Shown here: positions 1-64,000 of the stretch, one piece after another
How the letters are laid out: each line of letters starts with the position of its first letter
How positions within the stretch are numbered: the first letter of the stretch is position 1
DNA from: Psammoneis japonica
Taxonomy: Eukaryota
Reading direction: 5' to 3'
DNA length: 64,000 nucleotides
Assembly: GCA_008632985.1 (NCBI GenBank)
Contig: QPGO01000026.1
Coordinates: 496,001-560,000 of the forward strand
Program-made: the position numbers and the translations under genes
Notes under the pieces: model-generated
Told to the model about the DNA's origin: nothing
The model's database searches: none
Seen by the model: only the letters and a program-made list of their open reading frames with translations

Positions 1-561
1 AAGCTGTATTTCCAAGCTCATGACGGAGCAAGCGTTAAGTATTTCGTGTTGGAACCAATTCATAATGATCTCGACGGTGACGGTGTGCCAGATAATGTGG
101 ACAACTGCCCGTTGGTCCCCAATGCAAACCAAGGTGATCACGACGGGGACGGTGTTGGAGACGCCTGCGACGAAAAGTGCCCCATTCAAGTCGTTGCCAA
201 GAGACCCATGGGCCGAGTCCGAATCCGCTCCAAACCAAGATTTAAGTTTTCTTGTCCCCCGTACTTGACAAAAAAAGCAGTGGACAGCAGCAAAGCTCTT
301 GTTTTAAAGTTTCGATTGAAGGACTGCAGCAATGAGCTGGTCACGGATGCCGAACCCGAGTTGATGCGTATTGTAAAAGTTGGTAGCACACTCGTCAAGG
401 ACACCGGCTTGCCGGGTGAAAAACTGAAGAAGAAGAAAGGAAACTGGGTCTACAAAGTAGGAAGTCCTAAAAAGCTTGGTGGTGCGGGATGCTATGTGGC
501 GGAATTCAAGATTTCCAATGGCGGAGGAGGTTTCGCATATGCCAGCGCGTCGTTTTTGTAA
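1..561 (+). CDS. 3' part of an extracellular-type protein: thrombospondin type-3 (Ca-binding) repeat followed by a PxKF-like C-terminal beta domain; 5'-partial
   Basis: Frame is open from base 1 (KLYFQAHDG...). [35 protein letters not shown] is a canonical TSP3 repeat. The tail [18 protein letters not shown]...[17 protein letters not shown] resembles bacterial PxKF domains. Stop TAA at 559-561. Confidence 0.75.
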
Positions 562-603
562 TCTCGAATTAGATTAAAACTCTATAACAGTTTCTCTCCA
601 GCA

Positions 604-1510
604 TTATTCAATTTTTTCAAAATGTCGCTCTCTCAAAACAAGTACAGTACTTATTCTATGCAGCACTTGATCGCCGGCTTGTAACGGGGGAGCGTACGCA
701 GCGTTCCCGTCACATACGTTCTCCCGGTCCCACCGCGATAACTTTGCCCTCGTTTGGATGCTGCTTGGTGGTATTACTGGGCAAAATGATTCTGCCGGCC
801 GCTTCATCGGCGGCACATTGTACTCTAGTGACCACAGCAGAATAAATATATGCACGAGAAGTCCAACGTGAGCGCGTACAGATACAGTTACCTGGTGATC
901 TTTGCCCACTTTTTGCTCTAAGACTGGGAGAGCTTTTTGAAATTCAACCAGTGCTTCATGGAAATGCCTGGTGCTGTAAAGGGCCAAACCGACATTGTCA
1001 TGAGAGATCGCGGTCTGTCTACGTGATCATGAGTCTTGAGAAACTCCTCTCTAGGGCTACGCGATGGTCACGCTTACTCAGTAGAACCAATGTTGTTGTA
1101 GCTTGTCGCAGTGTGACAGTGACAATGGCCCATAATGTCTTCAAAAGTTGCGTTTGCCGTGCGAAATTGCCAAAGAAATCCATCGATGATACGGTTCAAT
1201 ATGATGTAGACTCGGTCGGCCTCTTCAGACGCCTTCCCATCTTGGACTTGGGTGTTGGCAAACGCCTTGTTGAGAATCCATCATGCCCGCACCATTCTCG
1301 TCATTTAAAGGCTCATTTACAAAATTATCTTTTTGAGCTGGTGACATGGCAACAATCACGTCACAGTGTTCTTCTCCAAGCTTGAACACAATTTCAAAGA
1401 CACACCAGATGTGGGTCTCAGTCAGATAGAAAGGTGTCTCCCACGGTGACATTGTGCCTGTGACGTGACCAATTCCAAGCAACTCGGCTTTCAAATGTTC
1501 ATCCACAAAT
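604..1510 (-). pseudogene. Decayed kinesin-light-chain-type TPR protein gene
   Basis: Fragments in several frames: GIGHVTGTMSPWETPFYLTETHIWCVFE (N-terminal domain of diatom TPR proteins), HTATSYNNIG, and TAISHDNVGLALYSTRHFHEALVEFQKALPVLEQKVGKDH (TPR repeats). Frameshifts and stops lie between them. Confidence 0.6.
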
Positions 1511-1539
1511 GGTTCACCTCAGCAGTGCCGACCTTGGAT

Positions 1540-3400
1540 TGCTGGGACGTTCCTTTATGACTTGATGTTGTGATTGATGCAGAAACAACATCATTTCCCA
1601 ATGTCTTTGATGAATGCCCCTGGAGTGGTTTAGATGAGGATCATGCTGAATGGAAGGAAAATGTCCCAGCCAAACTCATGATGTCTCCACAAGTGTCAGA
1701 AAATCCTCATGCCTGTGAGAAGGATCCGGGCCATGCTCAGGTGGCTTGCGTTGCGTTGCTTGATGCCACCAGCAAGTCCAATGCTCATGACACCCTTCAG
1801 AATCTCCCAGAGGCTTGACAGACCAGTCATCATCTTTGGAAGACATGGAGGGCATGGCAGAAGGAGCAGACAAACAAGCTCTCTGCTGGGCCCATGCTGA
1901 CCGACTCTTGTCAGCAACTGGCAAAATGGCAGACGTGTCGGTTGACCTTTTTCAATGTGACATGAACAGGTGTTTTGCAGGCAAAGATTTCCAGCCAGTG
2001 GTGCAAAGGCTGGCACCTTGGATGGCGTGAGAATGTTGGAGATCCTTTCTCACACACTGGATTCTCCCCGATGCCCAGCCTGACAATGGTGTCAATCATC
2101 CCCGACGGATGGCTTGCAATGTTGTGTGATCCACCTGGAGAAAGAGACCTCAGCCATCTGCTCAGAGGACAAGCAGAAAGTGTTCCAGGATCATTTTGCT
2201 TGGTTGTCTTGATGTTGTCCAGGCCGTTGCCAGCCTCAGTTGCGTCTCTGTGCCCCCCCCCCCCCCCAACACACACACTGCTGGACTGAAACTGCACACC
2301 TCAAGTTTTTTGGTTGAGGCTGTTTTGCACTGCATCCTTTGGAGCAGGGCAAGAGGGAAGACATCGAGCTGCATCAGGTGTCACCAGGGAGCGATGCCCA
2401 TGTTGAGTGAAGTTTGGGTTCACATGATCCACCGCTGGTGGGGTTGCATTCAATGACTCCAGTGCTCATGGTGTTTGATTTGCTCTTTGTTGAGGATGTT
2501 CTCATGACAACTTTTTTGGCTCAGTCAAGGAAGCAGCAAGGTGGTGCAACCTCAAATTTGGGGGAGCTGTCAAACTGGCCATGCAAACCACTGCCACTGC
2601 TGCTGCACTGGGTGACACTGAATGGTTTCCAGATTTCCAGCAGTGCAAAAAACACATCACCATTGCCTGCCACACAGTGCAGGAGAAGTGTGCTGTGTGC
2701 ATCTTGGAGCCATTCTGCTCCCTGCTTGACAAAATTTCAGCAACACTTTGACCAAGCAGCTGCCTGCTGCCACCCATGAGTGCCGCATCATGGGCAGAGA
2801 CTGCTCTGTTGGATTTGTGAGGATCTTGCCACAACCATTGATGCTGATTGCTGGCAAGGTTCTTCCACAGTTCTCTCAGGTTTCACCCCACTTGTTTCAA
2901 AGAGGAGGTCAGGCACCAGGGGGCTGTCAGTCATTGGTTTCCCTCTGACAGGGGTTGGAACGAGACCCAGATGTTGCTGGTGTCTCCCAGATGGCCTGCT
3001 GCAGAAAATCTCCTTGAGCGAATCTTTGTGTCAAGGGTGTTGTCTGGCTGTGCAGATTGCACAACTGGGCATGACAGGGAGAGTTGGCACACAGCAGACA
3101 ATGGCTGCATGCAGTTGCTCAGAAGGCTGAGACACGAGCTCATGCTGGTGGAAGTGTGCACAGCAGAAATGATGCAGCAGAGAAAGGGAGAAAAGTCTTT
3201 GGCAGAGGCTTTCTGCACAGGTGCGAGTTTTTGGGCGGGGGAATGGGAGCACCATGTGGCACTGTGGTGTTTGAAGATTTTTCAAAGGCAGAGAAGGGGT
3301 GAGGCCATACATGCCATGCATGGGGAAGGCATGTTCCAAGAACATCTCACACCCGTGGTGTGTGTGTGGCGCTGAAGGTTGGGGGTGCTGGTTTGGTCAA
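1540..3400 (-). mobile_element. Very degraded element, possibly a non-LTR retrotransposon fragment, in a TpA/CpG-depleted domain
   Basis: Faint RT-like remnants (KDDDWSVKPLG resembling K..D..KLRPLG; SIGLAGGI). No intact ORF. TpA and CpG are nearly absent. Confidence 0.3.
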
Positions 3401-3750
3401 CAAGGGAGTCCGAAGCTGGTCGCACACTTTCTCACTCCCTTGCCTTCTCTCAACCCAATGCCTGGTGCTGCCAGCAGTCTTGCCAGCTTTGTTGGCTGCA
3501 CAACCGGCTTGCCACCGCATGATGTTGCAAAGTGAACACATGCGTGAGCCATGCCGGTGGCCGGTGGGGGGGGGGGGGNGGGGGGGGGCACTGCCTGTTT
3601 TGATGGACAAATTGCACCGTGAGCACTCATCATTTAAAAAAAACACAGGCACCATTTTCCACTGTGCCTCTTGCTCACGAGCCTGCTTGATGTGAAGCGA
3701 GTTTTTGGTGCGGGCTTAATGTTGAATTGACTCCTCACGGCCGGACACAT

Positions 3751-3886
3751 CACGTGTTGGTGTCTTGTGTTCCTGCAGTTGGTCAACCAATCACGAGCGA
3801 GTTCCAGTCACGAGCGAGTGTTGAGGTCGTGGACTTTGTAAAGAGCCCTACGTAGTGACGCCTCCACGTGGAGGATTTTTCACGTG
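3751..3886 (+). promoter_or_regulatory. Cluster of CACGTG (G/E-box) motifs upstream of cpn20
   Basis: CACGTG at 3751, 3865 and 3881. The 3865 copy lies in the perfect 14-bp palindrome CCTCCACGTGGAGG (3861-3874). All are 110-250 bp upstream of the ATG. Confidence 0.35.
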
Positions 3887-3997
3887 GGTGACATCATCCA
3901 TCACACATCATGATCGTTTGTTGTTGATTGTTGAATGATGATGTTGTTGCTGCTGTTGCTGCTGTTGCTGCATTGACGGCGATTTTATCGGTACACC

Positions 3998-4836
3998 ATG
4001 ACGCGCTTTGTGGAATTAGCCACGTTTCTTTTGATTGCTCTGCAAGTCACAAAAGCATGGGTAGCTCCGGTTTCCAACAAGAAGCATCGAAAACAGTCAC
4101 TGTTTTTTGCTTACAAGTTGGATGGAGAAGAAATTCGCGGGCCATTGACTCCACTCAATAATTTTTGTTTTGTACAAACCAAAGAGTCGCTGTCGGCAAC
4201 GTCGGGTGGTATTTTGCTACCAGATGAAGTAAGGACCTGAGTTTCTTTGTCTGAAAATGATTGGTTTATTTTTTCAATTTCTCGCTGCTCACTCTTTTTC
4301 TTTTGTTCTCTCAGAGCAAACAACGCGCAACCGAAGGCGTCGTGGTGGCGGCGGGTCCGGGCAAACTCCACCCTCATACGGGCGTTCGCATCATCAATCC
4401 CGTTACCGAGGGTATTTCCGTTTTGTTTGGTAAATTTGACGGCACACCCGTCAATTACAACGATGAAGATTGCCAAGTGATTCGCGATGACGACATTTTA
4501 TTGTACTATGAGGGGGCCGTGATTACTCTTGACAACGCCACGCCCTGTAGGGATTACGTGTTGGTGGAATTGCCCGAATCGGAAAATCTGCAAACGTCGT
4601 CTGGTATTGTGGTGAGTGCCGCCGCCACTGCCGATTTGGAACCCTGTGAAGGGACCGTGGTCAAGACGGGTGAAGGACGAATGGCGTCGACTGGCGAGTT
4701 TACCAGCTCGCCCGTGGCGGTGGGAGACAAGGTCAAATTCAAGGATTATGCCGGCAATGACGTCAAGATTGAGGGAAAGGAGTATTCTGTGGTGAGAATG
4801 GTGGATATCTTGTCAACAACGAAAGACAGTGAATAA
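3998..4836 (+). CDS. cpn20: Plastid co-chaperonin 20 (two GroES/cpn10 domains), 250 aa; exons 3998-4228 and 4315-4836
   Basis: Signal peptide MTRFVELATFLLIALQVTKA followed by WVAP (ASAFAP-type motif). GroES motifs LTPLNNFCFVQ..TSGGILLP, EGVVVAAGPG, PCRDYVLV..TSSGIVV and VGDKVKFKDYAGNDVKIEGKEYSVVR. An 86-nt GTAAGG...TCTCAG intron keeps the frame. Confidence 0.93.
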
Positions 4837-5256
4837 GAAAACACGTGGAAAAGAATAAACTCAGTTTAAGACTCTAGTGGAGTCAAGAAAGATCCGTTGC
4901 TTAGCGAATGACAATTAAGTAGAATAGCTGTGACAGTCTATGCGAAGTTTGGCCAATGTCTCACGTTCATAGAGCTGCTACGTTGAGTGCAAGGAGCAGG
5001 TGAATCGCAGCGACGTAGACGGTCATCGCAGCCAGCTCTCTCACTTTGCAACTGCTACTCTGACTTGATTATCCACACTTCCCTTTTTTGGAAGAGTCTG
5101 CTATGCCTAGTAGCCTAGTCAAAGTTGTTTTGAAATGGTAGCGAGGACATGGGTCCCCTTTCGGGTTGAGTAGAAGTAGCAAGTAGTGTTGCTCCTTGTG
5201 AAACTAGCTAGCGCAGAACTGAGCAGAAAGGCATAGAGTCCTAACTTACTGCGTCA

Positions 5257-7718
5257 TCATTCAAGCTGGCTAGTGACAATGCGGTGGCGGAGCAGAGTAC
5301 ATCGTGAAAGGCGACGATCATCCTCAACCGCCATTATGTATGCTCGACGGCCGCCAATCGCAATCACTTTCAGCTTGCCGCGTGTGACTGCAGTGTACAA
5401 CAGCTTGCGAAACAACATGAAGCTGTGGCTCATTGACAGCACCACAATTACGGAAAGATACTCACTCCCTTGGGCCTTGTGAACACTGAGCGCATGTGCA
5501 AGTTTGAGGTTGAACGACTCAGCACCATTGATGGCTTCAAACTCGACTTCCCTGCCATCGGCAAACGTGACAACCATGCTTTCCTCCTCAGTGAGGCTTT
5601 TGATAACCCCGATATTTCCATTTCGAAGGTCAAAGTCATAGTCGTTCTTCGTTTGAACCACCTTGTCCCCAACCTTGAACAAATCATTGTGAAACTTGAG
5701 GGCTGGAACGCTTGATCTTTTTTGAATTTTCTCGTTCATCGAGTCTATCCCCACAATTGAGTTGTACTGTGGCACGAGGATCTGAGTGTCAAACACATGG
5801 TTAGACCCAAACTTATACTGAGCAAGCTTGTCATACACCTCAAGTATGGATCGGGAACTTTCTTCGTCATCGCACGTTTCAAGAAGTTGAAAATCCGTCT
5901 CCTCGTCAATCTCATCAACGCTTGTGACAAGAATTCCTTCTGGCAAGCTTGAATCACCTTGGTTGATGCGCATTGCAGCTTCAATAATGCTACTTCCATG
6001 TCCCTGACGAAAAACGTAGTCCAAACGAGTGACGGGGAAACGCTCAGAGCTGATAATGTCGCTCAAGACGGCTCCAGGTTCAATAGACGGAAGTTGATCA
6101 ATATCTCCTACGATAACAAGGTGACAATTCGATGGCAAGGCCTCAAGCAGATTTGCTAAAAGGCGAGTACCCAGCATGGATGCCTCATCGACAATTACGT
6201 AGTCAGCCGGAAGATGATTGTGCTTGTTGTATAGAAAACACTCCCCATCCCATCCAAGCATTTTGTGAATTGTTAATGCCTCTGGGTTCTTCTTCATTTG
6301 ATTATTAATTCTCTGAGCCGCAGCACCCGTAAAGGCACAAAGCGCCACAGTCGCACTCTTTTGCTCTAGTGCTGAAACAAGAGCTGAAATCACGGCCGTC
6401 TTGCCAGTCCCTGGGCCCCCTGTCCACCCAGAGATTTTGTTGTCAAGAGCCTCATTAATGGCGACCCGCTGCGATTCTGAGACATTATAACCCACGGAAG
6501 TCTCGGCTAATGCAGTAAGGTCATCCACTTCGGATGACTTCACAAAAGATTCACCTTGTTGAATCCTATTCAATGACTCAACAATTGAGTCTTCCGCTTC
6601 AGCTAATGAAGCGCTCTGCACATAGATCTGTCCATCCACATCCGTACAAATGACTTCTCCTTCGCTTGCAAGACGAATGATCGCCTCCTCAACCGCCATA
6701 TTGTCTTCGTTGCATAATTTGAGTTCTTTTTTTACAATAGAGACAAGTCCAGCTTTGACGATGGCAGTGTCGCCTTTCCTGTGTTCCACCATTTCTTTGA
6801 GCGTAAATAGTATACCGGGGCGGATACGACGCTCATCATTTTTTTCGAAACCAATTGCCATTGCGATTTTGTCAGCTTTTCGAAAACCAAGACAATCGAT
6901 ACTGTACGGATCAGTTTGAAGAAGTTCCATACTCTTAGTGCCACACTGTGCGACAATTCGTTGGCACAGATTCTTGGAATACAACACTTCGTAGCGAGAC
7001 AAAAATTCAATGACCTGCCGAAGAGTGTACTCCTTCTCATCATTAATGTCGAGAGTGGACGGAGACCTCGATTTCCACATCTCTCGTATCGCTCGGGCTT
7101 TGATCTTCCCGATACCTTCCACTGCTTCGAGGTTTCCAGTTTTACCACCAACAAAGTCATGCCGATCGAAACCATGTTGGTCGGCATAATTAATGATTCT
7201 CTTTGCAAGATGCATTTCAACTCCTGTTGTAGTGTCCGCGATTGCCCTAGGAGTGAGACTGCCTAGAAGGCTGCGAAACGATGTCACATCAAACTGTTTT
7301 CCATGCTTCGAGTGGTGACCGTCCCGTCCTTGAACCGCAAGCTGGTCCCAACTTTTATCCCTTACAGATCTTTCAGACTCCTCGTCCTCGAGAAAGGCGA
7401 TTTTGAAGGAGCCGTTTTCAAAATTATGCTTCTGACTGTTCCAGTAATGGTAGATTCTTCGCGTTGCTCCTCTTCTAGTACGTCCGACGATCTTGCCGAA
7501 TCAATTGCCAATCGAAAAGCACGGATTTGCTCACCAGTAAGGCGGCTCGCAGCAAAGATACGAGGGGATGAGGATGGATGCCTTTCCACGGACTTGTAGA
7601 AAACAGCTGTTCTCATTCTATGGTTTGGTACACGCAGCCCTGGCATCACCCGTGAGACGCCCAGAAAACGTCGTGCAAGCCCCGCAATCGCTGATGCTTG
7701 CAGGGGCAAATGCGTCAT
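5257..7718 (-). CDS. recD2: RecD2-like (RecD/TraA family) SF1B DNA helicase with probable organellar presequence; 1-nt frameshift near 7420 (pseudogene or assembly indel)
   Basis: HhH motif LEAVEGIGKIKA; DPY..GFRKADKIA; Walker A TGGPGTGKT; IVDEASM; VGDIDQLPSIEPG; FRQ; GDKVVQTKNDY; SVHKAQGSEY; LLYTAVTRGK. The upstream ORF 7718-7362 (ITGTVRSII) joins FENGSFKIAF...HSKHGKQFDV in the main frame through a single-base shift. Confidence 0.85.
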
Positions 7719-8269
7719 CTCTTCCGCTACGATTGGTGTGCTAATTCCTATTTCAATTCAATCCAATCCTTAATTTGTGCCGTTGGTTTTCTTTCTTTTC
7801 TGCGAAGGCACAACAAGCTACGTCGCATCACGAAAAGCAAACTCAGAATTACAATGAGAACAGAAGAAGGAACGGCGAAGTTCGACACGCATTCGAAATG
7901 GTAACCAGCAACAACACTACGGCAGGGCACAGGGCCTGCAGGCTAGAGCAGGCGCCATTGGCGGGGTACTGTATGCATACATGCCTGTGTATCAGAAGAG
8001 ATTTTTTTTGAGCTCATGAGTTGATACCGCAGGTGGATAAATTTCTTCATGCATAAAGATATGAAATGCATGCTGACCGAGACATGAGCTCGGACAGAGA
8101 AAATGGGAAGTATTTTACTGTATGTGAACATGTAGTGAAATGTACGAATAAGGGGTGGATTTCGCGCGCTGTTTTCGTTGTCTGTGCGGCGATGTTCAAA
8201 CAATGCAGATCTGGCGCCGTTTGCCGCATCACCGCATTGACAGTGTTTTGGCTGTCTTGTGGCTACATA

Positions 8270-10045
8270 CAGAGGTCATCCGTGAGTCAGTGGTTGGCAT
8301 CTGTTCTTGGCAATGGCAGGCTGGCCCAAGCAGGGTCATTTGGTGTTTGCATGGGGACAGACCGGCACCATCCTGGGACCTCTGATCTGGAGCTGATCTG
8401 GGACGAAGGGGTGCGTGATCCCCTGAGGCAACGGCGAGTCACCCGCACCACACTGATGCTCATTCTTGCATTGACACAGCCGCACACCTCTGAATGTGGC
8501 TTTTGCCATTTGTCAGCCAGTTTGGAAGAGAGGTCCTGCACAACACTGCCTTGTTGGGCCTCTTTGCCGAGCAGCCCATCGCACATGATGCAACAAAGGG
8601 AGCAAAGTGGCGACGTTGCTCAAGGCAGGGCTTGAGGTGTTTGTGCTTTTTCTCTCACTCACATGTCGTTCCAGAACTTGTTCTGGTGTCTTGGACAGGT
8701 GTGATTTTGCATCACATGTGTCTGGAGCACGAATGTCCATGATCGCATCTGCCGCATCTGCCCTCTGATCCCAAAATCCTTTTTGACAGAAGATCTCGAC
8801 GGTCACCATCCTTGGACATGTTGGTGCCTTTTAGTTGTTGGAGGTGCCTGAGCTTCATGAGGTGTGACCAACAGGGTTGAGACAAGGGGTTTGTCACGTG
8901 CGCACAGGAAGGCTTGCAGGCCTTTCCGATTGGGCCACAAAGGTCATCACGCGTGTCATTGTGTCTTGAGATGACTGGACCGCCCTTCTTGCATTGTGGG
9001 GCATGCATGGTTGACAGAGTTTTCATCTGCATCCATCACAGCACTTGGCAAGGTTGGGGGAGTGCTGCCACACTGCAGGTGAAGCATGTCGCTGAATTCT
9101 GGGCATGGGAGTTCCGCGCCGCTCAGCATCAATGAGTGCACTGATGGCCATGCTCCAGTGCTGGCGCTGCACTTGACAGCTCTGGCCTTGAGGTCAGGCA
9201 GAGTCCAGAGGATTGTCTTGAGTTTCTTCTTGGCTTTCCCATTGGCCACTTCTCATTTCACTTCACGCATGGTTTCCTTGTGGACTGCTGAGCAAAATCC
9301 GAGTGGCGCCAAGAAGTGAGTTCATCACGTGGGAGCATGCAAGAGAACTCACTTCACAGTTTTGGGATGCAGACTCCATTGGACAAGAGACAGACAGCCC
9401 TGCAAATTTGATTGGGAGGGCAACAAGGCCAATCTTGGATCCTCGTTGGCCAAGGTCTCGCCAATTGATGCTGGAAGAAATTGGTGCTGTGCAGCGTGTT
9501 CCACTTCCACAAAGGATTCTCCACAATCCTTCACCACACATTGGACATGCTTGGTGCTGCAGTGACTTTTGAAGACCTGCACAAGCAGTCTGTGGATGGT
9601 GAGTCATGATTCTTGCAAGTCCTTGGATGACCGAGGTCCACAACTCGGCTTTCTCATCTGACCACTGGCCATGTGGGTTCGTCTCTCCAAGGTGGTGGCT
9701 GCCTGAGCAGACAGTGAAGCCAAGATCTCCAAAGTGTGCCCTGGCGTGTTCCAGGTTGCATTCTGGGACCACTGGGATGTTCTTCTTGTCATCGGCAGGG
9801 CAGCAACCATGTCTGGGGCCTTTGGCTCAGGGAGTCAAGAAAATGTCCCGGGAATTTCCTTGCTGTGGTGGAGTCGTCAGCGTGCCATGGCATGAAAGCT
9901 TCCTGAAAGGTTTCATTCAGCTTGTAGATTGGTGGGAGAAGACCCAGTCCACAGGCTGCCATGCCAGGTGGGTCGCCCTGCTTGACACCTTCCTTGCTGA
10001 ATGGTGTGAAGGCGGGCTGCTGATGGATGCCCATCGGTCTTAGAC
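8270..10045 (-). mobile_element. 5'-truncated, hypermutated CRE-like non-LTR retrotransposon (RT, zinc knuckle, restriction-like endonuclease)
   Basis: SKEGVKQGDP..MAACGLGLLP...PWHADD (YADD motif), ALPIKFAGL, TGAW, CKKGGPVISRHND, GFWDQRADA..IMDIR, CDGLLGKEA..KWQKPHSEVCGCVNARMSISVVRVTRRCLRGSR. Many frameshifts. Confidence 0.85.
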
Positions 10046-10646
10046 AAGAAAATGTGGCCGACGGCACACGCGATCCTATTAAAATGCACACTTCCCATTA
10101 AGGATACACACCGCTGTAATAGAGAGTCTCTAGCTAGAGAAAAACCACCCAAGCCAGCGCCGCAGTTGTCAGGCCTCCTGTTTGAGCGCATGATGCGAAC
10201 GAATGAGTGTAAATCCTGGTTGAATGCGGAAATAAATTGTTAGAAGGTAGTGTGATTGATCAGTCGCGACCATTAATAGATGAAGAGACTTTACATCGGC
10301 TACAGTGCATTACTTCTACACCTTTTCAGCACTAGTCGAATTCTGTCGGCTTTGAAACGCTCGTGCGTAGCGATGTCTTAACACTGCGTCATTGCTAGCG
10401 AGGCTGTCGCAAAGGCACTCGCAATGTCTTCACACAAACCTGCATGCACGAAACTTGCCGCCTCGCGACCATCGAGTATCTAAATCTTCTTCCGCGTTCA
10501 ACTTTCGCCTTGCTCTTGTGTTCGTAGGCCTTGACGGACCCGTATAGATTGTGTAATCTACTGCTTGTTCATTGCTACCATTTTCATCAATGCATACGTG
10601 GCTTTCTTTTTGCGGATTCTGATAATGCTCTTTTTGGCAGAAACGT

Positions 10647-11846
10647 TTAGACGTGGAGTCGACTGGTGCCGGCTCGAAAAATGAACTTTGGTGCCTTTTC
10701 CACCCTCTTGGGTTGCTTCTGAAGCCGAATCCACTTCCGTCGACAATGTCTCAATACTTGTAGGTCTTCATGCCTCTGTGCTATATTTTTCTCTCGGGTC
10801 TTTTCCTTGTTTGGATTTGCACCTCGGCCGTCTCCAGCACTAGGCGAATAATCCTTAGTCGCCACCTCTATCTCCATATTATGCCGCCCTGTTTCAAGTA
10901 TTATTTCTAATCCGCTGTCCGTTGCAAGATCTCCGCATTGTCTTTTTAAGACATTGTGGGCGTCAGCAACAGCCTTTTGAAACCTCTTTTGTCGGCATCG
11001 AATCAAGATCCCATTCACAAACCAAATAACCAGCATTGTGATCCCGGCAACGCGTATTCTTTTTCCTTTTTCGCTAACGTCAAATTCTTCTTCATCTCCA
11101 AATGTATCCATCTCTTGCCCAACAATACTAGTGTATGTTTCATTTCCAATCATTTTTTCAAGTGCTCCACTCTCTATCCTTGAGATGAGTGCGGCATCTG
11201 CTACTTGCTGCAAGCGCTTTAGTCCGTCAGTCTCAGTAGTATCTAAAATGTAGCCTGACCCAACTTGCAACACAGGGTAAACAACTGTCCATTCGATCCA
11301 TTCAAGCGACTCGAAGACCATTGCCTTTATCTTGGTTCTACCAGGAAATGAAATAAGCGACAATGCTGCGTCGTCTTGCCCAAGGTTGATGTCTCTAAAG
11401 GATGCACAATAATCGATCCTTTGTTGCTCCCATTCTGTTGCGTTACGCACTATTGTCACGTCTGTATCAGAACACAGGATCTCAAGCAACGACGCAGAAA
11501 TTGATTTCACAAGCTGAGACTCGAGACCTTGTTTCACATTCTTCACCGAGATTGAGGGTTCTCTGAAAAGTGAGAATTGCAGAGTCAAAAACAAACCAGA
11601 CGAGATTTTCTCATGTTGTTGTTCATCATGACTAGCTCCGTCCTTTGCATCGCTTTCCAAGCCTTGTGAAAGACCACGAATGCAACATTTGGTAGGGTGG
11701 TGATTGATCGACTCTAGTCTGATGGCTGCCGCTTCAAGAGTATCTAGTAGTCTCTCGGGAGAAAGTAATGTCACACCTCCGTGTGCAGAAACTACCTCCG
11801 AAGAAACACGTGTTACAAATAGAAGTAAAAATAATGAAGTTTTCAT
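10647..11846 (-). CDS. Uncharacterised type I membrane protein (signal peptide, one TM helix), ~399 aa
   Basis: Long ORF with normal composition. N-terminal MKTSLFLLLFVTRVSS signal; TM segment VAGITMLVIWFVNGILI followed by basic RCRQKR. The C-terminal end is uncertain. Confidence 0.7.
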   Translation of the reverse strand: MKTSLFLLLFVTRVSSEVVSAHGGVTLLSPERLLDTLEAAAIRLESINHHPTKCCIRGLSQGLESDAKDGASHDEQQHEKISSGLFLTLQFSLFREPSISVKNVKQGLESQLVKSISASLLEILCSDTDVTIVRNATEWEQQRIDYCASFRDINLGQDDAALSLISFPGRTKIKAMVFESLEWIEWTVVYPVLQVGSGYILDTTETDGLKRLQQVADAALISRIESGALEKMIGNETYTSIVGQEMDTFGDEEEFDVSEKGKRIRVAGITMLVIWFVNGILIRCRQKRFQKAVADAHNVLKRQCGDLATDSGLEIILETGRHNMEIEVATKDYSPSAGDGRGANPNKEKTREKNIAQRHEDLQVLRHCRRKWIRLQKQPKRVEKAPKFIFRAGTSRLHV

Positions 11847-12288
11847 CTTTGACTCTTCCAGAACGAGATATTGTGAGAAAGCAGATCTGTTCGTTGACGC
11901 CTGCTCTCAAAGGAACGTTCTTTTGTGACACAGAGTTCTCTTCTCGACAATATTGGCGGGAAAACTATGATTTTGGAAATTCGAAATGGCGGCTGGCACG
12001 TGCCTCGTCCGGCAAATAAATCGAAAGATATTTCCCTCTTATGTAATGCATGTTATGAGTTATTCGTATCTTAATTTTTAAATGAAATGAATGAATACAT
12101 AAGATACTGAATATCTGCAATTCTTTTCTTAAACGTTGCGGAACGAGCAGTTGTTGTCGCGCTTCACATTTTCGGGAGTTCGCCGAGGCTCACTAAATAA
12201 ATGACAATGGAAAAAAGAGTCGTCACTGAGGGTGTTGTCTCGAGAGTAAATCTATTGTATATTTATATATCTAATTTCTAATGGTCCT

Positions 12289-14860
12289 CTATTCGGTGGC
12301 GTGGTACTTGATGTCCACAACTTCACCAGAGAACGGCAAACCATCAGATCTCCAAAATTGCCAAATCACGCCGGGATCCTGAAAAGACACAATCATAAAC
12401 TTTGAGTCTGGTGAGAAAGCCAAACCTGTTGTCTCTGAATTATATGAGTCATCCCCAAAGCTATCGATAAGAGTGAAATATCTCCCCGTGAAATCTCGCC
12501 CGTGTACACCCGATTTCTTGCCTCCCTCCTCACAAAAGTAAACGAAGGAACCAATGGAAGTAATTTGATCAGGCTTTTTGTCAAAGGCCCCGCTTTCAGT
12601 TGTATGGCGTGTGTATGTCAAATTGTCCAAATCCAAAATGTGGACGCAACGAAGCTTCTTGTTTGTAAAATATAGCAAACCATTGACTACGGCAATTCCT
12701 TCGCTTAGTGGGTAAACGGAAGGATTCGCATCATTCTTCGACTTCACCCATTCAAAGCTTCCACTCAAACCTTTTCTATCCGGGTTCAACTTCAGGTATT
12801 CGTGACTTCCATGATTAAGAGTGCACCACTTGTCCGAATCGTTTGGTGCATTGTAGCAAGCCATACCCTCTTCGTTCGGAGTAAATCGAACGAGAGCCCC
12901 TTTGTTCGAATCCTCCGTTATGTAAAATGTGGGCTTCTCATACCGCGTATCATATGCAAATGATTCATAGTTCCCTCCATACTCAACTACGCCTGTCTGC
13001 TGAGCCTCTATGTTTCCGGATGGATCACATTGGTAAACGAAGCCTTTTTTGCCGTGCTCCTCACACGAAACCCAGGTTCCCCATGGTGATCTAGTTTTTA
13101 AAAGAAGAAAATGGCATTGTAGTCAGCAACATGACAATTTGACTTTGAATGTCAGAAGCAAACATCAACACTATAAACGCACTTTCCCCCTCCGCAGTTC
13201 CGACTAGTTCCATTCAGGACGGTGAAGTAGTCTGTTACATTTCCGTTCTCATCAAACTCAATTGTATGCGCACCACCTTTGTTATCATCTACTTCGGCGT
13301 TTGACGTGTAATAGAAACCCCCGTTGGGGCTTGGAAAGGTAGCCGCGCCATCTGGTTGATCGTGCATTGGAATTAATGACTTTTCTCCATTTACAAAATC
13401 TATTGACTCGTTGCTGTACGCAATTGCTCGTCCTAACATACCGTTCGATACAAGGATTTCTCGTCCATATTTGCTGTAGAAAGTAGCAAAAGAATGTTAA
13501 CGAGAAGTTGCATTACAAGCATGTGCAAACAAAGCAACAAATTCCTTACTCTACCAGCGTCATCCCCAAAGAAAAGTTCCCGGGATGGTAAGAAATCGCT
13601 GAGTCAAAGAGTGTATTTTCCATTGGCGGTGTTGTAGGTGGGAAAAATGTTGGCTCGTTAGTTGGATATTCCGATGAATAATCCGTAGGAGCTATTGTCG
13701 GCGCCTTTGTTGTAGGAGAAAGAGTCAATTTTTCTGTGGTTACAGAGGTTGGTGTCTCACTAGGAAATGACGTTGTCGGATACCTCGTAGGCGATGTACT
13801 TGGCAACTCTGTTGTAGGCGTCAACGTCGGAGATACAGAGGGCAAGGACGAGGGCTTTCCGCTTGGAGATGACGAAGGTTTAGCGGTAGGCAGTCGTGTC
13901 GGGGACTCTGTTGTTGGGTTGGGCGAAGGATGTTTGGTTGGAAAGTCAGTCGTAGGTGCAAGCGTCGGGGCTGACGTGGGTTTAACCGTAGGAGAACGTG
14001 TTGGAGGTGCTGTTGTTGGGATGATCGTAGGATATCTGGTTGGCAAACGTGTCGGTGAATTTGTTGTCGACCCTGGCGATGGAGAATTCGTTGGTGGAAC
14101 ATCGGCATTGCTCTTTACATCAAAAGTAGGAGCGATCGAAGGAGACGAGGACATCGTTCGGCATTTACAGCAGGCATCGTTGGCTGTACTTCCGTTGTTT
14201 GGGTAGAGATGTCCGTACCGAGCGCATCTACCTTTTCTACCGTACCAATCACAGTTGAACAAAGGGCCATCCGAGTCATGCCAACCAACAGGATTGTCCA
14301 CACACGTCTCTTGTAACATTTGACGCTGCCAATCATCAAGAGGCATCAAATTGTGAATAGTTGAAGTACTCGTGATGTCTCCGGATTGGGAGATGACCGA
14401 AACTCGATATCCATATTTCTCGTCTTCCACGGGAGACAAACATGAACTTCCAGAGCTGCTGATTGAGCCACAGATGCAATGAGGAAAAAGACAACATGCT
14501 TTTGACTCATCCTTGGTATCATAGGTAATGCAATCAGAATCATGTCGACAAGACATGAAATCTTCTTTCGCCAACGCCAACCAGGTGCCTGTTGTGTTGA
14601 AGTAGCTTTTGGAGAAAGCGTTAGGACAAGATCGATCGTCAATATGGTAACTGTGCTTCTGTGTCAGTATGGAGAAACAAAGATGTAAGTCGTTAAGATG
14701 CTACCATGCGCTCCTCCTCACCACGCCTCGATCACTGTTTCAAACTGAGGTAACTTACCTGTACATCACGATCCCAATTCTTTCGATTTTCATCCCGCAG
14801 GTGCTTCTCGCCATGAACTGCTGTTATTATAATTGCAAATATTTCAACCACAAGAAACAT
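12289..14860 (-). CDS. phoX: Secreted PhoX-type (DUF839) alkaline phosphatase-like protein with Cys-rich N-terminal modules and a Pro/Thr mucin-like stalk, ~767 aa; exons 14860-14759, 14658-13550, 13473-13183, 13090-12289
   Basis: Three GT-AG introns give one continuous frame of 2304 nt. Signal MFLVVEIFAIIITAVHG. Motifs PDGAATF, YYTSNAE, NCGGGK/SPWGTWVSCEE, EGIAV, PDQI, YFCEEGG, ETTGLAFSPD. About 20 PTxxP repeats. WHDSDG..CDWY..TANDACC module. Confidence 0.88.
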
Positions 14861-15008
14861 GGTGGTCCTCTGTTGGTCTCCAGTTCTGGAGTCACTCCAG
14901 AACCGCTTTACAGTCTATAAATGTCGGAGAAAAGTGGGAAAAGAAAAAAAAAATGAGGCGAGCGTGCGTTCGCTTGAGCATTGGTGCGTGAGAGCGAACA
15001 ACGACAGC

Positions 15009-16990
15009 GTCACGGATGGAAAGCACAAACGGTTTCAATATTATCCAAATTCATATTGATTGTATATATATATAAGATATTCAGAAAAATTTACGAACCG
15101 TTATCCAATAAAATGATCGAACGGTTTTTTAATTATTACTCGTTTCTCTAATAATGCGATAGTAAGTGCAATACGTTACATACAGTAGCAGTTCTTTGGA
15201 AACATCAACGAGGCGAGATGGGCGGTCATGCTTGCGCTTGCGCATTAGGCGCGCGTACTGTACAATACAGTGAAGGAGCACTACTCGCGAGTAGAGTTTA
15301 GTTGAGGTTACAACTTTCATCCTGACCATGGCGTTGATGACTGATGAAGACTTCCAAAGAGTCGCCACAGAGTTTTCTTTTACACCCCAGGCAACGCACC
15401 ACTCGTTCGAGGCAGTTGGCTTTGGATGAACGGCGCCAACCCCCGTTCGTCCGTCCACATCAACGGGTGCCGGGGTGCAGGGAAAACAACCTCATTGAAT
15501 CTGATTGGATTGGCTCTACAGGCTGAAAATTTGACTGTGTACTTTTTTGAGAACTCAACATTGCTGAACCGAGAAAATGTTGTCCATCTCGTCAAGACCC
15601 TGGCCAACAAGAAAAAAGACGTGTGGCTTCTAATCGACGAAACCCAAGACAACGTCGGAGGAGAACTTTTCACTCTCCTCCTGAAGAATGCCAGGAACCA
15701 CAAGATCACCACGGTTGGTGCTGGTGTCCCCAAGTTCAAAACGACGAGTCAAAAGTTCATGCAAAAAGTCAACACGTCTGACCTCTTCTTGTTGTCAAAC
15801 GAAGTGATGGTTTGCAAAGGCACGGTGGATTGTTTTTTGGGTTTTGTGGCAGCAGTCAGCAAATTTGCTGCTGCCACTGCTGCTGCAAATGTTGAAAGTC
15901 TCCACACAGTCTTGGAACACATGCATGCCTGCATTGGTGGGCACATCCATCGCTTGATGTGGCTCTCGGAGGTTCTGGTGAAGAAGCTTGTTGCACACAA
16001 GGCCACAACACCAAGGGACATTAAAGCACTTGCATTCAGATGAGTTGCAAGGCCACTTCCAATGCAAGGCCATGGTTGATTGGTGTCTGTCTTGTCTGTT
16101 GATGTGTGTCCATTGCTGTGCAAAACCAAGAACCCAATGTCGCTTTATGATCTCAAGCGAAAAGGCTTCTGCAACACCAACAATGAGATTTTATCAGAAT
16201 TTCTCTTTAAAGAATTCATCTCAAAGATGTCATCAAGTCACTCTTTCAACAAGCAATTGTCACATGGTGTTGAAGGTGTGCAGCAACTTCTTCAGTTTGC
16301 TCTTCCAAATCCATGTTGGACCATGTGCACAACCCATTTGGCAGGCCCTTTGAAGATGTGCTGACATTGGAACTTTTGACCATTCTTTTGGGAGTTTCCT
16401 GTTTCAAAACTTGATTGTTGAACCCAAAGCTTGTCAATGTTGGCATGGCAGCAAGAAAACCTGACCCACATTTTGACTGGTGATTGGAGGTCTGTGGTGT
16501 TGGCAGGTGTGGATCTGGAGAAACAGGTGGTGGGAGAGTCGCACGGAGTGCGCTCTGGGATGGAGAGAAAAAGGGTTGGCCAAGGGTGCAGACAGATGGT
16601 TGAGAGGAGGAGTTGGTGATTGTAGGATGGCAAAGAAGAAAGCTTGACATGCTGAGAGGTGGCTGGAGAGAGCAAAGTTGAAGTTGAGGCTGAGGATTTG
16701 AGAGGCCCAGAGTTGGGGGGTTGCAGTGTGATGGGAAGAGCCAAAGCGGTCCAGCAAAAGTTGTCTCAATTCTTGTGTTGATGCTTTTGTTGAGTGCATC
16801 CTGATGAGAGCAAACAATGAAAATGTCACGGATGGAAAGCACAAAATGACTGTCAAGGATTGTTGGGTTTCCATGTCATCCAAAAACACATTCATTTTAA
16901 TTGCAAATCAAACGGTTTTTTCATTTGTTGCTGGTCTTTCTAACATTGCAACAGTGCACTTTGTCAGCATTGTTCCTTAGAAACATCCAA
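15009..16990 (+). repeat. Local duplication of an upstream non-coding segment: 15009-~15210 (intact) and 16825-~16990 (TpA/CpG-eroded)
   Basis: Identical 21-mer GTCACGGATGGAAAGCACAAA at 15009 and 16825, followed by alignable sequence. Each copy precedes a P-loop NTPase remnant. Confidence 0.75.
15328..16360 (+). pseudogene. Decayed P-loop NTPase gene
   Basis: Walker A INGCRGAGKTT and Walker B WLLIDETQ. Frameshift after the first ~33 codons and further stops downstream. TpA and CpG content falls along the gene. Confidence 0.65.
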
Positions 16991-17189
16991 TTGCACCACT
17001 GCAGGGCCCTGCATGCTGGCATGCATCCTGCACAACTCTGTCACCATTGTCAACAACCAACAACAGGCAACCAGCCCCATCAGTGGAACTCAGAAAGAAA
17101 ACCAAGAGGATGTGCCGGTCAAGGAATCTTTGGCCTCCCCAAGCCAGGCTTCCAGCTTTTACTTTGGCAGCTGATGCAGCTGGGCTCAC

Positions 17190-17960
17190 AATGGCCATTC
17201 ATGTCAGTTGGGTTGCCCCAGATGAAAATTTGGGACAGGCGCACAGGAAAGTCAAGGAATTGATGCAGCAAAGAGCAATTCTCTGTGGTTCTGACCCCTC
17301 TTTACAAAACACACATTAATTGATCTTTGCTCACAATCTGGCCTGGTTCCTCAGGGTGTGATTTGCACAATGTGCACACCGGTTGGCCATGGAAAGACCT
17401 TGGGTGCCATGTCTGTCCTTGAGAATTTTCCTTTCCCAGGAGAAGGAGAAAAACATGCAAGGGGATTTGTGCTTGCTGTCAAGACATTGACAATGACCAC
17501 ATGTCACAATTGAATGCCTGTCTTGGAGTGATGGCGGTCAAGGGTGGGTCCATGCACTTCCACTTGCCATGAACAAACTGGAAAATCTTGAGCCATCTCT
17601 GCTGATCCTTGATGAATTCAATTTGCTCAGTGAAGACCATGTCAATGACAGCTTTGTTAAGAATTTGTGTGGCTTGATGATTGCAAAGAAAAACATGCTC
17701 TTGTTGCAATCAGCACACAGGACGAGACTGTTGCCAACAGGCTCTGCAGTCTGAATGGTGGGCAAAGAATTGCCCCAGTGCCGGGCACTTTTGCAGGGGA
17801 TGAAACATTGCCAAAGTGGAGCAGGATGAAATGGAGCAGAGAACTCCTCATTGAAGTGGTGCACCAAGAATTCCCAAAAAGTTTCCTGTGAATCATGAGT
17901 TTGAATTTGTTGTTGGTGACATGATGCCACTGCAAGCAACAGCTGCTTTGTTGTCTTTGC
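17190..17960 (+). pseudogene. Second, more decayed P-loop NTPase-like gene
   Basis: Walker B-like SLLILDEFN followed by TQDETVANRLCSLNGGQRIAPVPG, split across frames. Confidence 0.45.
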
Positions 17961-18639
17961 AAGAATGCACTGGCAAATGGGGTGTGGCTAATTCCTCACC
18001 ATGGAGATCCTCACCAAATGCTCACCATGACTTTTTCATCACACGATGTGACACCATTGCATTCTTTGCATGTGAACTGCCACATCAATGGGGCATTTTG
18101 AGCCAAAGACACCCCCCCTCATCAAACCATCCCTGACATGAAAAAAAAGATGCAAACATTGATCACAGTGCAGCAAGCTGAAAGCAGCACAAATCACTTC
18201 ACACCATGTCATCTTTTCTCATCTCTGCCAATCTCTCTGCTCTCTGCCATCATCATGTGCAGTGCGCATCATTTGCATGGAAGCATTGCAGCACCGCAAG
18301 AACAGCAGAGAGGCTGCACAAGAAGCCATGTGTTGCATTGTTTTGTCTCTGCTGATCTCCTCAGCATCATGCACAGTACACTTTGCTTTTGTGGAAATGT
18401 TGTGACACTGCAAGGACAGCAAAGAGGCTGATGCTCAAGAACTCAACAAGCCAGAAAAATGTGCTCCCAAGCAGCACCCACACTGCATTGTGTCATGAGT
18501 TTGTCTTGTGCGTTGCACATGTCCAACTGGGTCAACCAGCATGGTGCCATCAGCTCGCCAGAAGTCAAGCTCAAAAGAAGCAAAGCAAGGAGCTCTCAAC
18601 CAAGAAGTGGGTCATTGCAGATTGACAAGAGGATTGATG

Positions 18640-20660
18640 CGAAAGCATGCCGCTTCCAATGAGGAGACAAGTCATGAGAGAGACAATGAGTGTTGCAAGA
18701 AAGTTTTTGAACACAAGTCTGCACAGCCATTTCCTCAAGGCCGCTTGTTTGCAAGTCATGCACAGCTCGTGCAGGTGGCAAGGGAATTTCTGGAGATGTG
18801 GGGAATGGAGGGAGTGCACAAACAGAAAAGTGTGTGATGCCACTTCTCTGAGACCAAAAAGAAAAAGAAGGTTCAACCACTTGCTGAAAGATCCAATCAC
18901 CAAAACATTGGCCCAACAATGAAGAGCAAGTGCAATGCCCATTCTGCACAATGCACAGCTTCACAGAAAAGAAAAAGAATTTTTTTGCAAAGAAGGTCAG
19001 GCTTGACATTTTCCACAAAGTGAAGATGACATCGGTGGTGTGTCAGCACACCTGCACGCTGAACACGGTGCATCATTGAAAGGCAAAATGAGCTGGCAAT
19101 GGCACTCAACCCAGCTTGCAAGGACTTCAGAGCATTGTGGAAGATCTTCACATGAAGCCAAGCACAAAGGCTGAAAACCTCTGCCTCAAACTGCTCAAGC
19201 ATTTGCCTTTGCACGTGGGTGCTGATGCAAAGCACCTGATCAACTTCCAGCAGCCATGTCAGCAACTGGGTGCTGAATCACAAAGAAGATGAAGAAGTTC
19301 CATGTGACATCAAAGAAACCCATTGCTGCCAATGGGCTGATTGTGATGACAGCTCTTTGACTGGAGCCAATCTTAGAAAGATGCTCAAGAAAACAATGCA
19401 AGAGGATGGATCCACTTGGGGATGCACTGCATTTTCTAGAGGATTCAAAGAAGTTGCCACATGGCTTTGACTTTTGTTGGAAAAAAATGGGGCCGGCCAC
19501 CCCAAAGCCATCTGCTGCATGACAGCAGACATGCACCATGAGTTGATTTGGTGTGGCAACATTCTTTTCCTGGATGGCCAGAAATGACAGCACAACAGTC
19601 AAGGATGGCCGTGCATCAGGCCAACCATGGAGGACTGCACCAAAATGAAAGTTCAGTGTGTGGCTGTGTGCACTTGTGCCAAGGAAGTCCACATGTGCTG
19701 CCAATGGCAGATGGTCTTGTCCAGGAAGAAAATGGAGCCAAGTTGGATGTTGTCAGTGACATCCAAATCATCTTTGCTGGCCAGCACATGACTCAAGGCT
19801 TCATTGATTCACTGGAAGCTGAAAAGGTTGATTGTGAAAATTGCATCCTTCTCTGTGGGACCATTGTCATCTGCTTGAAGAAGTGTTCCCATCAAATGAA
19901 TGCTTTGGAGTGGCACTGCATTCTTTCATCCACAACCAACTCTGCTTCATGCTCCAATCCAAAAGGCAAGAGGAGTGGGTGCTGCACATGATTCTGCAAA
20001 GGGAACTGTGAAGGCAAATGCTGCAAAACTGTCACTGCTTTGAGCAATTCATGGCAACCCAGAGCATTGTGCACCTTGGTGCTGGTGGGAGTTGGTCAAT
20101 TGCCATGCACACAAAGTGCTTGTGCAAATGCCAAGAAATCCTGACCCACAAGCAGAGAAAGAGAGGGAGATGATCTTCATGTCATCATTTCCTCTTGGCA
20201 CAAATCCAAACACAGAGGTCAAGTTGGCAATGATGTCCAGCTGGCCAAGAGAACCTTTTCTTGGCATGGATGGAAGAATCTCTGCACCTGTGCCACAAAC
20301 AAAAACAAGTGCCTTCAAGTCAGTGCAACAGAAAACAATTCAAAGCACGTTTGGCCTTGTGGCAAGGACATCGCCTGTGACAAATGTGTGGTTGTGCCAT
20401 CAGGAGAGCAGTGCCCCCACTCCATTTGTGAATTCCCTGTGGCACTCAGTGTCAGCATGAACTGTGCACCAACAGAAAACCAGTGCTGTCAAAATGGCAT
20501 CTTTGGTGGTTGTTGGAGCAAGTGCGCTTGGTGGAAATGTCATGTCTCATGTGCACACTTTAACAGAAACCAAGAATGATGACAGGGATGGATCACAGGA
20601 CAGCTCTCCCTTTCATGATGGCCAAGTCCCACTCAAGATGCTGCACAAACTTTGAATGTT
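18640..20660 (+). mobile_element. Decayed MULE/Mutator-like transposase
   Basis: Remnants RLFASHAQLVQVAREFLEMWG, LKKTMQEDGSTW, and DIQIIFAGQHMTQGFIDSL resemble diatom MULE/SWIM transposases. Many frameshifts; TpA and CpG are nearly absent. Confidence 0.55.
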
Positions 20661-21344
20661 GAATGCCAAGGCACCTCCAAAGACAACAATGACAAGGGTG
20701 GCAACAACAAAAGTGACAAGGGCAAATGAGTTGATGTGCTCCATTCATGTTTGGATGAAGAAGACAAAGCTCTGCTCCTTGCTTGCCAGGAATTGACCTC
20801 TCAACCATCAAATGTCACAAGGCCACTTCAAGGTGACCAACCCAACATGGCAGCACTTTCCTCATTGCTGCGAACAATTGCCGACTGAGCAAGACATGGG
20901 TTGAGCACAAATGAGAGCTTTGACTCCTCCTCTGCACAATCACAAGAGAACTTCTTGACAACCCAGAAGCAAGCCCATTGGAGTGCACATTGCTGGGTCA
21001 GTTTGCTGAGCCAGATGACTCTTCATCACACAATTGTTTGCCACCACCACTTTTGCCACACTCATTTCCTGGAGTGTGTCCAACCACATCATTTGTAAGA
21101 TGTCTTCTGGATTGGCAGACAGACTTGTTCCTTTGTCACAACAAATGAGCCAACCTTCAATCTTGTGCACTGAACTCTCTCAGCATTCAGTGTGAGTGCC
21201 TTTTGGCATGTTTGGCATTCCATGGATGCAAGAGTCACTGGCAGATGATGTGACACCCCATGAAGTTTTGAGCAGCAGTGTTTTGCAGCACAGCTGCATT
21301 CATTGATCCTGTGAAGTGCAGGCGTCATTTAGAAAAAATGTCAT

Positions 21345-22250
21345 GAGACAGCGCAACAGTGCTTTTGACATTTTGGAAACATGACAGCCACAGAAACATT
21401 GTTGCCTGTTGACTCATCACAGCATTAAAAGCACAGGGTTTTGCAGTCACCAAAACAGTGCTGACTGTGTTGGGATTTGTTGTGGCACCTGTGGGAGGTG
21501 ATGGATCAAGCCAAAAACAGCACAACACAGTGCAACAGTGCTTTTGGCATTTTGAAAACACAACAGTCATGGAAATGTCACACCTGTTGTTTCATGCATG
21601 GCAGGAAAAGCACAGGGTTTGACAGTTGCCAAAATGATGCTGGCTGCATTGGGGCTCATTGTGGCAGTTGTGGGAGGTGCTGGAGTGTGAGCCAAAAACA
21701 GTGCAAGACAGTGCAACAGCACTTTTGCCATTTTGGGAACACAACAGCCATGGAAAGATTGGTGTCGCATGTTGTTTCATAAAGAGTGGGAAAAGTGTGG
21801 GGTTTGACAGTCACCAAAATGGTGTTGACTGCATTGGGATTTGTCATGGCACCCAAGGGAGGGCGGGGCTGGAGCAAGCAAAAAATGGCACAAGATGGTG
21901 TGACAGCATTTTTGACATTTTAGGAACACAAAAGCTGCAAAAACATTGTCACCTGTTGTCATGTGCATGGTGGGAAAAGCACAGGATTTGACAGTTGCCA
22001 AAATGGTGCTGATTGCATTGGGGTTCATCATGGTGCCTGTGGGAGGTGCTGGAGTGAGCCAAAAATGGCGTGAGACAATGTGGCTGCACTTTTGACATTT
22101 TGGGAAAACATGACAGCCATGGAAACATTGTTGCCTGTTGACTCACACTTGGCAGGAAAAGTGCGGGGTTTGACAGTTGCCAAAACAGTGATGATTGCAT
22201 TGGTGCTCATGATGGTGACTGTGGGAGGCACTGCAGCATGTCAAAAGCAG
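21345..22250. repeat. Degenerate tandem repeat, about 5 units of ~180-185 bp
   Basis: Anchor GTGGGAGG(TG) at 21491, 21670, ~21855 (variant), 22039 and 22221. Recurring ...AAAAGCACAGGGTTTGACAGTTGCCAAAA and CTTTTGRCATTTTGG motifs. Confidence 0.85.
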
Positions 22251-23159
22251 TGTGAGTTTGCAGCAAAATGATTTTGTCAGTGGCAAGGCGATGAGAAGCA
22301 AAGCACCATCATCAACTCTTGCACCAGGAGCATCAAGAATGGTGCAGGAGGGCATGGAAGTCACAGAAAGGCAGCCACAGCACTTTCATTCATGACAGGA
22401 GCTGCGGCAGGCACTGGAGCATGAGAGACAGAGTTTCAGCAACCAAGCTCTGATTTTGGCAGCAACTGGCACACAGTGGTCACAGAAACAACATTGCCTG
22501 TTGCACCAGAGGCACTGGCACTGACTGCATCAAGTGATGCCTTGTCAGGGGAAGGTTGTGGAGATGAATTGCTGGAAACCGTCATGTTTGACTTGAGTTG
22601 ACTTGTGTTGAGTGTTGACATGTGCTTTTTTTGCAGTGCCAGCAATGCCAGTGGGGAGAGGTTGGCACAACTCACAATCCTGATGGCCGACAGATGTGGT
22701 GGGCATTTGGCGAGGATTGCCACAGCAAGAAATTAGTGCAGCGCTTCTTGGCTGGAGACGTCCCCCAGTCCTGACCACTCTAGACTGGTTGTCCCATGCT
22801 TGTGTGCTGCATTTTCAGCCAATCATGTCATGTCTTCAGTGAATTGTGACTCAGCAATCCCCAATTGTGATGATGCAACATTTGAGAATAATTTTGTCTT
22901 CAAGCCATTTATGACTCAGCAACATTTAAGACCACTTGCTAAATGGACAGACAGAAAAGACGCTGCATGCAGCAGGAAAAATCCTCACGCACACTTGCCA
23001 CTCTCGAACCGCTGCAGCACAATGGCGACTGGCTCCATTCATGAATCGACCATCACTGTGACAACACAAGGGTTGACAGCATTGATGCAAGGTGCAAAGA
23101 CTATTTTTTTGTTGGTGTCTCCTAAATTTCTTTTGTTTCCATTGTGCTCAAATGGAGCG

Positions 23160-24050
23160 TGTGTTTTTGGTTTTGTTTTCTGCTGCCAACAAGATTGCTG
23201 CTAACAATGAACCATGAGGACCATGAGGGCGCACCAAAATCATTGAGACAAGGCAATGTGAACATGTCGAGTGTGATGGGGTTGTTTCTTTGTTGGCATC
23301 TTCTGCATTTCTGTTGTTTCTGTTCCTTTTAATTGGACAGTGTTTTGTTTTGTTTTCAGCTGATGGCATTGCTTGACACACTCAACCACAAGTGCCACGA
23401 GGGCACACCAAAAGCATTGATGCAAGGCAACAGGAATGTGCCAAGTGCAATGAGTCTGTTTCTTTGTTGTTGTGTTCTCAATTTTGATGTTTCCATTCCT
23501 TTGTTTCTGCTGCAGGGCTGCAACAGGCCACCAGCTTCGTGGGACCTTGGTGTCTGTGCTGTCCAGGCCACTGATGTTGGCACGGTGTGGCAACAGTTGG
23601 TGTGGTGGACCGGTGCAATTGTGCAAGTGCAAACTGTTTGTTGCCACCATGTTGGATCCCAATCCTGAATTGATGCTTCCACGCTGGGAAGTGGTGATGT
23701 GATGTGCACCAACACAAACAGAAAAAAGAACAAAACAAAAAGACACCAAGAACACCTTTGTCATTTGATGACTCCTCAAAGTTGTTGTGTTCTTTTCTGT
23801 TTTTTACCTGTGCAGATGGTTGGTGTTTTTTCTCTGCTGCCGACAAGATCATTCATGAATCAACTGGTGCCAGGGTGATGCGACGGGCAACAGAATTCAC
23901 AAAGGCAATGCAAGTGTCTCAAGTTTGATGGTGGTGCATTTGTTGTTTGACAAATCCTGACATTTGTTGCGTTCTTTTCCATTTTCTGCTGCAGTGCAGA
24001 TGGTTGGTGTTCTTTGTTTTGTTCTCTGCCGACAACAAGATCAAGGCAAA
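23160..24050. repeat. Degenerate non-coding direct repeats
   Basis: GAGGGCRCACCAAAA..ATTGA..CAAGGCAA at ~23225 and ~23399 (~175-bp spacing). TCTGCTGCCRACAAGAT-like motif at ~23179, ~23833 and ~24026. Confidence 0.55.
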
Positions 24051-25743
24051 CAACCAGCTGTGGAAAGATGCAGATTGGCAGTTGGTTGGTGCCAGCAGCA
24101 CTTTGCTCTTCTTTCAACATCAGAGGGGCAAAAAAGGTGGCACAAATCACAGGTCATTGTTTCACACACTGAACCTGTGCGCTCACATCTTCATTTGTTG
24201 GGTCGACACCTCAATCATTCAATTTCCTGTCCGCTGATTGAGATCTCAACTTTTTTATTTATTTGCACTTGTCCACATTAATCCTGCCGCCGATTGTTGC
24301 CCCACATCCCAAAATTGTTCCTTTTCATGTGCCCACTTTAATCCAACAATTAGCCAGCCTGACCGGCACACGTTTGTGGATCTCCTGGAAAATCCATTGT
24401 GTGTTCTCTTGCTTTTTTCACATGCAGCGACATTTGCATTCTCCAATTACATTGTGTGCATTTGATGTGTTCATGTTGTTTGTTTCCACAACATGTTGCG
24501 GCAGCATGAGCACGGGGCCGCGATCATCAATGCACACTCTGTGTTGAGTCAACCGAATCATGTCAAAAATGCTTTGTCCATCCTGCGATCCTTCCACGGC
24601 CTTTCCACCATGCAAACTTTTGACCACTGCGTTTTTGGCAAAGTTGACAGGGGGGAATCACTGCAGGCTCTGCGCAACCTCCATTGCCTCTTTCCGCATT
24701 GACCACGGGGCCGATTCTGCTGCCTTTGCCATCCCCTCCTGCCCAAGACAAGTTGTTTGACTCCATGGACCCCACTGATGAATGTTTGGAAGATGGTGAT
24801 GTCGGCTCTGAAGTTTCCGCTTTGTGCAACAAACCAACTGTGAATCATGCTGTTTGCACGCCGTTGTTGTCTGCCAAGGAAGTGTGCTCTCGCCTCGGAC
24901 ACTCCCTTGGGCGCTCACTTGCGAAGTGGATTTTCCGTCCAATGCAAGCAGCAGCAGCTCTGTTGCTGATTCTGGCTCCACGGAATTGATGCTGGAAGCA
25001 GTCCCTTTTGCTGACAATGACATTGCCGAAGATTTGTTTGATGACAGTGGTGACGACTGCGATGATGTAGATGACGCCGCAGGTGATGCCGCAACTGACA
25101 CTGTTTGTCCCAGAAAAACAGAAGACGGTTCTTTGAAGAAATGCAGTGCGCCATGTCTGACTGCTGTTGGAACTTTTTGTCGTTGCATGTTGAGTTGCTA
25201 AATTCCCTTTTTCTTGTTTGTAAGTTGTTGAGACGGATGATGATGCAATTGTTTTTACAAGTGGCGCCGGACATTGTTGCATCACCAAAACTTGATTCAA
25301 GAGGACAATGGAAACTCAATGGGCAAGGAAGGCCTTTCTTTCTGATCTTGTTTGGAAGCCCACCCCTGACTTTCTGGCACTTCCTCATTTGTGGCACAAT
25401 CCCAAGAATGGTCTCTGCCACTTTTTCAAGCAAGTTGTCACTCAACGACATCATCGGCAAATCTCTCGGTTGCATGTGTGGTTTCCATTGCATTCAAAGC
25501 CGTGGTTGGACTTGCAAGCTGGAAAAGAAGAAGGCAAAGGCTACCAGGCGCTGCATTCTGCAGCACCAGAAAGTGACAGAGGCCTTCAATGACCTGGAGT
25601 GCTGCGGCAAGAACCTTGTGGCCATGATTGACTTCATGCACCATTTTGTCCAGTCCAAAAGTCTCTTCAACCACACATTGTTCCTGCAGAAGAGCAGCTT
25701 CATTGCCAAGGCCAACTTCGTGGCACAGATTCAGAGCATCGCC

Positions 25744-26132
25744 GACGCGTTCCAGGTCTAGGTGGGACCTCGTACTGCTGAACTGTGACATCGATAGTTT
25801 TTTGAATCTCGTCGTATGTCGCGCACGTAGAATTCTACGTGATTTTTTGATATTTTGTGTCATTTTACGGTACACTTATTGAGCGATCCGTCCAAAAACT
25901 TTTGACATTTTTTGTTACAGCGCGATTCTATGCTGTCTTAAGAATCGCGTAGGGCAGGTGCATTTGCAAAAACGTCGAGTGGTAAGAGGCATAATTGTAC
26001 CACAAACTTGGCCGTTTATTTGATGTTGAAGATAAATGTATCCATTAATTAAATTCTCGTACTACGGAGCTCGCACGTAGAATTCTACGGGCCCAATGTC
26101 ACACGGAGTCCCACCTAGGGCTGGAACGCGTC
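25744..26132. mobile_element. MITE copy 1 (389 bp), TIR GACGCGTTCCAG..CTAGGTGGGAC, 4-bp TSD CGCC
   Basis: Left end GACGCGTTCCAGGTCTAGGTGGGAC, right end GTCCCACCTAGGGCTGGAACGCGTC. CGCC at 25740-25743 and 26133-26136. Near-identical copy at 53689. Non-coding. Confidence 0.93.
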
Positions 26133-26699
26133 CGCCGCATCCATCATGGAGACTCTTTTCCTGCCACATGTTGATGCCAAAAGGGGCACCACCTGCTTTT
26201 GGCCCAGATTGGTTTTTTCTCAGTGCTCAAAACCAAAGAAGTTTTCGCTCCCAGCAAACAATCTCCTGCAATCAGTTGACACCAAAGCCAAGCTTGGGTC
26301 AGGCAACGCAGTGAAAAACCTGCTGAAGACAGGCCCAGGTTCTGTCAGGGACCCAGTCAAAGACAAGGTTTGTGGTCAAAAAAGAGAAGGTCTTTGTTGT
26401 GAGTTGGTTGAAGAGCAAATGTGAAGCACATTTTCAAAGAACTGCAACAATCTCAACCGGCACAAAATGAAGAATTTGGTGGTCGTGCACTTGCGTGTTT
26501 GCAATTTGATGTGTGGGCACCTCAAGCCAAAGCAGAAAGAAGACTTCACCTCTTCTGCTTGGATTGGTTTGACTTGGAAGGGACCTGACCAAAAGGGCTC
26601 TGCGACCGACAAAGGTTGGTGTGTTTTCTAGCAGGGCCGTCGCCCCGCATCTTTTTCACATTTTCAAACTGATTTCTGCTGCTGATTTTTCTGTTGGAA

Positions 26700-28518
26700 T
26701 GCAAGGATCCCTTTCTCCGTTAAAAAGAAAGGCGGTCATGGACCTGGCTTCCAGCCGTCACTCTGTTGATCCCACCACCTGCCCCAATGCCAAGTTCCCC
26801 CCACTTGGCAAACTTGTGCATGATGTTGATGAAGACGAAGATGATGCCCTGTCCGCAGCTGACGAAGAGTCTCACCCCACACCTGTTGCTCTCTGTCCTG
26901 CAACCCCTTTTTCTCCCGTGTCTCTGGACGATTGCTTTCCACCCAACTGCCAATGCCTGGTCCCCAGCCTGCAAGAAATTGCCAAGCTCACTCCTTGTGT
27001 TCATGCATTTTACGATGGGGTTGACGATGATGGCGATGTCAATGAGGATTTGAACGACCGCGAGTTAATCCTGTTTCACTCCCCGTTTGATTTCCACCTG
27101 CTCTCTGACCTCCGTATGTTGACACATTCGTTTGAGTCAGCTGGGCCTCTCCCTGATGTCATGTGGCGTGGGCGCGAGTTAAACACGGTCCCTCCCCAAG
27201 CAACAAAGATTTCCCCAGGTCAAACAATGCTCCGTTCAGATGACAAGCTGTTTTTAAAAACATTTTTCCGGTCTCAAACTTCATTTTGGTGCATTGGCGC
27301 GTTTTGTTCTGGAGCGTGGCACCATCAACAAGAAACATGATGAGGGTTTTCCTGGGGGACCTCTGCACAAATGTTGAGTTGACTTTGGCTGTTGCACACA
27401 GAACTGGGTTGTTGGACCCAACCGTGCACCACAGCCATCTCCTTTGTGTGGCTTTGACACATGTTCAATTCTGATTTGGGTGAAGATGCAGAATTTCTTC
27501 TCCAAGTGAAGGCCATGTCAGCCGATGCTTTTGATTGCATGCAGCGTTGCCAGGATGAATTGTGCGTTGAATGTTTTGATCTCCCATCATCGCACAACAA
27601 CAAGGAGAGGACTCAAATGTTTGGCCAACAAGCACAAGATGCACTTTGGGCTGAACATGCCATGAACGAACTCTTTGTGCTCCAGCTAAAAAACATGAGC
27701 CATGGCGGCAGGACAGGTGATCACATGGACAAACAGGACTGCCATTGGTTCATGCACAGAGACACTGGGTGTCTCTGCTTGTTGGGTGACGACAAGGTGG
27801 GAGACACTTGGTCATTGAAAGCTTTGTTGAACAGCCGGGACAAGGCAGGAAATTGCTACATTCACAAATGCGGCATGAGAGACCTCAAGGCAAGGGTTGG
27901 CATTTTCACTCGTGCCATCAACCACAATTACAGCCAATTCATCAGGGAATGCTGCGGCGGTCCCATGCGTCTCCGGAAGGGCAATCTTTCCCATCGTCAC
28001 CCCAAAAATTCTTCTTGGATGACGGCTGCCCTTGGGAATCAGTTGCATTGCGATCAGAGGGCAACACAATGCAGGGCACCATGGCATTCCCCACTTTTGT
28101 CATGCGGAATCTCTGGTTGTCTTTGGCTGAGACCCCCACATGTGACATTCATGACGACCTGGGCATTCGCGGTTGTGTTCAGTTGGCAATCATGGCAAGT
28201 TGCCAGACGGGTTTCAACCATTTTTTTTATGTCTGCACAAAATGCTCAGACCAGCTGCACAAGTCTCCAGAAACCACTGCCCTTGTGTGTTTCCGTCATG
28301 CCATTGCTGTTTTTGGATCAACTGCCAGTGACATGGGAGCTGCCCCTTGTTGCATGAACCCCAGCGGCTGCAATTTCATTGCTGTGTGCTGCAATGATGT
28401 CGACAATGACCGAACAGACAACGATGCAACCGCTTCACCAACAAAGCCTCCCCCCATGTTCCTCCCAGGAAAAGGCGACGTTTGCAAACACCAGACAAGG
28501 ATGATTGCCAATGGGTGA
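26700..28518 (+). pseudogene. Hypermutated gene relic of unknown family, probably transposon cargo; contains an HxD segment weakly reminiscent of 2OG-Fe(II) dioxygenases
   Basis: Protein-like runs across ORFs 26621-27340, 27461-28357 and 27808-28518, with acidic tracts and LQLKNMSHGGRTGDHMDKQDC..TGCLCL..WSLKALLNSR. Confidence 0.35.
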
Positions 28519-29289
28519 CATCTGGTGAAGAACTGGAAAAATTGGAAATGAACTCTGCGATGGACCACATGACAACAGATGTGATTTCCCTGCTGGAGTG
28601 GATTGATGCCAGCACAGGCACTCAGAACTTCCATCACTTTACAATTTGAGAAAAAGATTTGCGAAATGTGCGCAGGTTGGTGGGGAAATCGACGATTTCG
28701 CCAACCTGCCTCGCACGCCAAGCGCGAGCTTGTCTGCTGCTGCAGCCAGAAACCTGGTCATCCAACCAAGGTTTCTGGAGGTCGGCTCTGAGTGTGTTTC
28801 CTGACATGGCTTAAGATTGAGAGTCACTGCTCCCACTGCAGTCGCGTCCAATGCCACACCGCCATGGACTTCCACAGCATGTCCGCCACACATCTGTCGG
28901 CCATCAGTGCTCTGGAATCCTTCCTTCACCCCCTTGCGCACGCGAGACAGAAAAATGGAAAGACACTGTAATGAGGAAAAAATGTGTGATAAACTTTGCT
29001 TGTCATTTAACAAAACACATGCAATGTCATCTTCATGGAATGATGTGTCATTTCAGTTGCACCTGCACACGAAATAAAAAGATGTTTCACGCCTTGTCGA
29101 GAACCGCTGCTGCAATGCTGCCACGATGCGACCCCTTCTCTTCTACAGCATGGCAGGACCCTGGGCTCGACGCCTTCAATTGTTGGCACAGCACACTTTG
29201 GATGGCACTCTGCCGGCAGTTTCGGCACAGTCTAGAGCAGTGTGCACAAAACCAGTTTTTGAGAAAATGATGCCACCAGAGAATGATGG

Positions 29290-30286
29290 TCACAAATCAT
29301 CACAATCTACATCAAAAAGTGGCTCACCATTTTGAATGGAAAGCTGTGTCACTGCTGCAACTGCCCCAAAAACATCAGCATGCTTGGAGAGGGGACGGTG
29401 TCTGAACTTCGTGCTCAGCACCCCCCAATTCTTGAGCCGTTCATTGCAGGTCTCCTGTCTGGCACGAGCACGCCTCTGCATTTCTTCATTTTCTTTTCAG
29501 TTGACAAAAGAACTGGGGCACTTTACATGCATGGGTGCCTCACCCAAGTGCCCATCATCAGCTTCCACGCGTTCACCCTCATCAAGTTCCGTCTTCAATG
29601 CCGATCGAAAAATTTGTAAGTCGTTGTACACACCGGGCTCAAAGGGCCCATTGATCCACACAATTTCACCAGTTTCAATGCATGTTGCAACTTCGTAGCG
29701 AAGTCCACACTCGTTGAACTTCTGCAAGTGGAACTTCTGGCCGTGATTCGGAGTGCGAAAGTCTGTCCCGTTGACTGTTGCCAAACAATCATTCCCGGTG
29801 TCGTCAATGCGGCGATTCTCCCAAACAATCTGGACAGAGCAAACAGCAAAAAAATCAATGCAGGTGAGAATCGATTTCAATTGCATGGAAATGTTGCTTC
29901 ACTCGGGCACTTGCCACGTGCGGCTCGAGTGACGACATCGCCTCCACAATCGCCCACTTCCACTCTCGAAAAGTTTTTTCGTCCACCCCCCCAGCCAAGG
30001 AGGCAAGTTCAGTTTCCTTGCCATCAGTTTTCACAAAAAGAAGTGCCCACATCATGTGGACAATGTTGCCGCCTTGCGGCAGGACGTCGTGCAGGACGAG
30101 TGGGTTCCACAGCATGAGAGCCACGATTGGGCTGCAACCAAAAAATTCACGAAAACGCCTGTCCTCGGTCATTGTGGCGCCAAACTTCTTCTCGCGTCCA
30201 TTCATCATTGAGCGTCCCAAATTGATGATGTCCTCAACTCCGACGGCAAGCCAGCGCATCCTCTTTCTTGGCGGCAGAGAAGCCAT
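29290..30286 (-). mobile_element. PIF/Harbinger-type DDE transposase (DDE_Tnp_4-like), inactivated; intron 29914-29830
   Basis: DRRFREFFG, HMMWALLFVK, VDEKTFREW, CLATVNGTDF (DGTD), GLRYEVATCIETGEIVWINGPF..G..NDLQIFR, EADDGH (ADDGY), RARQETCNERLKNWGVL..FRH. In-frame TGA, and a splice donor reading GCAAGT. Confidence 0.85.
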
Positions 30287-30554
30287 GGTGGAAAGTGGCG
30301 AGCCGGAACAAAATGAAACCAGCATTGAGTGATGGAAACAAGGTTGGGCCGTGGATTGTCTGCTGCTGTTGAAGTGCACGCATCGGCATGGCACACGCAA
30401 TCTGACAGTCACGATTTGTTCGTGTTTTGACCGTCATTCTCTGTTCTTGGGGAAAGTGCACATTTTTATGTGAGGAGAGCTCGCGCGTTTTTCAACCAAA
30501 GATTTCAGAAGGTGTGACACAGCTTTTGTTAACAAAAAGTCTTTGTCACAGTCA

Positions 30555-30752
30555 TTTTTCTGCACATCCGGGTTTTTCTTTCTATCCTGCAGGATTCTCA
30601 GTGCAGTTTCTACACAAATTTTTGCAACCCGGATGTGCAGAAAAAAACTGTGGCCAAAGCTGCACATCCGGGTGCTTGTGTGTCGTAGCTGCTGGTGGTG
30701 CTCCTGCGCAGTTTCCGGGTTTCACCCAAATCCAAAGCTGCACATCCGGGTG
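30555..30752. repeat. Four TGCACATCCGGGT motifs between the divergent Harbinger genes: one perfect 20-bp inverted pair and one 21-bp direct pair
   Basis: TTTTTCTGCACATCCGGGTT (30555-30574) pairs with AACCCGGATGTGCAGAAAAA (30626-30645). CCAAAGCTGCACATCCGGGTG occurs at 30654 and 30732. Confidence 0.85.
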
Positions 30753-30975
30753 TTTTGTCAAAAATCTGTGACGCAATCACAATGCCCCTGTCATTGTGTG
30801 ACCGAAAACATGTGAAAAAAATGTCGTTTTCACGAGCTCTTTGTAGAGACATGCCAGGAAAACCCAGGTCGCGCCATTTTTCCGTTGGGTTTCGTGTCTC
30901 GCCCGTTTGGCGACCGTCTTGCAGAAAAACCAGTGCTGTGCTCCAAACCATCATAATCACAACAGCAACCAGTCC

Positions 30976-32408
30976 ATGACGAACGCCATGAGCAACGAAG
31001 GGACGAAGGCCCGTTGGACGAAAGATCACGACACAAAGCTTGCAAAACTTTTCAAAGAACGCAAGCTTGATCCGAATCTTCTTGACTTGCAAAGCATCAA
31101 GAAAGCATGCGAGAAGCACTTCAGCGACATTCCGAAGCATCAGACTTTTGTGCAACAACACCGCAAGAAGTGTCGGCAGTGGGAAACCGACGAACTCATT
31201 CGAGCCAGGCGGAAAGGTGAGAAGCACATTTGTTTCCACTGTTCTGTTGTTTTGTTCGTCTCATGCTCACACCATCGTCTTTCTGCTTTGACTTGCACTT
31301 GCACAACTCAGGTGCCAAGCGAAGCGCCGAGAACGTCGTGGAAGACGTGCAAGACGAGGAGTCGAGCGAGGACGAGGAGTGCGAAACCTCAGAAGACGAA
31401 GAGGAATGCTCTAGCAACAAGGAGGCAGCCACCAGCATGCCGGGCAAGACCAAGAGGACCCCCAAGACAACGCGAGACGTGAACCGCGACCTTGCGTCAA
31501 AGTTCAAGTCGTCTGCTGCCATTTCATCGTCTGGCAAGACCAAGTTGAGGAACAAGAAGAAGGCGGACTCGCTTGTGAAGAAGGGTGAGATCACTTGTGA
31601 GTGTGGACACTTTTTCTTAGCATCTCCGTGGGCAGCATCCGACAAGCGCATGCACACTGCCGTGGATGTCCTTGTGCCGCCCTTCGCCACGTCACACTGG
31701 AACCCGAAGGTTTCTGATTGTGGCACGAGGGTCACACTCAATGAGCGCATCCCTCATTGGATGTTTAAGAAGGATCGCGTGCATGCTTCTATTCTCACTT
31801 CTAGGCCATCTTCGGAAGACCAAGTTCTGAAGGAAAGCGGAGTCGAGCAAGCCGGGCAAGAGCTGCTCAAGAGCTGCGGCGTTGAAGAGACCTCAGGCAA
31901 CGGCAAATGCCGCATGGTTTGCTGCCGCCCCCATGTCATTCACCTCCCATTCCCCTGCGAGACCAATTTTTATTCCACAAGCAGCAAGGTCAGTTGGAAG
32001 CTTGAGGCATTCGCACACGACAACGAAGAGCTCATGGAGCAAGCGCAAGGGTGCATGCTCCTTTCGATGGAGCTCGTGGTGGTGGAGAAGCCTTTAGATG
32101 AGGGTGAGGCAGTTGAGAAAATCAAATTTCTTGGTCAGTCTCCTCTAGATGCCGCAATTGCCAAGCAGGAAGCGAGGAAGCGTCGCCAAACTAGATTCGA
32201 ACACTCGGCGGCGGCGGCAGAGGGAGTCAACTCGTGTGACGACATGGTTTCGGATTCTGAGGAATGCGGCAATCTCAAAGATGACGATGAGCATTTGCAA
32301 AGTCGCAGCAGTTGTTCTGTTTTGGCAAAACAGCACATTTTGTACTCTCTGGTCTTGCTCCAGTCTCATGTTGGTGTTTGCAAATCAGCTGGATGCGTGT
32401 GCTTCTAG
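30976..32408 (+). pseudogene. Probable Harbinger accessory protein gene (N-terminal helical Myb-like segment, acidic tract), hypermutated; intron 31217-31311
   Basis: ARWTKDHDTKLAKLFKERKLDP N-terminus, in-frame GTGAG...CTCAG intron, EESSEDEECETSEDEEE tract. Divergent from the transposase; almost no Tyr. Confidence 0.55.
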
Positions 32409-33439
32409 CGTGTCATAGAAAAAAGAGAACATTTCCTAATTGTCAACCAATTAAAGCAACATGTTCGGTGCTGAACGTTTTAAAATGCATGACTGAACAT
32501 GCAAACAAACAATGCTTTCGAAACCAACCTCGTTCGTCCAATCAGGCTGTGCATGCCGGTGCAGTGCGATTTCAGACCAAACACGTTCATTCTGGCATGT
32601 TTCTGCATGAATTCTGTCCGTTTTTCGACACAATCCGCGATTTCCCACAGAGCTTCTGAAACCAACATGAACGAGTTCCGTGTGATGCTGATTTTGCAAA
32701 TGCCAATTGGATGCGGCGTCACAGTTGCTGGTCACAAGGATCTCCGCAATCTTGTTCATCCCATGGTTAACCTGGGGGCAGCAAAGCAACTGGCTCACCT
32801 TGCGAATGATGAAAGGGCAGAGGCACTGGAAATTCTCGTACAAAATTGTGATGTTGAACATCATGGGGACAACTGCAAGGAGTGTGCAACCTGCAAAAGC
32901 CATGAAAACAGAGTTGAAGAATTGATCAAGGAACATTTTGTCAAGAATCAACATCTCTTCTCCCTCATGGGTGTGGATGGTGTTCCCAGCATGAAGAGAT
33001 GTGGAACGTGCTGCTGGGAGAAAATGCCAGTGATGCGCGCCAAAGTTGCTGAAGACTCCGCCAATTCCATCCAACAATGCAAGCAATTGAAGGTTGCCAA
33101 TGTGGAGGTTGGTGCTGCGGTTGACCTTGACATGACGGGCTTTGTTCCCAAAACCAGGGAACCAGCCAAGTGGACGACACCTGCCCAGTGGCCAAACAGA
33201 CCAAGAATCATGACGATGGCATGATGACGCTGTCGCGGAATTGCCAAAGGAAGAAACAGCAAGCAGCATGAGTGTCAAGGTTGACACCCCTCCAGACGAT
33301 GCAACCAATTTGGGGGGATGCCACATGGTTGGGGTCACCCTGTCTGAGCCTGTGTCCCCTGTGACAGTCAAGGTTCTTTCTTGTGCATGACACAGACAGA
33401 AGACATCAATGTTGTGACACACGCCAACATTTTGCACGG

Positions 33440-34138
33440 CACCAATGATCATTTGTTTGGTCGCAATGCCAAGTTAAGGTCGGACGCTGCCCGTCTGCTC
33501 GTGTGCAAGAATTTCTGAAAAATTGCGACAGATCCGGAACCAAAGATCATGAATTTTACACAGCCTCTCTCTGTGACGGTCATGATGAACATCACCTAAA
33601 CTGCAATGTTTGCAGCCCAAATTTTGTGGATCAACCAATGCGTGAGTTTGGTGGAGAGTTCGCGGAAATCAACATGGACTTTTTCTGGTTGCAAAAGGGA
33701 TGGTTGAGCAACCAGTTCAGCAAAAACTTCTTTGGCAGAACAATCCCCGATTTAGCAAGTGCAATGAAAGTCGGCGGAGTTTTCTTTGTTCCCTTTAACA
33801 TTGAGACCTTTGTTGGTTACGTGGAAAATGAAAAGACTCTCAAGGAAAAGTTCGAAATCTGTTTTCCAAATCACCTAGAAACAAAAGTTTTGCTTCATGA
33901 GCCACGCCAATGCGGTTGCTTTGACAAACTGTTGTGTCACCAGAAACTGGGACTGGACCACAGACGTCAGATTGACAATCACCTGGCTGGAGTGTCGCAA
34001 CAGGAAATCCAAGAGTCAGTTCCAGAATGCATGCGTGGTCATGAGGTTAAACTGTGGACCAGACTACGGAACAAATCCCAGCAGGTGGATGTTTGTCAAT
34101 GGATGTTTTTTAAGAAGAGGCAAGTGATCAGAGGTTGA
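33440..34138 (+). pseudogene. Hypermutated gene with a possible Rossmann-fold methyltransferase-like segment
   Basis: EFAEINMDFFW...FFGRTIPDLASAMKVGGVFFVPF resembles the FD.I..DPP(Y/W)...L...LKPGG.hhh pattern of class I SAM methyltransferases. Confidence 0.3.
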
Positions 34139-34699
34139 TGCTTGTTGTCCCATCATTGTCAGCATCTTCATTTAGACTAATGTGCTGTGTGTGTTCATTG
34201 CTGGTCAACACGGGAACAGACATTGTGCCTGATGGAGTGACAAACAAAAAAGTCGATTGAGTCAAACCACTCCACAGAAGTTGGTGACGCCTTTAGATGT
34301 CAGGTTGTTTGCGTGCGTTGCCGTGTTGTCGTGACATGATCATCAAGAATTTGTTCCACAAAGTTTGTTCTATTTCACAAATGCCCATGGAACGAGAGTT
34401 GCAAGAAATTGTTCACCAGCAGAATGGAAAAGCGGAAGAACCACAGTTGCAATGTGTCAGCACACCGAAAGCCACCTGCAAACCAAGCATGTTTGATCCT
34501 CATTGTTCAGGCCCTCTTTTCCTTTGCCCATTGTGGGGAACCAATCCTGGACCAAAACCGCAAACCAACGTCAAGACCGACTGGGAGAACAGAATTTGCA
34601 ACTGGGACAACAAGGTTTGCCACTGCTGTTTGTGCCAGCTTTGGTGGCCAGAACCTCTTTGTGTGAGATCCACCAGTTCAACCACCAAGTGCCAGGTCA

Positions 34700-37600
34700 T
34701 CTCTTTGTCTGCTGCAAGGACCTGGCTCACCAACTGTTGATCCTGCTCATGACACTGTCAAACTTGCTGCGTTCAAAAACAAAGTTGGGCATCTGCGCGT
34801 GGCAGCCACACTGGACGTTTCGATGCATTCATCCGTTTTGTCAGAGTTTTGGATTGATGAGTTATCTCAATCAAGCACGTCAATGCAACGTTCGAAAAGC
34901 ATGTTCTTGCACACCCTTTTGCAGGTTTGGTGTGCAAAGGCATCCTCTCCCCGCTTCTGCACTGTCTTTTAAATTTTTTTGGCTTTGGTTTTAAGAAGTC
35001 TCTCACCTGTAGAAGCACGCGTTTGCATTGGATCTCCCAGGAACGTCCGGTGGAATGGGGTGTGCAGCTGAGCGTGATTTTTCCCAGTGTCGTTGTCAAC
35101 AGTCCTGTCGCTGTGACAAATTGTTGTGTCCATGTGTGCAACAAGAACTCTCTTGACTCCGCAGCCCAGGGCTTTGCCGTCAAGCTGCACTTCCTCAGGG
35201 AGCTGACAGGAACAGTGACAATGTGCGTGACAGCAAAGAACATGTTCAAGAAAGGATGAAAAGGTCAACATGTCGGACAGCACAGAGCCTGTGCACCCGT
35301 TGCCCTTTGGCTGGGGTTTTTTGCAATGATGCTTCTCCGCACAATTGTGCATTGGGAACAAAAGCTGATGTGGGTTGTCAGTGTCTTCCACATCGGCATC
35401 TGGTTCTGTTGATGGTTGCTCAAGTTTCTTCTGTGCGACAGTCTTTCTCAATTTTTGGTCGAGACACTTCTCCACATTGGTCACGAACTCCACCTTGAGG
35501 ATGCCTTGGCACCTGTCCTGTGGGATTGGGCACATGAGGGATTGGGCACGTGAGGGATTGCACACCTCCCTGGGAGGGACATGAGACATGCTGTTTTCCC
35601 TTGATTGCCTTCAAAATCTTCCAAGATTCGACAAACTGCTGATCTGTCTGGAAATTGTCAAAACCGTCTTCAAGCAAAAAGCCAAAGCCGTGGAGCTTGA
35701 GGTTCTTGATTGCAAATTGGACCAAACAAGGTTTTCTGTCAAATGCGTTGCTGTGGTTGTGGTCTGTTGTGCAGCACAAATCTTTCCTGAAGGGAAAGAC
35801 ACTGGGTGGCAAGGCGGGGTCATCCTCTGGTGTTGTGTCTGCGGCCTGCGGCAGGCTTGGTGGCTGGCTCAGTCAACTGCCGTTTCCTTTTTTCTCCAAT
35901 GGCATGCATCCAGTTCCTTTGCTTGGTTTTTCCTTCTGTGATGACTTGATCTTAGATGCTGATGGAAAGGTGGTGCATTTCTTTGCTTGTTGTTCATGAG
36001 CTTTTTTCCATCATCTCACGCGTGCCACTGCACTGCATCGCTGCAGCTAGATGAAACAACATTCCAATCTTTTGGAGTGTGTCATCAGGGTCATTCTGGT
36101 GAACCGGAGCTCAAACAGCCTTTGGGACAGTTGCAAAAGGCACTGGATCTGGTGGACCCCACCACTGCCACCAACTCCTTTTTGAATGATTCCTTTTCCT
36201 TTGAGTCAAACCATGATGCACAACAGTGGCTACATTCTCTCCACCTCCAGCCTCCGAAGAGTGGAGATGATTGTCCACGGTGGTGGCAAAGACACCCCAG
36301 GGGTCACTGTCAAAATCAACACCATCAAAGGCATTTCTCAAGGGGTGCATTGTGCATGGTCTGGCTGGCAGGGCGATGGCAAGCTTCTGTTGCCATTTCA
36401 GGAAATCTTCCATCCGTCCGCATGTCAAGATTTCATTGGCGGATGCACCGTGACAGCCAAGTGCCATTTGTCAAGATGCAACACTGTGCTCAGATTTTTG
36501 GAGTGCAAGACAGGCTGTTTTCTTTTGTGGGGAGGAATGTGTTAGAGGCATTTGTTGACAAACACATGTGCAATCTGTGAACCTGACCGGCGCCACCTCC
36601 ATTGGTGGCCTTGCGACCGCATGTGCAGTCCTGTGATTTCTGGTCACCAAAGACAGGGCCTTGGACAAGGAGAGCGCGCATTGGCCAACATCGCCCACCC
36701 AAATTGACCATCATCCCAGGAGGGTGCTTCTGAAGATGCTTCAAATCCTCCAACAGAAACAACAACATGTCCTGGCATGCCTGCATGTTTGCTGACAAAT
36801 CAGGTGATGACGAATCATCCTCCAGGGAATTGCCACTGTCATCGGCAGAAACAGAGGAGGCACCTTTGTTGGTGCTTGGTGTGAAACCTGAATTCCAACA
36901 GGAGAAAGAGTGTTCACGAGCTTTCCTCTTCAAGAGGAGGGTGCAGAATGACCAGGGTTCAAGTGGATGTTGTTGGCAGGCATCTGTTCTTGTCTGGTCT
37001 GTGCACGAGCCTGTTGGCAGAAGCAGGTCATTCTCGGGATCGAAATCGGCAGGGAGGTTGTCGCAGGTGTTGGTGACCATTTGTTGCAAACTGTTTCTCC
37101 GAGGTCACAGTTGTTGACTGGAACAAACTTGCAGAAACGTTCATCCATTGATTGGTTCACATTGAGATTGTGATGGTTGTCAAAAAGGGAGTGGGCAAGC
37201 AAGTCCCTCAACATGTCCTGCATCCAGAAACGGGCAACTTGGGGCCACGAATGATGCGTGTGTCTGGCTTGGGCAGGTGCACCTTCGCACTGAGGCTTTT
37301 AAGCAACTTTTTGCGCCGAAGTGCGCTGGAGGCATCAAACCTCTTTTTCTTACATGGATGTTGCAGTGAGGTGAGCAGGGAATTGCAGAATCCTCTGGTG
37401 GCACCGAAATTGTCACACAATGTGTTCAGCTCAAGAGATGCTTCCTCAGCCAACATGAAGCTGTCGTCAGGGGGGGGGGCAGTGGCACATTTTCTTCTGC
37501 ATCCACACCAATGTCAGCAGAAGAGTCAATGGTGCCAGGAAACATTTCGAAGAGAGACATGGTGTCGTCGTCCTCTCCATTGGTGTCAGAACCATTGCTG

Positions 37601-37900
37601 CATGTCGAGTCATCATTGTCTTGTTCTTTTGGGGCACCATTGTCAGAATCCAAATCAGTGGCAGTGAACTCTCCAGGGCAACTAGCCGGGGAACTGGTGT
37701 TGGAGGTGTCAACGGTGATTTTGGAGGAAGAGTGATTGTTGGATGGAGATTGGAAGGAGGACGTTGACGGCAAGTCCTCATCCCCACTTTGACGGAGGAG
37801 CAACACAGTTGCTTGGGACAGAGTGCTCAAATCACCAGAAGAGATGTCAACACAACCGATTTGGTGGGGCTTGCATTTGCAGCGACGGGCATGAACCATT
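34700..37900 (-). mobile_element. Plavaka-type transposase, hypermutated and frameshifted
   Basis: QDMLRDLL, LLLP..CTDQTRTD...PLEPWSF..LLKRKARE..W..GFTPS, VFGDQKSQDCTCGRK..GGAGQVHR..MC, NAFDGVDF...GVF.TT.D.HLHSSEAG, and STGERLLKTKAK occur in the order expected for Plavaka transposases. Confidence 0.7.
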
Positions 37901-40094
37901 TGCAAAGGATCAAATTGCAGGGTGGGGGTGCACACGTTTGATGGGAAACAGTGTGGACTTCTTGGAAAACAGGTTTGCTGATTGATTTGAAATCGAATTG
38001 TTGAACAGGCAGTGGAGTGATTGAAAATGCACGGGCGTGCTGTGCAGCCAGTCGGGCATTTAAAAATGCAGTGAGGGACAATTGCATTGTGTTTGAAACT
38101 TGGGTGAGTGAATTCAAAATGCACAAGTGAACATGTGGGCACAAATGAAATAAATGTGCATCTCATGTTCAGGACATGAGGTTCGCGACATGCAGGGAAA
38201 TCACATTTGCAACGGTGAACCGGCCAGAAAACAAGGTGCGCAAGACTGGCACAGGAAGGGACGAGCACTTGGGAAACAAAACCACACAAAAAACAAAGCA
38301 AAGACATGGCAACCACGGTGCAGAGGCAGATCAATCCAGCTGAGTGGATGGACGACAATGAGAAGGTGGGCAGAGACATGGTGAGGTGAGAGACCACGTC
38401 AAAGACAAGGTGTTCCTCAGCATGATGTTCGTGTTTGATGCCAGGCAGTTGGAGGAAACCAACATGCTGCACAGAGACTACGCCCAGAATTGCGGACCAA
38501 CGCTGATGGACAGAATGCTGCCGGAGCTCCCAGAAGTGGTTCAGAAGAACTGCCTGCATTTCCTGTGGATGAAAATGAAACAAACCAGGTTGTGCCAGGA
38601 TTGGCTTGCAATGAAGTGATCCAATGCATGTCAGGCACAGCAGGACAAATTTCACAGCAAGCAATGATGCAGCTGTGGATTGCTGTTAAAAATGGGGGTG
38701 ACGACTAACATGGGGATTGTTTTGTTGCCATGGACGCAGTGCTGTGTGCCTGCTGTGAAAAGAACAATTGCATCTTGTCTTCACCTGAAAGATTCCAAGA
38801 TCAATTGTCGAATCCAACATTGCAGATGGTGTTCCATGACTGCTTGTTGCAGCCAGTTGTGGGAGACATTCGTTGGAAGAAAAGCCCAACCAAAAAAAAA
38901 GGTTGGTCACATCATGTGCCGAGGCATTCGCCCACATGCTCCTCAAGAACAACTGTGTTGCGTGGCATGCGGAGTGCAAGAGCAACAACAACAACAGCAG
39001 TTTGATGTCAGACCACGATGTCAAGCTGACAACCAAGGAACACCCACCAGAAGGGGAGACTTGTGTGAGACTGTGATGCCAGATGTCACAGTTCTCAAGG
39101 TGGAGCATGAAAATGGATCAAGCTCATTCACCATTTTGGAAAAGAAACCTGAAGAAGACACAGAGCAAGGAATGGCAGAGGAAATGACAAACAAATTCAA
39201 GGAGGCAAGGGAGGAGTCCATTGAGAGCCACAACAAATGCATCAGGAAGGTGAGAGAGGAGCAATCAATGCAGGACAGGTTGTCAGTCATGACAGAGGTC
39301 ACAACAGAGCCACAGAACAACAAGAACCTGCCCAATGAAGAACATGGGGCAAAGAAGAGAAAGTGCATGAGATGCCTGAAGCACTTCACGGCGGGTGACT
39401 CCAAGAGCGGAGATGCGGAACAAGGGAGTGCACCCAGGAAATGCAAGAGGGCGGCTGGAAGAGCAAGGGATGGTCACTGAGGGTGAACAAGTTCTTCAAG
39501 AAGATGGTGAGGGAAATCAAACAAGACATTGTGAGCAAATGACTGGGCCGATGGGAGGATTTGCACAGGAAGATTGTGGCAGAGCGTGACAGGAAAGTGG
39601 AGGAGGGGGACAATGAGTTGGAGGATGAGGAAGACCACGTGGTGGATTGCGCCAAGACACACGAACTGGAGTCAATGCCATTTTAGCAGACAATGCATGA
39701 AAAACAGCTGTTGCGTTTGTTGCAAATGACGTTGCAGACAAAATCTAAATTGAACAACTGCATCACACGGTGGCAATTGGAAAGCAATTGGGGAAGGGCT
39801 CAACACAAATGGCGTTTTGGGACACAAGTCAAGCAATCTGTTGTCAGTCAGTTGTCGAAAGTGTTCAAATGGAACATCGTGATGGAGTCGACTTTTTACA
39901 TTGCAGTCAACTCATTGGTTTTGGAAACTGTGGACATTTGTTGGAAATGCCGGACATTCATTTGTACAAAAATCACACACATTTGTCACAAATGGGTGTG
40001 ATTCGTGTTTGTCGGCGTCATTTGTTCACAAATGAATTGACATGGTTGTGCTCACACATGTTTTGTCAGACTGCGGCAAGGTTGGGCCCCTGAT

Positions 40095-40620
40095 GAACAC
40101 ATTGAACATTGGTTGACTGCAACTCATCAACTCCAGAAGAAACCTGCAGGTGCAAGGCACGAGCATGCATGACGCGACCACGTGTGCCGTTGTGCACACA
40201 ATGCTTCCAGCCCTCACACCAAAATGATTCTCTTCTTTGACACAGATGCTTCTGGCAGATGATGCCAACTGTGGACACTGAACATTGGTTGAGTGCAATT
40301 TGTCAGCTCTAGAAAGAACCCGCAGGTTGCAGGCAAGAGCATGCATGATGCATCCTTGTGTGCCATTTTACACACAATGCTTCTGGCCCTCACACCAAAA
40401 TTATTCTCTTCTTTGATGCAGACACCACTGGCTGTGGAGTGCCGCTGGCCATGGAGCAGGGATTGCTGCCGCAGGATTGCTGACAAACATTGACTGCAGC
40501 ACTCTCTCTAAAAGAATCCTGCGGTGGTTTTTTGTTCATGGAAAGGCGTGCACAACGTGACCGCATGAACCGTTTTGCAAATGATGCTTCGGGCCCTCAC
40601 AGCAAAATTCTTCTTTGGTT
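40095..40620. repeat. About three degenerate tandem units (~180-200 bp), probably a coding repeat on the minus strand
   Basis: ATGCTTC..GCCCTCACA.CAAAA at ~40201, ~40376 and ~40583. The minus strand reads (N)FGVRA(G/R)SIVC or FAVRARSIIC three times. Confidence 0.7.
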
Positions 40621-42129
40621 CTTCTTCTCTTCTTTGATGCAGGTGCTGCTGGCTCTGGAACAGGGATTGTTGCTGCCACAGAATTGGCTGCTTGCAGGTT
40701 GGTGGGGAAGCAAAACAGTGACAAACTGCCAAACAAACCAACACTTGTTTGGATCCATGGCAATGGCGGCATCGGAGCCGGGCGGAAGGGCAATGATGGG
40801 AGTTTGGGGAGAGTGGCTCCCTGCTTCAGAGTTTCTTCACACAAAATGTCTTCCACTGTTGACTCAAAGTCTGGACCAAAATGTTCAAAATCTGGTGGAT
40901 CAGCAACTCCAACATTGTCGGTCAAGCATGCCGTCGCATTGGTTGGGCCGACAAGCGAGTGATTCTGGCTCAGCAAAGGCGGGGTTTGCAAGCCAGCATC
41001 TGGTGTGGAAGCCAAGCAATGCAAAGGATCCACAGTGGGGATGCTTTCCCATGAACAGTCTAGAACTGAGCAACTCAGCAGTCCACCGCCTTCTTGAGTT
41101 GCAAGAAATGCGCTCTCCAACAGACCCCTCCTGAACAAATTGTTTTTGCACTCCTTTGGCAGTGCCAGAAGGAAATTGGGCTGCACCTCTTTCAGAACCC
41201 AAACAGTCAGTTCATCTGGTGGATGGCAATTGGAAGCATTCAGATTTCTGTGGCACATCGCATCGTGACCCTTCTTGCAGCATGGTCCCCTCACACACCG
41301 TGGACACATTTTTGTTCCGAAGTCAACTCGAGTGAGCATGTTCTTTCGCATTTCTTTGCTCTCATTGAAAAGACAGTGTGCACATCTAAAAATTATTTGT
41401 TCCTCTGTTGCTGGGCATGATTCGCAAACCCATTCCAGCAAGTCGGCGTGTTCTGTTCAAACATTTTTAACTTTGAGGAAGACGGCGTGGGTGCTCCTTT
41501 TTGCACTCGCACTCATTTTGACAAAGAGCAGAGCCGCAACAACAAGAGCAAGAGTTGCAAAGTTGTGATGAGATGCAGCAATGTCGTGCTTCTTGAAAAG
41601 GAAAAGTGTCGACAATGGAAAAGCATGCAGCACGGTGACGTTCAACAATTTTCAAAGATTAGCGCGGCAATTTCTATTTGTCACATCTACGGAAATTTTG
41701 TATGAAGGGGGGCCATGTCGCATGTGCCAAAATACGGCCGAATTTAATGGGGGGGCTTACGTAAAAACAGCGCCCCCCCCCCCCCGCAAAATCTCCCGCG
41801 GATAGATGGATAGATATCCGTCCGTCCGTCCCTCGACCATTTGAATCGTCAGTCCGCCGCTGGTGGAAGGGGACAGACATTGGCGCAGGAATGGATTCAC
41901 TCGACTAATTGAATGACTGTGGTTATCCAGAATGCACCCACGCTCTACTACTCGCTCTAAGCAAGCAAAAATAGTAGCTAGTAGCTAGCTAGAGTGCTCA
42001 TAGATTGATCTGTGATCCATCTGTTACAGTTCTATGTGACGCTTCTTTCTTATTTTGTGTACCCTGGCAACACTTGTTGGTGTCCTCGACATTGTGGCCT
42101 CTTCAACTCGTGCGAGTGCTAGTTGCTTT

Positions 42130-42885
42130 TCATGATGACAACGTCAAGATCTTGTCCAAATCCATATAGCTTCCTTTATAGTCACATCCACTCTCAGAAT
42201 ACGCCTTGTTCCAATCGAGCGTGGCGTGAAATCCATATTTTGTTTTGATTTGTTCCATGCCAACATTTCCATTGCTCGGTCCCAAGTCTAAGTGTTCAAT
42301 GTTGACATCAATGCATCGCTGTATGGCGGTGTAAACACTGTGAAACCAGAGATTTTCCTTGTTGACAGCCTGATAAAACCACATGCATCGCATTGTTTTG
42401 CCCTTGACAATGGTGCTAGTCCAGCACACTAGTTTGTTCTTGTTCTTGTTGTCTCTATATTCGTCAATTGTTCCAATCATGCAGTATGCAAAGAAGAACC
42501 GAATCGATCCCACCAAGAATCCAGTACACCATGATTTCATGACGCGTTGTTCGTGTTGAACGCACACCCAAAAGTGCTCCCAACCAAGTTGTTTTCCTCT
42601 AAACAATGCAAAATTCTCCTTGACGACTCGATCAACACGTTTCATGGTACACCGAGCGGATCTATTATCAAGAGATTGAATATAGGCAGACAAGTTTGGA
42701 AAACGACCTCCTATTCGGGCAATGGAATGTTTCTTTATTGCTCCATGTCGTCGAATGCCCAAGCACAGATCCGTGATCCATACTCCGTCTTCTCGCTTGA
42801 ACGGAAACAGGTACCGGTAGCACAAATAATAACAAGAGTAGCAGCCACCGCAAAGGATACCTGACCAAAGGATAGCCATTGTCAT
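42130..42885 (-). CDS. Uncharacterised protein with N-terminal hydrophobic anchor and a GNAT/FemAB-like C-terminal fold, ~251 aa
   Basis: Intact ORF with normal composition and first ATG at 42885. LVCWTSTIVKGKTMRCMWFYQ..LWFHSV..AIQRCI....HLDLGPS....KTKYGF matches the GNAT C-terminal pattern (DLG....K.K.G). Confidence 0.6.
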   Translation of the reverse strand: MTMAILWSGILCGGCYSCYYLCYRYLFPFKREDGVWITDLCLGIRRHGAIKKHSIARIGGRFPNLSAYIQSLDNRSARCTMKRVDRVVKENFALFRGKQLGWEHFWVCVQHEQRVMKSWCTGFLVGSIRFFFAYCMIGTIDEYRDNKNKNKLVCWTSTIVKGKTMRCMWFYQAVNKENLWFHSVYTAIQRCIDVNIEHLDLGPSNGNVGMEQIKTKYGFHATLDWNKAYSESGCDYKGSYMDLDKILTLSS

Positions 42886-43130
42886 TTTCTTAATTGACAC
42901 AACAACAAACAGAGCGCAGTGCTTTTGTGCCAATTGGCATTGCGACCCTCAACCCGCGATCCGCAATAGAATCATCTCTTTTGTTGCTGAGACGCGCGCT
43001 TATCGCGGTTCGTTGTGTTCGTTGGAATTCTGTATGTTGGAGGAACCAAAAATGTCTCCTGCAAGGACGACTCACTCGACTCTAGCTAGTTACGCTTCTA
43101 CTACACTGTATCGGCCATGTTTCGACCGAA

Positions 43131-43190
43131 TCTCTCTCTACTAGTAGTAGAGAGAGTCTCTACTAGTAGTAGAGAGAGAGAGAGCCCTAC
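43131..43190. repeat. Quasi-palindromic (TC)n-TACTAGTAGTA-(GA)n tandem duplication
   Basis: TCTCTACTAGTAGTAGAGAGAG at 43135 and 43157; each unit can form a hairpin. Confidence 0.7.
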
Positions 43191-43237
43191 TGCGACTGCT
43201 TCTCTCTAGTAGAGACATGATTTCTGTAGTTGACATT

Positions 43238-46200
43238 CTATTTTTCATCACGAGGGAGCTGGTTAAGGACACGAGATTCGAGCTGCTCTCTTGAGTGTTC
43301 GGACAGGGTGGGAAGCAGCGAAGAACATAGTTCTCGGGCTTCCAAGAGAAGCGTCTCGGACAACAGTTTTTCCACAAGCTGTGCCGTCTCGACCTCAAAT
43401 GTGGAAGAACCATGTGAACTCAGCATTTCCAATCTCAATCGAAGGCTGCTACGGTGCGTCCGAGCCTTGCGAGCCATGGCAAGGTCTTTTGCTTGCTCAA
43501 AACAGAAAATGGCCTTGTCCAGTAGACTGACGGCTCGAGTCAAGTCAGGCTCTTGCTCGGCAGATTCAGCATTATCCATTCCGGATGCCAACCATTCATC
43601 CCGCGTCATGGTCATAGCGTCAACATCATCTACATTGTTGCGAGTACCCAACGCTTCCTCGGCTCCATGTTTCGTACTTGTTGTGGTGAGCCACCGGACA
43701 AAAGCATCACCGGCCTTTGAGGCTGTAGTTTCCGCAAAGAAGAGCTGCTCAATGCACCTTGTAGTGGCTGTGTACAAAAGCTTGAGTTGCCCCTCAACCT
43801 CGGGGTATTTGAGTTTAAAGTCGGCGTCTTCTCTGCCTAACAGCAAGTCACGCCAGGGCTTTTGCATTTGGGAAGGAAGGGAAGAAAAGAAATCCAACAA
43901 AATGACACTTTTAAACTCAAGTCCCTTCGCGTCACGAATTCCATACACGAGTGGATATCCTGCCAAGCGCCGCTTCCAGTGGGAAACTTTGGAATCATGT
44001 GTGAGAATGTAGGCACCATTCAGCTTCTCGGTGACGAGAGTTCGCAGTCGGTCACCACTGACTTTGTGAAATAATCCAGGTCGCGGACCGCGGAACAAAC
44101 CACGATCCTTTTTGAGCTGCTTGGCACTGTCCGGGAAAGCGTCAAACATGCATTGCAAAACCGCACCAGCCACATTCAGAATACCAGAGTGGCTACGAAA
44201 GTTCACGTTGACCGTTCTTGGCTTGTCAGGGATGAGATCACGACGTTTTGAGCCCGCGATGTGATACCCGACCGAACGAATCTCTTCAAAACGAAATTCG
44301 ACGCCTTCAACAACACTCTGCGCAGGATCACCGCAAAGAAACAAGTCCCCTGGTCCGCTAAGATAAAAGAAGAGAAGACATTCCGCCTGTGTGTAGTCCT
44401 GAATCTCGTCCACGTAGATCTTGTTTTTTCTGGCTTTGTTATAAATGTCCGGCTGTGATGCTTTGGCTTCGACCAACCGTTGAAGAAGTGATACGACACG
44501 GTCGCAATCATCCCAGAGATTCAGCTCGTTGACATATTTCTGGTATCGCAGAAAAACACTGTATATGATTTGACGGTGTTCTTCTGAAAGACGGCATCGT
44601 TTCTTTCCCAACTTCGTTTCAGGGACGTACTCATCTTTCGACAGCAAGTGAGATTTCGTTTGGACCGCTTCGATTGACCCCTTAATAAAGGTTCGGATGT
44701 TGGTCCACACAACAAGCGGGTCGATGTCTCCCGGTGTTTCGGCCCAATATACATCCCGTTTGAAACGGGCAAAATCTACTAACTGGCTCGGAGGAAAGAT
44801 ATTCTTGACTCCCTCGAGGTTTGGTAAAAGACTTTCCAGGGAATGTAACAATTGCCGGAAAGTGGTGAACGTGCAGCAGTCGTGAGGACCAATGGTGTCA
44901 TTCACATATCTGCATAGTTTTCGGGACCGAGCAACAAACAACTGCGAGAAACAAGGGTCGCAAGCCCATCGTCGTCGATCTAAGTCCATACGATTGCAGA
45001 TGCAGATCGTTTTTCCCGTGCCACTGCGACCGAGAACCAACACGGTTCCCTTGGCTTCAACTATATTGCGTTCCTCGTCAGTGAGATGAAGATGGGGCAT
45101 CCAAGATGCATGGGCGACATCTTCAAGTTCGGTGGTCTTGACTTCGTATACCTTCAGCGGTACGTTACCTAACGGATCCAAAAGGACACGCATTTCGCTC
45201 TCGGGAGACGCCGAGCTTTGCATTCCAGTATTCATAAACTCTGGCAAAGTCGACACTGGCATCTGCTGACGTTCTCTTCGACTTTCCGATTCATTGATCA
45301 GCTGCATCAAACGCGACACGTTCTTGTGCTTGGCCACAAACCACACCAACAACTCGTCGTGTTTGGTGCTTGGAGGGGTCCACAAGATTCGATGTCCAGA
45401 CTTTTGTTCGAGATAAGTCTCGAAGACTGGAAGTCTGCTACCCTTCAATCTCTTGGCCAGAATTCGACTTCGATCGCCAGCCGCAAGCTGTTGCATTCTT
45501 CGGATGAAAAAATGCCGATATTTTGCATCGCTTTGTTTCAGCCACTTAACTACGTCACTTGTCATATGAATTTTTGTGCGTGAGGAAAGCAACAGTTTCT
45601 CCGCCCAGTCCTCCTCTGACTCTGGGTCGTCGTCGTTGTCACAGCTGAAAGTCGGCACCGCCAGCTCATCCTGTGTCCTTTCTGGGACTTCCAAGTCAAC
45701 AATTGCATTCATGGCATTCTCACTGGCTTCTACAAGCTTCCTTCCCATCTCCGACAACGCCTCTAAGTCTACCAACTCAGCCCGTTTCATGTCACACTGC
45801 TCCTCTCGTATCGTCGACCAATTCAAAACATCTGAGGATATGTTAGAGAGCGCATTGACCACTTTTGCCCAAATCAACTGGAATCGCTTTGAATCTTCAA
45901 CACGCAAAAGAATCGTGGAATAAAAGGATCTCCGGGCGAATCTGCCTCTATGTCGTGCTTGAAGTCTCGTCACTCCTCGAATCATTCGGTTTTTCCGCTG
46001 CACAGAGAGAATCCGACGAATGTGAATGTCCAAGAAGGAAGATATAACTTCTCGTGCCCGCCGTTCCCTGATCCACCGTTCCGCTCGTGACGCCTTGCTT
46101 GCGACCGCGACTTGCAACACATTCCTGCCCTGCAAATCTAATGCCGAGAGGTCCATGTTTTTTGTGCTCACAAGCCATTCCAATACGTCCGTTCGATCAT

Positions 46201-49200
46201 AAGCTGCCGCGAGATGAGTTAAGAGAAGCCCTCCTCTGTCTTTCGCGGAAAGGTGAAGCTCCCCACAATTCACGGCATCTTCTATTTCGGTCAAAGAATG
46301 GCCTTCCTTGATCATGTCGAACTGTCTCCACTCATTCCGTTGCTTCTCTTTTGCACTGTGCAAAACTGAATCAAACTCGTTTCTGAAAAGTGTTTTTCCG
46401 CCCAGTGATTGAACCTCAAAGCCGAGTCCTGCAACAGTGTCAAGCCACTCTTCGGCTAGACGGGATATTCTCTCCGATTGTTCTTTTATCCCCGAGTTCG
46501 CCAATGAAATAAGCTTCTCATTTATAACACTGATCATCTCCCGAGCCCATGGATGCCAGACCTCTAGACCAAGGTCCTCACGCAGGAAAAGAAAGACGTC
46601 AGGAAATCTCTCCCAGCAGCTCACTTCGCAAATGTTCACTAACGCAAGCATTAGCCCGTACAAAATGAATTGAATTTGATATCCCAGCTTCTCAATCAAA
46701 GTTTTCAAAACAGAACGCCCTTCCGTGAACCCTTGTAGACAGCCGTTGATAGCAGCGACACAGAGAGAGCGTTCCAACAACTTTTTTCGAGCATCACGTG
46801 AGTCAAAATTGGTGTCAATGGTAAGGAAACTCGAAACAGTAGGGTCCTTTGCGCGGATGCATGCCCAATTATCAGAATGCGGCGTGTTGCAAGCTCGCAA
46901 CATCTCTAAGTAATCATCAATGTCGGTTGCTCTTCCACCTGCAGCGCCCCCCAACATTGCGGCCGTAAGACGATGAGAAGGCGAGGAACTCAAAGCGAAT
47001 GATTCGCTCTCATCGTGATCCAAAAATAACCCAAGCAGCCTCGAATGCCCCAAAAAGGCAGCAATCCTAACGATCTCAAGCTCCTTCGTAGCATCCCACG
47101 GATGCGCATTTGAAAGGCACCACCGAGCCAATGTATCGTACCCTTCAATAGCTAGAGCACGATGTAATTCTGACAATTCGTGAGGCGAGCAGCTTCGAAA
47201 CGTCGTCAATTGACGAATCGGATGATTCTGTCCGTATTCCAACCCATATAGATGCGATTCCATGTTGATTCGTCCGTCTGGCATCAACGTCGTCAACGGA
47301 GGAACGGGTACGTGAAGATTTTTCGCAGATTCAGTCAATTTTTTATGTGCTTGGAACACCACTTCCTTGATGGCGCGGATTTCTGCTGGGTCACTGCCTC
47401 GTTTAAAATGGCAACGAATAATGCTCTCCCCATCATCAACGAGCAGAGGCAAGACAGTATTTGCAAAGAGCTCGCTGCGGAGTATTCTCAAAGTCTTCTC
47501 GTCAAACCCGCCGTCACCTGAAAGGTAGGCGAGGAGCGGGTTACTTTCCGATGGGTCGTAAACAGTGACATCTCGTGCCCAGGGTTCGGCGAGCCATGAA
47601 GTAAGAGTCTGACCATCAAAAAGCGACCCTAAGATCGCTACCTGTTCTTTCAAACCAATTGGTCGCACTCGATGTTCATTTCGCCACGGGTCCTCTCCCC
47701 AAAACCTCAGAAAGCTGTAATCGAGCTCTCCGTTCAACTCAGTCGACCAGCTCAGTCGACAGCAGAGCCAAACAGCAAAGTCACTCGATTTGCAACATTC
47801 GCTAACGACATGAGCGTAAGATTTCCCGACGAGACCCTGATAGTTGCTGCGCCGGATATCGCAATCCTTCCAAGCGTCAATATCCATGCATTTCGTAGCA
47901 ATAATGTGCTTCTTTGCTTCGTCAATTTGCGAAGGCTCTCGGGAAACCAGTCGAAGCAGCTTGTCGATTTGCTTTTTCAAGCGGTAAGGCTTGGATTTCT
48001 CCTCGCCCCATTTTCGCACGAATTCGTAGCTCGACTTTGAAGCATAGAACTCGGGCGATTTGCCGTTTGCGTCCATCGCCGGACAATTAAAGGACAAAAG
48101 CATGTCAGCAGCAAGGACATGTCCTCTTCCCACTGCCAAATGGACTGCGTGAGTTTTTTCCCATGGCTTTCGACCGCAAACCTTTCCGATAAGTGAGCTC
48201 CAAGCCTTCTGCGTCTGTAGCCACAAGATGATTTCTAATCTTCCGAAAAATGCGCTTGCGTGTATCAAGTTCCAGCCACAGATAACGGTAGACTCAAGTG
48301 AAACATTTTTCTCTTCTACCAGCCATTGCAACGACTGCAAATCATCAAACTCAACTGCGGCGAAGCAAAGGAAACTCCCGACAGATAGTTCGGCTGGGAT
48401 TCGGCGGCTGTTCAAAAACAGGAGGTCGCTTGCGTGTTTCCTGAATTGGAGGCATCTGAAAGCCTTGCTGTGCAGAGTTATGTAAGATGCGCTCTCCATC
48501 CATCGAAGCACGCCACCTTGTCGTAAGCGAATAACTTCCACAGGATCTGGAGGGAAGAGGCGCTTTTCCATCACCAGATACTTCAAAACCTTCAAGCGGT
48601 TGTCGAGAGTAGCGTCATCTTCGAGAAGAGCGATTTTGTGTTTCCAATAACTTTCGCTCGCACTATGCCACCTCTTGCCCTTCATTCTTTCATGTTCCTC
48701 GCGTATGTGATCAATCCAGGAATGCTTTTCTAGGCAACTGTCAATGTGATGGAAAACAGTCGACATGTAATGAGGCGCCGACTCCTGTATACTACTCACA
48801 GGTGGCAAGTTATAAGTATGTTCATTTCCTGCCATGGCCGCTTCGACGATGTTCACTTTCCTTTCCGTTGTTTCTTTGGCTTTGCCGGCATCAAATAATT
48901 CGGGTTGGCAATATTCGCCAGCATCCGCTTTTTGAAGACAGTATAACCATGAGCAGCCTAACTTGCTTTCGTCTACGTCACCAAGTAGGCGAATGAGGCG
49001 ATAAAATCCCGCTTCAGCAAAGTCAAAGAGGGTTTTCTCAATAATGTCCGACGGTCCATTAGAGCTCATCCTTGGATGGCAGTCTTGCCAGTCTTGACAA
49101 AAACGATAATAACGCGTCGCCCACATGACACCCTTGTCCTCGTCTCCATAAAACGTTTGTACAAGTTCCTCTTCACTCCTGATAACAATACTCAACAATC

Positions 49201-50584
49201 GAGATCGATGCGAATGATACTGACGAAACAACAGGAACTCGTCAATCATTAGCACCATTCTAGTCTTTTTCAGAGTCATGGCAAGATCTCTAAGAGAATT
49301 AAGATCTTCGTCCCGGGACAAGTCGGCAATCAACCAAGCCAATCCATTACGTGGCGACAGGGCAATATCGAGCGCCCTGATATTGTCTCTTCGAATCAAA
49401 ACATGGAGCCAGTTGTCGTTTTGGTCGTTCTTTTCAAAAAGGCCAAAAGTTTCTTTCGCATCGTTGAAATGATGAAGATTAATGAGGGACGTATTCGAGG
49501 TGCAGTCAGCAACACCAGCCATTTGAATAAATCGGACAGCATGGGGAGACGCTGCAATCTGGTGCAAGAAATTGTCGCCCTTTTCATCTCGGATAGCAAA
49601 CAAATCGAGCGAGAGTTCCTTGTGGATCCATGCCAGCGCATTGTAGTTTGCAGACTGGATGGCAGTCACCAGGATCAAATCCTGCAAGATGGAAACATCC
49701 ATGTCAGTAGTCAGATACATGTAATGACCCGAGTCACAATTCTGGTTGATGGCATCTATGAGCCTCTCCCGAGCATTTGCGTCTTTTCGTGCCACATGCT
49801 CGTCAGTGTCTTCCAAAATATACCACGTGAATAGCCTTTTGTCTTCAGCAACTGTGCATTCGTATACGTAATAGTGATCCTGTCGACCTGTGATGTCCAC
49901 GGCATTGATGGTTGCCGTCATCCATGCTCGCTTGCTAAGCTTTGCGTATCGCTTTGGCACACAGACTGCCTTGAGAGCGTCAAAAGTAACCACGTCACCC
50001 TTCTTGAACCGAAAGCTACTAGGATGCTTCTTGATATAGTAATCTAAGTCTTCTGGAGCCGCGACGCAGGGAGACCCTCGAGAAGCACTCTTGTTGGTCA
50101 TGGTGCACATGTATGCCTGCGGCATGTTGGCATCTTCGGACTCGCACCAATCCTCATGTATCGGCCACAGAATGTCCACAGTGCATGGCACCCAGCCGTC
50201 ATCCGTATTACATACGACTCTCTCCCCCACCTCGAATCGAAGCGTCCAATTCAGCATATCTGGAAACACTTCTTGAATGGGTATCGTCCAGCTGCTTCTG
50301 CCTGAATGAGCGAGGGCGAGGGGGGTAATATCAAGCTTACCGTCGGATCGGACCTTTTCGACGATACCACGATAGGAATCTGGATTTTCTCCATCACTGC
50401 GATTGTCGAAGAACCATACCCGATCTCCTTTGAAAAATTCTCGTTCGCGTTGACTGCTATCAAACTCAGAATCAACGGTCGGCTGTTCTTGCTCTTCAAT
50501 GAGTCGCTCTCGACGCTCCTGTTGACGTTCCTTATGAGCTTTCTTGCTCGTATCCCTTCCCTTACGTCGACTCTGTTTCCCCAT
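43238..50584 (-). CDS. TRANK1-like giant protein, copy A (2448 aa, intronless): three SH3/Tudor-like barrels, ankyrin repeats, IQ motif, RelE/ParE-like domain, UvrD-like SF1 helicase, C-terminal TPR-like helices
   Basis: FFKGDRVWF, LRFEVGERVVC and FRFKKGDVV barrels; ankyrins GWNLIHASAFFGRLEII and GGLLLTHLAAAYDRTDVLEWLV; IQ-like RLQARHRGRFARR; Walker A GRSGTGKT; YVDEIQD; LCGDPAQSV; VNFRSHSGIL; AKGLEF; LYTATTRC. Confidence 0.92.
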   Translation of the reverse strand: MGKQSRRKGRDTSKKAHKERQQERRERLIEEQEQPTVDSEFDSSQREREFFKGDRVWFFDNRSDGENPDSYRGIVEKVRSDGKLDITPLALAHSGRSSWTIPIQEVFPDMLNWTLRFEVGERVVCNTDDGWVPCTVDILWPIHEDWCESEDANMPQAYMCTMTNKSASRGSPCVAAPEDLDYYIKKHPSSFRFKKGDVVTFDALKAVCVPKRYAKLSKRAWMTATINAVDITGRQDHYYVYECTVAEDKRLFTWYILEDTDEHVARKDANARERLIDAINQNCDSGHYMYLTTDMDVSILQDLILVTAIQSANYNALAWIHKELSLDLFAIRDEKGDNFLHQIAASPHAVRFIQMAGVADCTSNTSLINLHHFNDAKETFGLFEKNDQNDNWLHVLIRRDNIRALDIALSPRNGLAWLIADLSRDEDLNSLRDLAMTLKKTRMVLMIDEFLLFRQYHSHRSRLLSIVIRSEEELVQTFYGDEDKGVMWATRYYRFCQDWQDCHPRMSSNGPSDIIEKTLFDFAEAGFYRLIRLLGDVDESKLGCSWLYCLQKADAGEYCQPELFDAGKAKETTERKVNIVEAAMAGNEHTYNLPPVSSIQESAPHYMSTVFHHIDSCLEKHSWIDHIREEHERMKGKRWHSASESYWKHKIALLEDDATLDNRLKVLKYLVMEKRLFPPDPVEVIRLRQGGVLRWMESASYITLHSKAFRCLQFRKHASDLLFLNSRRIPAELSVGSFLCFAAVEFDDLQSLQWLVEEKNVSLESTVICGWNLIHASAFFGRLEIILWLQTQKAWSSLIGKVCGRKPWEKTHAVHLAVGRGHVLAADMLLSFNCPAMDANGKSPEFYASKSSYEFVRKWGEEKSKPYRLKKQIDKLLRLVSREPSQIDEAKKHIIATKCMDIDAWKDCDIRRSNYQGLVGKSYAHVVSECCKSSDFAVWLCCRLSWSTELNGELDYSFLRFWGEDPWRNEHRVRPIGLKEQVAILGSLFDGQTLTSWLAEPWARDVTVYDPSESNPLLAYLSGDGGFDEKTLRILRSELFANTVLPLLVDDGESIIRCHFKRGSDPAEIRAIKEVVFQAHKKLTESAKNLHVPVPPLTTLMPDGRINMESHLYGLEYGQNHPIRQLTTFRSCSPHELSELHRALAIEGYDTLARWCLSNAHPWDATKELEIVRIAAFLGHSRLLGLFLDHDESESFALSSSPSHRLTAAMLGGAAGGRATDIDDYLEMLRACNTPHSDNWACIRAKDPTVSSFLTIDTNFDSRDARKKLLERSLCVAAINGCLQGFTEGRSVLKTLIEKLGYQIQFILYGLMLALVNICEVSCWERFPDVFLFLREDLGLEVWHPWAREMISVINEKLISLANSGIKEQSERISRLAEEWLDTVAGLGFEVQSLGGKTLFRNEFDSVLHSAKEKQRNEWRQFDMIKEGHSLTEIEDAVNCGELHLSAKDRGGLLLTHLAAAYDRTDVLEWLVSTKNMDLSALDLQGRNVLQVAVASKASRAERWIRERRAREVISSFLDIHIRRILSVQRKNRMIRGVTRLQARHRGRFARRSFYSTILLRVEDSKRFQLIWAKVVNALSNISSDVLNWSTIREEQCDMKRAELVDLEALSEMGRKLVEASENAMNAIVDLEVPERTQDELAVPTFSCDNDDDPESEEDWAEKLLLSSRTKIHMTSDVVKWLKQSDAKYRHFFIRRMQQLAAGDRSRILAKRLKGSRLPVFETYLEQKSGHRILWTPPSTKHDELLVWFVAKHKNVSRLMQLINESESRRERQQMPVSTLPEFMNTGMQSSASPESEMRVLLDPLGNVPLKVYEVKTTELEDVAHASWMPHLHLTDEERNIVEAKGTVLVLGRSGTGKTICICNRMDLDRRRWACDPCFSQLFVARSRKLCRYVNDTIGPHDCCTFTTFRQLLHSLESLLPNLEGVKNIFPPSQLVDFARFKRDVYWAETPGDIDPLVVWTNIRTFIKGSIEAVQTKSHLLSKDEYVPETKLGKKRCRLSEEHRQIIYSVFLRYQKYVNELNLWDDCDRVVSLLQRLVEAKASQPDIYNKARKNKIYVDEIQDYTQAECLLFFYLSGPGDLFLCGDPAQSVVEGVEFRFEEIRSVGYHIAGSKRRDLIPDKPRTVNVNFRSHSGILNVAGAVLQCMFDAFPDSAKQLKKDRGLFRGPRPGLFHKVSGDRLRTLVTEKLNGAYILTHDSKVSHWKRRLAGYPLVYGIRDAKGLEFKSVILLDFFSSLPSQMQKPWRDLLLGREDADFKLKYPEVEGQLKLLYTATTRCIEQLFFAETTASKAGDAFVRWLTTTSTKHGAEEALGTRNNVDDVDAMTMTRDEWLASGMDNAESAEQEPDLTRAVSLLDKAIFCFEQAKDLAMARKARTHRSSLRLRLEMLSSHGSSTFEVETAQLVEKLLSETLLLEARELCSSLLPTLSEHSREQLESRVLNQLPRDEK

Positions 50585-51229
50585 GGTTTGTTTGTAGGTT
50601 CATAAAAGCGCCATGGATAACACTTCTACCGATAGAAAGTCAGTTTGCCGATTGCGATGGCAGTGCACTATTGCCAATTGCGGTTCGTCATGCGTCATGA
50701 TGTGCTGTGTGCTGGCTGTTTATTTTGCATCGTTTAGTGCGCGCGCCCGAATCCATCGTGGTTGAGTCACGTGTTGCAACACGAGCGAGGATGAGAACCC
50801 GAAAGTTTGGGGGTTCGATGTGACTGTGTCCAAGAACTGGCCACACCCTTGCAGGAAGAGCTGGTAGTGGCTGGTGGTGCACGGCCAGAAGTTTCAAAGC
50901 AAAAAACATGGAGTGGGTCAAAATGTTGTGAAATGACATGACATGACAACAAGCAATGAGAAGAAACTCAACTTGACCCAGGAACAAAGCACATGAATGT
51001 TGTCAATGGAGTGCACAGACAGTGGTTGTGACCATTTGTGGTGGCTCCGTTTGCGATGTCGAAACTTGCCCACTGCTGGGTGCCTGCCATGGTCTTCCAA
51101 CATTGGCACAAAGAAATGTGTCACCATCAAGAAACAGTGGTGCATCATCCAAAATGTGAGAAAGTTCCGGGGCTTTGTGGATCTGAGTGCAGCACAGGCA
51201 CAATTTGCGCCTCCTTTCCAGATGCAAGC

Positions 51230-52120
51230 CAGTGTGACAAAAAAGACAAACATTGGCTTTTTGACCCTCGCAGTCAGAAACTGTTCAACATGATCCAGAC
51301 TCCAAATGCACTTGATCCAAGTTTCATGTTCCAACCAAGTTTTGATGGCATTCACTGTGTGGACATTTGTGAGAACAACTTTCATGATGCCGGTCTGCTG
51401 GACAAGTTTGGCAACACCCTCTGCACACCCATCCACAACTGCGGCAACCAAGATGCGCTCACATGGCCAGGAAAAACATTTGCAGTTGAAAGCTTCACAA
51501 GTGTCAAGTGGCAGAACAAGTTGCCCTTTGAGGAGCATCTTCTCACAAGCTTGAAAGGAGATTCTGTTCTTGACACTGGTCTGCACTGGGCCCACTGTCT
51601 TCCGGGGTGTGTCCACTTCTCCATTGAAAGCAACGGGGTGCCAATGGCAGTTCACATTCACAGTGGCAAGGGGGGGCAGATGGAACATGCAGCTGGAACT
51701 CGCAGCATTCCATGATGTTCTCTCTGTGCCACACAGGCCAGGCAGACTTTGAGTGGAGCAGAGGCCCAGAATTCTTCTTTTCTCTGCAGCATGAAATTCA
51801 AGGGAATGAATGGGGAGGAGAGGTCTGCCACTGCCACAAATGCCAACCTGCAACTGCCTCCTGGTGTCATGATCATGCTCTCTGCATGACACCACATCCC
51901 AATGTTTGTGCTGGCATGGCCAGATTTTTCATCTTGCAAGACTCCATTGACACAGGTCAGTCCTCTTGCTTTGAAGTGCTGGTGCTGTTCTGACTCCATT
52001 GCCATGGCTTGTGCAGTTGTGCCCATCATTCTCATCCACATTGATTTGGCCACAGGCAAACATGATGACCCGGTTGGCCTTCCAGCCTGTCCACATGAGG
52101 CAGCTTTCACCATTTAAGAT
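51230..52120 (+). pseudogene. Hypermutated N-terminal fragment of a CotA/bilirubin-oxidase-type multicopper oxidase
   Basis: TWPGKTFAV..VKWQNKLP, DTGLHWAH, VPMAVHIHSG (HLHGG), QPATASWCHDHALCMT..NVCAGMARFFILQD (WYHDH..NVYAG), LPACPHE (LPAYPYE). Frameshifts present. Confidence 0.8.
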
Positions 52121-53688
52121 CATCATTTCAACAACAATGGCAAGCTGTTCTGCCCGGCTTTTCCCAGTGATCTGGCATGCAATCATTTCATTGATGATGA
52201 TGTTGACATTGCTTCTGACAAGTTTCTGTGTGGTGGAGTGTGCATGCTTTGTTTCCATGCTGTTTGTTTCCGTGGTCCATTTTTTCTAACGCAGGCTTTG
52301 CATGCCCTTTTCCTCAGCCAACGCAGCTTGCAGAATTCTTCAACAGCAATCTCACACTGTTCCTTTTGGTTTGTTTGCTTGGCATTCTTTTTGGCATTTT
52401 TTGTTCTTGTGTGCAAAGCTTCTGCACAAGTTTTGGCGCAAGTTCTGCATGTTCTGCAAGTCATTTCAGATGGATGACTTGTCAAGACACCGACTGCTCT
52501 CTCTCCACACCTCTCAAGTGTCAATGACCCCCCTTCTCCCCATTGTCCATCTGAGTTTCCTGCATTGTGTGGTGAACAATCTTCCATTGTTGCTGTTTTC
52601 AGAAGTTTGAAGATGAGACCAACTCAGTGCTCATTGGCCATTCTTCTTTGTGCTGACAAGTCTGCACAACTTTCAGTGCATTTTCTGCTTGTCTTGAAGG
52701 TCATTTTGGATGATTGACTTGCCAAACCACTGACTGCTCTTGGTCAATGCCTCTCTGGCATCAATGACTCCCCTTCTTCCCATTGTTGTCACACGAGCCT
52801 CAGGATGAACTTGTCTGGGAGAATGACTGCCAACTGAACAAAAAATGACAGAGCCTTTGTCAGAAACTTGACAATTCTGTCCCTTGTCCTTGCCTGGATT
52901 GCTGGCACACTCTGCAGTTGCTGCTTCACCCAGCTCTGTTGCTTTTTGTTCTTTTTCTTTTTCTTTTGTTGCACCCCATTTCTTGTTGCAACAATTGTTG
53001 CTGTTGTTTCTGATGCTGCCAAAGATTCTTGTGCTGCAATGCTGGGGCTTGTTTTGCAGAGACAAAGAGCAACTTCTGGCCCTTCTTCCTGTCCACCACC
53101 ACTGTCTGCCATGGCAATGGGGGCTGCTGTTTTGCAAAAAAGATGCATGATTTCAAGCCCTCATCCTTGTCCATTGCCCTTTTTGTCTGCATCAATGCTG
53201 GAGCTTGTTTTTGTGGACTTGCCACTGCCACTCTTGTTGTCATTGTGGGTGAATCTGATGTTGGCCACAGGAGCAGCAGTGTTGCTTGGAGCGTGCCGTG
53301 GCTTTTTGCTTCGCGGACTTGATGCGGGACATGCTGGGCTTTCTTTTGGCTGTTGTGCCACTCTTGTTGTCATTGTTGTAGCTCACATTGTTGCTGGCCA
53401 GAGGAGTGGCAGCATTGCTTGGAGCAGCACTGCTGCAAGTTGTTGTTGGCACTTCCAGTGTTGCATCATGAGCAGCAGCATCCACAGCAATGGAGCACTT
53501 TGCAATGTCATTGCCCACGGATTCTCAAAATCCATCCACACACTCTTGTGCAAGTCCAATGCCACCCAGGCATCTTTCAAGCAGCAATGAAAGGCATCTT
53601 CTTGTTGAATGTTTTTCTTGAGGTGTGCTTTGACCAGAACCAATGGCTTTTTGCACTTGCCATTGTGCTTTTGGTGAAAAGGCCTGTG

Positions 53689-54078
53689 GACGCGTTCCAG
53701 GTCTAGGTGGGACCTCGCACTACTGAACTGTGACATCGACAGTTTTTTGAATCTCGTCGTATGTCGCGCACGTAGATTTCTACGTGATTTTTTCGATACT
53801 TTGTGTCATTTTACGGTACACTTATTGAGCGATCCGTCCAACAACTTTGGATTTTTTTTGTTACAGCGCGATTCTATAATGTCTTAAGAATCGCGTAGGG
53901 CAGGCGTATTTGCAAAAACGTCGAGTGGTAAGAGGCATAATTGTACCACAAACTTGGCCGTTTATTTGATGTTGAAGATAAATATATCCATTAATTAAAT
54001 TCTCGTACTACAGAGCTCGCACGTAGAATTCTACGGGCCCAATGTCACACGGAGTCCCACCTAGGGCTGGAACGCGTC
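53689..54078. mobile_element. MITE copy 2 (390 bp), same TIRs, 4-bp TSD TGTG
   Basis: Same termini as 25744-26132. TGTG at 53685-53688 and 54079-54082. Confidence 0.93.
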
Positions 54079-55179
54079 TGTGCCTGCCTGCGTCTCACAC
54101 CACAGATGGGTGTGAATGTTGGTTCAATGACAGTGCCTTTAAATCACAAACCACAGAGTGTCCCACAACAATCTTGCCTGAAAGAAGTGCCTTGGCTTGT
54201 TTTTGAATCTCGTCATGCTCCATTCCCTGTGACAGTTCATCACCACATCAATCAATTCTCAGCAAACTGGCCAATGCTGCCTGGGCCACGTTTGTTTGAC
54301 ATTTGCAGTTGTGTGCTGCCCAGACAGTTTTGTGAAGCAGTGCTGCACCTGTTCCACCCACAATGCATGCATGGTGGAATCAAGGTTCCTCACCAAGACT
54401 GCAACAAGCAAGGCCACAGTCAATGACTGCAAGTTTGGAAAGCAACAAAGGCAGCAGAGGAGGTGCTGCTGCTTGGGGCAAACAAGAGTGTGGAACAACA
54501 GCAAGCTTGTTGTTGTTGGGAGTGACTGCAATTTTTTCTTTTTCTTTTGGTTGGGCTTGTTGCTGTGGTCCTTTTTCCTCCATTGCAACTCCATCACTTT
54601 TTGCTGATGCAGGAGTCTTCATCGTCATTGTTGTTGCCAAGGAAGAATCCACATGGTGCTGCTCCTCTTCTTGCGGCTCATGGACAGCAGTGAAAAGATC
54701 CCTCTGTTGTGTTGCAATGAATTTTGAGAGTTGCAGTGGAATGCATCTGCAGCACTCAGAATCTGCTCCTCCAAAAACAGCAGGTCTCTGTCTTGATGGC
54801 AATTGGCCCATCTGCAAGCAATGAAAAGGACACTCCAACAACCCCCCCTGATGACTTGCTTTGCTGTGTCTTCGTCTTGTGTGCAATGCCCTGCAGGGCA
54901 CAATCAGAAAGTTGCAACGCAGCCTGGGGTGATGATTGTGGTCTGGCAGCTGTTGTGCCATGGTCTGCTTCCACCACGCGGGAACGAACGAGAGACAGAG
55001 GAGGAACACGCATGGACTGATGGGCAGGTTTATGGACAGATAAGACTTAGACTGCTGACAACTTTGGACATGCATTTCCAACTTTTGTGATGCTATTACC
55101 TTTTTATGTATTGTGCTCTATTGATTACTCGGCTACTCTAGCTAGCAGGGCCCTAGCTAGACGTTCTGTAGTTGACATT

Positions 55180-58100
55180 CTATAGTTCATCACGAGGCAG
55201 CTGGTTAAGGACACGAGATTCGAGCTGCTCTCTTGAGTGTTCTGACAGGGTGGGAAGCAGCGAAGAACATAGTTCTCGGGCTTCCAAGAGAAGCGTCTCG
55301 GACAACAGTTTTTCCACCAGCTGTGCCGCCTCGACCTCAAACGTGGAAGAATCATTTGAACTCAGCATTTCCAATCTCAATCGAAGGCTGCTACGGTGCG
55401 TCCGGGCCTTGCAAGCCATAACAAGGTCTTTTGCTTGGTCAAAACAGAAAATCGCCTTGTCCAGTAGACTGACGGCTCGAGTCAAGTCAGGCTCTTGCTC
55501 GGCAGATTCAGCATTATCCATTCCGGATGCCAACCATTCATCCCGCGTCATGATCATAGCGTCAACATCATCTACATTGTTGCGAGTACCCAACGCTTCC
55601 TCGGCTGCATGTTTCGTACTTGTTGTGGTGAGCCACCGGACAAAAGCATCACCGGCCTTTGAGGCTGTAGTTTCCGCAAAGAATAGCTGCTCAATGCACC
55701 TTGTAGTGGCTGTGTACAAAAGCTTGAGTTGCCCCTCAACCTCAGGGTATTTGAGTTTAAAGTCGGCGTCTTCTCTGCCTAACAGCAAGTCACGCCAGGG
55801 CTTTTGCATTTGAGAAGGAAGGGAAGAAAAGAAATCCAACAAAATGACACTTTTAAACTCAAGTCCCTTCGCGTCACGAATTCCATACACGAGTGGATAT
55901 CCTGCCAAGCATCGCTTCCAGTGAGAAACTTTGGAATCATGCGTGAGAACGTAGGCACCATTGAGCTTCTCGGTGACGAGAGTTCGCAGTCGGTCACCAC
56001 TGACTTTGTGAAATAATCCAGGCCGCGGGCCACGGAACAAACCAAGATCCTTTTTGAGCTGCTTGGCACTGTCCGGGAAAGCGTCAAACATGCATTGCAA
56101 AACCGCGCCAGCCACGTTCAGAATACCCGAGTGGCTACGAAAGTTCACGTTGACCGTCCTTGGCTTCTCAGGGATGAGATTGCGACGCTTGGGGCCCGCG
56201 ATGTGATACCCGACCGAGCGAATCTCTTCAAAACGAAATTCGACCCCTTCAACAACACTCTGCGCAGGATCACCGCAAAGAAACAAGTCCCCTGGTCCGC
56301 TAAGATAAAAGAAGAGAAGGCATTCTGCCTGTGTGTAGTCCTGAATCTCGTCCACGTAGATCTTGCTTTTTCTGGCTTTGTCATAAATGTCCGGCTGTGA
56401 TGCTTTGGCTTCGACCAACCGTTGAAGAAGTGCCACAACACGGTCGCAATCATCCCAGAGATTCAGCTCGTTGACGTACTTCTGGTATCGCAGAAAGACA
56501 CTGTATATGATTTGACGGTGTTCTTCTGAAAGACGGCATCGTTTCTTTCCCAACTTTGTTTCAGGGACGTACTCATCTTTCGACAGCAAGTGAGATTTCG
56601 TTTGGACCGCTTCGATTGACCCCTTAATAAATGTTCGGATGTTGGTCCACACAACAAGCGGGTCGATGTCTCCCGGTGTTTCGGCCCAATATACATCCCG
56701 TTTGAAACGGGCAAAATCTACTAACTGGCTCGGAGGAAAGATATTTTTGACGCCCTCGAGGTTTGGTAAAAGACTTTCCAAGGAATGTAATAATTGCCCG
56801 AAAGTGGTGAACGTGCAGCAGTCGTGAGGACCAATGGTGTCATTCACATATCTGCATAGTTTTCGGGACCGAGCAACAAACAACTGCGAGAAACAAGGGT
56901 CGCAAGCCCATCGTCGTCGATCTAAGTCCATACGATTGCAGATGCAGATCGTTTTTCCCGTGCCACTGCGACCGAGAACCAACACGGTTCCCTTGGCTTC
57001 CACTACATTGCGCTCCTCGTCAGTGAGATGAAGATGGGGCATCCAAGATGCATGGGCGACATCTTCAAGCTCAGTAGTATTGACTTCGTATACCTTCAGC
57101 GGTACGTTACCTAACGGATCCAAAAGGACACGCATTTCGCTCTCGGGAGACGCCGAGCTTTGCATTCCAGTATTCATAAACTCTGGCAAAGTCGACACTG
57201 GCATCTGCTGACGTTCTCTTCGACTTTCCGATTCATCGATCAGCTGCATCAAGCGCGACACATTCTTGTGCTTGGCCACAAACCACACCAGCAACTCGTC
57301 GTGCTTAGTGCTTGGAGGGGTCCACAAGATTCGATGTCCAGACTTTTGTTCGAGATAAGTCTCGAAGACTGGAAGTCTGCTACCCTTCAATCTCTTAGCC
57401 AGAATTCTACTTCGATCGCCAGCCGCAAGCTGTTGCATTCTTCGGATGAAAAAATGCCGATATTTTGAATCGCTTTGTTTCAGCCACTTAACTACGTCAT
57501 TTGTCATATGAATTTTTGTACGAGAGGAAAGCAACAGTTTCTCCGCCCAGTCCTCCTCTGGCTCTGGGTCGTCGTCGTCACAGCTCAAAGTCGGCACCGC
57601 CGGCTCATCCCTTGTCCATTCTGGGACTTCCGACTCATCGATTGCATTCATGGCATTCTCACTGGCTTCTACAAGCTTCCTTCCCGCCTCCGACAACGCT
57701 CGTAAGTCTACCAACTCAGCCCGTTCCATGTCGCACTGCTCCTCTCGTATCGTCGACCAATTTAAAACATCTGAGGATATGCTAGAGAGCGTATTGACCA
57801 CATTTTCCCAAATCAACTGGAATCGCTTTGAATCTTCAACACGCAAAAGAATCGTGGCATAAATGGATCTCCGGGCGAGTCTGCCTCGTTGTCGTGCTTG
57901 AAGTCTCGTCACTCCTCTAATCATTCGGTCTTTCCGCTGCACAGAGAGTCTCCGACGGATGTGAATGTCCAAGAAGGAAGTTATGACTTCTCGTGCCCGT
58001 CGTTCCCTGATCCACCGCTCCGCTCGTGACGCCTTGCTTGCGACCGCGACTTGCAACACATTCCTGCCCTGCAAATCTAATGCCGAGAGGTCCATGTTTT

Positions 58101-61100
58101 TTGTGCTCACAAGCCATTCCAATGCGTCCGTTCGATCATAAACTGCCGCGAGATGAGTCAGGAGAAGCCCTCCTCTGTCTTTCGCGGAAAGCTGAAGCTC
58201 CCCACAATTCACGGCATCTTCTATTTCGGTCAAAGAATGGCCTTCCTTGATCATGTCGAACTGTCTCCACTCATTCCGTTGCTTCTCTTTTGCACTGTCC
58301 AAAACTGAATTAAAGTCGTTTCTGAAGTGTGTTTTTCCGCCCAGTGATTGAATCTCAAAGCCGAGTCCTGCAATGGTGTCAAGCCACTCTTCGGCTAGAC
58401 GGGACATTCTCTCCGATTGTTTTTTTTATCCCCGAGTTCGCCAATGAAATAAGATTCTCATTTATGACACTGAACATCTTCCGAGCCCATGGATGCCAGA
58501 CCTCTAGACCAAGGTCCTCACGCAGGAAAAGAAAGACATCAGGAAATCTCTCCCAGCAGCTCACGTCGTTTCTGTCCACTAACGCAAGCGTAAGCGCGTA
58601 CAAAATGAATTGAATTTGGTACCCCAGCTTCTCAATCAAACTTTTTAAAACAGTACGCCCTTCGGTGAACCCTCCTAGACAGCCATTGATAGCAGCGACA
58701 GAGAGAGAGCGTTCCAACAACTTTTTTCGATCATCACGTGTGTCAAACTTGGTGTCAATGGTAAGGAAACTCGAAACAGCAGGGTCATTTTCGCGGATGT
58801 ATGTCCAATAGTCAGAATTCGGTGTGTTGCAAGCTCGCAACATCTCTAAGTAATCATCAACGTCGGTTGCTCTTCCACCTACCGCGGCACCCAACATGGC
58901 GGCCATAAGGCGATGAGAAGGCGAGGATTTCAAGGCATATGATTCGCTCTCATCGTGATCCAAAAATAACCCAAGCAGCCTCGAATGCCCTAAAAATGCA
59001 GCAATCCTTACCATCTCAAGCTCCTTCGCTGCATCCCACGGTTGCGCATTGGAAAGGCACCATCGCGTCAATTCGTCGTATCCTTCAATGGCGAGGGCAC
59101 AACATAATCTTGACAATTCAAAGTTCGAGGTTGAGTAGAACTCCGACATGCTGCGTATCGAGTGATTCTCTCCATATTCCAATCCATTTAGACACGAGTC
59201 CATGTTGATCAGTCCGTCCGGCATCAACATCGTCAACGGAGGAACGGGTACGTGAAGAGATTTTGCAGATACAGTCAATTTCTTATGTGCTTGGAGCACT
59301 ACTTCCTTGACGGTGCAAATTTCTGCTGGGTCGCTGCCTCGTTCAAAATGGCCACGAACAATTCTCTCCCCATCATAAACGAGCAGACGCAAGACAGTAG
59401 TTGCAAAGAGTTCGCTCCTGAGTATTGTCAACGTCTTCTTGTCAAACCCGCCGTCACCTGAAAGGTAGGCAAGAAGCGGGTTACTTTCGGATGGGTCGGA
59501 AACGGTGACATTTCGTGCCCAGGGTTCGGCGAGCCATGAAGTAAGAGTCTGACCATCAACAAGCGACTCTAAGATCGCTGCCCGCTGTTCCGAATCAATT
59601 GGTCGCACTCGACGTTCAATCCGCCACGGGTCCTCTCCCCAAAATCTCAGAAAGTCGGAATCGAGCCCGTCTCCGTCCAACTCAGTTGACCAACAAAGTC
59701 TGCAGCAAAGCCAAACACCAAAGTCACGCGATCTGCAACATTCGCTAAGGACATGAGCGTAAGATTTCCCGATGAGACACTGATGGATACTGCTGCGCCA
59801 GATATCGCAATCCTTCCAAGCGTCAATATCCATGCATTTCGAAGCAATAATGTGCTTCTTCGCTTCATCAATGAGCAAAGGCTCCCGGGAAACTATTCGA
59901 AGAAGCTTGTCGATATGCTTTTCCAAGCGGTACGGCTTGGACTTTCCTTTGCCCCATTTCCGCACGAATTCGTAGCTCGACTTTAAAGCATAGAACTCGG
60001 CCGATTTACCATCTCCGTCAAAAGCCGGACAATCAAAGGACAGTAGTATTTCAGCAACAAGAACATGTCCTCTTCCCACTGCCACATGGACTGCGTGAGC
60101 TTTTTCCCAGGGCTTTCGACCACAAACCTTTCCTACAAGTGAGTTCCATGCCTTCTGCGTTTGCAGCCACAAGATGATTTCTAATCTTCCGAAAAATGCA
60201 CTTGCGTGTATCAAGTTCCAGCCATTGATAAAGGTAGACTCGAGTGAAACATTTTTCTCTTCCACCAGCCATTGCAACGACTGCAAATCATCAAACTCAA
60301 CTGCGGCGAAGCAAAGGAAACTCCCGACAGATACTTCGGCTGGGATTCGGCGGCTGTTCAAAAACAGGAGGTCTCGTGCTTTTTTCTTGAATTCAGGATA
60401 TCTGAATGCCTTATGGTGTAGACCTAGGATTATGCGAGAAGCGCTCTCCATCCATCGAAGTACGCCACCTTGTCGGAAGCGAATAACTTCCAGAGCATCT
60501 GGAGGTGAGAGGCGCTTTTCCATCACCAGATACTCCAAAACCTTCAAGCGGTTGTCGAGTGTAGCATCATCTTCGAGAAGAGCGATTTTGTGATTCCAAT
60601 AACTTTCGCTCTCACTATGGCACCTCTTGTCCTTCATTCTTTCATGTTCCTCGTGTACGTGATAAATCCAGGAATGCTTTTTTAGGCAATTGTCAATGTG
60701 ATGGCGAACAATCGACATGTAATAAGGCGCCCTTTTCTCTATAACAGTCACAGGTGGCAAGTTATAGATACGTTCTTTGCCTGCCATGGCCGCTTCAACA
60801 ATGTCCACTTTCCTTTTCGTTGTTTCTTCGGCTTTGTCGGCATCAAATAATTCAGGTTGGCAATATTCGCCGACATCCGCTTGTCGAAGGTAGTAAAACC
60901 GAGAGCAATCTAACTTGCTTTCGTCTACGTCACCAAGTAGGCGAATGAGGCGATAAAAACCTGCTTCAGCAAAGTCAAAGAGGGTTTTCTCGATAATGTC
61001 CGACTGTTCATCAGAGCTCATCAATGGATGGCAGTCTTGCCAGTCCTGGCAAAAACGATAATAACGCCTCGCCCACATGACGCCCTTGTCTTCCTCCCCA

Positions 61101-62545
61101 TAAAGCATTTGTATAAGTTCTTCTTCATTCATACTGGGAGAAATAAACCTCAATTTAGATCGATGCGAGTAAAACTTACGAAACAACAGGAACTCGTCAA
61201 TCATTAGCACCATTCTAGCCTTTTTCAAGGTAACAGCAAGATCTCTAAGAGAATTCAGATCCTTGTCCCGGGACAATTGTGAAATTAACCAAGCCAATCC
61301 ATTACGTGGCGACAAGGCAAGGTCGAGCGCCCTGATATTTTCTGTTCGAATCAAGACATGGAGCCAGGTGTCGTTTTGATCATTCTTTTCAAAAAAGCTA
61401 AAAGTGTCTTTCGCATGGTTGAAATGACGAAGATCAATGTGGGATTCATCCGAGAAGCAGTTAGAAAAACCAGCTATTTGAATAAATTGAGCAGCATGGG
61501 GCGAGGCAGCAATCTGGTGCAAGAAATTGTCGCCCTTTTCATCGCGGACAGCAAACAAGTTGATGGAGAGTTCCTTTTGGATCCACGCAAGCGCACAGTA
61601 GTTTGCGGACTGGATGGCAGCCATAAGGATCAGATCCTGTAAGACGGAAACATCCATGTCAGTAGTCAGATACATGTAATGATCCATGCTGCAACAATTT
61701 TGGCTGATGGCATCTATGAGCCTCTCCCGAGGATTGGCGTCTTTTCGTGCCACATGCTCGTCAGTGTCTTTCAAAATATACCAGGTGCATAGCCTTTTGT
61801 CTTCAGCAACTGTGCATTCGTATGCATAATAGTCATCATGTCGACCTGTGATGTCCACGGCAGTGATGGTTGCCGTCATCCATGCTTGCTTGTTGCTAAG
61901 CTTTGCGTATCGCTTTGGCACAACGACTGCCTTGAGAGCGTCGAAAGTAACCACGTCACCCTTTTTGAACCGAAAGCTACTAGGATGCTCCTTGATACAA
62001 TAATCTGAGTCTTTCAAAGCCGTGACCCAGGGATGCTCTTGAGAGATTTTTTTGTGAGTCACTTTGCACTTGTATGCTGGAGGCATGTTGGCATCGTCTT
62101 CGGACTCGCCCCAACCCTCATATATCGGCCACTGCAAGTTCACGATGCATGGCACCCATCCGTCATCCGTATGACATACGACTCTCTCCCCCACCTCGAA
62201 TCGAAGCGTCCAATTAAGCTGGTCTGGAATTACTTTGTCTTGAATGGGTATTGTCCAGCAGTCTCTTTCTGAATGAGCGAGGGGGGTAATATCAAGCTTG
62301 CCGTCTGATCGGACCTCTTTGATGATACCACGATAGGAGTCTGGGTTTTTCCGATTACTACGATTGTCGAAGAACCATACCCTATCTCCTTCGAACAATT
62401 CTCGTTCCCGATCACTGCCATCAAACTCAGAAGACCATGTCGGCTCTTGTTGCTCTTCAATGATGCGCTCTCGACGCTCCTGTTGACGTTCCTTATGAGC
62501 TTTCTTGCTCGTATCCCTTCCCTTACGTCTGCTCTGTTTTCCCAT
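55180..62545 (-). CDS. TRANK1-like giant protein, copy B, split by a 1-nt insertion in an A8 run (58420-58427) into 1388-aa and 1075-aa ORFs
   Basis: Colinear paralogue of 43238-50584, including the upstream region to ~62785. Copy A reads ATA AAA GAA CAA; copy B reads ATA AAA AAA ACA. No other stop or shift seen in 7.4 kb. Confidence 0.88.
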
Positions 62546-63639
62546 GGTGCGTCTGATGGTTCACAACAGCGCTATGAATAGCACTTTTACCGATAGAAAG
62601 TTAGTTTGCCGATTGCGATTGCGTTGCACCCGTTCGTCATGTTCAGTGTCGTGCTGTTTATTTTGGTCATGCATGCCATGGTCATGGCCGCATCGTTTAG
62701 CGCGCGCCACTCCCGGCTTGGGAGGTCGCGCGCGCGCCCGAATCCGATCGTGGTTGTGTCACTGTTGAGGGGATGAGAACCCGAAAACACGCACCTTTTT
62801 TCTGACACGATTGTTCTTCGCAGATACCATAGGTAGAGTTGCGTCCCAGCGCGTGCAATATTTAATGAGGTTTCTTTTCGTTAATTGATCTGATTAACTT
62901 CTTTCTGAATAAATGTTGCATTATTTAGAAACATGTAACCTAAAGACTGAATACAACATATAGATCTACCTTTCCGCCACCACAGCATTAAATAGATCTC
63001 CTAAGTCTTTTTCGTAATTAAGGAAGTACATTGATTCGTTGTCATGTTCGAATTGCCCGCTTCCGACACTGGAATTCAGCAATCGACGTCCGTCGGACAT
63101 CAAGATTATCCGACGTCGCACACGCACAGGCTCTCACGTGTCTCGTGCTCATAAAACGTAGAAAAAGTCGTCTGACGATGAGGTCAATGATTTATCCGGA
63201 AGGGCTTCTCCGACTTTCTGCTGTGATCTGCGTGGCAGCAGGTGAGAAATAGCTGGGAATGATGATTTGACGACGTTGTGGAGATTTCATTTGTCGACTT
63301 ACAGCTCTTGTTCGTTGTTGTTCGGTCGGCGTGGGAAGCGAGTGACGGGTCTGAGGGGTTCGCATCCAAGGGTGTAAGTACAAGCGAACTGTCTCTCCAC
63401 CAATACCGCGACATATTCAAATTTATAAAACATATAATTTTCTGCTGAACTTTTTCTTGCAGCTTGCAGACCTGGGAGTTGCTAACTATACTACTGCGCG
63501 GGCTTCATCGTTCGAAAGGTTTGCGAGTAATGTCGTGGTGAGTTATTCCGTCATAATGCATGCATTACATAACCGGCATAACCGGAATATTGAATGACGC
63601 TAACTATTCATCATTGGTCATATTGACCTTTGTCTGCAG

Positions 63640-64000
63640 GGCTCTCGTGGAGCTTGTTGCTTCCCTGATGAGGCACGTTGTGTTCAGCTAAAGCCGCGAA
63701 CCTGTGGAGCCAAGGGCGGCCATTTCAAAGGAGAAGGCATCGCGTGTACGTACGATGCATGTCCCGCCTCTTTTGGGGCCTGCTGTTCAAAAGACGGACA
63801 CTGCTCTTTTGTAAAGAAAAAGAATTGTGATGGTGTGTTCCGAGGTTCTTTCACCAAGTGTACCCCAAGGCAAGTGTCCAGGGTCGTCTCCACCCGGCAC
63901 CGCCAAACCTCCCGCTTCGCATGGTACTAAGGGAGCCTGTTGTCTTCAGGAGAACGGAAGATGCTCTATCATCCAGAAGACTTTCTGTGATAGTAGAGGA
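63640..64000 (+). CDS. Exon of a Cys-rich GACC-repeat protein (3'-partial, 1-nt frameshift near 63866); upstream exons at ~63180-63520 unresolved
   Basis: After acceptor TCTGCAG: GACCFPDEARCVQLKPRTCGAKGGHFKGEGIACTYDACP, then GACCSKDGHCSFVKKKNCDGVFRGSFTKC, then in a shifted frame GACCLQENGRCSIIQKTFCDSRG. Not present in the ORF track. Confidence 0.7.

What the first reader, a model, noticed from the sequence alone, without database searches (positions are those of the whole stretch)
15600..41700. Domain-restricted TpA->TpG/CpA hypermutation: a candidate 'reverse-RIP' genome-defence system
Seen: TpA is almost eliminated and TG/CA is dominant over 26 kb here and in three other domains (~1230-3830, ~8270-10045, ~50760-55030), while adjacent genes have normal TpA. 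AA runs persist, so this is not a general AT->GC drift. Unrelated relics (CRE RT, Harbinger, Plavaka, MULE, multicopper oxidase) all show conserved Tyr (TAY) replaced by His (CAY) or Cys (TGY), so both strands are hit. Established: 5mCpG decay gives CG->TG/CA, and fungal RIP gives CA->TA, which creates TpA. Neither removes TpA. Inference: silenced repeats undergo targeted A:T->G:C mutation at TpA, for example by a TadA/ADAT-like DNA adenine deaminase, deamination of a modified adenine, or Pol eta-like error-prone repair. This destroys Tyr codons, TAA/TAG stops and GTA splice donors. I know of no described mechanism that accounts for it, but I could not check the literature.
Basis: partly seen in the sequence, partly recalled or inferred. 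Interest (0 to 1): 0.92.

Follow-up and report, generated by a model that had tools for sequence, protein, structure and literature searches.

The report
TpA-erasing hypermutation of foreign DNA blocks
Four sharply bounded blocks of degenerate, partly repeated DNA have lost almost every TA dinucleotide to TG or CA, matching a TpA-targeted hypermutation of integrated foreign DNA that a 2026 preprint showed directly in the alga Bigelowiella natans, so the pattern is real and remarkable but no longer undescribed.

Summary
In 33,805 bp of depleted blocks there are 148 TA (O/E 0.07). In 28,694 bp of flanking DNA there are 1,097 TA (O/E 0.55). TG and CA rise to 1.67 and 1.74, and the summed pyrimidine-purine O/E is unchanged (3.87 vs 3.86). 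Edges are sharp, within about 100-200 bp.

A TpA>TpG/CpA process aimed at foreign DNA fits, but it is already described. A bioRxiv preprint (10.64898/2026.01.13.699255) reports mutation-accumulation lines of B. natans in which 230 of 231 new mutations in two integrated viral regions were A>G or T>C. All of the GC-biased ones fell at TpA. It also reports 124 TpA-poor, CpA+TpG-rich clusters.

- The fungal transposon relics: 0 of 274 frames reach a Pfam threshold.
- Tyr>His/Cys: 0 of 4 testable Tyr.
- Repeat induction: a 91%-identical 7.4-kb duplicate and a roughly 1,400-copy MITE are untouched.

Three things here are not in the preprint's main text:
- A separate, uneven CpG loss.
- A flank hierarchy of TA removal: ATA > GTA > CTA > TTA.
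- Block edges that coincide with structural breakpoints.

The mechanism is still unknown, and I could not name the organism. One earlier scan note on a phage concerns other DNA.

The parts
1640..3830 (.). TpA-depleted block 1. 3 TA in 2,191 bp; TA O/E 0.02, CG 0.28, TG 1.66, CA 1.86.
   Evidence: No Pfam family in 25 frames.
8270..10040 (.). TpA-depleted block 2. 2 TA in 1,771 bp; multi-copy in the run, with summed depth 473-564 against about 57 for unique DNA.
15320..25743 (.). TpA-depleted block 3a. 48 TA in 10,424 bp; TA O/E 0.07, CG 0.25. It starts at the beginning of an NTPase-like frame and holds P-loop relics and tandem arrays. Partly multi-copy (depth 98-426).
15348..16043 (+). Frame with AAA_14 / nSTAND NTPase-5 similarity at the left edge of block 3. 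It is already TpA-poor (5 TA) while CpG is still normal up to about 15800.
   Evidence: AAA_14 E 2e-6.
21346..22250 (.). Tandem array of 179 bp x 5 inside block 3a. Copies differ mostly by transitions and alternate CA/TG at the same dinucleotides.
   Evidence: TRF; 71 transition columns, 17 transversion, 7 multiple; CA|TG 27 column pairs vs AC|GT 4.
25744..26132 (.). 390-bp MITE copy A. It has terminal inverted repeats of about 30 bp and a 4-bp target duplication. TpA and CpG are normal. It is nested in the depleted block.
   Evidence: Depth about 54,000-80,000 and an empty-site joint 25739>26133.
26133..41650 (.). TpA-depleted block 3b. 90 TA in 15,518 bp; TA O/E 0.09. CG is 0.55 overall and 0.72-0.89 at 29-33 kb. 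Close to single copy where depth was laid (71-83 at 26.7-28 kb).
31221..32405 (+). 395-aa open frame inside block 3b. It is a relic or member of an uncharacterised protein family (homologue P0121, 44-45% identity over about 230 aa).
   Evidence: No Pfam family for it or for its 6 homologues.
40099..40422 (.). 176-bp x 1.8 tandem repeat inside block 3b (83% matches).
50810..53688 (.). TpA-depleted block 4a. Homology between the sequences that follow the two giant-gene copies ends at about 50810, and TpA loss starts there.
53689..54078 (.). 390-bp MITE copy B, 96% identical to copy A, with normal TpA.
54079..55030 (.). TpA-depleted block 4b. 1 TA in 952 bp.
43222..50668 (-). Control: 7.4-kb gene copy 1, a 2,453-aa ankyrin + UvrD-helicase frame. 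TpA is normal and it has not been hypermutated.
55164..62629 (-). Control: gene copy 2, 91% identical and split into 1,081-aa and 1,393-aa frames. TpA is normal.

Best explanation
The four blocks are foreign or selfish DNA: degenerate genes, partly repeated families and tandem arrays. They lie among virus- or bacterium-like intronless genes in a eukaryotic genome.

In place, this DNA has undergone a targeted mutational process that converts the A:T pair of a TpA dinucleotide into G:C on either strand (TpA>TpG or CpA). The process has run almost to saturation (93% of expected TA gone) and stops at the edges of the inserted segments.

It is the same kind of process shown directly in Bigelowiella natans mutation-accumulation lines.

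A second, slower and separable process removes CpG (CpG>TpG/CpA) in the older or repeated parts. This is most simply deamination of methylated cytosine.

Shown here: the composition, the conserved YR budget, the strand symmetry, the in-place divergence of tandem copies, the sharp edges, and the flank hierarchy ATA > GTA > CTA > TTA.

Inferred: the direction (TA is ancestral), the defence role, and the enzyme. My preferred enzyme is a DNA-acting adenine deaminase of the TadA/ADAT2 type, guided by chromatin or small RNA. I put that at about one chance in three.
For: 1. TA O/E is 0.07 in the blocks and 0.55 in the flanks. TG and CA are 1.67 and 1.74, against 1.14 and 1.17. The summed YR O/E is 3.87 vs 3.86, so what TA and CG lose, TG and CA gain.

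2. At 29-33 kb CpG stays at 0.72-0.89 while TpA is 0.10-0.16. TpA loss therefore does not depend on CpG loss.

3. Tandem copies formed inside a block differ at 71 transition columns, 17 transversion columns and 7 multiple. They show CA in some copies and TG in others at the same dinucleotide in 27 column pairs. AT|GC does so in 6 and AC|GT in 4. This points to independent hits on either strand of a palindromic YR step after duplication.

4. Residual TA is strongly context-dependent: ATAT 0 in the blocks vs 89 in the flanks, ATAC 2 vs 163, TTAA 36 vs 54 (chi-square p 2e-24). The 5'-flank order A<G<C<T recurs in three separate sets of blocks, with p 1e-10, 2e-14 and 0.014. This is what an enzyme with sequence preference would leave.

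5. Edges fall within about 100-200 bp. One edge coincides with the end of homology between two duplicated flanks.

6. Separately built contigs of run X1 contain the TpA-poor sequence.

7. Direct precedent: in B. natans, 231 of 302 new mutations fell in two integrated viral regions. 230 of the 231 were A>G or T>C, and all GC-biased ones were at TpA. The genome has 124 TpA-poor, CpA+TpG-rich clusters (preprint). 29 of the 64 1-kb windows here pass that paper's two thresholds, in five runs of 3 or more.
Against: - Direction is not shown from this window alone. In the one relic with a homologue, only 2 of 141 mismatches are explained by reverting TG/CA to TA. The homologue's 4 Tyr face F, R, V and Y, not His or Cys. 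At 45% identity this test has little power.
- CA|TG alternation could equally come from ancestral CG.
- The nature of the blocks as 'foreign' is inferred. 0 of 274 frames reach a Pfam threshold. No viral relative was found for two queries.
- A MITE of about 1,400 copies sitting inside two blocks keeps TpA O/E 0.93. Either the process is over there, or it is not domain-wide.
- The X1 contigs may come from the same sample and platform as the assembly.
- The flank preference does not obviously match the natural ADAT2 substrate. That comparison is from recall, not from a call.
Confidence: 0.8

Rival explanations
1. Same in-place TpA>CpA/TpG process, but driven by modification of the thymine rather than deamination of the adenine. 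For example, hydroxylation to 5-hydroxymethyluracil by a TET/JBP-type enzyme, followed by mispairing with G or error-prone repair.
For: On double-stranded DNA, T>C at TpA and A>G at TpA give the same signature. Nothing or 66 separates them. The identifiable flank term is a sum of a -2 and a +1 effect, so either base could be the target. That some protists replace T by 5hmU preferentially at TpA is my recollection, not a call.
Against: No TET/JBP or deaminase gene is in the window. TpC shows no depletion (TC O/E about 0.9-1.1). The preprint's authors found an ADAT2-like candidate and did not report a JBP candidate.
Confidence: 0.12
2. The blocks arrived with this composition. They would be foreign DNA whose donor already lacked TpA, or that was edited as RNA (ADAR-like, with U at -1) and reverse-transcribed before insertion. 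There would be no in-place DNA process.
For: Block edges coincide with insertion-like breakpoints. Parts of the blocks are multi-copy. A-to-I RNA editing with U at -1 is known in fungi (PMC11156358, abstract seen in the listing).
Against: TG and CA are equally enriched, and both occur within single 179-bp units. RNA editing of one strand would give one of the two. Tandem copies diverged by this very pattern after they formed. The left edge of block 3 lies at the start of a still recognisable NTPase frame, not at a transposon end. To my knowledge no natural genome signature reaches O/E 0.02-0.09. In B. natans the mutations arose in place in single-copy DNA.
Confidence: 0.05
3. Sequencing, base-calling or polishing artefact that writes TG/CA for TA in modified DNA.
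For: The only run that holds the sequence may be the assembly's own sample. The platform is not on record.
Against: Logan's separately built contigs reproduce the TpA-poor sequence with 2-15 differences per 0.7-2.2 kb. The MITE nested inside the blocks keeps 56 TA in 779 bp. Artefacts do not produce CA|TG alternation between tandem copies or a conserved YR budget.
Confidence: 0.02
4. Ordinary decay of methylated CpG alone explains the TG/CA excess. TpA is low for unrelated reasons.
For: CpG O/E is 0.39 in the blocks, and as low as 0.08-0.19 at 16-23 kb.
Against: It cannot remove TpA. At 29-33 kb CpG is 0.72-0.89 while TpA is about 0.1 and TG/CA are still 1.2-1.6. The flank dependence of CpG loss (TCGA lowest at 0.20, CCGG highest at 0.78) differs from that of TpA loss (ATAT lowest, TTAA highest).
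Confidence: 0.01

Closest known systems
TpA-targeted hypermutation of integrated NCLDV and virophage DNA in Bigelowiella natans (Mettrop et al., bioRxiv 10.64898/2026.01.13.699255; abstract, Results, Discussion and one Methods section read)
   Same: TpA>TpG/CpA on both strands and local restriction to non-host DNA. [quoted passage not shown] The neighbourhood of long virus-like frames also matches. The TpA share of the flanks here (3.8%) is close to the 3.3% given for that NCLDV insert.
   Different: - The blocks here are saturated (O/E 0.02-0.09), against Rho 0.45 for the actively mutating insert.
- They are partly multi-copy.
- They also lose CpG. The preprint's main text never mentions CpG (0 occurrences).
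- They show a flank hierarchy that its main text does not report (0 occurrences of 'context', 'flanking' or 'trinucleotide').
- The organism of the window is not known to me.
Repeat-induced point mutation (RIP) of ascomycete fungi
   Same: It is a dinucleotide-specific, transition-only, locally bounded mutational defence that ruins selfish DNA.
   Different: The chemistry and outcome are opposite: C>T at CpA creates TpA and lowers GC. RIP is triggered by duplication. Here a 91% duplicate and a MITE of about 1,400 copies are untouched. TpA>TpG/CpA also makes no new stop codons.
Deamination of 5-methylcytosine at CpG in methylated transposons
   Same: It accounts for the CpG loss and part of the TG/CA gain in the blocks.
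   Different: It does not touch TpA. Its flank dependence here differs from that of the TpA loss. Methylation itself was not measured.
A-to-I editing enzymes with a 5' U preference (ADAR; fungal TAD2/TAD3 mRNA editing; TadA/ADAT2 and engineered adenine base editors)
   Same: A>G outcome with T/U at -1. An ADAT2-like protein is the preprint's candidate.
   Different: These act on RNA in nature. DNA activity is reported only for special cases cited by the preprint. No enzyme was identified or tested here.
APOBEC3-type hypermutation of retroviruses and retroelements
   Same: It is a host deaminase that mutates invading nucleic acid in a dinucleotide context.
   Different: It deaminates cytosine on single-stranded DNA during reverse transcription and is strand-asymmetric (G>A). 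Here the change is at adenine or thymine, symmetric, and on resident chromosomal DNA.

Membership tests
TpA-targeted hypermutation of foreign DNA (B. natans type) | [quoted passage not shown] | tested here: met
   29 of 64 windows pass. The runs are 3, 2, 9, 3, 8 and 4 windows long, and five of the six have 3 or more.
TpA-targeted hypermutation of foreign DNA (B. natans type) | Changes are A:T>G:C transitions at TpA, on both strands | tested here: inconclusive
There are 27 CA|TG alternations between tandem copies. Direction could not be polarised, and new mutations cannot be observed with these tools.
TpA-targeted hypermutation of foreign DNA (B. natans type) | Targets are integrated viral or other non-host sequences | tested here: inconclusive
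   The neighbours are intronless RecD2, Cpn10, PhoX and ankyrin-UvrD frames. The blocks hold P-loop relics and a relic of an unnamed family. However, 0 of 274 frames reach a Pfam threshold, and two viral-contig scans found nothing.
TpA-targeted hypermutation of foreign DNA (B. natans type) | Elevated local mutation rate measured in lines or between isolates | not testable with these tools
   There is only a hint. Single-copy-depth contigs of X1 differ from the window by 2-15 letters per 0.5-2.2 kb in the blocks, against 1 per 3.5 kb and 1 per 1 kb in flanks. Some of these contigs may be paralogues.
Fungal RIP | C>T at CpA giving TpA excess and AT enrichment | tested here: not met
   TpA O/E is 0.07, CA O/E is 1.74, and GC is 0.488 vs 0.471.
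Fungal RIP | Triggered by sequence duplication | tested here: not met
   The 7.4-kb pair at 91.3% identity has 372 transitions and 270 transversions, with no TpA excess: per-site rates are TR 0.043, CR 0.048, AR 0.035, GR 0.039. The MITE has TA O/E 0.93.
5mC-driven CpG decay | CpG depletion with TG/CA gain | tested here: met
   CG O/E is 0.39 overall and 0.08-0.19 at 16-23 kb. This explains only part of the pattern.
5mC-driven CpG decay | Cytosine methylation present on the blocks | not testable with these tools
   No modification data were available.
ADAR-type hyperediting fixed by retrotransposition | A>G on one (transcript) strand of retro-copied elements | tested here: not met
   TG and CA are equally enriched and alternate within 179-bp units. 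No reverse transcriptase was detected.

The most novel reading that the evidence does not exclude
The window shows a guided DNA-editing defence with its own sequence rule. It removes TA most efficiently in ATA/TAT contexts and least in TTAA. It respects the borders of the invading segment to within about 100 bp. It is not triggered by copy number, and it works alongside a separate CpG-decay pathway. If the window is not from the strain studied in the preprint, the system exists in a second organism and may be a widespread eukaryotic counterpart of RIP built on adenine (or thymine) rather than cytosine chemistry.
Probability: 0.3. Interest if true: 0.85.

Novelty: new member of a known kind. 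Interest (0 to 1): 0.6.

Why it matters
Programmed mutation of resident DNA at A:T pairs is otherwise unknown as a genome defence. The known cases (RIP, APOBEC, AID) all deaminate cytosine. A natural system that turns TpA into TpG/CpA in double-stranded chromosomal DNA, within sharp borders, implies two things: an adenine- or thymine-directed DNA enzyme, and a targeting device that tells foreign from host DNA. Both bear on mutation-rate theory and on virus-host arms races in marine algae, and such an enzyme could seed new base editors.

This window adds saturated end-products. They can be read for enzyme preference (the flank hierarchy), for order of events (TpA loss before CpG loss, with later MITE insertion untouched) and for targeting (breakpoint-sharp borders, no copy-number trigger). 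It also shows that such blocks defeat ordinary annotation. They have long false open frames, because TAA and TAG are gone, and no recognisable domains.

Tried and rejected
- Whole genome: not held, so I could not do a genome-wide profile, family consensus or deaminase search.
- Six-frame read-through of the blocks for Pfam failed. I replaced it with 274 stop-to-stop frames, none of which reached a threshold. The sub-threshold CxC4 (KDZ-associated) hit at 16080-16361 (20.7 bits against a cut-off of 26.9) is probably a by-product of Cys-rich TG-rich translation. I give it no weight.
- Homologue searches. Frame 33449-34135 found none. Frame 31221-32405 found none by the word-indexed search but 6 by full HMMER.
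- Codon-level polarisation against P0121 was uninformative.
- Self-comparison by blastn and tblastx found no similarity between blocks, or between blocks and normal genes, beyond the repeats listed. There is therefore no mutated/unmutated paralogue pair in the window.
- The hoped-for pair after the two giant-gene copies ends exactly where depletion begins.
- No terminal inverted or long terminal repeats bound the blocks.
- Viral-contig scans with RecD2 and P0121 found nothing.
- No tRNA and no Rfam family in the window.
- No RNA holder is listed among the public runs.
- Cluster look-up, the Atlas and one paper (PMC4586850) were unavailable. I therefore could not name the source of P0121 or compare the window with the published description of the B. 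natans viral inserts.
- The preprint's supplementary tables (cluster list, mutation list) are closed. They may already contain these blocks, the CpG trend or the flank preference.
- An earlier scan note on a T4-like phage with local TpA loss and CA/TG gain concerns other DNA with a different explanation, and did not change my reading.
- Literature. Searches (182 and 24 papers matched; 25 and 15 listed) gave only the one preprint for DNA-level TpA hypermutation. One search gave nothing on cytosine methylation in B. natans itself.

Full report
**Observation.**
A 1-kb dinucleotide table and 200-bp counts show that TpA nearly vanishes in four places.
- I place the blocks at about 1640-3830, 8270-10040, 15320-41650 and about 50810-55030.
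- Pooled, the blocks (33,805 bp) hold 148 TA (0.44% of dinucleotides, O/E 0.07). The flanks (28,694 bp) hold 1,097 TA (3.82%, O/E 0.55).
- At the flanks' rate, 1,292 TA would be expected.
- TG and CA rise from 1.14 and 1.17 to 1.67 and 1.74. AA stays at 1.0-1.5 and GC hardly moves (0.488 vs 0.471).
- Edges are abrupt. For example, TA sites are dense up to 8149, then 8264 and 8268, then none until 9925. They are dense again from 10041, from 41660 and from 55031.
- The summed O/E of the four pyrimidine-purine dinucleotides is the same inside and outside (3.87 vs 3.86). What TA and CG lose, TG and CA gain, which is what transitions within YR steps would give.

- CpG is depleted too (O/E 0.39), but unevenly. 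It is 0.08-0.19 at 16-23 kb and 0.72-0.89 at 29-33 kb, while TpA stays near 0.1 everywhere. The two losses are separable.
- The setting is not visibly fungal. The normal-TpA flanks carry long uninterrupted frames:
  - a RecD2-type helicase (best database hit 51%, then about 35% to bacterial proteins);
  - Cpn10, a PhoX fragment and a thrombospondin-type-3 repeat;
  - a 2,453-aa ankyrin plus UvrD-helicase frame, present twice.
- The named transposon relics could not be found. 0 of 274 stop-to-stop frames of 70 aa or more in the blocks reach a Pfam gathering score, and 9 have sub-threshold hits at E 0.0004-0.008. The 30 longest frames gave the same result.
- Because TAA and TAG are gone, the blocks are full of long false frames on both strands.
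- Some real gene remnants exist. One is an AAA_14/nSTAND-like frame at the left edge of block 3. Another is a Walker-A/B remnant near 17.4-17.7 kb. A third is a 395-aa frame at 31221-32405 with one clear homologue (P0121, E 1e-45, 45%) from a family without a Pfam model.
- In that relic the homologue's four Tyr face F, R, V and Y. Only 2 of 141 mismatches are explained by reverting TG/CA to TA, against 5 by reverting to CG and 0-2 in the controls. The Tyr>His/Cys claim is therefore unconfirmed, although the test is weak at this divergence.

**Is it in the reads?**
- One of three listed runs (X1, DNA, platform not on record) holds 0.74 of the sampled words.
- Its separately built contigs lie on the blocks at single-copy depth (about 48-61) with few differences: 673 nt with 2, 878 nt with 7, 986 nt with 7, and 2,156 nt with 15.
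- On the flanks they show 3,497 nt with 1 difference and 959 nt with 1.
- This rules out an assembler or polisher artefact. It does not rule out a platform artefact, since the run may be the assembly's own sample.
- Summed depth shows that parts of the blocks are multi-copy: 473-564 at 8-10 kb, 385-426 at 16.0-17.3 kb and 260-400 at 22.7-24 kb. Other parts are close to unique (71-83 at 24.7-25.3 and 26.7-28 kb).
- Differences between laid contigs and the window are mostly transitions: A>G 121, T>C 130, G>A 129, C>T 108, against 14-20 for each transversion.
- Among the 40 differences listed, several are TA against TG/CA and about as many are CG against TG/CA.

**Evidence for an in-place, strand-symmetric process.**
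- The blocks are not copies of one another.
- Inside block 3 a 179-bp unit is repeated five times. Its copies differ at 71 transition columns, 17 transversion columns and 7 multiple.
- In 27 adjacent-column pairs some copies read CA where others read TG. The next most common double differences are AT|GC (6), GA|TG (5) and AC|GT (4).
- Two other arrays add 3 and 9 CA|TG pairs.
- A palindromic YR step (TA or CG) was therefore hit on one strand in some copies and on the other strand in others, after the copies formed.

**The process is not induced by repetition.**
- The two 7.4-kb gene copies (91.3% identical, about 4.5 kb apart) differ by 372 transitions and 270 transversions.
- They show no TpA excess. 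Per-site transition rates are TR 0.043, CR 0.048, AR 0.035 and GR 0.039.
- A 390-bp MITE has terminal inverted repeats of about 30 bp and 4-bp target duplications. An empty-site contig exists, and depth of about 54,000-80,000 implies roughly a thousand or more copies.
- The MITE sits inside two blocks with TpA O/E 0.93 and CpG O/E 1.52.
- Its two copies differ at 15 sites, and 6 of the 9 context-resolved transitions are in a T-purine context. With so few sites this is only a hint.

**Borders.**
The sequence after gene copy 1 stays homologous to that after copy 2 up to about 50810. It then diverges, and TpA loss starts there. The left edge of block 3 lies at the start of the NTPase-like frame, just after a TA-rich stretch. 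I found no terminal repeats bounding the blocks.

**A sequence rule.**
The TA that survive are not a random sample.
- Counts in blocks versus flanks are ATAT 0/89, ATAC 2/163, ATAG 5/112, ATAA 17/172, GTAC 6/63, CTAC 18/166, GTAA 19/133, CTAG 14/53, CTAA 31/90 and TTAA 36/54 (chi-square p 2e-24).
- Each flank is read 5' to 3' into the TA. Length-normalised survival then rises A < G < C < T in three separate sets of blocks: 0.035/0.075/0.128/0.274, 0.044/0.097/0.215/0.29 and 0.006/0.025/0.038/0.073 (p 1e-10, 2e-14, 0.014).
- An additive two-flank model reproduces the non-palindromic contexts roughly. That is my arithmetic on the ratios.
- Because the site is palindromic, a preference for A at -2 cannot be told from a preference for T at +1.
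- CpG loss follows a different rule (TCGA lowest at 0.20, CCGG highest at 0.78). This argues for two processes.

**Comparison with what is known.**
- A full-text search (182 papers matched, 25 listed) brought up a bioRxiv preprint, 10.64898/2026.01.13.699255. I read its abstract, Results, Discussion and the dinucleotide Methods.
- In 15 mutation-accumulation lines of Bigelowiella natans, 231 of 302 nuclear point mutations fell in an integrated NCLDV region (about 186 kb) and a virophage region (about 25 kb).
- 230 of the 231 were A>G or T>C, and all GC-biased ones were at TpA. The rate was about 6e-7 per site per generation, and the mutations appeared in only 11 of the 15 lines.
[quoted passage not shown] Low-TpA coding sequences are enriched for DDE endonuclease and reverse-transcriptase domains.
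- An ADAT2-like protein is proposed as the enzyme.
- By those thresholds, 29 of this window's 64 1-kb windows qualify, in runs of 3, 2, 9, 3, 8 and 4.
- The preprint's main text does not mention CpG, nor context, flanking bases or trinucleotides.
- A second search found no other report of DNA-level TpA hypermutation among 24 matches.

**Whether the window comes from that alga.**
I cannot tell. No genome is held, names were unavailable, and the earlier description of its viral inserts is not held. The flanks' TpA share (3.8%) is close to the 3.3% reported for the NCLDV insert, but that is weak evidence.

**Mechanism.**
- Most likely (0.8): resident foreign DNA is marked, by chromatin state or small RNA. 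Its TpA steps are then converted to TpG/CpA on either strand until few are left, with ATA/TAT going first and TTAA last.
- Using the preprint's rate, and assuming it is concentrated on TpA, saturation would take on the order of 1e5-1e6 generations. That is my rough inference, and it is fast on an evolutionary scale. It would explain uniform TpA loss over sub-blocks of different CpG content.
- CpG loss follows more slowly, probably through cytosine methylation. It is deepest in the two stretches that depth shows to be most multi-copy (8.3-10 kb and 16-24 kb).
- The untouched MITE implies one of three things: the process is finished in these blocks, short or young elements escape it, or targeting is by element and not by position.
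- The enzyme is open. A DNA-acting adenine deaminase is the leading idea. Thymine modification with mispairing gives the same footprint and is not excluded.
- Unlike RIP, this chemistry makes no stop codons and even removes TAA and TAG. Inactivation would work through loss of Tyr and ATA-Ile codons and of TA-containing signals, which is inference.

**Verdict.**
The pattern is real, far beyond chance and biologically remarkable, but it belongs to a kind described in a 2026 preprint. The new elements here are the separable CpG decay, the flank hierarchy, breakpoint-sharp borders, the lack of a copy-number trigger and the untouched nested MITE. An earlier scan note on a phage concerns other DNA and a different explanation.

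Noticed in passing
window 25744-26132 and 53689-54078: A 390-bp MITE with terminal inverted repeats of about 30 bp and 4-bp target duplications (CGCC, TGTG). The two copies are 96% identical. Depth of about 54,000-80,000 against about 57 for unique DNA implies roughly a thousand or more copies. An empty-site contig exists (joint 25739>26133), and another contig joins 9558 directly to the MITE start. TpA and CpG are normal although it is nested in depleted blocks.
   Followed up: partly
window 43222-50668 and 55164-62629 (- strand): A 7.4-kb duplication (91.3% identity) of a 2,453-aa frame with ankyrin repeats and a UvrD/REP helicase domain. The second copy is split into overlapping 1,081-aa and 1,393-aa frames (a frameshift). 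The two copies are separated by a TpA-depleted block.
   Followed up: partly
window 5257-7500 (- strand): An intact bacterial-type RecD2 helicase (HHH_RecD2, AAA_30, SH3_13, UvrD_C_2). Its best relative in 5.8 billion proteins is only 51% identical, and the rest are about 35% (several named Verrucomicrobia or Opitutae). It looks like an old transfer into a virus or eukaryote.
   Followed up: partly
window 2250-2267 and 3564-3591: A run of about 15 C and an inverted run of about 25 G, which contains the window's only N at 3579, flank 1.3 kb inside depleted block 1.
   Followed up: no
window 4261-4836 (+), 12289-13122 (-), 1-561 (+): A Cpn10 (GroES-like) domain in a single frame, the C-terminal end of a PhoX-type phosphatase, and a thrombospondin type-3 repeat. 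All have normal TpA, and none is typical of a eukaryotic chromosome arm.
   Followed up: no
window 31221-32405 (+): A 395-aa frame stays open inside a depleted block and keeps 44% identity over 229 aa to an unnamed 270-aa protein (P0121). Five more distant relatives exist, and none of them has a Pfam family. All have acidic tails.
   Followed up: partly
window 16-41 kb: Single-copy-depth contigs of run X1 differ from the window about 10-30 times more often in the blocks (2-15 per 0.5-2.2 kb) than in the flanks (1 per 3.5 kb and 1 per 1 kb). This recalls the raised diversity reported for the B. natans viral insert, but some contigs may be paralogues.
   Followed up: no

What the first reader, a model, noticed from the sequence alone, without database searches (positions are those of the whole stretch)
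15009..16990. Internal before/after pair that shows the direction of mutation
Seen: a non-coding segment is present outside the domain (15009-15210) and inside it (16825-16990). Outside ATATTATCC corresponds to inside ATGTCATCC; TTATTACT to TTGTTGCT; CTAATA to CTAACA; GCGATAGT to GCAACAGT; ATCGAACGG to ATCAAACGG. Every TA/CG-related transition listed has the TA or CG on the outside copy. Inference: the copy next to the active phoX promoter was protected, while its sister 1.8 kb away was mutated. Because the DNA is non-coding, codon selection cannot explain this.
Basis: seen in the sequence. Interest (0 to 1): 0.72.

Follow-up and report, generated by a model that had tools for sequence, protein, structure and literature searches.

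The report
One-way TA erasure in diatom duplicate
Two old copies of a short gene-upstream segment in a diatom straddle the edge of a silenced DNA island, and the copy inside has had its TA and CG steps rewritten to TG or CA, a one-way targeted mutation of a kind so far reported in print only from one unrelated alga.

Summary
The pair is real: 14989-15207 and 16805-16988 align beyond the 21-mer (0 of 1000 shuffles; 117 of 146 confident columns identical). I found no third copy, so direction was tested otherwise. A second allele (run X1) has CA where the window has TG and the outside copy CG, but it also shows two contrary sites. The flanking broken NTPase genes turned 10 of 15 and 7 of 8 outgroup tyrosines into Cys/His, none back. 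Young MITE copies gain TA>TG/CA 16:4. Direction is supported. Protection by phoX is not shown: the segment lies about 120 nt upstream of an NTPase gene in both copies, island edges also abut 3' ends, and no RNA run was listed. TA loss starts at 15310, CG loss 500 nt further in: two nested processes. Best reading: island-targeted A-to-G editing at TA (TAT>TAC>TAG>TAA) plus methyl-CpG decay, like Bigelowiella TpA hypermutation (2026 preprint). The scan has already reported this process, and better direction controls, on other DNA of this genome.

The parts
14989..15207 (+). Outside copy of the shared upstream segment (TA o/e 0.96, CG o/e 2.09), in the ~510-nt gap between divergent phoX and gene A; carries an unaligned (TA)n tract at 15063-15074
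16805..16988 (+). Inside copy (TA o/e 0.16, CG o/e 0.32); its 3 surviving TA are in slow contexts (TTAA, CTAA, TTAG); it starts where gene A homology ends and ends 122 nt before the start of gene B
15009..15029 (+). Identical 21-mer, copy 1 (only 2 matches at <=2 mismatches in the 91-Mb genome)
16825..16845 (+). Identical 21-mer, copy 2
15325..16818 (+). Gene A: broken AAA_14/STAND-type NTPase gene (frameshifts, stops, one insertion, 3' tail missing); 72-78% identical to intact protein P0013; 10 of 15 Tyr codons now Cys/His
15310..15823 (.). Halo zone: TA already erased (o/e 0.12) while CG is near normal (o/e 0.82); TA edge 15310 (15310-15408), CG edge 15824 (15776-15870)
16480..16767 (+). ~288-bp dispersed repeat inserted into gene A (40 scored matches of 75 candidates; other copies 74-90% identical); candidate nucleation site, inferred
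17110..17947 (+). Gene B: broken P-loop NTPase-like gene of another family (E 1.9e-39 to P0035); 7 of 8 aligned Tyr now Cys/His
15310..41660 (.). TA- and CG-depleted island (TA o/e mostly <0.2); no Pfam hit in 51 of 51 stop-free frames of >=125 aa in 17000-41700
12289..14814 (-). phoX alkaline phosphatase gene, several exons, TA o/e 0.61; likely ATG 14814 with an intron after it (read from sequence); expression not tested
25744..26132 (+). Young 389-bp MITE-like element (terminal inverted repeats, 4-bp target duplication, 1512 candidates) that still has its TA steps inside the island; used to polarise recent mutations

Best explanation
The two segments are an old duplicate of an upstream element of tandem NTPase genes (shown: homology, position about 120 nt before each start; inferred: regulatory role, and a deletion that fused gene A codon ~415 to the second copy). 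The DNA from the start of gene A onward became a repeat-bearing silent island. Two one-way processes then acted there and not on the outside copy (shown: direction and nesting). Process 1 changes the A of TA to G on either strand, giving TG or CA, fastest at TAT, then TAC, TAG, TAA; it acts first and reaches furthest. Process 2 is ordinary decay of methylated CG to TG/CA, slower and confined to the island core. The chemistry is inferred: process 1 is most likely adenine deamination (A to inosine) in DNA by a TadA/ADAT-type enzyme recruited to silenced chromatin (about 50%), and process 2 is 5-methylcytosine deamination. The outside copy is untouched because it lies outside the island, as all gene-flanking DNA in the window does; no special role of phoX is needed.
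For: Pair: 13 forward against 1 reverse, p=0.0018; transitions at 7 of 20 A/T in TA against 2 of 73 other A/T, Fisher p=2e-4. Second allele X1: CG outside / TG window / CA X1 at 15008-9 / 16824-5, where CG is the only 2-step ancestor; at least 8 substitutions in the 184-nt inside copy against 0 in the 219-nt outside copy, p=0.0017. Outgroup proteins: 10 of 15 Tyr to Cys/His in gene A and 0 of 13 Cys/His to Tyr; Tyr is the commonest family residue in 6 of those 10 columns; gene B 7 of 8. Young MITE, 31 copies: 16 distinct TA>TG/CA minor alleles at 60 positions against 3 other A/T>G/C at 118 (p=2e-6), 4 reverse at 44 (p=0.04) and 4 CG>TG/CA at 56 (p=0.006). Nesting: 500-nt bins TA-low/CG-normal 18 against TA-normal/CG-low 1 of 128 in the window, and 71 against 5 of 264 in repeat flanks. 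Context fit TAT 2.7, TAC 1.7, TAG 0.8, TAA 0.15; 5 of the 7 converted sites in the pair are TAT. TadA-derived editors favour 5'-YAY (PMC10188366, passage). The genome has 5 TadA-family matches and 27 cytosine-methylase matches.
Against: TA alone in the pair is 7:1 (p=0.07) and 4:1 at posterior >=0.9. X1 gives two contrary sites (16979: window TA, X1 and outside TG; 16955: X1 CG, window and outside TG), and its two TA-loss sites (16898, 16922) are weakly aligned; only 40 of 606 difference rows were shown. No third copy of the segment was found, so the pair has no true outgroup. TA hits per MITE copy do not track flank TA depletion (22 against 9 copies, p=0.75). TadA-family genes are near-universal (12 of 14 control genomes), so their presence does not point to an enzyme. 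Methylation, chromatin and expression were not measured.
Confidence: 0.7

Rival explanations
1. Same direction and same islands, but the chemistry is not an adenine deaminase: a modified base (for example oxidised thymine at TpA, or methyl-adenine that deaminates) or a repair deficit in silent chromatin produces T>C / A>G at TA.
For: The sequence signature cannot tell which base of the pair is hit; TAT, the fastest context, is also an ApT step; the B. natans preprint offers its deaminase only as a hypothesis.
Against: TAC and TAG, which are not ApT, are also strongly depleted, and ApT overall falls only from 0.066 to 0.056. The 3' preference matches TadA-type enzymes.
Confidence: 0.25
2. The outside copy was spared specifically because it is the promoter of an active phoX gene, which blocks spreading of the island.
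For: The outside copy starts about 175 nt upstream of the likely phoX ATG; the TA edge lies about 100 nt beyond the copy; phoX looks intact, with no substitution against X1 in 12000-13956.
Against: The segment is duplicated in front of a second NTPase gene, at the same ~120-nt spacing, far from phoX. The TA edge falls at the start of gene A. Three of 8 edges abut 3' ends of genes (10041, 41660, 55031), one only 150 nt from a stop codon.
Confidence: 0.25
3. TA loss is a by-product of error-prone (polymerase-eta-like) repair patches started at T:G mismatches from methyl-CpG deamination.
For: TA and CG loss co-occur in 44 of 128 window bins; polymerase eta mutates A in WA motifs (recalled).
Against: AA is not depleted (0.083 in islands, 0.081 outside); TA loss occurs where CG is intact (15310-15823; L007, L008); young MITE copies show 16 TA against 4 CG changes.
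Confidence: 0.08
4. The direction is reversed: the outside copy gained TA and CG in an AT-rich promoter, and the inside copy is nearer the ancestor.
For: The outside copy has a (TA)n tract and CG o/e 2.09; no third copy exists to settle it; 16979 and 16955 show that gains happen.
Against: It needs 13 gains toward two different steps while other A/T sites changed at 2 of 73; the CG/TG/CA triad, the Tyr losses in both flanking genes and the MITE minor alleles all point the other way; outside TA o/e (0.96) is like its neighbour 15208-15327 (1.19).
Confidence: 0.05
5. RIP-like, pairing-triggered mutation of duplicated sequence.
For: The affected DNA is repeat-rich.
Against: Only one copy is hit; the product is the opposite of RIP's CpA>TpA (recalled); a 7.5-kb 91%-identical tandem duplicate in the window has normal TA (0.46, 0.48) and symmetric differences (TA 29:37, CG 51:41).
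Confidence: 0.03

Closest known systems
TpA-restricted hypermutation of integrated viral DNA in the chlorarachniophyte Bigelowiella natans (Mettrop et al., bioRxiv 10.64898/2026.01.13.699255)
   Same: TpA>TpG/CpA on either strand, confined to bounded regions, leaving TpA-poor, CpA+TpG-rich clusters and raised strain-to-strain divergence; a deaminase is proposed but not shown.
   Different: Here a diatom (stramenopile); the targets are host-type pseudogenes, non-coding DNA and non-autonomous repeats, not recognisable viruses; TA is almost exhausted (o/e <0.1); CpG decay is nested inside; there is a 3' context rule. The preprint's main text has no occurrence of diatom, CpG or trinucleotide. No rate was measured here.
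Methyl-CpG decay in diatom transposon chromatin (DNMT5a; Hoguin et al. 2023, PMC9998398)
   Same: CG>TG/CA in repeat-rich silent DNA; cytosine methylase genes are present.
   Different: Explains only the CG arm; cannot remove TA; methylation was not measured here and the DNMT5 class was not assigned.
Repeat-induced point mutation (RIP) of ascomycetes (recalled; named in the preprint's discussion)
   Same: Dinucleotide-specific, region-confined transition mutagenesis of repeats with sharp edges.
   Different: Opposite chemistry (it creates TpA), hits both copies, and needs sizeable homology; a large duplicate here is untouched.
TadA-derived adenine base editors (PMC10188366)
   Same: A>G on DNA with preference for 5'-YAY and against AAA.
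   Different: Engineered enzymes; here the 5' base is strictly T and the enzyme is unidentified.

Membership tests
B. natans-type TpA hypermutation | A/T>G/C transitions restricted to TpA, giving TpG and CpA | tested here: met
   7 of 20 against 2 of 73 in the pair; 16 at 60 against 3 at 118 in MITE copies
B. natans-type TpA hypermutation | Confined to bounded regions with TpA depletion and CpA+TpG excess | tested here: met
   four islands with sharp edges; TG+CA o/e 1.7-2.0 in the core
B. natans-type TpA hypermutation | Raised divergence between strains in the region | tested here: met
   X1: at least 8 in 184 nt against 0 in 219 nt; 4 of 36 residual TA differ against 0.31 expected; truncated list, one sample
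B. natans-type TpA hypermutation | Targets are of viral or foreign origin | tested here: inconclusive
   Genes A and B have diatom relatives, no viral-contig relative of gene A, no Pfam hit in 51 island frames; repeats are present
B. natans-type TpA hypermutation | About 1000-fold higher de novo rate, active in a subset of lines | not testable with these tools
   needs mutation-accumulation lines
B. natans-type TpA hypermutation | ADAT2-like deaminase as cause | tested here: inconclusive
   5 TadA-family matches, but 12 of 14 control genomes also match; the cause is unproven in B. natans too
RIP | C>T at CpA creating TpA | tested here: not met
   TA is lost, not gained
RIP | Both copies of a duplication are mutated | tested here: not met
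   one copy hit; 7.5-kb duplicate untouched
Methyl-CpG decay | CG>TG/CA excess | tested here: met
   6:0 in the pair (p=0.03; per-site p=0.055), CG/TG/CA triad
Methyl-CpG decay | 5mC present at island CG | not testable with these tools
   needs bisulfite or nanopore data

The most novel reading that the evidence does not exclude
Diatoms run an enzyme-driven, chromatin- or RNA-guided A-to-G DNA editing system that is still active, precedes and outruns CpG methylation decay, spreads from repeats across the whole body of a captured host gene and stops at its start codon: a natural adenine base editor used as genome defence, shared across distant SAR lineages.
Probability: 0.35. Interest if true: 0.9.

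Novelty: new variant of a known kind. Interest (0 to 1): 0.62.

Why it matters
If true, the TpA hypermutation seen once in a rhizarian alga also shapes a diatom genome, where it rewrites host pseudogenes and non-coding DNA, erases TAA/TAG stops and turns Tyr into Cys/His, which would mislead gene prediction, repeat dating and selection tests. The 500-nt offset between the TA and CG edges and the TAT>TAC>TAG>TAA order give two testable handles on the enzyme and on its independence from DNA methylation, in a group where knock-outs are possible. This particular pair is a modest piece of that evidence; the flanking genes and the young MITE carry more weight.

Tried and rejected
Third copy of the segment: none by DNA search with either copy (insensitive, as neither search found the other copy), by the 21-mer at <=2 mismatches (2 hits), by a second-block pattern (2 hits), or by a two-copy profile over the window and 63 fetched loci. 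The two metagenome 21-mer hits share only 21-24 nt with the region and are taken as chance. The idea that the segment is the coding 3' end of gene A was tested and rejected beyond its first ~14 nt (family profile 14.0 bits, reached by 4-12 of 60 shuffles; P0013 tail 24 against shuffle mean 24), although an in-frame 10-residue resemblance at 16900-16929 remains. No Rfam match of note (2 at E>0.5). The sigma-70 scan is not relevant to a eukaryote. No RNA holder listed. Runs X2 and X3 do not cover the pair. Gene A has no relative in viral contigs; the word-index search with gene B found nothing, the full HMMER search found 15. One search had one MITE copy on the wrong strand; counts are from the corrected (site numbers, unaffected). 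Literature searches for a diatom report of TpA loss found none: (open-access library only).

Full report
Setting. The window is G000:C27:496001-560000 of a 91-Mb, 597-contig eukaryotic assembly. Relatives of the gene next to the finding are named from Nitzschia, a Bacillariaceae bin and another diatom transcriptome, so this is a diatom or very close. TA and CG observed/expected values collapse together with a rise of TG+CA in four islands, the largest from about 15.3 to 41.7 kb.

Observation. The homology holds without the 21-mer: local score 56 against 20.8 +/- 3.2, 0 of 1000 shuffles. A symmetric pair-HMM aligns 14989-15207 with 16805-16988; at posterior >=0.5 there are 146 columns, 117 identical, 18 transitions and 11 transversions. 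Thirteen transitions are TA or CG outside and TG or CA inside (7 TA: 3 TG, 4 CA; 6 CG: 3 TG, 3 CA); one is the reverse (outside TG 15197-8, inside TA 16978-9); four lie outside the motifs. The binomial p is 0.0018 for 13:1, 0.07 for TA alone, 0.03 for CG alone, and 0.039 for 8:1 at posterior >=0.9. Per site, 7 of 20 A/T in TA changed by transition against 2 of 73 other A/T (p=2e-4); for CG 6 of 19 against 3 of 34 (p=0.055). The asymmetry partly restates the compositional difference that defines the island; what the pair adds is the route (TA goes to TG and CA, not elsewhere). The middle block depends on a 19-nt gap that MAFFT and a global aligner do not open.

What the segment is. The outside copy lies in the ~510-nt gap between phoX (Pfam PhoX; likely ATG 14814 on the minus strand) and gene A, a broken AAA_14/STAND-type NTPase gene that is 72-78% identical to the intact 495-aa protein P0013 from another assembly. 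Gene A has frameshifts, stops and a ~288-bp dispersed repeat at 16480-16767 (40 scored matches of 75 candidates). Its homology resumes at 16765 and ends near 16818, so the first ~14 nt of the inside copy overlap it; no close match to its tail was found in the genome (best 58%). The rest of the segment does not match the tail of P0013 or the family profile better than shuffles, so it is non-coding. Gene B, a broken P-loop gene of another family (E 1.9e-39 to P0035), starts at about 17110. Both copies therefore end about 120 nt before an NTPase start on the same strand (15207 to 15328; 16988 to 17110). I infer an old shared upstream element, and a deletion that joined gene A to the second copy. 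The NTPase-plus-nuclease layout recalls Crinkler-like families (recalled, not tested).

Direction. No third copy was found, so I used four other polarisers. (1) Run X1, one DNA sample holding 0.75 of the sampled words, carries a different allele or strain; 40 of 606 difference rows were shown. It has at least 8 substitutions in the inside copy and none in the outside copy (its contig over 14267-15226 has one other letter, at 14822); p=0.0017. At 15008-9 / 16824-5 the outside copy has CG, the window TG and X1 CA: CG is the only two-step ancestor. Two sites fit TA loss but are weakly aligned (16898, 16922), and two go against the reading (16979: window TA, X1 and outside TG; 16955: X1 CG, window and outside TG). 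Across 15310-23700, 4 of 36 residual TA differ as TG/CA in X1 against 0.31 expected from the listed rows. (2) Against P0013, 10 of 15 aligned Tyr in gene A are Cys or His, 2 Tyr, 2 Phe and 1 Asp; none of 13 Cys/His is Tyr. Tyr is the commonest residue among 22 other homologues in 6 of the 10 columns (23 of 27 homologues were kept for that alignment). (3) In gene B, 7 of 8 Tyr of P0035 are Cys/His and no Tyr remains in the aligned parts. (4) In 31 copies of a young MITE-like element (the 30 best of 40 scored from 1512 candidates, plus the window's second copy), distinct minor alleles are TA>TG/CA 16 at 60 positions, other A/T>G/C 3 at 118, reverse TG/CA>TA 4 at 44, CG>TG/CA 4 at 56; singletons alone give 8 against 3 (p=0.008). 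These copies were chosen by likeness to the window copy, and hits per copy did not track flank TA content (p=0.75). As a control, a 7.5-kb 91%-identical tandem duplicate outside the islands has normal TA and symmetric differences.

Two processes. The TA edge is at 15310 (15310-15408) and the CG edge at 15824 (15776-15870). In between, TA o/e is 0.12 (4 seen, about 15 expected for a normal gene, p=0.001) and CG o/e 0.82; all three X1 differences listed there are CG against TG/CA, as if CG decay were just arriving. This is the only one of 8 edges whose two intervals do not overlap, but nesting is general: TA-low/CG-normal bins number 18 against 1 for the converse among 128 window bins, and 71 against 5 among 264 flank bins; paralogous loci L007 and L008 are TA-poor with CG largely kept. 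Surviving TA follow a 3' rule, with fitted relative loss TAT 2.7, TAC 1.7, TAG 0.8, TAA 0.15, and AA is not depleted. Five of the seven converted sites in the pair are TAT on the edited strand, and the three TA left inside are in slow contexts.

The phoX claim. phoX looks intact, but its expression could not be tested. The TA edge falls at the start of gene A, about 500 nt from phoX. Of the 8 TA edges, four face 5' ends (Cpn10 gene, RecD2, phoX, ankyrin-helicase), three face 3' ends (10041, 41660, 55031; the first two ORFs have no Pfam hit) and one is unassigned. So being outside an island is enough to explain the state of the outside copy. Being broken is not enough to be hit: paralog L006 has stops yet TA o/e 0.52.

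Mechanism. Shown: one-way TA>TG/CA and CG>TG/CA, regional, nested, with TA faster in young inserts. Inferred: silent chromatin nucleated on repeats; 5mC deamination for CG (DNMT5a methylates transposons in Phaeodactylum, PMC9998398, abstract and outline seen; 27 methylase matches here); adenine deamination for TA, because TadA-derived editors favour 5'-YAY (PMC10188366, two passages seen). Five TadA-family matches exist but are not diagnostic. Polymerase-eta-type repair is disfavoured by intact AA and by TA loss without CG loss; RIP fails two defining tests.

Comparison and novelty. The closest case is Mettrop et al. (bioRxiv 10.64898/2026.01.13.699255; parts 1-3 of 5 read, covering abstract, results, discussion and conclusion, plus a term search; supplements not seen): TpA-only A/T>G/C mutation at about 6e-7 per site per generation in two integrated viral regions of Bigelowiella natans, with an ADAT2 homologue as candidate. 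It does not mention diatoms, CpG or trinucleotide context. Six searches of the open library found no diatom report. This scan has noted the process many times in this genome, including two duplicate-based direction tests and several context-rule notes; these are AI notes and not support. One of them gave me the preprint; I computed the context rule and nested edges before seeing the others.

Verdict. New variant of a known kind; interest 0.62.

Noticed in passing
window 15310-15823: TA erasure begins within about 20 nt of gene A's start codon, 500 nt before CG loss; the three allele differences listed there are all at CG.
   Followed up: yes
window 25744-26132 and 53689-54078: Young 389-bp MITE-like family with terminal inverted repeats and 4-bp target duplication, 1512 candidates; nearly all of the 31 copies examined sit beside TA-poor DNA.
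   Followed up: partly
window 16480-16767: Older ~288-bp G-rich dispersed repeat inserted into gene A; the 15 copies examined have 0-5 TA each, and all have TA-poor DNA on at least one side.
   Followed up: partly
window 43222-50668 and 55164-62629: 7.5-kb tandem duplicate of a ~2450-aa ankyrin plus UvrD-helicase gene, 91% identical; the second copy is split into two frames near 58400, yet both keep normal TA and CG.
   Followed up: partly
L007:1366-2808 (G000:C137): Paralog of gene A with an unbroken 481-codon frame but TA o/e 0.16 and family Tyr replaced by Cys/His, CG o/e 0.68: a gene hit by the TA arm mainly.
   Followed up: partly
window 9263-9826 (-), island 8269-10041: Decayed frame that reads like a non-LTR reverse transcriptase relic (recalled motifs; only a weak RdRP_4 hit, E 0.0075).
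   Followed up: no
window 5257-7500 (-): Intact RecD2-like helicase gene (HHH_RecD2, SH3_13, UvrD_C_2), a bacterial-type family, between two islands.
   Followed up: no
window 16829-30 and 16913-14: The only two CG kept in the inside copy are both ACGG; in the islands CCGG, GCGC and CCGC survive best and TCGA worst.
   Followed up: no
window 16900-16980: The inside copy reads in frame with gene A to a TAG at 16978, with a 10-residue resemblance to the family's last motif at the expected distance from the stop; not significant against shuffles. If real, the 'reverse' TA would be an ancestral stop codon.
   Followed up: partly
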